In this document: piece after piece, positions 1-64,000 of the stretch
How positions within the stretch are numbered: the first letter of the stretch is position 1
How the letters are laid out: each line of letters starts with the position of its first letter
NCBI GenBank assembly: GCA_003971905.1
Contig: RSEE01000016.1
Span: forward strand, 186,001 to 250,000
Direction: 5' to 3'
Length of the DNA: 64,000 nucleotides
From: Moniliella sp. 'wahieum'
Lineage: Eukaryota
Made by a program: the position numbers and the translations under genes
The notes under the pieces: generated by a model
The model's database searches: none
What the model was told of the DNA's origin: nothing
The model's input: only the letters and a program-made list of their open reading frames with translations

Positions 1-292
1 CTTTGTTTCCCTCGACTTGATCACGGCGGTGCAGTGCCGCGGGCTTCACGTGGGCCTGTTTGCCAACCGGGTAATGACCATCACCCTCTCCGTGTCGTAT
101 GTGGTGCTGGGCGCGTTGATCTACTTCCCCCCGCTCCAAGCCATCTTCCAAACCATCCGCTCTCTCCCCGACCTGTTGTATGTGGCGGGCCTGACCGGCA
201 TCACGTTTGCTCTGCACGGCCTGCGCCGCAACCTGCAACGCAAGCGTGAAGCCAGCCTCGACCTCGCGCCATGGGAGGCCCAGGTCGCTTGA
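1..292 (+). CDS. PMR1: C-terminal end of a PMR1/SPCA-type Ca2+/Mn2+-transporting P-type ATPase (partial, runs off the window start)
   Basis: FVSLDLITAVQCR...GLFANR...LIYFPPLQAIFQT resembles the cation ATPase C-terminal TM region of Pmr1; stop at 290-292. Confidence 0.75.
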   Translation, partial: FVSLDLITAVQCRGLHVGLFANRVMTITLSVSYVVLGALIYFPPLQAIFQTIRSLPDLLYVAGLTGITFALHGLRRNLQRKREASLDLAPWEAQVA

Positions 293-1344
293 GGCACGCA
301 CCTGCCATCTGGTGAGGCGAGTGCAGCAACCCCCCGGAGCACCTGAGCACCAAAGCCCAACCAACTCTACCCTTCCACATGGCATGCTCCTTCCCTTTCG
401 TCTGCTTGATTTCTTATGGACCCGACCCTTTTTGCTGTGGGGGCCCTGCCCTCTTTTCTCTTGCTTTGCCATCTGGGCCCCCGTCCAGATTCTCAATCTG
501 GACCGTTTATGCTAGGCGTGCTCTCGTTGGATGTTTGCCTGCACATCGCAAGACAGTACCTACCACTAATCCGCATCAGCATCAGTCTCTCTCATTCCGT
601 CTTGACCCCTGGCTTGGGGTTTGGGGCTTGGGTTGGGCGACCGCGGCTACGTAGTGTTGTAGGGCAGAGCGAAGGTCGGAGGGGGGAAATGTGGTGGAGG
701 TGTCATAAGTGTATAGGTTTTTGCACGGCCAGGAAATCAGTTTGGCTAAGCGGACACGAACGCCACAGGAGTGGCGTTGATGACCTCGGTGGCGGGTCAC
801 GTCGGTCACGGTGACTGGCCCACTGTTATAGGGCTGTGAAGATGGTAGCTTCCCTAGACAAGAAACACTCTGCGACGCTAGCACCGAGCCACGGCTCTGT
901 CTTCTTGCCGGTATTGCTTTGTCCGAGTAATGGAATCTAAATCTACTGTGGTCGCTTCCCCTCTTTTGTATTCCCTCCACGACTGCCACCGCTTCTACTA
1001 GTAATATGGTTGGTTCACCGTTTACCGTGTACCGTGCACCGACCTCTGTGCTCGTGATCAGCTAGCTCGCCATCTCTTCTTTCAGTCAATCGGGGCCATT
1101 TCATTGAAGTCAGTGGGCCATGGCACGACACCGATTGCTCAGGTCGTTTGCGCAGTCTCAGGACTGGGAGAAGCAGGGAACAGAAGGAGGATCGGGGGGG
1201 GGGGCACAGTTGACCAAATCAAAGTGCACAGAAACAAAACGTGAACAGCTAGGTGTGGGGGGGGGTCAGTTAGATGCGAAAGAAGGTTGGTTCGCTCGAC
1301 AAGGAAAGAAAAGTGGGGGATAGAACAGAGTCCAAGGGAAGAAG

Positions 1345-1392
1345 AAGAAAGAACAGAACAGAACAGAACAAACAGAACAGAACAGAACAGAG
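1345..1392. repeat. (GAACA)n microsatellite
   Basis: gaacagaacagaacagaacaaacagaacagaacagaacag seen directly. Confidence 0.85.
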
Positions 1393-1434
1393 CCGAGGCA
1401 TAAGGAGGCCAGGCGCAAGGCGCACGCTTCACTT

Positions 1435-4400
1435 TTACTTGATCGTGCTGCCCGAGGCACCCAAAGATGAAGAGCCGCGCTGGAACGGGAGAATGGAGAA
1501 AGGAAGCCCGAACTCTTGCCCATCGGCTGGGCCAAGTTGAACTCCGATTCGCGCAAGAGGGGGGTCGACTTGCCCGTGGCCAAACCAGTACTGGGCGCAC
1601 GGAAACGCATTTGGCGTGCGGGCCAGCCAGCATACACACCCTGCTTCGGCAATCTCACCTGACGCGACAAGCGTGTGCTCGTACAGCATCGAATGCGGTT
1701 CCATGCTCGCACCCGACAAGAGACGCGATCCTGTGCGCAGCGCACAGCCGTCACCAATGGTCAATCGGTTGAGACTAAACGACCACGCGAGTTGATGTGG
1801 GCCCAACCGACGCATCGTCCAGACTGACTTTGTTGCCCATCGTAACCATCTGGTTCGGTGAGTTGCAAACTCGGCTTACCCCCGGCCCAGATAGCACAGT
1901 CCTTCCCGATCGTCGCGCCAAGGAGACGAAGGTAGAGCACGGCGTACCATGTGCCCGAGATGCAGCCCACGATCCGGCCGCCAAAGCCGCGGCCGAGCAG
2001 ACGCTGGAGAGAGAGACTGCCAGCGCTGGCAGTAGGATGACATGTCCAATCGTACCGCCCTTCCCGCCGGCGACCAATGATCGCCCACTTGGTCACGAGA
2101 CCACGCAAAGGCCAAACAACGCCTGCGTAGTCATGATGACAATGAAGGCAAGCGCGATATATACATAGACCAACGGGCGATACCAAATGGTCCCCAACAG
2201 GCCTGGCGCCTTGTGCTCGTAGTTCAACCGCGCCCGGTTCAGAATCACCACGCATCGGGCCGGGGCAGCCCAGTAGACTGAGCTGAGCGGGCCATAAACA
2301 CGTTGACCAGAACGATGAGGGGGTAGGGAAAACAAATAAGGTGCTTTACGCTGGTAGAAAGCGCGGCCAAGGGAGTATCGTGTCCTCGCTCGGGGCCGAC
2401 TTGCCAAAGCTGACAGGCTCGCCATGCTTAGCCCCCATCCAGACTGACAACGGCTCATAGTACCCGTTCCTGCGGGACAAGGCACCAGAGCCCATGACCG
2501 CTTGTCGATCCACCGTTGTGCCGGGCAACAGAGTTACACGGTCAGCGATCATCGCCCCCGAGGCAATGGAGATTCGGTTAAATCCAATCGAGTCGGAGGT
2601 GAAAAGCTCCGAGCGCGAGCCAAACACTACATCGTCTCCAACACGAAGTAGCTCCGGGTCGGGGCAGTAGATACCGGAACCAGGCCAGTAGACCCTCCGA
2701 CCTACCTGGGCGCCCATCGCACGATAAATGACCGAGGTCATCTCGTAGTGGGTACCAATAATGGCAAACCCACGCCGCAGCTGAGGCTGGGAGAGCAGTT
2801 CCGTGCACATCCACCTGCGGAACAAAGCCCATTGGCTTGCATTGCGCATGGAGCCCTCCTGGTTGCGCCCAAGGAAAAGGCGCTTAACGAGAATGCCAAG
2901 GATCATGTTTGAGAGGGGGGGCATACAGTTTCGGACGATTCGGGCGACAAAGTGCCACCCAATACGCTGCGGATACGCAAACCATGAGACGACACCCTTA
3001 ACCGAGTCGGTCTTGTTGAACAAAAACGGCTGCGACAGCATAAAGAGCGCGGCAAACCAAGGGATGTAACAGAGGAACATGATCCCGTATTTGATAGGGA
3101 GACCGAAACTAAATGAGGAAAATGTTGGGTTGGGGAACCTCGCCCTTGTTGTACGCCGCAAACCCATCTGCCGAAGGTTCCTCGTGCGAGGAGGCCTGCG
3201 GCCCCCAAACTGTACCATCTGCCAAGTAGGCACCCGGGGCGATCTGGGTGAATGTTGACAATCGTGTGTCGCCCAATCACCACAGGTTCAAGACGGAAGT
3301 AACAGTCACGCTCCACAGCAAAACCGCGAACCACACTTCGGTCGATTCGGGCCCCGTCGTGGATTGTGAGCAGGTCGTACTCTCCCAGTTTGGCGAACTT
3401 GTCGATTTTGACATCGTTTCCAATACGCGCGCCGAGGAGGCGGTAGTATGCAATGCGGAGCGACGGGGTAAGATTGAATAACCCCTTGCCCGACATTGCC
3501 AGTGATTGGTGCACAATCCACCAGCGCAGGTGGTAATTGCACCACATGGGGTACTTCCCTGGGCGATATCGACCAATTACGACCCATTTGAATATGATGG
3601 CAGCAACAGGACAAATGATACGCGAAGTGAGGCGGGCGGCGACAAGGAAGGCAAGCAGGACTCCGACCCGCTCCCAAAGTTGTCCGAAATGTAGTAGGCT
3701 GAGAAAGCAAGGCCTTGTAGGATCACAGTCCATGTCCAGGCTGCCTTGAGAGGGTACATGAACATAAGGGGAAGAATCTGGACGAAGAGTACCCAAGGAT
3801 GGGTTTGACTGCGGGGCTTGTACCCGTGTGAGTGGAGGTAATCAGGAATATCCCCTCCTCGTAGCCATGGGCTGGGGAGCGGAGGAATCCATTTTCTCAT
3901 CGAAGTACCCACTCGCCATATACTCATCGTCGTCATCCGAGCCTAGCTGCTCGTCAACCAGACCAGCGATGCCGATGATAGTCGAGTTGGTGAATACAGA
4001 AGCGACCTCCAAGCTTGCCCCCGTCTCCTTTTTGATGGAATGGATCAGACGGCCGAGAAGGAGCGAATTCCCGCCCAAAAGGAAAAAGTCGGAGTCGGCT
4101 GTAATGGCTCCAGAATCCATATTGAGAAGCTTGGCCACACAGTCCCGGACAGTTTGTGTCGAACGAGACATCTCAGCTGCGTGTTGGGCGCGTACCTCTT
4201 CAGTCATTGTGGCAAAGTCGAAACGGCCATCGCGGGTTCGAGCAAGGCGTTGGCGGAAGACGTGCAATGGGTTGGGGACAATGTATCCGTCCAGCACCCC
4301 AGCTAAGGCACCATCAATATCAGCGGCATCGTACTCGGCATCCTCGTCAATATGGAGGAAGGCTTCTGGGGATCCATCTGGCCGCATCTGCACGGCCACC

Positions 4401-6282
4401 TCTTGCACTCCGGGAATGCGCGCGCAGGCCCGTTCGATGGAACTGAGGTCTACGCGCACTTTGCGGCAAGGGATGGGGGTGCTCAGCGGAGCATTTTGTC
4501 AGGCGCTCTGGCCTCGAAGTGACGGTCCATAAGAGGAGTATCGTCAGCGAGAGGCTTGATGCCTAGCCGTTGACCGAGCTTGATACGGAGCGGTTTACCC
4601 GCCTGGTTCTTGGGCAATTCGTCCATGTACACAATGGCGAACGGCCACTTGGATGGGTGCAATGCGTTGCGTAGCGTATTTTGGAGTTCCATCAACCCGA
4701 TCCTTGGCTGGTTAGGTTGCGGCACTACCACCACGCCAATAGTCTCTTGCAAAACCTTGTGATCAATCGAAAATGCAAGAGTTGCCTTAACCCGGTCGCG
4801 CACATGGGCTGTGATGGCCTCTTCGATCTCAAAGGGAGAGATGACTTCGCCACCTTTATTGATGATCTCTTTCGACCTAGACGTGACATAGAGGAAGCCA
4901 TCGGCGTCCATGTGGCCTACGTCGCCAGTGTCGAACCAACCAGAGCGGGTGAAGCAGGATTGGTCGAGCTTCCCCGGCGCCACCTCGTATCCGTCAAATG
5001 TCGGTAGTCCTCGGACACAAATGGCGCCATCGACGCCAATTGGCAGTGGCTTCTCCAATGTTCCAGGATCGCGAATCGACAAGTCCGGGCCACAGGCTAT
5101 GCCCGAGCACCCGGGCCGCTCAAGTTGGTATGTAACGGAGGGGGAAGCAATGGGCATGCACTCAGTCATGCCATATGAGGGCAGAATGGCACAGCGAAAC
5201 GTATCCCGCATCTGTGTTGCAAGCGATGGAAGAAGGCCACCGGCAGCGTTGCAAATCATCTTGATCTTGATGTCGCGCGCGACATTGATCTCATTGGGCT
5301 TGGAGGCAAGAATGGCCTGGTGCATTGTCGGAGCAGCATAGTACCAAGTGGCACCGAGCTTGCGGACCAACGTCCACCACGAGGTAGCATCAAAGCCTGA
5401 GCACATGATGGCGCTGCCGCATGAAAAAAGTGGAGCCCACAGATTGCGGATAATGCCGCCTACATGGAAGAGGGGCATCATGTTCACTGGACATATGGGG
5501 GTTAATGAACGATGGACTTTAGGGTCAGGGTATGGAGGGGGACATACTGTTAACTGACTCAGGCTTAAGCTGCCAGGTCCACAACGCAACAGTGCCGACG
5601 ATCAGATGGCGTAGCGTGTAGGTACGACCTTTTTGGTGCCGGATGTGCCGGATGTGTGCAGGACAAGGGCCACGTCCTGTAGGCCGTTGGGCTGTAAGCG
5701 AGCATGGCGGCGCGTCGAACGCGGCGCGGAGATGTTGTCGCCGTCGAGAACGCCATGTCAAAGAGACCGGCTGGGCCAGAGAGGCGAAAATCGACAAAAA
5801 TCACCTCGAGCCCATCGCGGGCATAGCAACCAAAGATCAAGGCGTTCGATAGCGTCGCGGGTGGTGACTATGGCACGGGCACGCAGGCGACGGGCATCGT
5901 CGCGCAGCTCCTGCGACGTGCAGGCCGCGTTGACGGGAGCAGCGGTATAGTATGCAGATGGCCATCAGTGCCACCGCATTCTCCGGACCAGTGGGCAGGG
6001 CAACCATAACACGGTCGTTGCGGGCAAGGGGGGGGCGCGGGGCGAGACGGGGAGCTGGAAGGCGGTGATGACGGAGCGGAGCATGTTGTGGTCGAGTGGG
6101 GGGCGGTGGAGGTCGGGGGACCAGAGAGCGGGGCGGGGACTGGTGCAGAGACAGTCGAGGAGGGTGGAGATGCGGCCATTGTCGGTAACGTGAGCTGCCA
6201 CATGGTCGCCGAGGGAGGTGGTGGGCGCGCGGGGGGGCAGGTGGCCCAGCATCGAGAGCGGGTATGCGCCCGAGGACGCCAT
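1435..6282 (-). CDS. Single-module NRPS-like enzyme: acyl-CoA-ligase-type adenylation domain + phosphopantetheine carrier + TM helices with three LbH-like repeats (epsilon-poly-L-lysine synthetase-like terminal region); several frameshifts; 3' end approximate
   Basis: Adenylation motifs LHTSGTSGTKK (~5620-5665), MPLFHVGG, SYGMTE, FDTGD, RSKEIINKGGE, PKNQAGK; carrier motif DFFLLGGNSLL (~4065); terminal repeats GRYRPGKYPMW..LRWW, YRLLGARIG, YRAMGAQVG, YLRLLGATIG; probable intron ~5488-5557. Confidence 0.85.
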
Positions 6283-7721
6283 CGCAGCCGAGGGCGGGGA
6301 GGGGGAGGGGGGAGGAGGAGGAGGAGGGCGAGGACAAGCGCAAGCGAAGGGCGGAGGCAAGGGGGCGTGCGCGGAGAGGTGGTGCTGGGCGGGGCTGGAA
6401 GCGAGCGGTGGCTTATGCTGGCCAGCGCCCAGCCAGGCAGCCAGGCAGCCAAGCAGCATCCAGCGTCGAGCAGCCACCCTCGATCAGCGGTCGCATCCAT
6501 CCATGCATTCTGCTCCCGCTTCCCCAGCGCGGGCTGCTCTGGCGCTGCGCTGCGGCACTGCCGCCCTGCCAGGCACACTGCATCTACCGTCCAGCGGGGC
6601 TCCAGTGCCAGCCAACACCGCCCCCCTGCCGCCGCAAGCGGGGCAGGATCGCCCTCTCGCCCGCCACCAGTACGCTGCTGCTGTGCCTCGTGCTGCGCTG
6701 CTGTGCCTGGTGCCAGGGCGCGGGGCGCCCTGCCAGCCGAGAGCACACAGGCGCTGTCCAGGCGATCGCACGGCCATCGGGACTCCGGGTGGCAACGCAG
6801 CACACCTGGGCAGTGTCGCAGGTCGCGCCCGAACATCCAGGCGATCGCTGCTGCGCACTGCGTACTGCTGGGGGTTGGCGAGCCACTCGCGGAGGTCGAA
6901 GGCCCATCGGCTGCTGGTCACCGGTCACCAAAGCCAGCCCAGCGACTAGCGACCCCAACTGAGGCACACCATCGGCAACATGCGTGCTCGGTGCGTACTG
7001 ACGTACTGAATATTGAATTGGTCATGCATGCCCCATAATCGATAATCATGCACATGGAAAATCTCATGCAGTCTAGTACAACACTTGTTATTTTCTCGGC
7101 TTCATCATATCCCCACTCATTTGTCCTCATTTCCTCCTATTTCTGGCGCCAATTTTGTGTTTTTTGAAAGCTGGTACTTATAATGGAAAAGCAGTAATAA
7201 GGAGCAGATGTTGGATACGCTGATACCCTGTTTTGCAAACGACTTAAGGGCGCGAAAACGCGAAAGGCCCATAGATATTCAAACCGTTTGCCCCTCCGCG
7301 ATACTAATATAGTAGGGACTAAAAGGACATCCATAGTATCTTAGTCGTTTTGTAGCAGATCATATCAATATTGATAGAACTAGTGACTACAGTGACTATA
7401 GAGCCTGATGTCTAGGTGACTATTGCAGTTATTCAGGCACCAATTCTTGAGTCTCTTTCTCTCCCCCTACTCTTTACATGCCGCGGGCGCCTTGCACCCG
7501 ACGCCTTCTAGCGCCGTCGCCGGTCATCCGCCGTTCCTAGGAGGGTGAACTCCGAAGAATAAACTGTTCCTACCCTTCTATTCGCCCTTACACTTGCGTT
7601 TTGATGTGCGTGTCAGAAGAATGCTCCACATCATATGATGCTCACTGAGCCGGGATTCCCATGTGTATTCCGCGGTAATTCTGTGCCCCTCCGTGGTATA
7701 TTCCGTAGCTTGGATTCCGTG

Positions 7722-7818
7722 GCATACCGTGTTCATACCGTGTCTCTATACCGTGCCTATGCCGTGCCTATACTGTGCCTATGCCGTGCCTATACCGTGC
7801 CTATACCGTGTTCATACT
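7722..7818. repeat. Tandem minisatellite of ~11-bp unit (ATACCGTGCCT)
   Basis: Repeated ataccgtgcct/atgccgtgcct/atactgtgcct units seen directly. Confidence 0.85.
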
Positions 7819-8097
7819 GTTGTATTCTATGGGATAAGTACTTTGAACGGTTGTATAACGTGTAGGAGCGACAGAAAGCGCTGAGCAATTGCGGAAGCGA
7901 GAATATCACCCAAAGTTTCAATTCTGTCTGTCTGCTTAAAATGCATCCTGGTGGACTGGTGCTGGGAACATGTGAGCAAAGGACAAATTCCTCCCCAAGG
8001 CACAAGATTAGATTCCTGTGGAGACTTCAAGCACCAGAAGCTGGGGTACTCGGCATCACCTTGTCTTCATCACACCCCGGCCCGACTTGGTCATCCG

Positions 8098-9104
8098 ATG
8101 CGCTTTGTGCGTGCCTTCTCCTCATCCGCAAGGGCGAGTGCGGCGGTGCGGAGCGCACTGATCCTGTCGCGCGCACCTACTCTTCTGCGTGTACCTACAG
8201 AGCTTGAGCAAGCGGTGTACATGTACAACCAGAAGCTCAACCGCCACCTTGCCGTCCCGCTCGTCAAGGACTTCTATTTCAAGCCTGGTTCTTCAGACGA
8301 GCTCGCTACCTCAAGGCCGAGGCCGAGCGTATTAAGGTTGACTTCACTTCTATCCTTAGTCGCGGGGACTTGAATGTTGCCTCAGCCGCTGTCACATCTA
8401 CGGCTGAGGGCTCTGCCGACGGCTCTGGTTCGGCCGAAAATCCTACTGTGGCCAACCCTGTAGAGTCGGTGATGGACATCAGCACCCAGAGATCGGAAGA
8501 AGGGGCTGATGCTGCTTCGATTGATTCGTATACCTTGCAATCGCGTTGGACAGATGCAGATGAGAAGAACGGTCAGACGTCGCTCGACCGTGCAGGCGAC
8601 CGGACTTTGTACTTTTGCTGGTTAACTCCGAAGATACAGGCAAGTCATGGAGGTTTCCCTCAGACAGTGTAGACCTAGCCACCAAGATCAAGTCGGTTCC
8701 GGACAAGAGCGAGGATGCTGCCGAGGACGCGATCATGCCAGGAAGTGACGCTAGCAACAGATTCCCTTCTGCTGCCTCTCGCGCCGTGACCAAGACTTTG
8801 GGCGAGACAATTGACGTATGGTTACTGAACAACTTACCCGTGGGCCACTTGAATACCGACCATGGAAAGGTGTGTTGAACAAGGCTGATCAAATGTGGAA
8901 TGCTAACATTAGTTTCGTTCGCTCCAGATCTACTTCATGGCCGGCCACGTGATTGCGGGCAATGCGGACAGAGAGATTGTGCGCAAGGCGGGCACAAAGT
9001 ACGCATGGCTTAAACGCGAAGAAATTGAGCAACTCTTGACAACGGACGGAACGAGCGAGGACAAGGACTACTATGGTAACATTGCCCACCTACTCAACGA
9101 ATAG
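8098..9104 (+). CDS. MRPL17: Mitochondrial large-subunit ribosomal protein mL46 (MRPL17-like); frameshifted
   Basis: Presequence-like MRFVRAFSSSAR; ILSRAP..FYFKPGS; SRWTDADEKN..SLDR..DRTLY; WRFP; VWLLNNLPVGH; intron 8870-8927 (GTGTGT..GCTAAC..CAG); YAWLKREEI; TAG at 9102-9104. Confidence 0.85.
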
Positions 9105-9692
9105 ACCGACTCCACTTCCTTGCACGCATCATCGCACAGCTTCCACTTATCCCCGTCCCTATAGTTGGACATCGATCTAGCAATGGTCAACACAAGCCTC
9201 AGCAGCATAACCCGCTGGTTCCGCACGCCTGGCTCTTACGGACAGCAGGCTTCAATGATTAATGACCGGTCAGGTGACCGGTGAACGTTGAACGCGCTTC
9301 ATGCACCCACGGCGTATTCTTCTCGACGTGAGCCTACATTGCAACCTTGTTTGAGGACATCTCCCATGGGTTGCATGCGTTCCAAGGGCACCGCCTATAT
9401 TCCAGATGGTTGGACGACGAGACTCTACCGCATGTCCATAGATTTGACCCCTACAAGGGTAGGCATGCAATTTTATTTTGTGCATAGGGCAGGCACAGAA
9501 CCATCGCTCGAGCCGAGAACAGCCCGCGCGACCAAGATCCGTCCAGGGGGTAAGGACCAGTGGGTACCTTAACAGAGGGGTGGGCTGTATGACCCTCAAA
9601 TGGCGCTGAGAAGGAAAAAGAGCAGATTCTCGCACAACTCGGAAGAAGGAAAGAAAAGTGGAGCGAGGGCAGGGCGATACATCTCAGCCGAA

Positions 9693-10309
9693 TTAACGGT
9701 TGCTCTTGGCCACACGCTCAAGCTCATCCTTCTTCTTAATGGCGTACGAGTTGGACGAGCCCTTGGCGGCGTTGATCAGCTCGTCAGCAAGGCATTCCGA
9801 GATCGACTTAACGTTGCGGAAAGCCGACTCGCGAGTGCCAATAGTCAGAGAGAGATCGCCTGGTTAACACGGCGAAGAGGGGACACGTCCACGGCCTGGC
9901 GGCGGACAGTACCACCCGAGCCAATGCGGGTCGAGTCCTCACGGGGGCCCGTGATGATGGCGTCAACCAAGACCTGAATCGGGTTCTGGTCGGTAAGGAG
10001 CGAGATGATCTCGAACGCGTGAGCAACGATGCGGACGGCCATGAGCTTCTTGCCGTTGTTGCGGCCGTTCATCATCAGAGCATCAACGAGACGCTCAACA
10101 ATGGGCATTGAGGCCTTCTTGAACGCCTTGGAAGCGTACCGGCCAGCCGTGTGAGGAACGTAGACGGCGTTGCGGAGCGAGATGTAGTCCTGCAGCGACA
10201 GGTCCTTCACCTCGACGTCTTGCACGTCATACTTGCCGAAAAGCAGGACAGCGCCCTTAGGGGCGGCAACAGCCGCGGCCTCCTTGGGGATGGTTTGCAC
10301 GGTCGCCAT
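9693..10309 (-). CDS. RPS5: 40S ribosomal protein S5 (uS7); one frameshift near 9845
   Basis: [54 protein letters not shown], ends VAKSNR*. Confidence 0.98.
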
Positions 10310-10604
10310 CTTGATACTACTGGTTCGGGTAAAAAAGGTACTGGTGTCAGTTCTTTGCTCTCCATCTTTTGGGCAGCGCAGAGAGTGAGGAGACCACGCT
10401 GCTCAACATCTGGCTCCGCCGGCACCCTCGACAGGACGACTCACCTTGCTTGGCAGGACCGTCAAAGGTAGTTGTGTCGCGTTTGCATTAGCCACAAGCG
10501 AACCGGGCCACCAGGTGGGACGCGCCAGCGATATGGAAATTCCGCCGGGCCGCAGCACTCTGGATCGACACTGGCTCCAAGCCGTATGAATTTTGATAAA
10601 CCAA

Positions 10605-10619
10605 TAGGGTATAACCCTA
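10605..10619. promoter_or_regulatory. Inverted TAGGGT-ata-ACCCTA motif in the RPS5/RPS28 bidirectional promoter
   Basis: Inverted repeat seen directly; resembles the Homol-E/telobox-like motifs of ribosomal protein promoters (inference). Confidence 0.4.
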
Positions 10620-10705
10620 GTGTTCCCTGCGCTCCATGCGAGATTTGCCTGTCTTGATCGGCTTGACGAGACCACCTGTACCCACCTCTCCCAAGCCCTC
10701 TCAAG

Positions 10706-10976
10706 ATGGAAGCCGTTTCGAAGCAACCCGTTAAGCTGGCCAAGGTTACCAAGGTTCTCGGCCGCACTGGCTCGCGCGGTGGCGTGATCCAGGTGCGTGT
10801 TGAGTTCATGGACGACTCGACCCGCTCCATCATCCGCAATGTCAAGGGGCCAGTCAAGGTGGACGACATTCTTGCCCTCCTCGAGTCGGAGCGTGAGGCT
10901 CGGTATGTAGCCTGCTGCCTGCTCGCTTTGGATACGCTGGACTGACACCCTTGTTATTTACAGTCGCCTGCGCTAA
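10706..10976 (+). CDS. RPS28: 40S ribosomal protein S28 (eS28), two exons
   Basis: [39 protein letters not shown]; intron 10903-10963 (GTATGT..CTGAC..CAG) restores the ARRLR* end. Confidence 0.97.
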
Positions 10977-11388
10977 GCGGCACCTGGCGCTTATGTCCCT
11001 TCCCCCTACCCCTACCCCCAACTGGATTATTCAGGATGAAATCTCCATTCGTGCAGGGGGAAGGAGGAAGTCCTTGCGCCGCCGAAGTTCAGACGGGGGG
11101 GAGACCTGCGCTCATGTCCCACCCACTCATCTCGGCCTCTTCCCGCTTACATGGTGTTATGCGTGAAGGGCATGCGCAGCATGTACTGGCCATGTCTCCC
11201 ACCCCCGCTGGCAGTTGCGGTGGGAACTTCTTCACCCAAAATGGCCTGTACAGGCTTAGTCACCACCCATGATATGTGACGTGTTTCCCTGCTCATGACT
11301 GGCTACTACGGAGGCCAAAGGTGAATAGGTGAAAGAGTGTGCACATTAAGTGTGGATCATTAGTACTTTTAGTGGCCACAAGGACCGG

Positions 11389-13651
11389 TCAAAGCAAGCC
11401 TTGAATGATAGTGAGTTGCTCCTCTGACATGCAAAATAGCGCCCGCCCTACTTTGGTTTCGGACCCGGCCTGGATGGGAGCAAACTCAACCACGTCCAAC
11501 AGCTGGCCCGCATCCTCATGGCCCAACGCCATCACCCGAGCTTCACCCACGGTACCAGGGTGGCCATCAGTGATGGCGGGCGCCGTGTACATGAACAACG
11601 TTCCTGCGCCACGTGTCCCACCTAGCGGCGCGGCAGGAGGGGAAACAAAGGCGAGAGCAACCGCTCGTGGCTCGCCATCGGTCGCACTGGCTGCCTCGTC
11701 TGCAGGCGGGCGGGAAGTAAGTGTGGTGTAGCAGAATTTAGCGTCTTTCTTGCTGGCCAACACGTAGGCTAACCCAGGCAGGTGGCCCACATGTTTCGGT
11801 TGGCCAGGTCCCATAGCGAATGCCGCCCCGTCTAGGCCTTGGGCGATGGTCAGGCACTTGGGTACTGGGTATGCGTGCTCGTCCCTCTGTGATGGAAATG
11901 AGGCACGCCCAGGAATGGTTAGGGCCAGCATTGTCTCTTCATCGCTGTAGGAGAGCGTGGGAGGGGTAGCAGGAGCAAAGTGGGTCACTTTGACCACTTG
12001 CAGAGGCCGCCCCACATTCGCATCCTCTTCTTCGAGCGGGTCGTGAAGTAACGTTGACTGCGTCGGAGGCAGACCGGGTGTAGGAATGGGCGCCTCATCC
12101 AACTCGTCCGAGGTGTACTGTCCAGTGCTTCGAGTGCGTTGAGCAAATCGGATGGGCTGAGCGTCTCAAGAACATCGTCAGACAACTTACTCTGTCGTGA
12201 CTGTGGATCGGCAAACAGCTGCGTCCACCGAGTGCCTTCCTCCTTCTTAGCAATGAAGAGAGTCAAGGCACAATACTCGCCCTGTTCTTGGCGGCGGGCC
12301 CGCTGTTCCCATTGCCATCTACTCTTCTCAACATCGATTGGAGCCCAAAGTTTATGGTTAGTATACGCCCTTGCTGCAGCTCCATAGCAAGCATTGTCTC
12401 CCAGGCTGGGCAAGACTTCCTCCTGGGGAAAGTTGGACCATCTTGGGTCCCACATCTGCAGTCGTGCTGACTGATAACGACAGATTGAGGGAGAGGTAAA
12501 ATTGACGGAAATCATCTTGTTTCAACGTTGGCGGGAGGGAGAACGCAACGGACACTGTTTCCGACGTTTGGGCCCAGGTATAGGCAGGCTGGGATGGGTG
12601 TTGGGTAGCTCGCACTGTCGTCGGTCCCGCCCCCAAACCTGTATGGGGCATTGGAGGGTAGTATGGGGCGCTGTCGAGCGTGGGGGACTTGTAGAGCTGG
12701 TATTTGCCAGCGGAGAGAAGGTACCACGAGATAGGATCATCGAGTGGACCAGGAATCTCGATGGCTTGGTAAAGTGGGTCAGTGCCGCGAAGAATCCACA
12801 GCACCTCAAAGTCTTCCCCATAGCGGGCATTGAGGTAGCGCTCGTCGGGAGAGGGCAGGCGCAAACGGACCAGAGCGATGTTGAACTCGGTAGTGCAGTC
12901 CACTGGGCCGATCCTTCCGATTCCTTACCCGGCACAAATGTTGACTGGACCAGGAATAAAGCTTGAGTCCTGCTGGAGTCGGCAAAACGGGCCGAGAGAA
13001 GGGATGCAACTTTCCCAAACCGGGAGAAAGATGGTGGAGTGGGGTACTCAGCTACAGGCGAGCTGAGCCAGCGCTCGTACCTGACCAGGGCATTGGTCTC
13101 GGCCTCATGGGCCTTCAAAAGTTTGATGGTACTATCTTCAGCACCATCGTGGACAAGCCAAGGTGGGCACCTAGGCTGGCGGCACTGGGGAGCTGCGAGG
13201 GGGTTGATAGAGATGCGGTGGATGGGGTGGGTGAGGGGGGTGAGCAGCCCTGTGTCGGGGGCAATGGATATAACCATAAGAACAACAAAGCCCTTGGCGT
13301 CAATGTAGAGCAAGTGGTCTGCCTCATCCCGGCTGGGGATGAGAAAACGGTGCAAGAGACGAGCCTGGAGCTGCTTGAGCGACATGGATGCCGCTGCCTG
13401 TTCCTCTGGGTCCAAGCGTGGGAGGGGGGATGGAAGGGGCCAGCTGGACTGAGAAATTGTGCCATAGCGCAGAACCGCAAGTGGGCGAGGAGCACGACCA
13501 GCAGCACCGTCGCCTGTTACGCGGTGGTATCTTCGTCGTTCCCAACGAGGCGGTACGTGTCAAAGGCGGGCTGGTAGCGAGAAGGGCTGCGCTCAAAGGA
13601 GAGCCCGGGCGGTGGGGGAGCGGGCGGAGAGGCAGAGTCGGCGGCAGACAT
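11389..13651 (-). CDS. NUDCD1: NudC domain-containing protein 1 (CS/p23 domain); frameshifted
   Basis: N-terminal PAFDTYRL (cf. NPKFEGYKL), YTWAQTSETVSVAF CS-domain start, LEEED, HVGHLPGLAYVLASK near the C-terminus. Confidence 0.8.
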
Positions 13652-14265
13652 GACGACGGACAGACTCGGGCGAGCGAGGCAGGTTGGGCCGAGACGGGGA
13701 TGCTGAGCGTTGCAGCAGCGAGCAGCGCGGGCGGCGGAGGACGGGGGACGGGCAGGGGATGAGCAGGGGATGGGCAGGGGATGAGAAGGGGATGGGGTGG
13801 GAGCGCCGGTGGGGCTGAGCGGAGGACGATGAAAGATGCGGCGGTTGCTGATGGATGGCGTGTGCGAGGGCGTTGGGAAAGAGGCCGGGAAGAAGGCGGG
13901 CCAGACCATCCCGCACCAGCACGCACTCAGCAGACGCCGCACCCGGCTCAAGTACTCCGCGGAGGATACTGAGTCAGTGCGGCGGCTGAGGCCGCCCTCC
14001 TTGTCCAGCCGGGCGGCCTCGGCCTGAGGAAAAGATAGTACTGTGGGTCGCTTAGTTAAGCCTTTGGCCGCGTGAGACTCACAGCTCACCACGTGAGCAA
14101 ACCCCACGTCTACCCCCGCTTGGTTTCGATCTGCTGCGTGGCGCATGCGCCAATTAAGAATTCTCATCCATTGATTTCGCGAGACCATGGCATATAGCAA
14201 GGCCCGATCCTGTCCTTCGCACTTGCGCCCCCTCTCCCAGGGCACAGAGCAAGTGGCACACACGG

Positions 14266-14315
14266 ACAGGCAGGCAGAAAGGCAGAAAGGCAGACAGGCA
14301 GACAGGCAGACAGGC
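14266..14315. repeat. (GGCAGAMA)n octamer microsatellite
   Basis: caggcagaaaggcagaaaggcagacaggcagacaggcagacagg seen directly. Confidence 0.8.
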
Positions 14316-14633
14316 GACCACCGGGTGGACAAACTGTTTTGGGAAAAGGAGTGACGGAACAGGTGCAGAGCGGGGATGAGCATGGAGGGCGCCCAGTCGT
14401 CCCGACATGGGATGACGACGAGGCCCGGTCCATCGCGGCAAACGGTATTGGCTTGGCACACGGAAGACTATGTTCACCATTGCAATCAACAGCAGGTGAA
14501 GGGAGAGAAGGGGGAAAGGGGGAAAGGGGGAAAGGGGGGGGGGCGGCACCATAGCAAGCCCAAAAACAGGGATATGTGAACGCGCGTTCTTTTTACTCCG
14601 CCGACAAACGGACGCCCATCTTGTCCCGCCACA

Positions 14634-17590
14634 TCAAGAAGAGGTCGCGGTCCAAGTGGATGACGAATCCTCGGGCCTTCGAAGGATCTTCGCAGTCGAT
14701 GCAGTCAACTTAAACATGTGGTCCAAAGAACGCGGGTGAGTACGGCTGGACGTAGCGGTAGCAACGACCGATGGTCGAGTCAGTGCTGAACACCTTGCGT
14801 TCAAACTGCGACAACAGCTCGTACCGCCACACTGTCCGACACTGCCATCCGCGGCACCTTGGCGTCGGGATGAGTGCCCCAGGGAACGTCGGGGCATAGG
14901 GTATGGAACAGTTGGTTCAAGTTTGACGCTTGGTACACAGACTGCGCCGTGTTGATAAACGTGGCCTCATGGAGGTCGGCAGGTTCTTCCTTGATAAAGG
15001 ACCAGTACCAATGGACCAACGAGTTGCCCAAGAATAACGCCCGCCACCAATGTAGCGTGGTGTGCCTGTGGTGACAATGGGAGTCGGAGCGACGGACGCA
15101 TGGACGGTAAGCTGGTCAAGATGGGAACCAATGGGGTGAGCGAGTTCAGTCCTGTCACTGCCCGGCCCAATGGTGAGCACTGTGCTGATGGTCCGCTTGA
15201 GGTAGAAGAGCAGCGCCAGAGCGCTGCATAGTCCTCCGACTTGATCGAGTCCCGCGTTCGCGGTGATAGGCGAAGCAGAGCATAAGCAATATCGGGCCTG
15301 GTGCCATGAGCAAAACTCTTGAGCTTGTTGTACGTGTACATGTACCACTGTTGCTTGTTGATCGACAGATAGGGTTCAGTGGATGCAGCCTCCCTGTCAG
15401 GGGCCGAAAAGCCCTGCCCTCCAGTTTTTGCTACCGCTCACGGGGGTAATGGGCAGGCAACGTGGCTAGCACTGTCCCCTTCCACTCCCAAACGGGAGAG
15501 GACGTTGAATCTCGGCCGCTTGAGACAGTTCAACATACCACAATTTGGGCTTGATCTCCACCGTACCAACCCGTTTGAGAGCACCTGGGTTGCGGAGAGA
15601 GAGCACAGATTGAAGCAGGGCGCGAATTTCCTCGATATCATCCGACTTGCCAAGCACAACAATTTCATCCACGTACACAGCCACTGCCACAGACAAACTG
15701 GTGTGGTAGAACATACCAGGACTGCCCTCGATGGCACTCAGTCCCAGACGTTCAAGACTGATTCGGGCGGAGCGGGCCCACGAATTGCGCACCGTGTCAA
15801 CAGCATAGAGGGTACGCTTGAGCTCGTAAACAGGCTCCACCATGCCCTCAGGGTGCACCGCGAAACCCGGGGCTGAAGTACATATATGGACTCGTCATCA
15901 TCCATTGGTTGATTAGCCATGGGTTCAGGTAATCGAACTGGACCAACTGGCACTCGTGACTCTTGTACCGCTTCTGGCACATGGCCGCCAGCATCGTGCG
16001 CAAACTCATGAGTGTAGGCTGATGCGAAGGAGATTGCTCCTTGACGCTTAAGTGCACTTGGCTAGCACTTCGTGGCCCGGACTCATCTTAAATGTAAAGT
16101 GGCCAGTCAGGGGGGAAGTCTTTTTCCGGATACTAGCCAGACCGGGAGCAGCCCAATCAACCACCTCCCACGTTTTGAGGTTGGTAGGCGTGTCATCTCG
16201 GCCTCGATCAGGTCAAGCCAGCGTTCCGCGTTGGACCAGTGAGAGCCTGGTACGCTGTCGGGCGAGCCGGATCAGTGGAAGGTTCCCGGTCGGCCGACTT
16301 GAGTAGTGCCGCACGAGTGCTGACGGTCTGGATTTGCCAAGGGCGACGAGGGCTTCACTGTATCAACAGGAGCCTTGGGGGTGCTAGTGGGAGAAGAAAT
16401 CGGAATCGATGAAAGAATTGGGGACCTCGACGGGTGTGTGAATCGGCTCAACGACCTTAACTGGCTCGGGCGGTAGAGAAGGTACCCGATCGCTGTGAAT
16501 GTTTGCATCGTAGCGGAGGGCTCATCATATCGAACGGGGGTACAGGCGAGGGGAATGTCTCCAGCACCGGAACACTCTTGGCCACGGGAGGAGGAGGAAG
16601 TGCCTCTTCCACCTTGGTCCCGGGTCAGGAGAGACTCGAGGTCATCCTCTCTCTTAACTCTGCTCGACTGGGTACAGTGGGAGTGCGCACCGAGAGCGAA
16701 GGAAAAGGGACTCGCAGCCTTTCCTTACGATCTCCATCCACATCGTCCACATCGGTGATGAAGTCTTGCAACAAGTCATTGATGCGCGCTCAGTCTCTTT
16801 CCAAAAAAGTACTTCTTGACCAGCCGAATCAACTTCCACTGTTCGATCCGCGACGATGCTTAACAATGTCCACAAAGCGTTCGAGTAGACGGCATAATTT
16901 TCGGTAGTACGGCGAAAACTGGCGGTGCAGGTGCAAGAACTTGTGGTCCGCACCCAGCGCATACCCCCAATCCTCGATCCACTTGAGTGTGTTGCGGAAG
17001 CGGACCGGTAGGTGCTGAAAGTCTCACTAATATGAGGTCAGAGCAATGTGCACAATTGGAAAGGAAACAAATATGGGGAATGAATGAAAACGCACTTTCC
17101 GAGGTTGCACTCCTGGAGCATCTCGAGCTCGCTTATCGCTCCTTGGTCCAAGGGCTCGCCATACGCCTGGTCGAGCGCGGTGAGAAGAAGGAAGCCAGAG
17201 GCTCATGAGAGAGGTAGGTGTACTTGCTCAGTAACGGGGCGACATAGTCAGGTGATGAGGAGGCACTCGCGTGCTTCGGCATGAGTTCAGACGAAGCCAT
17301 TTGCCCGCGTAGTTCACGGTAGATGGGCTCGGAACGGAAGCCCATATTTGACGTAGTCACGACGCCATTTCCAATACCCGAGCGGATCCAGTAACAGTGG
17401 AGCAGACTGGGCAAGCTCGACGGGATGAAGAAGCGGCACGGTCATCATCAGCACCAGGACGCCAAGAGGAGGATTGACGCCAGGAGGAGGATGGAGGCCA
17501 GGAAATGCGGTGGCAGAGGTGGTGGGAGGCAAACAGAATCAACACCGCAGACGCCGCTGGCAGAAATTGCAAATCCGATGCAATTGACAA
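14634..17590 (-). mobile_element. Ty1/copia-derived locus: Gag-like N-terminus, Pro/Ser-rich linker, RVT_2 reverse transcriptase and RNase H; no protease, integrase or LTR detected; ends approximate
   Basis: ERWLDLIEAEM..TWEVV (~16160-16230), SLRTMLA, QFDYLN, YELKRTLY, VYVDEIVV, TRPDIAYA, RNase H-like FLGNSLVHW..EATFI; Gag-like NETFSTYRxRF across intron 17027-17095. Confidence 0.8.
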
Positions 17591-19058
17591 TTAATCAGGG
17601 GGTGGCCCACGGGCGGACCGGTTCAGTATGTACGGCCACTTTCGTCCTCAACAGAGATTTGAGATGCAAAGCTTGAAGCTTGAAGCACCGCCCTCCTACC
17701 TATACTTGGCATTGGCGAACGGAAAGTGTGTCATTCATACTTAGTGATATACTGCTGTCGATGATCGATAAGATCTGAGATCATCGATCAGGCCTCAGGG
17801 GACCGATGACCGCGGGTGACCAGAGTGACCGGTGACCGACCACACGAGCTATCTGTTTGTGCGGCAAAACGAAGAGACTGCCCGTGCCCACCGGGCACCA
17901 GTCGCACAGCCCCGCGCCCCCACAGTAGAAGTTACTGTTCGTGATCACGGGTCACAATTACGGGCATGATGCATTTGTGCGCGCGCTCTCGTCTTTCTTC
18001 CCACGGCATGAACACCGGCCTTGTGGGCAGTGGCCGATACTATTATGAGTCTCGGGCGCACCAACATCCCGTCCCACAGCAGAAGAGCCCCTATACGCAG
18101 GTGAATTTATCTCGTCAAAACAGAACCTCGCTGGTGGCATCCCCAGCTTAGCGCCCAGTCGGAGCACTGAGTTCTCGATGGTGTTGTATCGCACACCGAG
18201 CTACAGAAGAAACCAGAGAATATTTGTGCCATTCAACGAAGACAAGGAAAGGACGAGAGGCTCATCAACTGATTAGAAGATTGAAGCTACTTATTGGACT
18301 TTGAAACATTGGACTCAACCTTTTGAACTGCAAGCGTTAGAAGTTCAACACTAAGTAAGACGCGGTCCCCTGCTTCGGAGCTTCTTCTTGTGGATCCGTG
18401 AACGTACAGAACTGGTCCGCTCAAGCGCTCAAGAACTCAAGCTCCAAGCTTAAAGGTGCCCACCCACAACCCTGCAAGCAGCGCCAACCAGCTCCCCACC
18501 GCCATGTGGCCCTTGAGACCCGTGTGCAGGCGCCACATGGGCGGCAGGGGTTTGTGTTGCCGATCACATTTCCTTCAACATTTCACATTGGGTGTTCGGC
18601 TGTCAGTCACCGAGCACTGTCAAGTGACAGCATCACGCTGACATGTGACTGACTTCTACTTGACTTGGAAGCTTGAAGCCTCGAAGCTTGAAGCTCGAAG
18701 CTATTAGTGAAGCTAGCAAGGAAGCTAATGAAGCTTGGAGCTTGAAGCTTGACCACTGCGCCCGTAGGCCGTAAGGCTGTGTAAAGGCCCAAGGCTGAAG
18801 GCCTAGTAATAAGGCGGTAAGGTAAGCGCTACAAATATAAACCCGCTTGAAGCTGCTGTTACAAACAGACCCATACACTCAGATAAGATAGAGACCGCTG
18901 CATCTCGCCCATCCCTAGTCCTCCCGGCTGAACCAATTACTCCTGGCACCTGGCGAAAAACAACTATAGTTAACAAGGCAAAACAAAATGTGGCACACGT
19001 AGACGTATAGCATTGAGCAAGTGCACAGAAACAACCAGACGCTCGAAACGCGGCACCC

Positions 19059-20726
19059 TTAGCCGTTGAGGTACTTGGGTTTGCCCCGATGGCCACCCTT
19101 GCGTGGCCTCTGGCGAAGGACCATAATGTTGCCACCCCGGTCTGTAGGGCGACGAGTACGCACCAGGGCAAGATTACCCCACCGATCCTTGGACTGGTGG
19201 TTACCCTTGGATTTACCACGGCCACCACCGTTCGGGTGGTCGCAGTGGTTCATTGCCACACCACGAACCTTAGGACGACGGCCGAGCCAGCGGGCACGAC
19301 CAGCCTTACCCAGCTTGCGGTGCTGCCAATTGGTGTTGCTCACACGGCCAATTGTTGCCGCACCATTGACCGGCACCATACGTACTTCACCACTCTGCAT
19401 CTTGATGACTGCGTGCGTGGCAGTAGGCTTGTCTGCCATAGCAAGGGCGGCTTCCTTACCACCCAAGAGCTTCTCCAGTTGCTTCTCGCGGGGCAAGAGA
19501 GCGTTCTCCTCCGCATTACCAGGCAGCAGCTCGGGACGCGGGATAGGCGTACCCTTCTCCGTCAACTCACCCATGAGCGGGCCAGGACGGGCGCCCGTTT
19601 TACGGTGCATAAAGCCCACCAGCTGACCGGATGAACCAGCAGAACGAATGAGTTTACCCTTGCCCTTGGCCGCAATGGTCACATTGTGGATCTCGGTACC
19701 GATAGGGATGAGCGAGAGAGGCAAACAGTTACCCGGGCGCAACGCCTGCATACGGAACATACCCAGGTCGAGCGGGGCCTTGGCAATCTCCTCTTCAGTG
19801 AAACGGGTGTTATCCATCTCGGGGTTGCGGAAGGTCGAGACACCGTCGCGACGGTAAGAGCGAACCGTGTCGCCAGCACGAAGACCATCGGCCGCAACGA
19901 TGTACGAACGAACCTTAGTCTCCCGGTTCTCAATCAATGCAACGTGTGACGAACGACCAGGATCGTACTCGATGGTAAGTACGTCCTGAACTCCGGGCTC
20001 CCAACGGGAAAAGTCCACGAGACGGATACGTTGCTTGTGGCCACCACCAATACCACGCGTGGCGATCCGCCCATTTTCTGAACGGCCACCCGACTTGCGC
20101 AGCGCAACTGTCAGGCCATACTCGGGCTCACCACGGAAGAGGTAAGGGTTGTACAGCAGACGGGTATGGCGAATACCGGGCGTGATAGGCTTGAAAGTCT
20201 TGAAAGCACCATCGACACGAACGTAGGGTGTTTGGATCCGGGTCTTGAGTCCCAGACGGGAGGCCAGTTGGGCCTCTTTCTTGGCTTCCTTAACTGCACG
20301 CATCATCCTCTTGCGCTCCAGACGACGCACGCGTCTAGGCACGAGGGCTCGACCTGGGAGCGGAAATTTGTGACCAAAGTTGTATGTACCAGACTCGCGA
20401 CTCGAGGGCCAAATTTTGTTGTCGGCAAGACCGACAAGAGTCTTGTGAGGCTTTCCAACACGGTGGGAACCGTCGGCCAAAACACGAGAACGCAACGGAA
20501 TGAAACACTTGAAGCGCGCCTCAACCAGAGCATGGTTGCGCATGACGGGCGGATCGGGAAGCTGGCCCCAAGGCTGGTACGCCTCGTGGATCTCAAGCCG
20601 CCCGCCATCGTCGGTGCGATCACTGACGGGAACAGGCGCAAGTGATGCAAGCCCGCGACGGGCATGGGCCACACCGGTGCTTAGGGTCGGCACGCGACCG
20701 ACAGCCGGGCGCACCAGGCAACGCAT
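19059..20726 (-). CDS. RML2: Mitochondrial ribosomal protein uL2m
   Basis: Intact ORF; GGRSENGRI..GGGHKQRIRLVDF, IEYDPGRSSHVAL, RSAG, LGKAGRARWLGRRPKVRGVAMNHCDHPNGGGRG; start placed at MRCLVR presequence. Confidence 0.95.
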   Translation of the reverse strand: MRCLVRPAVGRVPTLSTGVAHARRGLASLAPVPVSDRTDDGGRLEIHEAYQPWGQLPDPPVMRNHALVEARFKCFIPLRSRVLADGSHRVGKPHKTLVGLADNKIWPSSRESGTYNFGHKFPLPGRALVPRRVRRLERKRMMRAVKEAKKEAQLASRLGLKTRIQTPYVRVDGAFKTFKPITPGIRHTRLLYNPYLFRGEPEYGLTVALRKSGGRSENGRIATRGIGGGHKQRIRLVDFSRWEPGVQDVLTIEYDPGRSSHVALIENRETKVRSYIVAADGLRAGDTVRSYRRDGVSTFRNPEMDNTRFTEEEIAKAPLDLGMFRMQALRPGNCLPLSLIPIGTEIHNVTIAAKGKGKLIRSAGSSGQLVGFMHRKTGARPGPLMGELTEKGTPIPRPELLPGNAEENALLPREKQLEKLLGGKEAALAMADKPTATHAVIKMQSGEVRMVPVNGAATIGRVSNTNWQHRKLGKAGRARWLGRRPKVRGVAMNHCDHPNGGGRGKSKGNHQSKDRWGNLALVRTRRPTDRGGNIMVLRQRPRKGGHRGKPKYLNG

Positions 20727-23270
20727 AGTGAGCGGTGGGCTGCAAGGCGAAGGGGAAGCCGAGCTCACTGGGCGATCAGCCTGATGGAGCAGAATGGCCT
20801 CGGGAAGGTTGCGATACGCAGCGGAATGTGGAAGCGGAATACGACGGGTGAGCCCCCAGGCCCAGTATTTTTGAAATTGCAGCTGCCCCTTTCCTACGGC
20901 TGCCGCTCCAGCCAGAAAAGTTAATATAATGGGGACGATGATTGATGAACACCTCTGGTTCTCTGGCGATCCGCCAGCCGAGTGCCTTGACCTACATGTA
21001 TTGGCTCCCCAGTTACCCCTCAATCCTGAGCCTGAACCCGTAGGCGTCACCCTGATCATGGGTACGTCGGGAACGCTGTCCCCCTCGCTTGCCCGCTGCC
21101 TGCGCCTCTCGGCAGGGTCAGCAGAGAGGATTATATGTGTTTTTTTTTGTTTTGTGTTTGTGGGCGCACTCTGGGCACTTGCGTCGCCCTACCTATATGC
21201 GGCTGCTCTTGGGCTTTTGCATACATCCCTCTCAGCCCTTCCCTTCTCTCGGCGTTCAGCGCTGCACAGGGTTCCCCTGATTTGACACAATTCTCTACCA
21301 CCACACTTGTCAAGAGGAGAGAGCTGACAGCAAGACAGTATAGTCCTTTAGCGTTTGATCATATAAGGCTTTCTGTTTATATTTGTTACGACGTCTCATA
21401 ATGGGAAGATGCCTGCCTGTACATGACGACCTGCGCTGGTTCACTTAGGACCCTAGAGAAAGCATTGATATGTATGTGGCGAAAAGACGACCCACCGTCA
21501 CGCGTCACCACGCTTCTTTTGCTTTCATATATGGTCGTGTGTATAATACCAGACCATGTTCACGCGGTCGCTTTTCGTCTGGGTTAGATATGGATATCTC
21601 CTTACCCCAAAGATGCGCCAGTAGCTCCTGATCTTATATCGACTTGTAAGGAATCTTTGCGTCTTAATTCTGCCCTCAATGTCGTTGCACCCATGTCCAT
21701 TCTTCCCCCAGAGTGATGGCCTTTTCGTTTCGTTCTTTTTTTTTTCTCCGTCGTCCTTGAGACGCTCATTCATCCGCTTTATCCAGGCTCTCTCTCTCGC
21801 CCGACAAGGTCACAAATCCGACTATATATAATATTGTCCGTAGAAGTTCGTCAAAGTAGACCTCGAAGGTTTTCTCTATTTGTTACTAGGCCAAACGATT
21901 GGGCATGCTGTGTACTAGGCCTAGGGAGCCGGACGGGCAGAAGGATGAGGAGAAGGTGATGGATTGGAGCCATAATTGGGCTTGGGTACAGAGGCATCTA
22001 GATAGGAGGCACTAGGCACAGGGCCAGGGAGGCAGACAGGAGAAAGTGCAGGGAAAATGGACAGTGACACGCTGGGAGACACCCGCAGCGTGGAAAAGCC
22101 GATGAAACCGAGGTGAAACCTGGTTTACCGACTGGGAGCCGGAGGATCACAATCAACACATGCCGTACTTTTCCGTGGGTGTGTATATTGCGGTATGTAC
22201 CTTAATATGATGAGCCGGTGGGTTGCGGATCCTGCCCCCCGGAGGGTTCAGGGGACACGCTGTGCCCACTTTGATGTAGTACTGAAGGCTATGGACGAGA
22301 AGACACAGGCAGTGAATTGGTTATAACGTAACAAGTCCTTGTGAGGTAAAAGTGATGCGGGTCGACTCTTTTGTAAGAGGCAGCCCCAAAGATGATTACT
22401 AAGCTGATTAGTTTCTTGAATGTGCTCCCTGTATGAACCAGGAATCGAGACGATCAACGGGTACCCGCTTCTACAAACACGAGCAATTCCCGATATATGT
22501 TCAGACTGACGCGCAGACTAGTATAATACCTCCTTCTACTTATGTACCCTATGCCCCCTCCATACAATCTCTCCCATGTGCATAAATAATACCATAGGAG
22601 GACCATACCCAAAGTGTAGGTGCATAGGGGGGCTCAAGGCTCTGCAATTTTCATTCAACACGGCCATACATGCTTATCCTGCGTCGGGGAAATTCTTGAC
22701 AAAGACAGAGAGTATATAGGCTGATGAAGAGTCGATTGAATTGATATTCTCCACTCAATACCCCCAAGACTTCTCTCTCGCATTCGTGCATACTATAAAA
22801 GATTGGAATGGAACCAAGTTGATGCAGCTAGTACGACAAATGTCCTCTTATGTTTGAGCGCTACAGAGTAAATGGGTTGTCTATATACGATGATATATAC
22901 TGTACTAGGTGATCCCAGCTGCAGAGCTTCCCGTAAGTGGCTCATTCCCCCATAATTCTTCCTGCTTTACCCAGGCCTGAGCTTGAAGCTGATGAGGTCT
23001 CGCCCAACATCTCCGGTCTCACCACCGCGGTGGGTTTTCGGCACAAAACCCAAAGCACTATATGTTTAGCCAGCCTATACAATCCAAGAACGACTATTGG
23101 TAGCCTATTAGCGCACACAGAACGCAACACAGGACGGGACATTTTTCTTTTTTTGTTAAAGACCAGAGAGCAGTCAGCTGATAGTGCACTGCTTTGCACA
23201 TGAGCTACAGAGGCTAGATAATATTGCTGCCATCGGTTCCGGGCTTTTAATTGGGCTACCAGTGCCACTA

Positions 23271-24116
23271 TGTCACGGGCGGGCGCCGCCAGGGGGCCCG
23301 CCCTGGGGTTTTGGGGGTACAATCCCTTAGGTGACGGTAGGTCGACTCACGGTAGTTTCGGGCTTAGGCTGGTTGGTGTGTCCGAGCGGAGCTAGGGACG
23401 AGGAGAGGCCTTTGGTGGGGCGGCTGCACGTGTGGCAAGGCAGCGTCTGCACCGGCTTGGGCCGTAGTAACGTGTCTGAAGCCTCCGGGACTTAGGGACG
23501 GGAGGAGGCAGCGGCGGACAAACACTGCCTTAACTGGGACTGGGAATCGCCGCGACCGAAGGAGGGCTCGCGCGATTGGACTGACGAAGGGCTGGAGGAC
23601 GAGGTCGGAGGAGATGTCGGGCGCTAACAAGAGGAGCTGCCTGTACTGGATCAATTGGCTGGAAAACGGGCAGGAGTCGGACAGGATAGGCGGGAAGGGA
23701 CGAGGGTGGAGACGAGAGATGACGAGAATGGAAGGTGGGGGAAAAGATCCCCATCAACCAGGGGTACAGGCAGGATCAAAAAGGAAACGGATACAAGAGG
23801 GGTGTAGAAAGGAAGACATGTCAAAAGCGGGGTTGGTCGCCACAGGCGCGCGAGAAAGGAAACGGAAACGGGGACGGGAAGGCAGATGCCGCCACGGCAC
23901 TGTGGAAGCTCGGTGGCCTTATTTAGGCCGGCCGACTTGGACTTGGGCGGGGGGCGACTATTGTCGCGCGGAGCATGGCCCTTCGGCCACGATACTTAAT
24001 TTAGCCAACCATCATCACACTTGGTTGGCCTGCGGAGCACGCTCTACTGGGCATGTGCGGAGCAGGCGGGCCTTAGCTTGGGTCGGACCATCTCGTGTCC
24101 GCCGCAGCCCGTGACA
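23271..24116. mobile_element. Solo LTR (846 bp)
   Basis: TGTCACGGGC...GCCCGTGACA terminal inverted ends (TG..CA) flanked by a perfect 5-bp TSD CACTA (23266-23270 and 24117-24121); homologous to 29.5-30.1 kb. Confidence 0.9.
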
Positions 24117-24755
24117 CACTATTACAACTCAGTGTGGCATCATACTGCCTTCAATGCCCCAAATCGCACTGCATAGACTAACAGCAGCGTGGCAGAGACC
24201 GACCCCGGTTGCAGAATCCCCTTTTTCACATCTCGGTGTATACCAGCAATCGTAACCATATGTGCTGATAGTGGGGCGGCACAGCCAGACACTGCTGTGG
24301 GCGCGATCATTAAGACACCGTGACAGCCGGACCCAATCCGATGGCAGGAGTCCTGAGGCCTGAGAGCCATTCAACGCAGCTTCTCAAGTTAGGCCTTGGG
24401 CCTTAGTCTTAGGGGTCTCTCTCATCAATCTTCTTTTAACACAATCACTACTGCTGCCAAGGAAGACAACCTTGGCGCATTACTATTACGTGTTCCACCC
24501 TTATAGTTTTGCTTTCAACCTTGAGATCTGAGATATCAATACGTTCAAAGTTCTACGTGCTCGACGTTCAACGTTCAACACAACGTATCGGCGTATTTCA
24601 ACGAGATGTCCTGCCCCGACAGCGAGGAACATTATGCATTAAGTCCGCGCTAAGCGCTAACCCCCCACACTAACTCGGTCTAATAGCCGCCCCATTCGGC
24701 CGACCGAGCCGCACTATTATAATGCTCTGATGGCCTTTGTCCGCAAATAACCCGG

Positions 24756-25005
24756 TGTCACATGTCACATGTCATGCATCGATGCATGTCACTGTTACCA
24801 AGCATCGCCCAAAAACCAGTGGTCATCGATCAAATGTCATACATCATACATCACACATCATGCATCAATTAGCTTCACTGCTTCAGTGACTAGCTAGAGT
24901 GACTAGTGACTAGTGACTAGTGACGCATGATGCAGATACTGCATGGTGCGTGGCGCGACACGCATCACCTGTCAGATCTGTCAGAGCCGTCACGCGTCAG
25001 CGCGC
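24756..25005. repeat. Heptamer palindrome array cluster, T(C/G)A + 4-bp palindrome
   Basis: tcacatgtcacatgtcatgcatc; gtgactagtgactagtgactagtgac; tcatcgatca; tcacgcgtca. Confidence 0.85.
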
Positions 25006-27575
25006 CGCGGCTGTAATTTATTTGTTTGGGGTACTACGTAAGTAAAGGGCCGAAGAAGTTGTCTTCATTGAACGGGGAAAAAAGTAGTGATGAGATATAG
25101 CCGGGTATGGGATAGCATAGCCAAAACCTCATTCATGCGTCATGCATGCATCACGGCTTCCTCTATCTTGCCTCTCTTTACTATCGCATGCACACAGGGT
25201 ATCTTATCATCGTCATGCCCCTCATATACATCTTCACCATCACGTCATGTGCACCTCCCTCTCCTCAGAGCCTCTCTGAGACTGCCTGATCCATTCGCGT
25301 GGAGTCCATATTCTCCGTGATACTGAGTCCCCAACAGAACAACTTTTGGGGTGATAAAAAAGGTACGCATCAATCCCCGGGCGATGGCATGTATCTCGTT
25401 CATGATGTTACCCATTGCCCCTCCTATTTGATTGTATAGCACACCGTATCTCTCTCTCGCACATACGTCGCGCTGTATCTAGTTTACGTGGGGGGTCCGC
25501 CCTGTGTTGGGATTCAAAATTAGGACAAAACACAGTATCAACTATGTGGGCCTTGACCGTAACTTAGTGTATAGCAGGGCTCCAGAGCCTCACACACACT
25601 ACTGCCAGGAACTTGCGACCGCTCTGCACTTCAAGCTTCAAGCTTCAAGCTTCAGTACAGTGCCAGTACTGGACACTGGATGTACTGAGTGTACTATATG
25701 AATCTTGGATCTCAAAGTGGCATGTGAGCGTGGGCAATGAACTTCAGTGTTATTGTTAGCGCAGTTGCACGTTGGTTGTGAGTGCTCAGGCTGAGCGCGC
25801 TGAGTAGAGATGTATTAAATACCTTTTGCTATACTAATAATACGTCTGGCCCAAACTTCATTCTTGAAAAGCTTTTGAAGAAGCTTGAAATTTGTGACGA
25901 TGCCGCGAATGCGACCGTATATAGTCCCTTCATTTTTGTCTGAAGCATGATCTGGTCATGATCCCAGTATATGTATTAGCAGCATGTATCTATGTGCACA
26001 TGCGTCATACGCTCTCTTTCTGTGGTTATCAATTGTGCTTTGGTTTATTCTATCAAGATTGAGAGCCTTAGTCTATAGCCAATGCTCTGTATCAGTGGTC
26101 TCTGTCGCAGGCCTAGCTAGCGATGCTGGCGATGATGGATGGAGATGGCATTCAAGAGCTAAGGAGAGCTAGAGCTATGGGCCTTGATAGGCTCCTGGCC
26201 TGGAGGCCAGTGGAAACCCGTGGAAGGGCCGGAACTCACTGCCCGGTGCGCTGTGTGCATCGGGCCACGTGTCACTGAAGGCCGATGGGCTCTAGACCAC
26301 TGGTGGTCAACAGTCTCTGTACCCTGTTGGGACACTAGTGCGGTGTGCCAAAGGCATAGCCGGACTCTGGCGCTCCCAGCCACTTCCATCCAGCGGCTAG
26401 CTCCGGTAGTTCCGCTCGGGCGGAAGTGTGGCTGGCCGACTAGCCTCCTTCTAGAAGCCCCGGCAGTCGTAGATCTTAGTCTTCTCTCTTCCACTCCCTC
26501 CTCCTCCTCCCTCTCCGCTACTCTCTACTATCGCTCACCAGCAATCAATCCCTATCGTCTATTGACCCCAGTTCTTGATTGCTGTCTCGCTTGGCGTCGG
26601 GATCCGGTCACATCAACCCCCAAGCATAAGAAGAGAGTAACAAAAAGCATGCTGCATATGGCAATAAAAGACAGCTGAACTGTTTTCTCCACCCGTTTAG
26701 GTGGCGCGTGACGGAAGTATTTTCGCTTATGCACGAGCTAGTGACTAGTGACAGTGGCTGACCGGCACATAGATAAACAAAACCGTCGAGATAGTGGATA
26801 CGCAGAGAGCGGGGATATGAGTTCTCTCTCAACCGTAAAATATAAAAGTATGGAGAAAAACGGAGGAGATTTGTTAATGATTTGGTGTATGATGCATAGT
26901 GATCGATGACATGTATCCTCCGAAGATCTGAGGATGTCTGAGGCTCTGACGCCTGACGCGCTGAACATCCTGAGGCCTGGTGCATCATGATACATGATGT
27001 GCATGACGCCTATAAGGCCTCAGACCTCACTGAGGCCTCAGGCTTGGCGCTGCCGTTGAGTCGGAACAATGCCAGTACGTCGCATCATGCATGGTGCATC
27101 ATGCATCGTAAATCGCTGTCACGTCGTCACTAGTGGGCTGCCCCCTCAGTTCAGGCCTCAAGGTACGCAGGCGTACAGACCAACTCTGGGTGAGGAGGTG
27201 GGATGTGCCTGGACAGTGCCTGGACCTGGCCGTGGGGTTTGCTCTGGTCTGGTGTAGTGCATGGCGGGATGTGCGGCGTGCAGCACGCGGCCAGTCGTGA
27301 CGCTTGACGCAAGTCGGCCCGTCCTTCGCCGCGTGGGCCACCCACGGATTTTCGGTCTGGCCGGGACTGGTTAGTATTCACTAGTGACTACGTTCACTGA
27401 GCTCAATACTCAATGTTCCCTACTCTATGGCTTGCAAGCTTCTGAATGCTGGTACATCCACTTTTTTGTATAAAAAACAAAGTCTTCCCCCTCCATTTGC
27501 TTGTCTGTTTCGTTAACCCAACCACAGCCAGCAGCTACCCTGTGCTCCCCCTTCGAGCGCTTCATCTTCTACATC

Positions 27576-29243
27576 ATGCATTCCGAACAGGACCCCTCTG
27601 TCCCTCCCCCGAACACTTCAGGCGACGAGTACTCCCCCCCGGAGAAGACTGTGCCTTCTTCTTCCATTGATCTGCCCAGCAGCAAGGGCGATCGCCAAGA
27701 GGTGACGAACTATGCCATGCCCTTGGAGGATGTGAAAGAGACCTCTGACGAGGAGGAGGCGGACGTGTTCACAGGAGGCAATGTGAACTTCCGTACCATG
27801 TCCTGGTAAGTACCCCATGCCCTCTGGTTTGTCTCCAGGAGGATAGCTCAACCATGGCTCAAGTGCTTAGGAGGTTATATTAACCCCAATACATGTTCTT
27901 CCAAAAAAACAGGCCCTCAGCTGCAGTTCTGATCGCCAAGTTCCAATTTGGTATCGGTGTTCTTTCAATTCCTTCGACATTCTCTTCGCTGGGTTTCGTC
28001 CCTGGTCTCTTCTCGCTCTTTATTATTCGGCCATCACCACCTATGGAGGGGTTATCATCGGCACACTGCGTCAACGGCATCCCAACATCCACACTGTTTC
28101 GGATTTGGGCCTGATTTTGGGTGGTAAGGTCTTGCGTGACATCTTTGGTGTGGCATATTGGATCTTGGTCGTTCTCACTGCCGGATCAGGCATCCTTACT
28201 GCTTCTATTGCCCTTCAGAATATCTCAGCAGGCCATGGTATCTGCACATTGGGCTACTCAGGTGTGGTAGCCGCTGCTGCGCTAGTCTTGGGTTGGGCCA
28301 GGGAGATGCCAAAATTGCGTATGCTGGCTGGGTGGGGATGATTTGCGTGTTCGCCTCCGTCATGGTCCTCACCATTGCCGTGTTGGTACGTGACCGGCCC
28401 GCAAGCGCTCCCCCAGGCCCAGTGCACAAGAAGTCAAAGTCATCAACCACGCTGATTTTTACGTGGCCGTTTCGGCAGTGGCAAACCATGTCTTCTCTCT
28501 CTTGGCCAACGTCACTTCTACTCTATTGGGGCTGAGATGAAGAATCCTAAGGACTTCCCCAAGGCTGTCTTGGCCGGGCAGAGCTTCGTGATTGTATGCT
28601 ACGTCTTTGTCGGCTGTGCCGTCTACGCTAAGTGGGGCAGTACATTGCCAGTCCTGCACTAGGATCGGCTGGCTCGTTTCCGCAAGCTTTGCTACTCGAT
28701 GGCTCTTCCTGGCTTGATTGTCTCTGTGATCATTTACACCCACATTGGCGCCAAATGGGTCTTCGTCCGTGCGCTACGTGGCACGCCCCATCTAACCAAC
28801 TCTGGGGTTGTTCACTGGACTACTTGGGTTGGTTCCTACACCGGCTGCCTAATCCTCGCCTGGGTTCTAGCCTGTGCCGTTCCTATCTTTGACGATCTCC
28901 TCGGTTTGATTGCGCAACGGTCGGCTCGTTGTTCAGTATTGTCATCACGGGGGTTACGGCATTCTACCTGCTCTCATCGAAGGAGACCGAGAAGCAAGGA
29001 CGGATGGCATGGATAGGTCAGCATGGAAAAATGGCCTGTCTTCGCCACTGAAGATGATTGTTCTTACATTGCCTTCCTAATCATGGCAGGCGGTATTTTC
29101 CTTATGGGGGAGGGGTCTACGCGGAGGCGGAGTCCCTCGTGCATGTGTACCGTAACCATGAGGCTGGCAAGCCATTTGCTTGCGATAAGCCCACTATAGT
29201 TTTTCGAACCCTCGCATATATGTGGTCGGATGGTCGAGATTGA
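27576..29243 (+). CDS. Amino acid transporter, AAAP/Aa_trans family (Mtr-like neutral amino acid permease); frameshifted; 3' end approximate
   Basis: VNFRTMSW then intron donor GTAAGT at ~27806; LIAKFQFGIGVLSIPSTFSSLGFVPG; EMKNPKDFPKA; GQYIASPALGSAG; AWVLACAVPIFDDLLGLI; KPFAC. Confidence 0.88.
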
Positions 29244-29338
29244 TGGTATAATTAGCTCCTCTTCTGTGGTATTTTTTTCTTCCCCGACTTTATTCCCTTT
29301 CACTTCTGTATTAAAGTATAACTGTACTTCTCGGCATA

Positions 29339-30108
29339 TGTTACATCAACTCATCCATCATTCTTCTAGTATCCGTTGGATAAGTGCAGTAATAGTAATG
29401 AGGAGAGACTATATGGAGAGACCGGAAATCTCTTGATATGCTGGTATGGGGAATCGAAGCGGTTGAAGGGAGGATTGCGTGCTGGACGGATGGAGAGCTG
29501 TTGGAGACGAAAGGTCGCGAAGGATACGGAGGCTAAGCGGATGAGGAGGGAGAGGAGGCTGCCTGTACTGAGATCAATTGGCTGGATAACGGGAAGGAGA
29601 GCTGACAGGTTATAGGAGGAAGGACGAGAAGGATACAGAGGAGGAGATGAGAAAGGACGAGATGAGAGAGAGAGGACGAGAGGTGACATGGAGAAGGTTA
29701 GAGAGGACGAAAATAGAAGGGTGGGGAAAAGATCCCCACCACTCAGGGGTACAGGCTAGATCAAAAGGGAAAACGGATTATACAATAGGGGGGTGTAGAA
29801 AGGTGGACACGCCAAAAGAGGGTGGTTTTTGAGCAGGCGTAACAGAGAAAGGAAAAGGAAGCAGTGACGGAGGCGACAGTCAGGCAAACATAGGAGCTTG
29901 GTGGCATTATTTACGCCATCCAGGACTTGGGCGGGGGGGGCGGACGATCCTAGCGCGGACGCATATGGCCACACTTGGGCCACCATACCTGATTTAACCA
30001 ACCATCCTCAACTTGTTTGGACTTCAGGGTGGGCGCTCTACTGGGCATGTGCAGAGCAGGCGGTCTTAGCTTGGATCGGACCATCTCGATCCAACTCAGC
30101 CCGTAACA
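29339..30108. mobile_element. Second, diverged solo LTR of the same family as 23271-24116; left end tentative
   Basis: Shared blocks (ctgcctgtactg..atcaattggctgga, gaaaagatcccc, ctctactgggcatgtgc, cggaccatctcg, cagcccgtRaca); TGTTAC..GTAACA ends; TSD imperfect. Confidence 0.75.
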
Positions 30109-30794
30109 ATATATATGCGGTTTCATTGTCGTAGTACTAGTACAATATATAGAGGAGACGCCGGAAGGGCAGCTCTTCCTTCTCGACTCCGTTCTACAGC
30201 AACACTGTCTCCAGTCGGGGAAACCACGCCGTTCAAATGGGCAGATGGTATCTATGTTGTTACTCAGGGGCGCATACGTACTACAGTCCAGTGCCCGACG
30301 AGACAACGAGGAAGGAGACGAGGGAAAAATCCTAATACCGTCACGTGCGAGGAGTGTGAAAAGCCGAACGAATACACAAAAAGGGGTTATAATAGCAGTT
30401 GACAGAGGGACGAATGGAGGACCAGATAAGTCAAGGGTGATCAGACGTAAAGACGAGGGAAGACAATCAAAAGCTTCAAGGACGACTGAGCGATGAACGT
30501 ATGAACACCCGTCTCGTTTTTGTTCCCAAACCTCTCGGGTCCAAACGTAAACTCTATGCAGCCATATGGCCTTAGAGCCCCAATGGCACTAGGCCACTGA
30601 CAGCAGGTGCTTCCGAAATGAAGCACGATAAAAACTTTCACATGTGCGTATGGCGCCGCGCTCCAATTTCAAAACGTTACCACCATCATCAACCGCGTTG
30701 CTTTCATTTCACCTCTGGGCCACGCACGCAACAAGCTTGACACAGCCATCCACCATCAACTGCATCAACAGCCAGAAGCCCTCTCTCTTCAATC

Positions 30795-32774
30795 ATGCCG
30801 AGCAAGCGTTCCGCTGCTGCTCCCCCCACCAGGGTAACAAGCGGGCATGCACCCATGTGGGAAACGATCAAACCTCGAGAGGAGTGCGTACTCGTCGCCA
30901 ACTGCTCGACAACCCCGACTCGGAATCGGGCAGTGAGAGCGGTTCTGAGTCTGAGGCAGCCGAAACCTCGGACAACCAACAAGCCGGAAAGGCGGAGAAA
31001 ACTCTCCGCTCTCCCCCCGAGCACGTCGAGGCATGGTGTTGGCCAGGCCAAGTTGCAAATCAAATCCGCTCTAAGAGCTCCCCACACAACGAGAAGGGCC
31101 AACACACACTTGACGGTCTTTTTTCTGCTTGCTGAGGGGAGAGAGAGTAAACTCGGCCATGCTCCTCGGTCACATGGGACGGGAAAAACTTCGGTACGTA
31201 TCGATCTTGCATTCTAGTTAATCCAGCTAATTGATAGCCAGGCAATTCAAGCTGCGATTGAGCCAAGACGAAGTAAGCTCACGTCGTGCGACTGCACTCG
31301 ACACTCCATCCCAACGACAAAGTCGCGGTGCGTGAGTTGGTGCGGCAGTTGGTTACTGTAGGCGCCTTGGCTGAGCTCTATGCTCAGGACTTGGCCGACT
31401 TCGACGATGAGATTCCGGCTGCCGACTCCCAGGGGGGGAAGAGGAGGAGGGGAGGAACTAGAAGAAGAAGAATCCGACGATTCTCCCCTGGAATCGGACG
31501 ACGAAGAGGTCGCGCACATGACCAAGCTGCGCCAGAAGCGGCAGCAGGCCCGTGAGGCGGCTGCAAGGCCGCCGCAGAAGACTCAATCCTTGCATCGGTG
31601 TCCACTGCTACCGCCATCTACTCTCTCTCTTGGCCAAGCCCGCTGCAGAGGCAAACCGATAAGGACAAAAAACCGATTGTGATTGTGCTAGACAATATGG
31701 ACGAGTTTGCACTTCGACCCAAGCAGGCACTTCTTTATGTCCTGTTGGATGCAGTACAGGCCTCCTCCTATCCACCTGGCTTGTGATTTTGGCCACCTCT
31801 ACAAGGGGGGACACTTTGGACCTCCTCGAGAAGAGAGTCAAGTCACGATTTTCTCATCGAGTGGTGCATATGCGTCCACCGGCTGACCTTGCAGCCTACA
31901 CATCTCTGTTCAAGGGTTTGCTCACCTTGGACTTAGACATCAAATCTCGCGGCGACAGCCCAGAGGATGGAATACGTTTGCCAAAGCATGGAACGAGAAG
32001 GTGAAGGAAATTGTTGACCATGTGTACGTTTCAAGCTTTACTCGCTATCATATGGAAACTTCGTGGGACATGCGTACCTTGGGAACTACCATTCTGTGCG
32101 CAATGGCCATGCTTTCCTCACCCCTTCCAACTGCTGGACTGTTGGCTCGTTCCCTGGTCTTAGGGGACGCTAGGGGAAAGGAGGCTCTGTTACGTACCCT
32201 TTCTGTACCCGAGAGCACGCTACTTGCTGCAGCCTTGCGAGTCTCTCACGTCCGGGGACAAGAAACGTTTACTCTCGCCATGCTTCAAGCCGAGCTTGCT
32301 TCATATCTGCCTCCTGACCGGAAACGAGTCAAGACCGGGATTTCCAGCATGGCAGTCCTTAGATACCTATCAGAGTCTCCTTTCTCTTTCTCTCTTTATT
32401 CCCGCTACTGTGGCGAACAATCTCTCGGATCTGCCCAACCTGGTGGCGTGGGTGCCACCTGTCGTTGTGGGGGCACACGTGGGGCAAAGGCCGGGCCGAT
32501 GCCACTGCTTTTCCTTCCCACTAGGCTCGCTGTTCTCCCCCGTGACCTCATCTCCTCCCTTTCAGATGAGAGAAGAGAAGAGTTCCGCTTGATCAGAGAT
32601 TGGTCAAGTGGGCCCAAAAGAAAATCGATTAATGCACCGCTCACGTGGCGCTGTGAACATTTGCAGTGGGAGGGGCCAGTAGATGAGCACACTGAGTGTA
32701 ATATACCACCGTTAACATGGCTAACCGGAACACCCACATCTGGCTTGTTGCGACCCGGTGATTGCACTGCATAG
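30795..32774 (+). CDS. ORC4: Origin recognition complex subunit 4; frameshifted; 3' end approximate
   Basis: Walker A-like LLGHMGxGKT, NDKVAVRELVRQL, PIVIVLDNMDEFALRPKQALLYVLLD, DLLEKRVKSRFSHR. Confidence 0.9.
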
Positions 32775-33147
32775 CTCCTGATTCAGGCCATAATAATACC
32801 ATTTGCAAACCGTAAGTACAAAAATATATAGCAAAAAGCTTCGTCTCCCGTGGACTCGCTCATGCTTAAGCTCTGTCAATGATATGGATTCAAATGGAAA
32901 GAAGATTAAAAGATGTGGAGCTGACTTTCGAACATACTTTGCGAAGCCAATACCAATGACCAGGGTCGCGATCATCCGGAAAGGGTTCAAAATCATACAT
33001 TGCCAGACCTATCAAAACAGCACTGGCGTTCAACGTACGTCCAATGTTCACCACGCTCAATCACCAGGGAAGCGTAGAGGTTTAGAGGTTGTTCGCTTCA
33101 GCCTCGGGGGAAAATGCTTCGACATACACAAAATATTGAAAAAAAGT

Positions 33148-33234
33148 TTCCCCGACCGGGAGTCGAACCCGGGTCTTGACGGAACTCCGCTGATGAGCTG
33201 AGAGCGTACATCATAGCCGTTGGACCATCGAGGA
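33148..33234 (-). tRNA. tRNA-Glu (anticodon CTC) with ~16-nt intron (33183-33198)
   Basis: Acceptor TCCTCGA/TCGGGGA, D-arm TGGTCCAACGG, CT-CTC-A loop, T-arm CCGGGTTCGACTCCCGG, downstream T7 Pol III terminator; anticodon stem imperfect. Confidence 0.85.
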
Positions 33235-36200
33235 GTATAGCAAGTGAATTTAAAGGATCTTCCTCTCTTTCGCTAAGCCGCCAAACCGCCCTTCTTTATA
33301 TACCAGGGGAAAGGAGGTTGGAGAGCCGAGAATTGCGATATCACCCCAACATAGAGCAATCGTCTCTCCGTGGTTCTTTCCTCTACGTCTCTATTCTGGG
33401 CCTATAGTCTCGCATTATGTCTTTGAGCCACGTCATTATCGCAGCGCATTCAGCTCAGCGCTCAGACTCAGCCCCCAGGCTCAGCTCTCTGTCCCAATAA
33501 AACCGTTGGAGAGAGACGCAAGCCGATATGGGGTACACGATGGGTTAATCCAGATCCCTTTCAGAGGGCGATGTGGGAAGCTTGGCAACAAAATCCCTGA
33601 GGGCAATGCACCTGTTGCAGGACGATGGATGGGAGGATGAGGGCGAGTAGTCGATCACCACAAGGAGGTGCCTTATCTGCGGCTGTCCTCCGGTAACTGA
33701 GAGGATGATATAATAGCTACTACACTTTCCAAGCTAAAAGGACAAGATATCTCGCACTGTGAACGGCGGAAACATCGCAGAGATAGCTTCTTGTAAAAAA
33801 GCTCGCGAGACGCTAATCCGGTCTTTTGAGTGCATCAGGAAGAAAAAGATGAAGGAGGGAAGCGAGGCGCAACGGTACTCAACCCGGAGGGCGAGAGTGG
33901 CGGGACGCTGCACAGCCAGTTCCGCTTACCAGCGACTTGGCCGATAATGCCATACGAAGTGAGGTCACATGGGACCACACTCCAATAACAGACTGTGATG
34001 ATCATGATTGTCTTTCTATCACAGGAACGGGAATGGGAGGGGTGTCTTGTCTCGGCAGAGGACGTCCGACTGGGCGATCCCCTCTCCTCATCGTTTTCTT
34101 CTCCATCGCAGTGCTGCCCACTTTTAAGAGAAGTTGCAGGATACACTCTGGTGGGGCAGGAAGGCCATGTAATGGCGTATATACCTGGGCGGCATTATTA
34201 CCCTTTTGGGACGAAAGACAGGCTTTACCAGCCGAGCTGCCAGAATTTTGAAGGAGAAGAAGACACGTTACAGACCTCACCCTCAGTCTGCCAAAGTTCG
34301 TTGAAGGACCGGGACAGATCCGGAAGAAGGGACTCAAGGTCCTGTGGGTCAAGATGTGTGAGAGTAGAGGAGAGGATTGTCGCGGAACGTGGTTCCCGAG
34401 ACCAACTGGCCACACAGCCTGAGTCAGGACATATGCTCAAGTTTGATCGCATCACTCGTCAGGGACGCTCTTACACTATGGAGCAGTACAGCACTCAGAA
34501 AAGGTGTGCCGTCTGCTCTGTACCATGCAGATAGATAGCTGAGGACGAGCGCAGAGTTCAGACGGGTCTTGTCACCGAATGACTAAACTCGCTCCAATTC
34601 CAATTCTGCATCCTGTTTCTCTCGCTCTTCCTCTTGCCAAATGCCTTCTGTTTCCTCCCACGAACGATCTTGCCTTTCCCCCCACCTCGGACAGGACCTT
34701 GGTCTCCCTCGTTTAGTCCCGACTGTTACAGGTCTGGAGCAATGAGAACCCCAAACGGCACGAAGGGCGTACTTTGACATGAGTGTCATGAGCCTGCTTG
34801 CCCGGAGGAGGATGCGGCAGCCCGCATTACTCGCATGATATTGCGGCCCACGTACGTGCTGCGACTAACGAGGTCAACAACTATCCTAGAACCCTTTAGT
34901 TGGCCCCTCGGAAGTACGCACCACGAACGTATTTACAACTCAGCGCAAGCGCTGTTCGGGAGATGTGGGAGCAGAGCTGCACAGGAACTGTTCCAGAAGC
35001 TTGACGTTGCTGTAGTGCTCAACTACACTTGACTCTCCTCTATTCCATCAGCCACGTGCCTCCGGTTCACCAAGACAAGCAGGTTTAAGTTCCCCCATCA
35101 CAGCTCTGCACTCGCTGTGCCGTTCCACGCGCAGCATTGCATGTGCAAGTATGTTGGCGTGCTTGGGGGCACATCATGATTTGCACCCTAACCCAGTCCA
35201 AGTTTGATGCATTGCATCAGGGAGTGCGGGTGCCCATTCTTCAGTTCGTATGCCCTCCATCCCCGACACCCACATTCACAATGAACCGACTGTGGAGAGG
35301 AAGGATGAAACGATGAGGCATGAGATCTGAGATCTGATCGATCTGAAAGAAGGCAAAATGCGTACTGAGTACTGTTGATGACAGAGAGTGATGCGACCTG
35401 GGGCAATGCGAGGATCAGAAATGGAGGTGGACCACACGTTGCGGGACTCGGGAACGCAGGAGCGATGTTTGCGTACCGGAGGGTGGTGCATGAGAGCACT
35501 CCAACGCTTTTGGAATCCCGGGAGAAGAAGCTGCTTCGGCAGCGGGAACAAACAGAATGCGACAAGAACAGAATTCTTCCCTTTCGTTCTCTGACGACGC
35601 GACGGTACTATGCCCCCAAAGACGGCGAGCAAGATGTTTGGGCACTGGAGAGACTTAACAATTGCTGAGTCTCACTGGAGATGGTTCTCCGCTCGGATGT
35701 CTACAATACTGTCAGACTCACATCGTGCTAGAGAAGGACCCTTGCCCCACTAGGCCCGTATTATGGCACTATGGCGTGATTCCTAACAGTTGCAGGAGAT
35801 TCTGTGTCCACCTCTCGACCGTGTCCCCTTCCTTCTGAGGTACATGTACCTCCAGTCCGTCCATAGATGTATCCAATCCATCTGCTCCCTTACCTCTTCC
35901 ATCTCATGTTTCCTGGCATCTACCCCGTTCATTCGTATCCACACACGCGCTCTAGTAGTACCTCGGGTATGGACACAGATGGCGCGCACCAGAGGGCCCT
36001 GTGATCTGCTGGCGATTCCCCTGGTTCCCTAAACGGGTTTGGCACCAACAAGCAACATACGCCGAGCGAGGAACTAGGTTATAGGCGCAGCGCGTTTCTT
36101 TGTCCCAGCCTAAGCTCTGTCCAAGCGATATGGTTACCATAGTGACTGGCTAGCGGGGTGTCTCTGGGGGGGGTGCATGGGTAGTGAGTACTGAGTGGGG

Positions 36201-36794
36201 TGCCCGTTGCCCGTTACAGAGGCCGTTTCCATGTTAGTAGTTACTGGATGAGAGTTTGCGACGTTTGCGAGGGAGCAACTTGTGGGTTGCGGGGGTGTGC
36301 GTGACGCGCGCGTCATGGGTTGCGGGTTTTAGTGAGATCCGAGATACAAATGGCTTACTGCGCTATAGTGCAGCTATAGTGCATAGTGACCAAGCAGGAA
36401 AGTTGAAACGGTCGAGGGCTGCGGGTGGAATTAATTGGCATAAATATCAGATATCAGAGCTCAGGCGCTCAGGCGCTCAAATATCATGTGAGACACATGG
36501 GGTTGTAGGCTGGACTGGTGCTGGCATTGCAGGAAAAACTCGGCGAGTAGCTCGCGAAGGGAGGGCGTTAGCATGGTTAGCACCAGCACGGGGGCAGGTT
36601 GTGCTGTTCCCCGCTTGCAGACCAATTCGCATGGGCCAATCCGCACTGTCCCTATGCTGATTGAAATGGGCGCATGGTGCTTGTGTGTGTGACATACGTT
36701 ACCAGAGAAGGCTGTGTGGGTGGTGTCGTGCCGTGCGGCTGAAACCGTACCCGGAAGGTACGCATATACGAGAGGCAAGGGGTTCGTGAGGACC

Positions 36795-36990
36795 GAGTAC
36801 TCGGTGTAACGTGTACTCATGTTCAACGTTCAACGTTCAACTGAGTACTCAGGCTGAGTACCTGAGTATGCTAAACGTACGTACTGAACGTCTTGAACGT
36901 TGATAATTTGATCGAGATCGCGGTTGGCGCGTGTTGATGCATGATGCATGATGCAATGATGCATGATGCGCAACATGTAACATGTGACCT
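36795..36990. repeat. Heptamer palindrome array cluster
   Basis: ttcaacgttcaacgttcaa; ctgagtactcag; tgaacgttga; tgatgcatgatgcatgatgca. Confidence 0.85.
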
Positions 36991-38134
36991 GCAGGGGAGG
37001 GAGGGAAGGCGCGGAGCAGGAGCATAGGAGGGAAGTACTGCAAAGCGCCAACGGATGAATGTGCCGGTTTCAATGGTGACGGATGTGGGTCGCGGGCAGA
37101 TGTGATGGAAATACGGAGGGAAAACATAGGCGGCAACTAGCAGCGCCACCGCCACCCCTGTGCCTCTCTTGTGGCGAATATGAGGACATAGGATGGGGCT
37201 GGACTTCGACGCAATAACTGACGCGTGTGTGGGCCCAGGGCGACGTAGATCTAGCATTGCGCTCTCTTTTGTGGGTTGTGGGTGTTTTTGCCTCGAGGGA
37301 TCATTAAATCCGCGCCGACGCTCCACTACAGCGGCACCCACCGTCTGTTCGGGCCGTTGTACCCCTTTGCCTGTTGGCGTGGCAGTCCAAAACGTCAGCG
37401 TTACGTGCGTCATCTATAGTGGAGAGGAATGAGACGATTTGAAGCACAGCGCGGCTATGTTCCCACAACCCATGATCATGCATCATGTCTTACTGAAACC
37501 TTCTTTCAATGGATTGCGCGCGTTTTGCCATATGCCCATGACAGTTTACCAGCCCCGGCCCTCCCCCAATCCATTCTCGCCTTGTCTTTGCCTCGGGCAG
37601 AGATGTGAAGCATATGTGACGGAGTATCTCATGTATATCGCGCTGCTCCTGCCCCTGGACCCACCATAGCTTAGCTTGCTGCTTCGTTAGCCAACAGTGA
37701 GATCCCCGTGACCCACGTTTGATACAGAGAGCTGTAGCAGACCACTGTTGTCGGTGTGGCAATTGCATGAAGTGCGACTGTGGATGCCTGTATTGTTCTC
37801 TAGTTCCTTAGGTGACGGTTCCTTTTCGCACTAAGAGATTCTCATGGAGTGGAGGCCAGGCCTTGGGGTAAAGAGTATGTGAGTCGCGTGCCTCATGTCT
37901 CGCTTGAAGCTTGGAGTTGACCCGTGCACAGTGACCGTGCGTGAGATTGCGATGCCTGCGGTTCCAAGGTATGCTTGTGTACTGCAATGGGCACGCGGGG
38001 CCTTGCCCGTGTGCCTGAGATATTCCATATCCGGTATATAAATCCCTGCAGTATTGGAGGTGCTAGGGTCCGATATCCTCATCCCCCGGCGTTCGTTTCC
38101 CCTCTCACTTGGCCTCTCATCCGAGTATACCACC

Positions 38135-41100
38135 ATGGGTTCGTCCAACAAGGAAGCAATGTTTGCCTCGGATGACGTTGAGGCCGGCGATCTCCCACCT
38201 CTCCCATCCCTCGCACACGGTCTGGATACTACCAACTCTGTCTCTCTGGCGTTCGCACAAGGCGCGCGCGACCATGCTGCTGGCATTGTCCGCCCTGAGT
38301 CATTCAGCCCCAACCCACTGCGTCGCACGCGGCACACCGATATGGGCGCTCGCACTTCAACTATCCAGTCTGTTCGCTCTGCTCAAACCCGGGATGGTGC
38401 TCTCATCCCAGCCGAGTTCCGTACAATGTCAATCCAAGTCGGCGAAATCCGCACCCAAGAACGCATCCAGGCCAATGCCAAACACTCCACCACGGCCGAT
38501 CTGGCGGGCAAGCTGGGGATGAATAAGCTGCGTCCCAAAAAGGCGACCTCTAAACCCCCTGCTCCCGATGCCGATTACTTTTCTCAGCTTTCGTACCACG
38601 TCACTCCCGCAGTCAAGGTTGCTTCCGAGTTGGCGGTTGCCCCAGAGACTGGTCTAACCGCTGACGAGGCTCAGGCGCGTCTGAATCGCGATGGTCCGAA
38701 CGCATTCAAAGCGAAGAAGCCTAACTACGTTTTGAAACTGCTTTCCTGGTTCTTTGGGGGATTGGGTTTATCCTCTCTCTTGCGGTAATTCTCTATGGCA
38801 TCAGCTACAAGCCCTTGGGTAACCCGGACCCTGCGCCATACAACCTTGCCCTCGCCATTCTCGTCCTTATTGTCATCTTTCTCCAGGGTCTTTCAATGCT
38901 GCCCAAGACTGGTCCACGACCCGCGTCATGAACTCATCATGGGCCTGCTCCCTTCCGATGCTGTGGTTCTACGTGACGGCCAGAAAATTACTGTACCCGC
39001 ATCCAATTTGGTAAAGGGTGACCTGGTGATGCTTCGCCAAGGAGACCGTGTGCCTGCCGACATGCGTCTGTTATCTGCTTCCAACGACCTGGCTTTCGAC
39101 CGTGCCGTTCTGACTGGAGAGTCGGAGGAAGTGCCCGCCGAGCTCGTGTCGGATGAAGAGAACTTTCTCGAATCCAAAGCGATCGCTTTCCTTGGGTCAT
39201 ATGTTACCTCTGGTTCGGGCGGGGAATTGTTGTCCTTACTGGGTCGGAGACGGTGATGGGACGGATCAACAAACTTACCAACACGGGCAAGGAGAAGACG
39301 ACCAACTTACAAAAGGAGGTGAATCGCTTCATCTGCATCATTGTTACTCTCACCGTGACTCTCATCGTGGCTATGCTGATTTTCTGGCTGTGCTACCTTC
39401 GCAAGCATCATAAGGGATTCCTTAACACTTCGGGGATCGTGACTAATTTGATGGTACGTTTCCCTCCCTCTTTGGTGAAGTATTGGAACGAAAAATTGAC
39501 CGGATTTCTATTAGTCGATTGTGGTTGCTTTCATTCCCGAGGGTGTGCCAATGGCTGTGACTCTCACACTCTCGCTCGTTGCCAGGCGGATGAGAGACGC
39601 GGATGTGCTTCCCAAGTCTGGCCACTGTCGAGACACTGGGCACGGTCAATGTTCTCTTATCGGACAAAACGGGCACCTTGACCGCCAACAAGATGACGGT
39701 CAACACTGTCTATGTTGATGGCGAAATCAAGGACGCGGGCGAGGCACTTCGTCAGGCCCAGCCGACGTACCAGACGTTTGAACGGGCTCTTGCGCTGTGT
39801 AACGATGCTTCTTTGAGGTGCCACGTGCTGAATCGGCTTCGGAGTCGATCGATTCCACCAGGACAAGTTGGAGAAGGATACGATGGAGACGGGTGGTCAA
39901 CGAAGGTCGAGGCGTAGCTAAGGGTAACGCAACCGATGTGGCCGTTCTCAACTACGTCGCTTCCAGTCCCGAGTATGAACCGACCATGGCCGGGTACGAG
40001 GGGTGTTTGTCCTTCCTTTCAACTCGACCAATAAGTTCATGATGACGGCTTGTGTACAGCATGGCGCTAATCGGACACGCACTGTTCTCTTCAAGGGTGC
40101 TCCGATATTCTCTTGCCCAAGTGTTCTATGCCGGATGAAGTGCGCCAAGCGGTAGTGGCAGCGCAGGAGCGCATGTCTGCCCAAGGCCAGCGCGTTATTC
40201 TAATTGCTTCTCGTCTCCCCATTGCATCAAAGAGCGATCCGACCAACTGGTGGCCCTCTGATGAAGAGACGCAGACTTTGTCCGACCTCGACTTCCTTGG
40301 ATTGGTCGGGATTGTGGATCCGCCCAAGAAGGAGATCCCGCAGACAGTGGCTGATTGCCGTCGCTCTGGCTGCGGCTTCTTCATGGTCACAGGCGACTTT
40401 ATTACGACTGCTTCTGCGATCGCAGAAATGTGCGGCATCTTTTCTTCGCGGGAGCGGGTGAGCCGAGTGGCGGATGTACCCAACGATTCGGAAGCTGAAC
40501 CTCCACTAGCGCTTGCGATCGAGGGAAGGAGATCCCCCTTATCACCCAGGAGCAGTGGGACGTGATCTGTCGCACCGAGGAAATCGTCTTTGCCCGCACC
40601 ACCCCCGAGCAGAAGCTGGCCATCCTCTCCGAATTCCAAAACAGGAAGTATGTGTGCGCCATGACTGGTGATGGCACCAACGATTCACCGGCGCTCCGAG
40701 CTGCGGATGTGGGCATCGCTATGGTGTCAGGTTCGGATGTGGCTTTGGCAGCGGCTGACTTGGTCTTGCTGGGCGACTTTTCTTCAATTATTGAGGGCAT
40801 GCGTCTGGGTCGCCTTGTGTTCCAGAACTTGCAAAAAGTCATCTGCTATCTCCTTCCTGCGGGATCATTCTCTGAGGATATTCCCTTGATTGCGAATGTG
40901 TCTTTGGTCTTCCGGTATGTTTTGATGATCTTTCGCTTGTGAGATGAGGTTCTGACACATTGTTTCTTAGCTGCCCTTGTCCTCGTTCCAGATGATTATT
41001 ATCTGTCTCCTCACCGACCTTGCCTGCTCTCTCTGCATGATCTTTGAAAAGGAGGAATTCGACCTGCTGTCCCTCCCGCCCCGCAAACAGAGTGAGCATT

Positions 41101-41633
41101 TGGTCAATCTACAACTATATGGCCAAGCGTACGGGTTTGTGGGGATGATGGAGATGCTGTGTGCGATGAGCATGTTCTTCCTCTACTTGAAGCAAGAGGG
41201 CAACTTTAACATTGGAGACTTGTTCTTGGCGTATGAAAAGTGGGGCGAGGGCTTTCACGGCTATTCGGCCGACAAGATCAATAGGTTCCTCAACACGGGA
41301 CAAAGTATCTACTTTGTCACGCTCGTCATTATGCAAATCGGAAATCTGCTTACCGTTCGCTCCAAGCGCATGTCTCTTCTACAGTCCGACCCGCTCTTTA
41401 ACAAGAAGCGGCGCAACCTTTCCATTCTGGTTGGGCCCACCGTGTCGATTGCGATTGCGATTCTCATCACGGAGGTGCACTGGTTCAACCATCTGTTTGG
41501 TACGGCTCATGTACCGATCCGCTTCTGGTTCATCCCTGTGCCCTTGGCATTGGGTGTGCTGTTGATGGACGAGTGCCGCAAAATCGTGATTCGCACCTGG
41601 CCCCACAGCTTGGTGGCCAAGCTGGCTTGGTAA
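38135..41633 (+). CDS. Type IIC (Na+,K+-ATPase-like) fungal P-type ATPase, ACU-like K+/Na+ uptake pump; frameshifted; introns ~39454-39514 and ~40914-40970
   Basis: VAFIPEG, VETLGTVNVLLSDKTGTLT, FNSTNK, KGAPDILL, DPPK, MVTGD, FARTTPEQKL, MTGDGTNDSPALRAADVGIAM, LPAGSFSE, ends KLAW*. Confidence 0.92.
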
Positions 41634-42935
41634 ACCCAGAGCATGTTCGCTCTAGACTGGGAAACCGACTAAGCCGGCCGATACCTTGGGGGTTTCTGAA
41701 TATATAACCTCACTGCTTTTTTCTCAATATGCTATGAGAAGCATCTCTTCCACTATAACATTCCCGGCATCGACAGAGTGCACCTGCTTTTATCTACTGT
41801 CATCTCAATTTCAATTGTGATGGTCCGCTTTCGAGCGCTGAATTGACGTTTCTTTACGCACGATGAAAAAGTGTCCCGCTTCCCTGTTACGACCATTAAA
41901 TGCGACTTGCCTGATGATTCTTTCGAGGTGTCTGTTGAGAGAGAGAAATGGATGTAAGGGCAGTGCGCACGCATATCAGTGTACTGTGTAGGCGCAAGAA
42001 CTAATATGTATCATCTTCGGGGACAAGACTGTGGACGATAGTAGATTTTGCCTTCTCTCTTTTCCTCTCGCGCTCTTCGACGTCCTGCGCGTGTCACACA
42101 GTGGCACTTCACATGTTGGCAGAAGACGAGGAGTGGAACAGTCGGGGTGACAGATGAGGGAAACAACGGCCTTTTTAGTATACACGGGAGGCAGAATTGG
42201 AAATTGGAGTAAGCTTAGTCAATCGGCGACAAGGAGACACATGACTATAGGAATAAAACGACAGGGTGGGCCATTGCAAGATTATGAAGAGGATGGTAGC
42301 AGTTTCGCTTGGAAAGACCCTTTGATTTCATCCCAATCAAAGGCTGTGATTGGGACGGTTTGTATACTGCATCCATGTCATTGACAGAGCAAGGCTGGGA
42401 CAGGGAAACGCTGGCAATAGAACATGTTTTCGTCGCATACCACAACCCACGTACAACGTCGGTGGTGATGTCAATGATCCAGTTGGCCATATACTTCCGC
42501 ACTCATGGCTCGCGCATTGCTTTTGACGCAAGAAATTTGATCCAATTTCCAATTCTGCGTCTCGTGCCTGTCGCTGTTGCTGGATCTCCTTCTTTTCATG
42601 GATCATGAACACCCGAACGCATCTTGTCGATGCGCACTTCTTTTTCATCACTTGGTAGGATATGCTCATGATGCATGATGGCGCACGGCGAGATGTCTGC
42701 GAGAGAAAAGCATGTGGTAGCTCGGCTTGCTTGCGTGGCTTGGTAGGCCATCGTTGTTCGGTGGGGAAGGAGATTTTGGATTGGATTGTGCGAATGAAGA
42801 TGGTGGTCCAAGGGACAGAAGGGGGGACGCGGTCACGTGGATGTGAGGATGGACGGCATCGCTTGCCATTAGCTAAGTGGCTTGCATGGACCACGGCGGC
42901 TTTGACGGCTGAAGTAAGCGGGTGCGGTAAGTTAC

Positions 42936-43058
42936 ACGTTCAACACGGTACGTACACAAACGACGACGTTTCCTCGACGTTCGGTACGTTCAACGTTACT
43001 AGCACTAGTTCTCTCTAGTCACTAGTCAAATCACTAGTCACTAGTCACTCTAGTCACT
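42936..43058. repeat. Heptamer palindrome array cluster upstream of the C2H2 TF
   Basis: acgttcaacgtt; ctagtcactagtca; tcactagtcactagtcac. Confidence 0.85.
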
Positions 43059-43555
43059 CGTGGCGTCCTGGGCTCTGGGGGCAGCACACGGCGGACGGGG
43101 CATGGAGTGCTCCCGTGCGCGAGTTCGGGGACTGGGATCTGGGAAGTGGCGTCGTGGGGGGCCGGCACGGGGAGGCGCTGATGGCGATCTCAACCGGACG
43201 CATCTGAGACGGAGCGCCAGGGATGCATGCTCGCTACTGGCCGCCTGAGCGCCTGGGCGCCTGAGCGCTTGCCCGCACAGCTTGGCTGCTCGCCTCGGAC
43301 GCTGCGGCGTGCCGCAGACTGCCCCGGGCTGCCGTCTGCTGCGGTGCCGATTGCAGCCGTCAATCCGTCCCGACCCGGCCCAGCGCAGCGCACCACTGGC
43401 GCACCGAGTGCACCCCCAGCACTGCACGGCACTGCACTGCGCCGCGGCGGCCGCCGCAGCCACTCGCCCGCCAGCGCTTTTCGCTGGCGTCAGTTGCTGT
43501 GCCCGACGGCTTCCACCACCTCGGCTCTCTCGGGCCTCTTCTTCTTCCAGGCTCC

Positions 43556-46500
43556 ATGGCTGCCCCTCCCGCCGCCGCTGACCCCCCCCCCCTGGGACTC
43601 TCCCGCCGACTCCGGCTTCGACTTCTCGCCCCGCTCCAGGCGCTGGACGAGCCGCCGCTGCCCAGCAGCGCTAGTGCCGCTGGCAGTGTGTCCGAATCCG
43701 GCGCGTCCACCACCGATGCCGGCGAATCGACGGACGATGGTGAAGCCCTCTCCCGCCCCAGCGACGGCGCCAGCCCAGAGCCCGCCATGGGTGGCTTTGC
43801 CTGCCCCACCTGTGGCCACCGCTTTCGGCGCAAGAACGGGCTCAGCCGCCACATGCGCTCCCACACGGGCGAGAAACCCTTCGCATGCACGCTCTGCAAG
43901 TTCCGCTCCACCCGCACCGACAGTCTCCAGCGGCATATGAAGCTCCATGCCCATCCCGACCTCCCCGCCTCACAGCACCCGGCCTGGATGCCGGCGGCGT
44001 ACCCCGTCGAGCCGCCGCACGGGTTCGACGTCCCCCATTCGACCCGCTACGGCTACAGCACCCACCCCTATGCCACGGGGCGCGACATCCGTGCCGCGCC
44101 CGGTTACACCTCTACCCGATCCTACCCGCCTCGCATCTTGCCCCGCAGGCGTATGACGATTATGCGTCGCCCCCGCTGGGCTATCCGCCTATGGAGACTG
44201 TCGCCCCCGGCCTGCCTGCACCCCTGACATCCACGCCCATCGACCCGAGCAACACCATGTCCTCCATCCTCCGGCCTTCGCCGGGGACACATGCCCATCC
44301 CAATGCCTCCTCCTCCTTCTCCGGCAGTTCCACCAGTCTGCACAGCTCTGCCAGCTTGCACACGCCATCCCACGGAGACCTCTCTTCCACTCCAGCAGCC
44401 ACGTGGACAAGCCCCGTGCCGTCGGTGTCTCAGCAACCTTCGCCCTCGCCCTTACTCAACCAGTCCTCTTACCCCTTTGAAGGAAGCAGTCTGCTCAATC
44501 GCACCCTCGCACCAAGCACTCCCAGCCCCCCCCGCCGCACCACCGTGCTGTTTGGCACGCCCAACAGCAGGATAAGGGCACTAGTCCGCTCATTATCCCT
44601 CCGCCTGCTTCCAGTTCTTTCTCTGCCGCTGGCGTTGTGCCGGGCGTGCCACAGATCCAAGTTACCGAAGGATTCCCCACCTCACCCGACTTCGACTTTG
44701 CCGTCTGTTCGGCGCGACCCTTGCGGACGAGTCGGCGCTTGGGTTTGATGCATACATTGCTCAAGCCGCCAGTCTTTTTTCGCCAATCAAGCCGGCCAGT
44801 ATGGAGGACCAGCAGCAGGGATCACTAAATGCTCTACTTGGGGATCTGGGAAGCGACGTACTGGACTCAGGATTTGCCTCCCACTTGACCTTGCCTCCCG
44901 ACTCGGCCGATGCACCTGCGCCAGCGGCCATCCCTGCCTCCAATCGACACCTGTCCCAATTTGTGCTCAACTTTAACAGACACATGCCCTTTATTCATGT
45001 GCCCACCATCCCACAACTCTTTAGTGACATTCTCGACATCAGGGCAAAGTCAAGCTTTCGGTTGAAGCCAAGCAGATAGACTGCCTCAAGCCGTGTACCG
45101 AGGACGTATTGCGCGCAATGGCCATCGTTGGCGCTTCGTACGATGGCATGGCCCCATCGGGGGGGAGTTTCGTGCCCATCCCGTCATCGCTGGAGGGGAT
45201 GGAGATGGATGCAACGCCGCTTTGGTCGACTGGTACGGCGCAAACGAGCTCAAGAACAAGCTTGGCCGACTTCGCCGCAGACAACCCTCCTTCTACTGTG
45301 AGAGCGACGTTTGCGCCTGCTGGTGGGGCCGACTCGCTCTTTAAGGACTTTTTGGAAGAACCTCCACTGCTCCGTCGCGCAGGCCTTGATGCTACTCCAG
45401 TTTGTCAGCCTTTTCAGCCAATCGCGTGCACACCAGAACCATGCTCGTTTGCTGCACGGCGCGCTGATTACTATTGGTCGCGAACTGCTGACAGAGACTG
45501 TGCAGCGCCAAATATTGGAACGGAAATTGACCGAACAAGCCCAATTGAGTGAGTATGAAAAATGGCGGCAGTGGTCGCGACGAATGGAACGCAAACGTAC
45601 TATTTGGGCGATCGCCGTGTGCGATCAACTGCAATCGGTCCTCTTCCGCCTTCCTCCCTTTCTTCAGGCGAACGAGTTGGATTCGGTCGATATCTCTGAC
45701 TTGGGCAGCACCGAGATGTGGGAAGCGCCTTCGGCCGAAGCATGGGCTGCTCTGCCTGCCCCCACTCCCCCAGTTGGCAAAGCGTCGGTTCAATCGGTAT
45801 TGACCATGTTGCTGGACCTACGGCTGAGACGGCGCCCATGGCCCAGCTGGGCCCTGCGGCTACTTTGTCACGGCGCTTTGCTTAATGAGCCAAACGACCG
45901 AGACGATGCGCCAGGACACAGAGACCCGGAAACGGCTCCGGCAGTCGGCCGGCTTAGGCCCCGACCCGCCTGGTGCGTCGGAGGCGGTGCGGCTGCAGAA
46001 CGCTCGCACCGCCTTGGAGGCTCTCGGGGCAGGGGAAAAGTCTGCTCTGATTAAGGAGGCAAAGGAGGCCGATCGGGTTCTGTCCCATACCGTGGGCCAG
46101 ATCGAAACGGGTTTGGCACGGTGGCGGGAACATGCGCGGGTCCCCGTTCCCGCCCCAGGCGATGGCACTGCGCCCTGGCCCGAGGAAAGTGTGTCGATCT
46201 CCTGTGCGACGGTTCATCTTATGGCCCAACTCAGGGCCGGTGCCAATCTGAGGACAGCTGGGCCGAGGCATCCGAACCTTCGTTGGTTCGCTTGTTGGCT
46301 GTGGTGCCTCAGAGCCGGTCTAACGCCGACGAGACGGAACTCTGTTGGTTCAGGTTAGGAGAGCCCTCCGATCCCCTGCCGCTGCCGCGCTGGTCCTGCT
46401 TGGTGTGGGTGTGCCCCTCCGCCATGCACATGCCCCCACCCTCCCCCCAGCCTACCGGAGCCCAATGTTGATCCCACCTCGTTCCGCGGCTTCTTCCCCC

Positions 46501-46750
46501 GGTTACAGTAACTACACACCTGATTGTGGCGTCGTTTCCTCGTTTGGTTCCACAACCACCCTTTTGTTTTGTCCCACTATTAATTCCAATGGCATTGCTC
46601 TTGTTTAGTCGTGCGCGTACTCAAGCGGTACTGGAGCCGCTTCGGCAGCCGAAGGATAACCGAGCTGGAGCAGGTGGTGGGACTGCTGCACAGGGGCGGT
46701 GAGGCCACAATGCCCTCGAACAGCGGATGGCAGAGAGCCTACAACATAGT
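43556..46750 (+). CDS. Two-finger C2H2 zinc-finger transcription factor with fungal-specific TF (middle homology) domain; frameshifted; ends approximate
   Basis: FACPTCGHRFRRKNGLSRHMRSHTGEKPFACTLCKFRSTRTDSLQRHMKLH; later FNRHMPFIHVPT, AMAIVGASY, QALMLLQ, WSRRMERKRTIWAI. Confidence 0.88.
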
Positions 46751-47360
46751 AGGCGGAACGATGCCGATTGCACCAGGGCTTTGCAAAAAAAAGTGCATCT
46801 AGTCAAACGAGAGAGAGCGGTTTTTGCTGACCTGAACTTCCTAGCACTCCTACATACTCTCTTGCTCTGGTGTACTCAGGGTACATCGGAGCTTCGCGTA
46901 CTTGCCGTTCTCGACTTGTATACCCACAGCAGATCGCCACCCCATATGAAACTGACAGACCACAAGAGAATCGTTCAGAAGATGGGGCTAAACATCTCAA
47001 TTCGACATATTAGTGCTGCATACACCAGAAGGGGTTTGCGTCCTCTTGACCTTGAGCGCCTGGAAGAGCTTGCAGCTTAACGGCGTCTCCGGCTAATGAA
47101 CCTTGGTTGAAAGAGACGTACCAGCCGAGTTGCCCCGGCTATCCCCAAAAAAACGAGATGCAATTGCTGGCGAGGCACACGGTAACCCTACTTCAAACCC
47201 TAGTCTAACTTCTCGCATGTCGCATGTCACACGTCACAGGCCTCAGGGCCACAGGCCACAGGCCACCGGTTTCCCCCAGGCAAGGGAATTTTAAACCTGC
47301 GTCGCGGAAGACATGCATCAACTGCATCAACCAATTGGCGTCCATGAACAGACCACCGCC

Positions 47361-49327
47361 ATGGTCGCTGACAAAACAGATGCACTCACCCAAGCACTTG
47401 TGTGTATTGCCTTGCAACGTATTGGATTGGGCTAACCACAGGTGTACCCCCCCCCCCCCCCCCAAGAACGATTTTGAGGAGAGTATCCGCTCCGTCCTGC
47501 GTGAGGCGGCGCGGGTCTCCCCGCTGTCTCAGGCAATGCCCACTGTTGCCACTCGCGTGGTGACCTCGTCGCTGGCCAAGAGCGAGCTGCTGCCTATGCC
47601 AGCAAACCTGCATGCTCGTCTTCGCTTTGGTATGGATGCGTGGGATACATTCTTACTCAACGCATATCCGCTTTTGGCCCTGGACCGTCTCCAGCCTGGG
47701 GTGATCTGCTGAAAGCGCACCTTACCCTCTGTAGTGAGTTGTTCCCTACTTCTCCCACTCCCGACAAGGATGAACGAGAGGACCGAATCCGGTCTATTTT
47801 GGGTGGCACGCCCATGCAACGTACCGTTTCCCGTGGTGTGGACTCCATTCTTCGGCTTCTTCGCCCCAACGATCCAGATTTCTGTGCAGCATCTGGATCC
47901 GATCTTGCCCCTTCTTCTGCGCAGGGGAAGGCTTCGTCAACCATTTCACCGACTTCAACTCTGTATCCTGATATTACTCGGCCATCAGGTCGTTCATCTC
48001 ATCCTCCGGTGAAGACGGGGCACGCCCACCTGGAGAATGCGGAGAAAGAAAAGCGTTGCCGAACTCCGCACGACTCTGACTCCCACTCCAAAGAGAAGCG
48101 CAAGCGGCCTCTTCCCCCAGAAGACGGGCGAAATTCCTACCAGTTTGATGAGGAAATGATCAACGGGCGCCCCATCAACGGGGACAGGGGGTTCAACCCA
48201 AGCGATTGAGGTGGGAATCGTCTGCATCTCGCATTACTCGCGCGATGCCCGCTCAGCTGAAATTGTTGCGTTAAGTGATTTCGTGGAGAAGTGCATGGTA
48301 GGTGGCCGCTGTTGTCACTTTCCAGGACATGTGAGCTGACTTCATCCAGACTGAAACAGTGGATCGCCTACAGAGCTTTTTATTGGCACTTGCCAAGAAA
48401 AGGGAGGTCACGGCCCCAACCGAGAACATTGACGTACAAACTCCGATCTTGCGCTTTTTGTGTTTCAATCTCGTGAAGTGTGAACTGCTCCCTTCATCGG
48501 ACTCATGCAATAGCTCCTTGAATGCTTCGCATCGTAAGGAACACGAAACAACGTGGTCAAATCGTGTTCTCCTTGCCTACCCACTGTTGCACGCTGCCGC
48601 TTTTGCGCCGCACCAGCCGTTAATGACCGTGCACATGATGAGCCGAGCAAGGTTCGAATCCCCCCGGCGTTCCCGTTTGATTGATTGGGTTCAAGAACCT
48701 ATCGGGGCCGAAATTTGGACTACGTGTCAAGACTCGCTTTCCCACTTTATCAATGACAGCCGGAGGAAGAGCAATGTCAAGGTACCCGCACCATCCACCA
48801 TTCTTGGACGTGGTGCTCTCTTGGTAGTATGTTCCTCTCTGCTTATTGGTACTGTGAACAGCACACTAACATTTTCTAGCGCACGTGGTCCAACGCTTTG
48901 CAAACCCGAATCCAGGCTTTGCTCGACGAAGATCCATCCATCAGCCCGCTTCCGATATCCTGGCTCGTGTCCCAGCTTCTTTCAGAAGGTATGCAGAATG
49001 TCTTTACTCCCCAGCGCCCACCGACTGTTGCCATACATGGGCCACGTGGCCATGACCCTCCCTACTGCTGAGAACCATCGCAAGTGGCCTGAGCATCTCC
49101 TTCGCATTTTTCCTTTACTCTCTCTCAACCTACTACGGCCGTGGAAATTGACGCTGCGCACAGCCGTATGTGCGGCGGTCACTCACCAAATACCTCCTGC
49201 TCCTATGCAGCTGAAACACGACGACGACATTGTTCGTGTTACCGATGGCACCCTCAACCGTCTTGCATCTCTCATCGATGAATGGCTGGACGAGGTGCTA
49301 CCGACCATGCCAAGCATTTACGTGTGA
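47361..49327 (+). CDS. Hypothetical protein, paralog A of an unrecognised two-member family; frameshifted
   Basis: Exon1 MVADKTDALTQAL, intron 47400-47441 (GTGTGT..GCTAAC..CAG); homologous along its length to 56013-57966. Confidence 0.6.
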
Positions 49328-50022
49328 CTATGGTCACACCAGAAGTTATGGCACGTACTAATTAACTCTTCTAGTGCACCCCACTTCGATAAGGGAGCGT
49401 TGCTACTTTCTCCTCTCCTTTTGCGCTGGACAGATTTCTGGTTTTGCTTCTACAGTATTTTTGGTCGAATCAGCTTGACGCGAAAAAAAGAAAGCTTCCG
49501 ATTCCTAAACCTGCTTCTCCTTTATACCCCGAAATGGTTGTGAGCAAAAACGCGAAACAAACGGCCATCATGCCTCAGTAGAGCAACTGTCACGGCTAAC
49601 GAAGAAGGATTGCCCATCTCGCATCTGCGCCTGGTGATCCCACGAGTCCCGTGGAGTGTTAGGGAGATTGACCTCTTTAACCATTGAATGTGGAACAACT
49701 TCAACCTTGAGGCGTTCAGGGTAACCAGGGGCAACTGACGCTGAAGTTTGAAGGGAGCTCTGAGGGTGCTGTGCCGTGGAACAGGGCACTCTCCGATAAG
49801 CCGTCTAAAGGAGAGGTGACCAGTCGACGATCGGTCACACAGAGTGGGAACGAGGTTACGAGTGAAGCGAAGCGAAGAGCGGAGCGGTGTGTGGAGAAAC
49901 AGGATACAAACTGCAGAGAAGGAGGACAGGAAAGTCTAGGGTACGGCAAGACCTGTACAGCAGCTGGTGGAGTCATTCGGTCAGCATAGTCCCTGTCATG
50001 ACGAGTTGAGCGAGGCTAGGGG

Positions 50023-50165
50023 AGTCACTAGTCACTAGCCACTTCGGTACTAGTCAAATTATCGACCCCAAGCACTGGCAAACGATCGGTCAGACCGGTC
50101 ACCGGTCACCGGTCACCGCTCACCGGTCAAACTGCACAAGCTTTTGTTCGGTTCACATGTTCACA
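50023..50165. repeat. Heptamer palindrome array cluster
   Basis: gtcactagtcactag; accggtcaccggtcaccggtcacc; tcacatgt. Confidence 0.85.
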
Positions 50166-50315
50166 CTTGCCCCTGTGGGCAGGGAGGGTAGATAGAAAGC
50201 GTGAGTGTGACGCGTGACGCTGAAGCTGCAAGTAGGCTTGCCGTGCTACCCCCCTATGGCTGGGCACCCACATTCGCCCTCTGGAAAGCATTGGACAGGA
50301 ATATCGAAGGCCAGT

Positions 50316-51672
50316 TCACCACCACTGAGTGGGCTGGGTGGGGAAGTAGCTGGGCTGCTGAGGTGTGTGTGATGGGAAGGCGGATTGCCCGAGAAGAGGG
50401 GCAGAAAAGGCCTGCGCGCCCAAATCTATAGGAGAAGCGAGGGGCGCCGGCGTAGATAAGGCCATGTGGAGTACCCTGTCGCGCCTCCAGCCTGAGCCTG
50501 GAACGAAGTTTGGGGTTGGAAGCAGCAGCTTTGGCAGTGCAGTTTGTTGGAACGGCGCGGCGTATGGCTGAAAGGCAACCTGTTGTTGTTGCGCAGCTTG
50601 TGGTTGGAACGGCGCTGTGTATGGTTGTTGGAAGGCAGCTTGTTGTTGCAAAGGTTGAGACGGCTGAGTTGTTGCAAACCCACCAAACGCCGTGATGCCC
50701 AAGAAACGTTCGAAGGCAAGCTGGCAGGGAGCGAGGGCCCAATAGAGGCGTTGGAAGACGAATTCGAACGCATGCCCGGAAAAGAGGGAGGTGATGCTGG
50801 CTGGGCAGGGTGGCGGAAAGAGAGCGTTGGTTAGGAAGAGGGTCGGGCTGAAAGGGTTCACGCAGGGTGGGTCGTAAATGGCCCTGTTGTGGTTGGAGTG
50901 AAAGGAGATCCGCTGGATGTGGACCAAAGGAGGAGGCCGGAGATACCGGCCCCGTAGAAGTGGGGAGCAGGTAAATGGATTGGACTGTGACCCCGTCGAA
51001 GTCGAGGTTGCGGATGGTGATATAGCCGAGGGCGGAGGAATGGATTTAGGGGGCGCAGTAGAGGAGGAGGGGCGGTCGAACGGCGGGGTGGGAGATCGGG
51101 AGGGGGTGAAGTCAGTGTAATTTGGGGGCGGGGCAAGTCGCGCGTCGAGTAGCTCGGTGGCAGCGTGGGACGGTTCTTTGGCAGAGGCGGAGGGGCTCGC
51201 CCTTGAAGCAGGGCTGGAGATAGGGTCCGTCGGTGCAGGCCGGACGAATTTGCGGAACTGGTACTTGTCTCGGATAAACTTGTCCATTTCACTGCTCGGG
51301 GACGCCAGTCGTTAGTCAATGGCCAGCATCGATCATGGGGGTGGCTAGGAGGGACGAACCAGTCGCGCTCATCATCGTTGAAGGTAAGCGGGCGGACTCC
51401 GCTAGGATTGAAGAAAGCGTTGGACTTTATGTTTCCCATTTCCCGCATGTGCTTCACCTCCTCTCGCGTCCACGAGTCGAGGGAAGTGGACTTGATGCGG
51501 GAGATGTGGGTGCCGAGGTGGCGATGAAGTGAGGCGCAGCGCATGCAGAGAAAGATGCCCAGGTTGACGCTCGCCCGCGGATGAGCCGCAGAACATTCGG
51601 CACACCGGTCGTTCCCCTTCTCGGCAAGTGCTGCGTTCAGCCGGCCTTGATGCGTGTTGCGCCGGTTGACAT
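50316..51672 (-). CDS. ArfGAP zinc-finger protein (Age2/SMAP-like) with Pro/Gln-rich tail; frameshifted; probable intron ~51293-51360
   Basis: GNDRCAEC...SVNLGIFLCMRCASLHRHLGTHISRIKSTSLDSWT, MGNIKSN, MDKFIRDKY. Confidence 0.92.
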
Positions 51673-52084
51673 GGATGGGTAAGGAGATGGTGGTGGGTTC
51701 GGAGCGCGAGGGGGCTGCGGAGCTGCGGGGCGCGCTGAGTGTCAGCGTGTCGAGGCTGAGCTCAGCTCGGGGCTGATCAGGGTGACTTAAAGCTTCAAGT
51801 GTCGTAGCACTCGCCTTTAAGCTTTAAGCTCAGTTGGAGCTAACGTGATTGACTGAAGCGCAGGCGCCGGAGACCAGTGGCTTACATCAAACTTTCACGT
51901 GGACCGCACACCGAGTACGCGGGTTACCGCCTCCTTAGGGCTTAGCCTAAGCGCTTAGCACTCGTCGCACTCTGCCTCAGGCCTGCGTCAGCGTCACGCG
52001 TCAGGCATGCATCAGGCCAGGATCAGACAGGGTTTGAATGTGACATTGGCAGTACACAGGTAAAACTTTAAGGTTCACTAAGGT

Positions 52085-55000
52085 TCACCGGTCACCACAG
52101 CGATAAAACCCGTTCAGCTTCAAATACCTGTGCCAGAACCAGGCTCTCTGTCCTCCTGCTCCGCTTCCATCCATCTCCTCATTACTACCGTCCCGACCAT
52201 CCCCATCCCCCGCAAGGCCAGCTACTGCAGACGATACATGCATGTATACTGACCATTCAACACACCCTATCCTGTCCGTTGCTCCGGTAGCAGCGCACCC
52301 ATCGCCGATCCCGGTCTTGGAGGCACCGCGGCCAAGGGGGGAGGACAGCGTCTGAGCCGACCGGCCCGGCTGCGAGTGCGACGGCATCATCGCCACCGCC
52401 TCAGTCGTGGGGCCTGGGGGCCACCCTTCGGACCATGGAGGCGGAGGCTGTTTGCCTGACGCTGGTCGCAGCAGTGTCACACACCGTCGTACCATATCCC
52501 GCGACACCTTGTCTGCCCCTTCGACCATGTCGGATTGCAGAACAGGCGTCAGGATGCGGGGCACATGCCAGAATGCATCTTGGTACGTCAAAATCGTCGT
52601 CACTGCCCTGTTGGCAGCAAATGCCTCGCTCTTGTCCGCCATTGAGACTTTGGGATAGAGGAGATTGGGTGCCATGACCAAGGCCAGGTTGGGAAGATCC
52701 ATCTTGCTCCCTGACCCTTCGTCAGGAGAGGAAGATGCAAACGTAGCCACCCAACGAAGGAACAGGGACAGGACCTCCAAAACGTCCCTGTGCACGCGTG
52801 GGAGAAGGATGGCGATGGCTTGTTAGGCGCACTCGCTCCTCCTCTGGCTCGACAGCTTGGGAACGTACAAACAGGCAGTGCAGACGGAATGTCAATAGCG
52901 GATCCGGCAGCTCGTGCAGAAATTTCTTGAGTAGCACCGCTAGCTGGATTGGCGAGTCTTCCTCCAGGGCAACCGTTTGGTCCTTGTCCAACGCTTCTAC
53001 CTCCTCCTTCAACTGGCGGATGTTACCGTTCTTGCGGAAGATGCCTTCGACCCTCATATCCTTGTTGCGCATCGTGTGGATCAACTGATCCAAAAATTGA
53101 GGGATGATCAACTCCCCCCCATACCAAGCGTAGAATGAACGCCCCCGCGCTCAATCAGGAGTTCAAGGGGGACACCGAACAGGCCTTTCTTCTTCACCTC
53201 TTTCTTGTCCTTCTTGTCAGCTTTAAACCAGCGACTCCAAAAGTTGTTCTTGCGAGTCTCAATCAAGTCCAAGAGCTCATCCAACTCTAAAACCCCTTTC
53301 AGTGGACTGTGCTCGAGATAGGCCACGGCCATATGCTTGATCGCCACCAACTCGTTTTCGCCCAGTTCCGCCACAAGTCGGGAAGTATGGAACGACTCCA
53401 CCTTGGCTTTGCTAGGCAGTGGGTCTGCGAGTGCTGGTACAGGCGAAGCCGGTGGAGCCGGCGAGCTCCAGGGTGGTCGTGTCACAGGAGTGCTGGTCGA
53501 CGGTGAGAGTGGACGGTGGAGGGCGAAGCGGTGGGGAGGCCTGGCGACGGGGCATTGCCCTGGGCGAGGCAGGAGGAGGGGAAGCGGGAAGGGGGGCGGG
53601 AAGGGGAGGAGGCAGTGGACTGGGGTTTGCCGCCCTCCTTGGATCGGGAGGGACCAAATGTTTGGCTTGGAACCGGTCGAGCAAGCGTGAAAGTGCGACC
53701 CGCAACAGAAACGCATACTGTTCCAGCAACGAGACCGCCTGTACCCCCCCGCTCGCGCCAGGACCGGCACAATCAGGGCAAAAGATCTTGGCTTGGGTTC
53801 CGATCCAATCAAAAAGTCTTCTGCAGAGTATCTCCCACCCGCCTCGAGAGGGGAAGAGCCACAGACGCTGCAGCGAAAACAGTTGTGTGCCAACGCATAT
53901 TGATACCGCGTCTCCAGCAGGTATCCTCAATTGGCAACGCACACGCTCTGCACCGGTCTGTCCATTCACCTCCGCCTTCAGGCTTAAGGTGGCGCGGGAT
54001 ACTGGCGAACCCATATGGCTGGCTCTCGTCGGGCTCCAAACTCTCTTTACCGGCAAAAGGGAAAGTTGGTCGAGAAAGTGGTTAAGCCCATTGGGTTGGC
54101 CTGGTGCAACTCAGTAAGGCCAGCAATCAAAGCAGTTCGTATGATGGCCTTGAGCTCAACCGCCATGCCGCTAGGTCCATCTCTGTCAAACGGATCGCCG
54201 AATCCATCTCCTGTGACTTGGAAAGAAGGAGGAAGAATTTGACGATTTTGCGGCAGAGGGTGCGGGCATGGGCAATGAGGCCGCAGGTGGTGGCACAGCC
54301 AACGAGGAAAGAAGGACCTCCACGTGCAGATGAAAGCTTGAGCAACACAGATCACGTCTCCAAATCGTCGGTCCGACACATCGCGCATGATTTTCATGAC
54401 GAACGTGGAGGTTGATTCTTCAAACGCACTGAGGATGGTCCAAATCCGATACACGCGAAGCTCCACAGCTTGTTGCTGCGCCGCAAGCGAAGCAGGGGTC
54501 ATTGTCTCTTCAATCAGTAATGCATCTGCGCGCACTGGACCAAAGGGTGTCCACTTCCTCCACTGGAGCAGGGTCAGGGAGGCAATCGACGGAACAGCCA
54601 TGCGGATATTCCATAGCTTGTGAGCCATGTAGCAAACGCCATGCCATGCAGGACCGCCTTTGATAACCACAAGCTGGTCCAGGATGGCCTGCTCGCACCC
54701 AGGGCAGCGTGCGGCATGCCGGGTGGAATAATGGAAGGGACAGAGGATCAGGTTGGCATGCACAAAGTATTGGTCGAGTGGCGTATCGCACAGCGTGCAG
54801 GTGAAGTGCTCCAGATGGTACTTTCGCCCGCCCGCCTGAATCGCACCTGGCGCGCCCGGAGGGAAGAGGACGCACACCGGGCGCATGCGAGCTGGGCATG
54901 ATGCTCCTCACAAAGAGCAATGCGCGGGCCGCCGTTTGGGGCCTCGGCAGTGAAGTACTTGGCGCCGACGTTCCGCCCGCATTCCTGCGCGGGTCAGCAG

Positions 55001-55229
55001 CAGTAGACAGGGGCAATGAGGAAGGTACGTACATGGCAGGTAAAGCAATCGAGATGATAGAGCGCGTCCAGCGCCTTGACGCCGCGGTCAGAGGCAGTGA
55101 TGGGGTTGCGGCACTTGGCGCAGACGCGGGTGGGCTTATCGGGGGTGGGGGTGGCGGTAGGGGTGTGGTGGAGGCGGGTGCGGCGAGAGGAGCAGGGGGG
55201 CCTACGGGCCAGGCGAGTGCGGGGGGCAT
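52085..55229 (-). CDS. LRG1: LIM-domain Rho GTPase-activating protein (Lrg1/S. pombe Rga1-like); frameshifted; 3' end approximate
   Basis: LIM motifs CAKC..YHLDCFTC, YHLEHFTCTLC..LCPFH..CPGC..WHGVCY; KKKGLFGVPL; RhoGAP VEGIFRKNGNIRQL, LLKKFLHELPDPLL, KMDLPNLALVMAPNLL. Confidence 0.9.
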
Positions 55230-56012
55230 GGCGAGGGGGCGCAGGCGCGGGCGAGGGCGAGGGCGAGGCGAGGGCGAAGGCAAGGGCGAGGGCGACGCTC
55301 GGGAGGTCACACGCTCACTTGGGCCATGGGCTGGTTGGGTTGGGTTGGGCTGGCGGGCAGGCAAGTCAGGCAGGCGGCTGCCGCCAATAGAGCGTGCGCT
55401 GCCAGTGGCGCTCCAGGGCGCTCCAGGGCGCCCCCCAGCGGCGGCGGCCAGCCCGGGGCTGAGGTAAGCAGGTGCACCCTGGCTCAGCAGGGCAGAGCCT
55501 GAGCACTGGGCGGCTGAGCGGCTGGGCGCTGGGCCGCTGAGCATCGCTCGGCCAGGCGCCGGCATTTGGTCATTAACCGTTGTGTCCCTTGGCCATCGGC
55601 CAAGTATGCGCGGGCTCCTGCGGGCAGCAGCGCTGTCTTGGCTTTACCCGCTAGCAACGCAGACACCCGCCATGGCCGCAACACGCCTGCCTCGCACAGG
55701 GAGCAGACATACGCGGGCGGGTGCTCACACTGGAGGCTCTCAAGCGACTGCTCGCAGTTGGCGGCTCCGCAGCGCCTTCAACCGTCGCCCTTCACCCGCA
55801 ACCATTCATGCCCTGGTTTCTCCCCCGTACTGCGACAAGGAACACTGGTCTACAACAATCCGTCGAAGGAAACACGAGACGAAGGACGAAGAAGCAGGGA
55901 TCTGAATGCCCGAATGCCACACACTATACTCGTTTCTCTTAAATATAGTCCCATGTCCTCTGCCCAGTCGTAGTGTGGGGCATGATGGCAAAGGGGGCTT
56001 CCAGCCTAGTCG

Positions 56013-57966
56013 TTAAATGTAGGTATGCTTCATCGTCAAAGGTAGATGGTTGGCGCGGCGGGCCAGCTCCATTGCCCACTCATCAACTAGGATTGAGAGG
56101 CGGTGGATGGCTTGATCGGTGATTCGGGAGATGACCTGGTCGTGTTGGTAGTGGTCTGGACGATAGGTGATCTCGTGCGTGATTGCGTACATACCGCCGT
56201 GCGGAGCATCAACATCCATGGCTGCGCCTCGCAAGGTGGAGTAAGGGAAAGTAGCGAAGAAGGGTTGAGGCCAAGCCATTCCTTTACGTTCCTCGTCGGT
56301 GGGCCGGGTCATGGTCACCTTGCCCATGTAGGGTAGTAGCATGTGGAGACTCGGTATCAATGCACTTTTCACCAGGAGAATGACATGGTCTGGGCCACCA
56401 TCCAGGACGCGGGAATAGAGGTGATGGAAGGGTTCCGTTCGATATAGTACGGGTACGATCAAGCAGGGCGCGTTTCCAGTCTTTCTGGGGGAGGGGGTTA
56501 GCGTGTTGTTCTTCAACAACAAAGGATAAGGACATACTACAATAGGCTCGCAAGCCTGTAGGAGGTCGTAGACGGGCAGCGTTCCCTTGGAGTGCTTATC
56601 CCGCTGGCCATTCACGTGGTTCGTAAGTACAAATGCCCATGTGGTAAGTATCTTCTTGACATTTGGTTCGTCGTCGAGATGCCAACGTAGGCGTGTCGCT
56701 TCGCCACCACGTTGGGCTTTCTGCCGTATTCGCTCATCAATGGCTGTCCATAGCGAAAACGCGCGTGCACAGCAGAGGATAGCAAATGAGAAGGCGCGGT
56801 GGATAATATAGATAATTACCTGCCTTACGCAGGGTCACCAACACGGTCCGGAATACTCTCCACGAGGGATCAGGTCACGGCTGTAAGCGCAATGGCCATC
56901 TCGTATAGGACTGATCGCGCACAGCGTCAACGTCTGACGCTTTTTTGGTGTAATTGGGCTGCTTTTTTTGCACGAAAATCGACCAGGCAACCTCCTGAAG
57001 TTGATCGCAAATTTTTCTGGATAGGTCAGTTCAGTTGGCCTTTCAAGGGTTACACTGGAAGGCACCTACGAACTGCTTTTCCACGAACGTATCGAGGGCT
57101 GTAATCTCAGCTTGGAGAACATGCGGCACGAGATACGACAGAACCGCGCCTTGCATAGGTGGCTTGGGCCGTAACCGCTTGAATGCATCCTCCCTTTCGT
57201 TCCCTTGGAGAGAGCGCTTTACCCCCTTCTTGTCTTCGCAATGAGACTCTTGGCCGTTCGAAATGAGAAGGGGAGGTTTGTCCTTCTCCCCATCTCCAGG
57301 GTCGATGTCTCATTCTGAACCGAAGGACAGGGAGAGCCCTGTGGCGACTCAATCAAATCAAGATCCTGAGGCGGAATGTGCGAAGTGGTTGATGAACCGT
57401 TCCTCTCCGGTGAAGAAAGGGTAACATTGGATCCGGAAGCTGCACAGAAATTTGGATCGGTGGGGCGAAGAGTCGGAGAATGGAGTCCACACCACGGGAA
57501 ACGGCACGTTGCATGGGAGCGCCACCCAAAATAGACCGAACGCGGTCCTCTCGTTCATCCATGTCGGGAGTAGGAGAAGCAGCGGACAACCCACTACAGA
57601 GGGTAAGGTGCGCTTTCAGCAGATCACCCCCGGGCTGGAGACGGTCCAGGGCCAAAAGCGGATATGCGTTGAGTAAGAATGTATCCCACGCATCCATACC
57701 AAGCGGAGACGAGCATGCAGGTTTGCTGGCATAGGCAGCAGCTCGTTCTTAGCCAGCGACGAGGTCACCACGCGGGGGCACAGTGGGCATTGCCTGAGAC
57801 AGCGAGGAGACCCGCGCCGCCTCACGCAGGACGGAGCGGATACTCTCCTCAAAATCGTTCTTGGGGGGGGGGGGGGGTACACCTGTGGTTAGCTCAATCC
57901 AAGACGATGTTGCAAGGCAATACACACAAGTGCTTGGGCGAGTGGATCAGTAAAGTCAACGGCCAT
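56013..57966 (-). CDS. Hypothetical protein, paralog B of the family at 47361-49327; frameshifted
   Basis: Exon1 MAVDFTDPLAQAL with the same intron position; shared DAWDTFLLNAYPLLALDRLQPG and LLPYMGxVxMTxPT, L..L.DEW. Confidence 0.6.
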
Positions 57967-58615
57967 GATGGCAGAGGTGGTGACGATGGCTGCGTGACTG
58001 AGTACCGATTGAGGATGGAAATTGGATGGGGATGCGAGTGTGATAAGTGGTTGAAATCTCTTACAACGCTTTTTATTTCCGCCCCACCACTCCACCGGGG
58101 GGGGGGGGGACTCGGGCCCTCAGGCCTGAGCCTGGACCTCAGGGCTCAGGCTGAGCGCGCTGAGTTTCAGGACTGGGAGGGGGGTGGGCACACGGGCTCA
58201 GCGCTCAGGGCGCTCAGGCCTGCTTAACCTGAGAGCCCAAGTCCTAGTGATGCATCAATGATGCTGGATGAATAATGATCGATGATCGCGATTGCTGGCT
58301 ATTCCGGCCATTCATGGCTATGCAGGCTATGCAGGCTATGCGTCTGAGTCCCACAGGTGTAGGAAATCCCAGAGTAACCTCTGGCAGTGGCAGGCGAGCA
58401 AGGCAGGGGAAGAAGCGGCGTGGAAGCAATCAGGGGGAAGGAGCCCGGAGGCGCAGCAGGAAGGGGCGGAACCGCCCCATCATCCGCATATCAGCGCTCA
58501 GCGCGCGCCCAGCCATCGCTGCTATACAACATACGAGAACTGCACGGCCCAGACTTGTTAACAGCACAGTTTATATTGTAGTCCTCAAGGGGGCAAATTC
58601 CCTAGAGGGTAGAGC

Positions 58616-59396
58616 TTAGAGCTTCTTGGCCTGGACCAGAGCCTCCACTTCGGCAATAGCGTTGTCGAGGATCTGCTTCTGGAGAGAAGGGTCCTTAAGC
58701 GCGCCCTGCACTTGGCTCACCACAGTCTTGGCCAGCTCCTTCTGCTCCTCGTCACGAACCTGCGCCTCGTACCGCACCCACGAGTCAAGCACCGTCTTCA
58801 CCTCAGCGGCAAGGGCAGTCTTCTGCTGCAGTTCGAAAACCTGGGCCTCAGTCTGAGCCGTGTCCTTGGCCAAGGCGTACAGGCCCTTGGTCACATTCAC
58901 AACGTCCTTCTGAGCCTCAACGGCAGTGATCCGGTCCTGAATCGACTGGGCGTGGCGCTCACGAGCGTCCGTAAGCATTTGGGTAATACGCTACATATCC
59001 AACATTAGTACTCTTGTCCACCGCGCAAGGAAGCAGAACCAATAAAGAGAGTAGGAAGACGTACAGCAGCGCTCGAGTTGGCCCACTCATTAAAGGGACC
59101 ACCCCCCTTCTTGACAATCGTCGTGAGGACAATCAAGAACCCGGCAAGGATGACGGTGTCGTCGTTCAGAACGTAGATCTCGTTGGAAACGGCAGCAGCG
59201 AGCAGTCCACTACCCAGGGTAAGCCAGCCGGTCTTGGCCACCACCGAATCACCCGGCAGCAGGTCAATCAGGGCCGACGCTTTGGTGGCCGGTGCGGGCT
59301 TGGACGAGGAAAATCGCACCTGGCCCACTTGGCTCACCGTGGGCACGGCAGCTGCGAGACGGGGTGCCGAAGAAGCGTGCGCGTAGCAATCGACAT
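58616..59396 (-). CDS. ATP4: Mitochondrial F1Fo ATP synthase subunit b (subunit 4)
   Basis: KASALIDLLPG..KTG..SNEIYVLNDDTV; intron 58991-59064; EVKTVLDSWVRYEAQVR..EQKEL; one frameshift in the presequence. Confidence 0.95.
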
Positions 59397-59791
59397 GATG
59401 GCCAGCGGTGGAGGAGAGCCAATTCGATCCGGCTTTGGCCGAGGTCCTGGCAACTGGGCGGGCTTGCCAGCTGGCGCATTCTCGCAGAGGGGCAGTGCAA
59501 AGCATCCCGCAGCGGGGAAGTGTCGCGCTGACGAAGATTGAGCGGAATTGGGATTCCGTCCCTCTCTCGCAACAACGCGCAACCCTACTGGGGTGCTCAG
59601 CGCGCTCATCCTGCGCTGTAAAATCAACCATCGATGATCACCGATCAATGATCTGAGAACTGGCGTTGGCATTATGATAGCGCGTATATATAACGCGTTT
59701 TGCGGAGAGCGCGTTCGCCAGCGATGTAGTCGGTCAACCAGAGAGAAAGGCGGCTAGGATGCTGACGAATTGACTATACAAGTCAATCTTC

Positions 59792-60520
59792 TCAATCCAT
59801 GGGGAAGCTTTTGATCCGTAGACTAAGTGGGGGGGACCATATTAGCGTGTGGAATGTGTCACAGTCGTGGCTTAGGCGAGGGAGACCAGAATCGGGACCA
59901 GGCCAAGGGGTGTAGCAATCGGTCGTGGGGAAGAAGCGAGAGCACAGAGAACATGGTGCGAAGTGGAAGAAACAGGGAAGGAACGAGACGCTCGAGACGA
60001 AGAAATTGGAAATGGAAGCGAGATCAGCCAAACTATGACAGTCTCGAAGAGGTTGAAGATGATGGGGATACCAATAGCGGGGTAAATCCACGTAGCGGAA
60101 TTCGCGGAACTTTTCGCGCAATGGCGGAGTTTGTAATCAAGCATCTCGTCGTTTTGCCCAACACCACCATCTGACGACCATGATTGCCGGCATTGGGCGT
60201 GGGTGGCGCCACCTCCGCTGGTCACTTTACGAGCGCCCAGGATTTACATTCATGGTACTCGCTTGCTTCTCCACTCCTTGGATCACCGCCGTTGGCGTTA
60301 GCGTTCTGAACAAGTTCGATTATCAACGCCCTATCCCCCTCCCGCGCTCTTACCCTTGTACGTGTTTACCTTTCCTCTGGCCTTAGGGGCGCGCTCAATG
60401 CTGCTTGCTCTTGCATTTGGAGAGGCGTTACGATGAACATGAAACCAATTGGCTAACGTGTCTCCCCAGTGCCAGAAGGTCCGCGCCAAAAGATCACGGG
60501 GTACGAGGATGACGAGTAAA
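59792..60520 (-). CDS. Possible small membrane protein, fragmented; function not recognised
   Basis: Hydrophobic segments across frames (IYPAIGIPIIFNLFETVIVWL) and an intron-like segment ~60311-60384. Confidence 0.25.
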
Positions 60521-60645
60521 CGTTGAAAAGCATGTTTTTTGGCTCCAATATGCTTGGAACGTCTGCCACCATCTGTTTTGTGATGGATTGACGCCCACCC
60601 ACCCTGAAAAGTTTGTTTTCACCCGGGAGAACGCCATGTAACTTT

Positions 60646-62530
60646 CTATACCGCTACGCCTGCAACACAGGCCACACTTGCCAAGCTAAAACCATCAACT
60701 GTTATCACATAGATTTTGGGTTTCATCGGATTGGGATCCGAGGGGGCCAATGGAGCAGCTTGCCGAGTGAAAAGGGCAGCAAACCTTTGTCTTCCTTTGA
60801 AAGCAGCTGTTCCACCACTCACATCATTTCCGCCATCGGTTTGGCGCCCATAAGAGAGTTGAAACAGGTTGGCCAACTGGAGGAGACAGGCCACACTGGT
60901 AGGATCGAACGTGGTTCGGTCAAAACCTGCAAGGCCCAGGTCCCCAACGGTTGAGGATGGGGGATGGGCAGACTGGACCCAATAGGTGATCATGTTCGTT
61001 TGGTGTCTAGAACAGAGGAGACCGGCACTGGTATAGTAGCAGGTCCAGGCACACTACCCGACTTGATCAAGGCCGTTAGATTGGCCAATACACTGGCCGT
61101 ATCCTGTGAAGTAATAGAAGCAGGAGGTAAGTTGGGGCTGAGAAAGCTGGAGATGACAAAGGCGCCGTCCCCGGACGAACATACGAGGGCGCTCTCAGCA
61201 TGGGAGGAGTGTCTGGAGGAGGCATGCCATTCGCTTTGGCTAACAGCGCAGCCACGGTGACCGGAAAAGCAGAGCGAGGCAGCTGATGCTGGCACCGACA
61301 CTGGTTCAACAGGCTCATTTCCCATCGAAACAGAATATTGCACAAGGGGGGCTCTTCTCCCCTGGTTATTCGCGCTATCCATCACTGTTTGATTTATCTC
61401 CACCGTCGCCGATGGCGCGAACATGTCTGTGCTTTCTCCCAGATCTCCAGCACCTTCTTGATTTTATCCTGGGTGAAAGAGACAAACAAATATTAGTTCA
61501 AAGTGGGGTGCAGGGGACATTGGAAGGAATGAGATAGGGGGCACATACGTGTTTCGCAGGCGGAAGGTGCCGGAGAGTGGCACCCACAACTTTGACAAGA
61601 ACTACCTCGAGGCGCTGAATCCAGGCATGGGCCAAAGCAGGAGGGATGCCCTGTAGGGCGGGGGCCCGTCCTGTAAGTTGGAGGCTTGGCGCGAAACAGC
61701 GTCGAATAGGTAAAAGCCACAGACAGTCGCTCGTGGTTTGTTCCTGTCGAGCTGTGGGCCAACGAGGGCTGCGGTGAGCTCGTCAGACCGCTCGTAGCAG
61801 GCTACACTCAGCTCCTTGGCACGCTCTGCCGTACTGGCAGAGAACTTGTTGATCATTGCCGTCTCCTAGGCCAATTTGGCCACCTGTGTAAGCTTATCCT
61901 CCATCGACATGTCTACACGTCCAGAGTTGCAAGCCTCGATGCGGTCACCGAGTGGTTGCACTATAATTTAGGTTGGCATGCAAAGAACCCCAGTGTAAAG
62001 CCTGCACAGTATAGGTTTGCTAACCCCACCTGGGCCATATTCCGAATGGCGGAATTGGGCCACAGGATCACGTGATCGTAAATTGCGGCGCCGAGGCTGA
62101 CGCAGACCGCGGGGTGGTGGGCTACTGGTTTGGGATTGGCGGCTTGCATGTCTTGGCAGGGCGGCTACACGGTCTTGGCATTTCTGGTTTACCGGGTTTA
62201 CCTGCCGTGATAGACCCCACCGTCCGTTACAAACTTGGCGTGGTTGATGTCGGGACGATGGCCATGTCTTCGCCACCACCCTCTATCACCTCCACCCTCA
62301 TCGCCTCCGCCAGCGTAACAGCTGTAAGGAGAGCATGCACATTCTCCTTGTTCTTTTGCTCCTGGCTGTTCACGTGCAGTTCGCGCTCGCCCTGCCCCAT
62401 CTTGCACGCGCTGGCAGTGGTGGCAGCTCTGACGACGGCTCCTGTGCCACCGCCTGGTCCGACGTGGGTTTGATTGCCCCCGGTGCCCTCAGTCCTGGCA
62501 CATGTGCTTGCTAGTATGTTGCTATTCATC
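60646..62530 (-). CDS. Possible hypothetical protein (chain of fragmented minus-strand ORFs)
   Basis: Consecutive minus-strand ORFs 62227-62625, 61602-61856, 60990-61424, 60646-60993 with protein-like composition; no family recognised. Confidence 0.3.
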
Positions 62531-64000
62531 GATAACCCCTTTCCCAGTACCGCTACTGACACGGCTGTTGCAGCTTCGACCAGGTGACGGCATATTGCTG
62601 TCAGTACCTTGGAGGGCAGGAACAAACATCAACCTTTATCCGGGACAATACTACATTAACCTACACAACCTGCTCTCCATCGGGATCGTTTAGGACATGC
62701 TGGCCTGCTTCAACACAGCTACGGCTCAGCATTGTGGGGACTCCCAACCCTGTATTCCCTACAGGACTGTGTAACTCGACTAATTCTGTCACGACCACCC
62801 CAACTTCTTCTCTCAGTACTTCAGCATCCCCTCCTCTCCTTTTGCATGAAGCTTTCGTCCGAAGGAGGGATGCATGTGCGTTGCTTCTGGGTCTCCTCAT
62901 TTCGCTTGGTCTAAGTTGGTTCTGGTGAATTCACTAGTATTTATCCCATTGAACCTAATTACTATTACCTTATCCAGCCTCAATGACACCTTACCCTGCT
63001 GGCATTTGTATCCTCTTTGTCTATTACATCCATTCTTGACTTCTACATCTTGCTTGGTACTCCCCAGAGCTCAGATGTGAGCTAGGATAGGAGCTTCCTG
63101 TATACCATACTCAAGTCAGGCCTAAGCAAGGTAGGCCAGTGGCAGACCCAGACTCAAATCCAGTTCAAGGCGGTTTGATGGCATGATCGGCCCAGAAGCC
63201 TGAGAAGGGCGCAAGAGAGACACTCCAATATTCATTCTCATTGAGCAATAAGGCCAAAGGGGAAAACAGGAAGAGCGAGATGCGAATTCGAAGTGAGAGA
63301 TCAAGTTGCGAAATACCAATATTTGCTTCTTGGCGCATCGTGCACTCATCATTGCGACATGTTGGGGCGGTCCAACTCGTCACGTTTACTTTCGCACATC
63401 CGCAGATATATGTCTCTCTTTCTCGCGTCTTCTCCGGTCACGGGCTCGAATTTCTTCCCCCAGCTGCCAGGATCACTCGCAGCACTGTCTATCACCAGGT
63501 CATCGAGTATACGCTGAGGGTAAGATGCTGATTGAAGTGGTCGAAAATGCTCCCAAGGATGATTGCGACTGCCCGTTCGATGCGGGCATTGAATGGCAAC
63601 CTGGAACAGAGAAACATTGACAACGCATTACGCGACTTGGAGGACATTATGATAGGTATACAGTTCCGATGGGCCTCCTGCCGACGTCCCCGAGAACCAT
63701 ATGTGGGCTTTGGCATCAGATGCACCTTTTGCACGAGATGGACGAGGATGAGCTGTGAGATCGATGAGATCTAATCTCTCCCTGCTATCACAATGAACAA
63801 AAACCTTAATAGTGGCGCTGCATATACCAGTGATTCCAACAAAACAGCCCAACCTTCGCTCCATGCCAGTACCACACACGCATATAACAACCTCTAAACC
63901 AAAAATACTCACCAGGCCTGATATAGTTGGCTCGGTGGTCCTCTTAATCTTGTTGGTAAAATGTGGGGAGTGTGTTATATAGACGTGTGGGGCGGAAAGA

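Follow-up and report, generated by a model that had tools for sequence, protein, structure and literature searches.

Palindromic heptamer units at T-N-A trinucleotides between genes of Moniliella sp. 'wahieum', possible scars of a targeted break

In the 64,000 nucleotides of contig RSEE01000016.1 analysed here (the window), the DNA between genes of Moniliella sp. 'wahieum' carries a real and strong pattern of palindromic heptamers, in which four-base palindromic cores stand between T[CG]A triplets. We tentatively read these units as mutational scars of staggered breaks targeted to T-N-A, most likely left by visits of a cut-and-paste transposon and later extended by repeat hits and by slippage.

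Palindromic cores between T[CG]A triplets

We counted T[CG]A-N4-T[CG]A in the window and in 200 dinucleotide-preserving shuffles of it. N4 was palindromic in 62 of the 126 matches, compared to a mean of 4.39 in the shuffles (sd 2.02, maximum 10), and 100 additional shuffles gave the same outcome. As the 64 non-palindromic matches are at background level, the entire excess over the shuffles is palindromic. ORF-poor DNA (17,274 bp without an ORF of at least 120 aa) held 41 palindromic units, about 2.4 per kb, compared to 1.38 expected (sd 1.14, maximum 6 in 200 shuffles). The enrichment of palindromic N4 over dinucleotide-shuffled controls, on which the original prediction of a window-wide palindrome grammar depended, is thus borne out. 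The cores comprise 14 of the 16 possible 4-bp palindromes. Length four alone is strongly enriched (length 6, 4 matches vs 1.07 expected; length 8, 3 vs 0.33; length 2, 16 vs 16.6), and any other pair of flanking triplets gave at most 6 matches with a palindromic core. Among all 6-bp palindromes of the window, those starting with A number 292 vs 187 expected, those with C 242 vs 287, with G 239 vs 286 and with T 209 vs 194.

The arrays had also been described as essentially absent from coding regions, and they are: one of the 62 palindromic units falls within the 21 Pfam-supported ORFs (14,995 bp), at a stop-codon edge (52085), compared to 10 of the 64 non-palindromic matches. On direct reading the individual arrays cited earlier are present, with those at 17758, 17772, 42986 and 59630 being partial (one triplet or an imperfect core). 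Confirmed units include AGCT at 17674, 18743 and 25631, CTAG at 24900, 26742, 43019-43038 and 50025, and CCGG at 9263, 17826, 50099-50120 and 52085, and the two quoted chains of unlike cores are exact (tga-ttaa-tga-ccgg-tca at 9256 and tca-catg-tca-catg-tca-tgca at 24758). The units, to which no strand is assigned, lie in divergent, tandem and convergent spacers, 5' and 3' alike:

6918..7374, three single units (CCGG, ATAT, ATAT) in the divergent spacer between an NRPS-like gene (- strand) and the MRP-L46 gene (+ strand)
9256..9291, two in-register chains of unlike cores (TTAA-CCGG, CCGG-ACGT) in the convergent 3'-3' spacer between MRP-L46 (+ strand) and mitochondrial S7 (- strand)
17674..17835, an AGCT unit, a TCGA-GGCC chain (17781-17797) and a CCGG unit
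18639..18752, 3' of the RML2 gene (- strand), a CATG unit and an AGCT array that has decayed (TRF period 7, 12.3 copies, 65% matches)
21498..21507, a single CGCG unit, 5' of RML2
24354..25654, the densest patch, with GGCC, GATC, ACGT, two CATG, TCGA, TGCA, three CTAG, CGCG and three AGCT
26742..27387, CTAG, TCGA, two GGCC and CTAG units amid many T[CG]A triplets
33455..33464, a GCGC unit, with a tRNA-Glu gene (33148-33234, - strand) at a distance of about 220 bp
35321..37485, two GATC, GTAC, two ACGT, GTAC, ACGT, two TGCA, TGCA and TGCA, 5' of a cation-ATPase gene (+ strand)
42669..43047, a TGCA unit and CTAG units (one and two) between the ATPase 3' end and a zinc-finger/fungal transcription-factor gene (+ strand)
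50025..50217, CTAG, two CCGG, CCGG and CGCG units in the spacer 3' of an ArfGAP gene (- strand)
51994..52094, a CGCG unit and a CCGG unit, the latter beginning on the stop codon of a RhoGAP/LIM gene (- strand)
58120..58500, GGCC, GCGC, TGCA, TCGA and GCGC units, 3' of the ATP-synthase b gene (- strand)

The spacer at 50025..50217 is convergent provided that the unnamed + strand ORF at 48335-49324 is a gene. In the TCGA-GGCC chain at 17781-17797 each outer flank repeats the far half of the neighbouring core. The densest patch includes a register of seven triplets (24823-24867) in which some cores are non-palindromic (AATG, TACA, TACA, CACA), and the spacer variants TAG, TGG and TCG are visible within 26742..27387.

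Anatomy of the unit

The middle base is identical in both triplets in 54 of the 62 palindromic units (expected, 2.1 same and 2.3 mixed), indicating that the triplet is copied directly; being directly repeated, it does not make the unit a true palindrome. Perfect 10-bp palindromes with complementary middle bases account for 8 of the 62 (2.3 expected), and registers of at least three triplets have a uniform middle base in 13 of 15 cases. The T(C/G)A spacer proposed earlier holds in that T[CG]A flanks are enriched, yet T-N-A describes it better, as 14 of 38 matches with TAA/TTA flanks also have a palindromic core; palindromic units show a TWA:TSA ratio of about 0.07, compared to a background ratio of 0.12.

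The added length is strictly 7 bp. Direct repeats of 5 nt with a 2-nt inverted filler were found 31 times when starting and 33 times when ending in T[CG]A, whereas the same search yielded 1 and 3 with a 1-nt inverted filler and 1 and 1 with a 3-nt inverted filler. Of the 29 isolated single units, 14 continue the period-7 match for at least two bases to the left and 14 do so to the right (chance level, 1/16 per side); such an extension is thus present on at least one side in 23 units, 5 of which have it on both, and 6 lack any flank match. Their period-7 runs peak at 6-7 (four of length 3, two of 4, four of 5, nine of 6, six of 7, one of 8, two of 9 and one of 11), whereas a 5-nt repeat with a 2-nt inverted filler and random flanks predicts a peak at 5. 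A 5-nt repeat with a 2-nt inverted filler would account for 23 of the 29 isolated units, but a longer direct repeat would account for them too, since an extension of at least two bases into the flank is also seen in 17 of 43 non-palindromic controls with the same middle base. Of the 49 chains, 25 are framed by two complementary bases, one immediately on each side, compared to 30% at all 1996 T[CG]A sites, which is expected of a symmetric enzyme target.

One 10-bp unit makes up the entire locus in 38 of 49 cases and, amounting to fewer than two copies, is not produced by slippage. A triplet stands between two unlike palindromic cores 23 times vs 6.8 expected, and two of three unlike-core chains (17781, 9275) match the flank at both outer edges. 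A slippage microsatellite is made of at least two head-to-tail copies and their point-change variants; with single units prevailing and unlike cores sharing a register, the earlier argument that ordinary one-unit slippage fails as the explanation stands. Homogeneous arrays of 2-3 identical head-to-tail units are seen in 11 of the 49 chains, pointing to slippage as a secondary process.

Origin of the units

The original prediction invoked a dedicated generating mechanism, for instance hairpin-templated or fold-back synthesis. The single units, the unlike-core chains and the palindrome-only excess make a dedicated sequence-specific generating step the better reading; a pure fold-back or hairpin origin is rejected, as it predicts complementary middle bases (TGA...TCA) and the observed ratio of same to mixed is 54:8.

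Based on the anatomy, statistics and location of the units we infer a break, a hairpin-like fill and a transposon as agent. A sequence-specific process would act at T-N-A trinucleotides in dispensable DNA, each event adding exactly 7 bp, namely a second direct copy of T-N-A and four palindrome-forming bases. Since the period-7 match mostly includes the two bases beside the triplet, half of the palindrome would repeat the adjoining dinucleotide. A staggered break around T-N-A would give rise to a direct repeat resembling a target-site duplication, the ends being processed with a short inverted, P-nucleotide-like fill, and the likeliest agent would be an inserting and excising cut-and-paste DNA transposon with a TNA target-site duplication. 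As each event would leave two TNA targets in place of one, further hits would build in-register chains of unlike cores; ordinary slippage could then expand single units into homogeneous arrays, and the scars would survive only where selection permits, in 5' and 3' spacers.

The units do show the direct duplication of a fixed-length target that is typical of an excision footprint, with the same middle base in most of them and a strict period of 7. They do not show a few fixed fillers derived from element termini, as 14 palindromic fillers are in use and these correlate with the flanks. Of the window's 465 stop-to-stop ORFs of at least 70 aa, the 300 longest (at least 88 aa) were scanned; they yielded no transposase domain, and their lone mobile-element match is a copia-type RT fragment. 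Pairs of terminal inverted repeats (TIRs) bounded by identical TNA are at chance level in the window (9, mostly the arrays themselves, vs 0-6 in 10 shuffles), a search for inverted repeats across it returned 42 pairs and no convincing element, a 26-nt inverted pair (42183/42541) being without flanking duplication, and Rfam at gathering thresholds gave 0 matches in the window.

Several specific models were rejected. A transposon-end model, in which the filler represents 2+2 terminal bases, is ruled out as the sole source by the 14 cores and the flank rule; a mariner-type footprint would likewise demand elements with 14 different terminal dinucleotides and would leave the flank rule unexplained. 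A 7-bp target duplication centred on TNA accords with a two-sided match in 5 of the 29 isolated units only, and the exact two-copy units differ in phase. A hAT-type model (8-bp duplication, one complemented base) misfits the A...T / T-N-A layout. A bolder possibility, which we regard as doubtful, is a so far undescribed, precise templated insertion in a basidiomycete: an enzyme, either an unusual transposase or a host nuclease-polymerase pair, would break at T-N-A, re-copy the triplet and write a 4-bp palindrome from the neighbouring dinucleotide.

It is conceivable, if rather unlikely, that the units belong to a special microsatellite class, in which heptamers composed of a 6-bp palindrome and one base fold into slipped hairpins and are expanded by replication slippage much more frequently than other heptamers, so that the palindromes would reflect expansion bias and no TNA break would be involved. 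Short tandem duplications exceed the shuffles at every period from 4 to 14, with the largest excess at period 7 (171 runs of at least 5 vs 53.3 expected), and this, together with the homogeneous arrays and the amplification of non-palindromic variants such as TACA (two copies at 24837), is what such a class would produce; some arrays also fold better than shuffles as single strands (z -4.0, -2.5, -2.4). The folding energies are small, however (-1.1 to -10.9 kcal/mol), two of the six folded units or arrays do not beat the shuffles (z -1.2, +0.6), and hairpin stability ought to favour G/C outer pairs, whereas the enrichment is limited to an A...T outer pair with the spacer inside T-N-A. The prevalence of loci with fewer than two copies and the chaining of unlike cores in register argue against it as well. 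An unlikely source is host replication or repair acting without a transposon, where, for instance, a pause or nick specific to TNA might prompt a template switch or a fold-back fill that writes 7-bp additions. The strict length, the direct TNA and the flank rule fit it equally, the ORF and TIR scans found no transposon in the window, and the excess of perfect 10-bp palindromes with complementary middle bases would fit occasional true fold-back; fold-back alone, however, gives rise to what is here the minority class, and TNA is an established transposase target, whereas a host process specific to T-N-A is not known to us, nor did the literature searched describe one.

That selection maintains the arrays as cis-regulatory sites, for a protein that binds T(C/G)A at 7-bp spacing or 6-bp palindromes, appears improbable. 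The spacing is strict, the palindromic cores are almost without decayed forms, as non-palindromic N4 is at background, and the units are densest upstream of genes (24.3-27.4 kb, 35.3-37.5 kb and 42.7-43.0 kb). Yet no single binding specificity fits 14 different cores, most loci hold single units, and units are also found in 3'-3' and other 3' spacers (9256, 50025-50217, 17674-18752 and 58120-58500). The dimeric protein reading TCA/TGA half-sites that had been suggested earlier finds no backing, since arrays occupy convergent 3'-3' (9.25 kb, 50.0-50.2 kb) as well as 5' spacers, direct rather than inverted triplets suit a symmetric dimer poorly, and the bZIP-type layouts of inverted half-sites are not enriched, whether AP-1-like (1 base apart, 55 vs 70.9 expected) or CRE-like (2 bases apart, palindromic, 16 vs 16.6). 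A binding-site code is therefore not supported. An assembly or base-calling artefact is highly improbable: it would disregard coding boundaries, whereas the units avoid the Pfam-supported ORFs, and 14 different cores occur within otherwise ordinary unique sequence.

Footprints and heptamer repeats elsewhere

P-nucleotides arise at hairpin-opened ends and are known from V(D)J coding joints and from donor-site footprints of hAT, Mutator and Transib elements. As in the units of the window, such joints carry a short inverted copy of the bases adjoining the junction, mostly 2 nt, between direct copies of a target duplication. P-tracts range in length from 0 to 4 nt and are accompanied by deletions, whereas the filler in the window is strictly 2+2, and the target duplications known from such footprints measure 8-9 bp or 5 bp and follow other consensus sequences than T-N-A.

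Duplication of TNA is established in the literature for cut-and-paste transposons, PIF/Harbinger and Tc4 of the Tc1/mariner group, which share with the units a direct T-N-A duplication with any middle base, a partly symmetric context and a non-coding location; no such element was found in the window by the ORF scan or the TIR search. A passage of PMC4561436 states that mariner-type excision leaves the duplication and a few fixed extra bases; these derive from the element ends, unlike the flank-correlated palindromic fillers seen here. The same passage reports that Harbinger-type elements excise precisely, leaving one TSD, whereas the units in the window keep two T-N-A copies and four bases.

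The closest description concerns Ustilago maydis, in which numerous 10-bp repeats are, in the wording of a passage in PMC4081816 (Ali et al. 2014, citing Laurie et al. 2012 and Schirawski et al. 2010), 'suggested to be footprints of past TE activities'. U. maydis belongs to the same subphylum (Ustilaginomycotina), and its repeats, as that passage presents them, are likewise small, numerous and located between genes. Their 10 bp equal one TNA-N4-TNA unit, a likeness of size and description, apart from sequence and palindromy; 11 of the 15 supplements of PMC4081816 hold nothing on the 10-bp repeats. The original prediction knew of no earlier description, and for fungal arrays of T-N-A with palindromic tetramers none was found in the literature searched, the primary U. 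maydis repeat papers apart; the reading of the U. maydis repeats as footprints in that passage nevertheless qualifies the claim.

TNA-anchored heptamers may be what was termed '10-bp repeats' in U. maydis, as far as that brief description goes. If the units are scars, they would constitute a readable record of how often and where breaks or transposons struck each spacer, and would explain much of the turnover of short indels beside genes in this lineage. The strict rule, TNA kept and exactly four palindromic bases added, is unusual for end-joining products and thus constrains the enzymology. If the templated-insertion reading were true, each event would make a new target, so that intergenic DNA would fill with self-propagating palindromic heptamers, the fungal equivalent, across the whole genome, of P-nucleotide addition, and new 6-bp palindromes would keep arising beside genes. 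As standard microsatellite surveys usually end at 6-bp units, heptamers escape them, and the same signature may go unnoticed in other Ustilaginomycotina.

Heptamer tandem repeats are also known from cyanobacteria, under the name STRR. A metagenome scan with the 17-mer TCACTAGTCACTAGTCA returned at least 130 loci; the matches listed are mostly heptamer arrays with non-palindromic neighbours (TGACTGG and GGATTAG types), and no relative of the fungus was recognised among them. The contigs sharing the TCACTAG repeat, which are probably bacterial, resemble the window in the period of 7, the constant TGA/TCA and the variable tetramer in register. Palindromic cores other than CTAG, in contrast, make up 52 of 1094 (4.8%, background) among the 130 loci listed vs 53 of 117 (45%) in the window. 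In one metagenome locus (L062) the arrays are inverted, keep their triplet constant and have non-palindromic cores.

Palindromic cores between T-N-A triplets

The motif T[CG]A-N4-T[CG]A occurs 126 times in the window and in 62 of these matches N4, the core, is its own reverse complement, whereas 200 dinucleotide-preserving shuffles gave 71.0 matches in all and 4.39 palindromic ones (sd 2.02, maximum 10), in agreement with the original prediction that palindromic cores exceed shuffled controls. As the 64 non-palindromic matches represent background, the excess is wholly palindromic. Palindromic cores make up 29 of the 51 TCA...TCA and 25 of the 46 TGA...TGA matches, the next best triplet pair having 6, and the commonest are CTAG (9), CCGG (8) and TGCA (7). 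With TAA or TTA on at least one side the core is palindromic in 14 of 38 matches; the anchor is T-N-A, and the scarcity of TAA/TTA units tracks base composition.

Four is the only strongly enriched core length: cores of six bases were found 4 times (1.07 expected), of eight bases 3 times (0.33) and of two bases 16 times (16.6), and triplets directly adjoining each other 80 times (72.8). Among 6-bp palindromes, those beginning with A are the sole class in excess (292 vs 187 expected), those beginning with C, G and T numbering 242, 239 and 209 vs 287, 286 and 194. Of the periods 4-14, period 7 stands furthest above expectation for short direct repeats, with 171 runs of at least 5 vs 53.3 expected, the other periods being likewise above shuffles (73-138 vs about 50-54). 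Of the 171 runs, 46 obey the rule of T-N-A triplet and palindromic tetramer, 25 contain the triplet but no palindrome and 100 lack both; in Tandem Repeats Finder 17 of 28 period-7 rows obey it, their consensus units being judged by reading. The rule is qualified by decayed and variant spacers (TAG, TGG, TCG) in the window and by non-palindromic cores (TACA) that have been amplified.

Anatomy of the unit and its chains

The two triplets share their middle base in 54 units, whereas 8 units have complementary middle bases (2.1 and 2.3 expected), the opposite of what the originally suggested palindrome or hairpin model predicts, and the middle base is uniform in 13 of 15 registers of at least three triplets. 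The triplet is copied directly. The units fall into 49 loci: 38 contain one 10-bp unit each, 9 contain two and 2 contain three. Palindromic tetramers stand on both sides of a triplet in 49 cases (7.3 expected); they are identical in 26 of these (0.5 expected) and different in 23 (6.8 expected).

Among 29 isolated single units, 23 show a period-7 match that runs past the triplets by at least two bases, 14 of them on the left and 14 on the right, with 5 counted on both sides; the other 6 lack a flank match. As the core is palindromic, such an extension means that one half-core repeats, in inverted form, the dinucleotide next to the triplet. With a 2-nt inverted filler, 5-nt repeats begin with the triplet in 31 cases and end with it in 33, whereas those with fillers of 1 or 3 nt number 1-3; the length of the addition is strict. 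Isolated units most often have runs of 6-7, whereas a "5+2" addition with random flanks expects 5, and since 17 of 43 non-palindromic matches with the same middle base likewise extend by at least two bases, the flank effect is partly ordinary tandem repetition. In the chains GATCATCGATCAGGCCTCAGG (17779-17799) and GGTGACCGGTGAACGTTGAAC (9273-9293) both outer edges match though their two cores differ, which duplication followed by point mutation would hardly yield. In 25 of 49 chains the two immediately bordering bases are complementary to each other, vs 30% of all 1996 triplet sites.

Longer symmetric objects built on the same triplets lie at 36290-36312, 25129-25153 and 35205-35221, examples being an 8-bp CG palindrome flanked by TGA and TCA, TCA with an 8-bp TGCATGCA palindrome, and TGA-TGCA-T-TGCA-TCA. 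Two-copy heptamer arrays with palindromic cores also occur with the spacers TAA (24647-24660, 36972-36985), TTA (51815-51830), TCG (47213-47228) and TAG (58610-58624).

Genes of the window and placement of the units

The window is eukaryotic nuclear DNA of 49-62% G+C with multi-exonic genes. The named best relatives of its RML2 ORF are all Ustilaginomycotina (Tilletiaria anomala at 52% identity, then Parajaminaea, Tilletia, Violaceomyces and Ustilago), and one further protein is 88% identical.

Features of the window and spacers that hold units
about 2.3-6.9 kb, -, NRPS-like gene
7.9 kb, +, MRP-L46
9.8-10.4 kb, -, mitochondrial S7
10.7 kb, +, S28e
15469-15894, -, copia-type RT ORF fragment (RVT_2, E 1.3e-07)
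19.1-21.1 kb, -, mitochondrial L2 (RML2)
up to 32.8 kb, +, ORC4
33148-33234, -, tRNA-Glu (CTC), 87 nt (ARAGORN)
38.0-41.6 kb, +, cation ATPase
43.3-46 kb, +, zinc-finger / fungal transcription-factor gene
50.3-51.8 kb, -, ArfGAP
52.1-55.6 kb, -, RhoGAP-LIM
58.6-59.6 kb, -, ATP-synthase b
7.0 kb; 24-27 kb, units in divergent 5'-5' spacers
42.7-43.0, 52.0, 58.1-58.5 kb, units in tandem spacers
9.25 kb, units in a convergent 3'-3' spacer
50.0-50.2 kb, units in a convergent 3'-3' spacer too, provided that the 48.3-49.3 kb ORF represents a gene

Stretches without any ORF of at least 120 aa (17,274 bp) hold 41 palindromic units, whereas 1.38 were expected (maximum 6 in 200 shuffles). Within the 21 Pfam-supported ORFs (14,995 bp) lie 1 of the 62 palindromic and 10 of the 64 non-palindromic matches, and the lone unit begins on the RhoGAP stop codon; the near-absence of units from coding DNA is thus borne out. 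Since units lie in divergent, tandem and convergent spacers alike, the pattern marks dispensable DNA generally and not promoters.

The length of the tRNA-Glu gene suggests an intron, and the distance from this gene to a GCGC unit is about 220 bp. The copia-type fragment is the sole trace of a mobile element in the window, and heptamer units are absent from the stretch that holds it (9291-17674). Tandem repeats of period 8-33, G-rich and other, at 7717-7817, 13744-13796, 14267-14315, 14499-14538 and 55206-55295 are unrelated to the heptamer rule, some lying within long ORFs that lack a Pfam match; homopolymers of 17 C and 15 G occupy 47447-47463 and 57863-57877, respectively. An inverted repeat of 26 nt (42183-42208 / 42541-42566; 92% complementary, 332 nt between the arms) carries an AATTGGA doublet in each arm and no flanking duplication, and may represent a small element of foldback or MITE-like type.

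Origin of the units and comparable repeats

The units are a real, highly non-random mutational signature, apparently lineage-specific, and are provisionally best classed with transposon or break-repair scars, as a new form of these. We tentatively propose that they arise from staggered breaks filled in short inverted form, a reading to which we give somewhat less than even odds. A break would fall at a target containing TNA, and its ends would receive a short inverted fill, presumably resembling P-nucleotide addition at hairpin-opened ends; the target would thereby be doubled, repeat visits would build in-register chains and later slippage would make arrays homogeneous. We favor this reading because a pseudo-symmetric triplet is copied directly, at an exact length and in a partly symmetric context, and because the units are confined to dispensable DNA and clustered with a uniform middle base. 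TNA is the classic Harbinger duplication (PMC12477816), and Tc4 duplicates TNA within C|TNA|G (PMC11071193). Our confidence goes no higher because no TNA-duplicating element was found among the 300 longest ORFs (at least 88 aa) of the window's 465, because Harbinger-type excision is reported as precise (PMC4561436), and because fillers derived from element ends leave 14 different cores unexplained. A search of the window for terminal inverted repeats stayed at chance level.

Slippage assisted by hairpins is an unlikely source, being at odds with the A...T and T-N-A specificity and with single units; folded as single strands, units and arrays gain only modest energy, and of the 6 that were folded 2 did no better than their own shuffles. 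Template switching by a host process, for which the TNA specificity has no known basis, seems less likely again. We consider it improbable that the units form a binding-site code, and the dimeric protein reading TCA/TGA half-sites that was originally suggested is contradicted by the location of the units, the diversity of their cores and the half-site geometry. That they are an artefact is very improbable, as exons would then not be spared.

No description of a T-N-A plus palindromic tetramer rule was found in the literature searched. The closest published parallel among the papers searched is a remark by Ali et al. 2014 (PMC4081816) on numerous 10-bp repeats in Ustilago maydis, suggested to be footprints of earlier transposon activity; the unit in the window has the same length of 10 bp, its fungus is of the same subphylum, and the two may be one kind of repeat.

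A metagenome scan with one window array (the TCACTAG repeat) returned at least 130 loci. Among the matches listed, adjoining heptamers are palindromic in 52 of 1094 cases (4.8%), in contrast to 53 of 117 (45%) in the window. As these metagenome arrays have non-palindromic neighbors and appear similar to cyanobacterial heptamer repeats, the palindrome rule is not inherent to the heptamer. In one of these loci (L062, 5885-6100) a CTAG array lies between two inverted heptamer arrays, each of which keeps its triplet constant while its cores are non-palindromic: one array combines TGA with TTCG and TTGG, the opposite one TCA with CGAA and CCAA. Arrays of TGACTAG, TGACTGG and GGATTAG occur in many other loci of the same scan.
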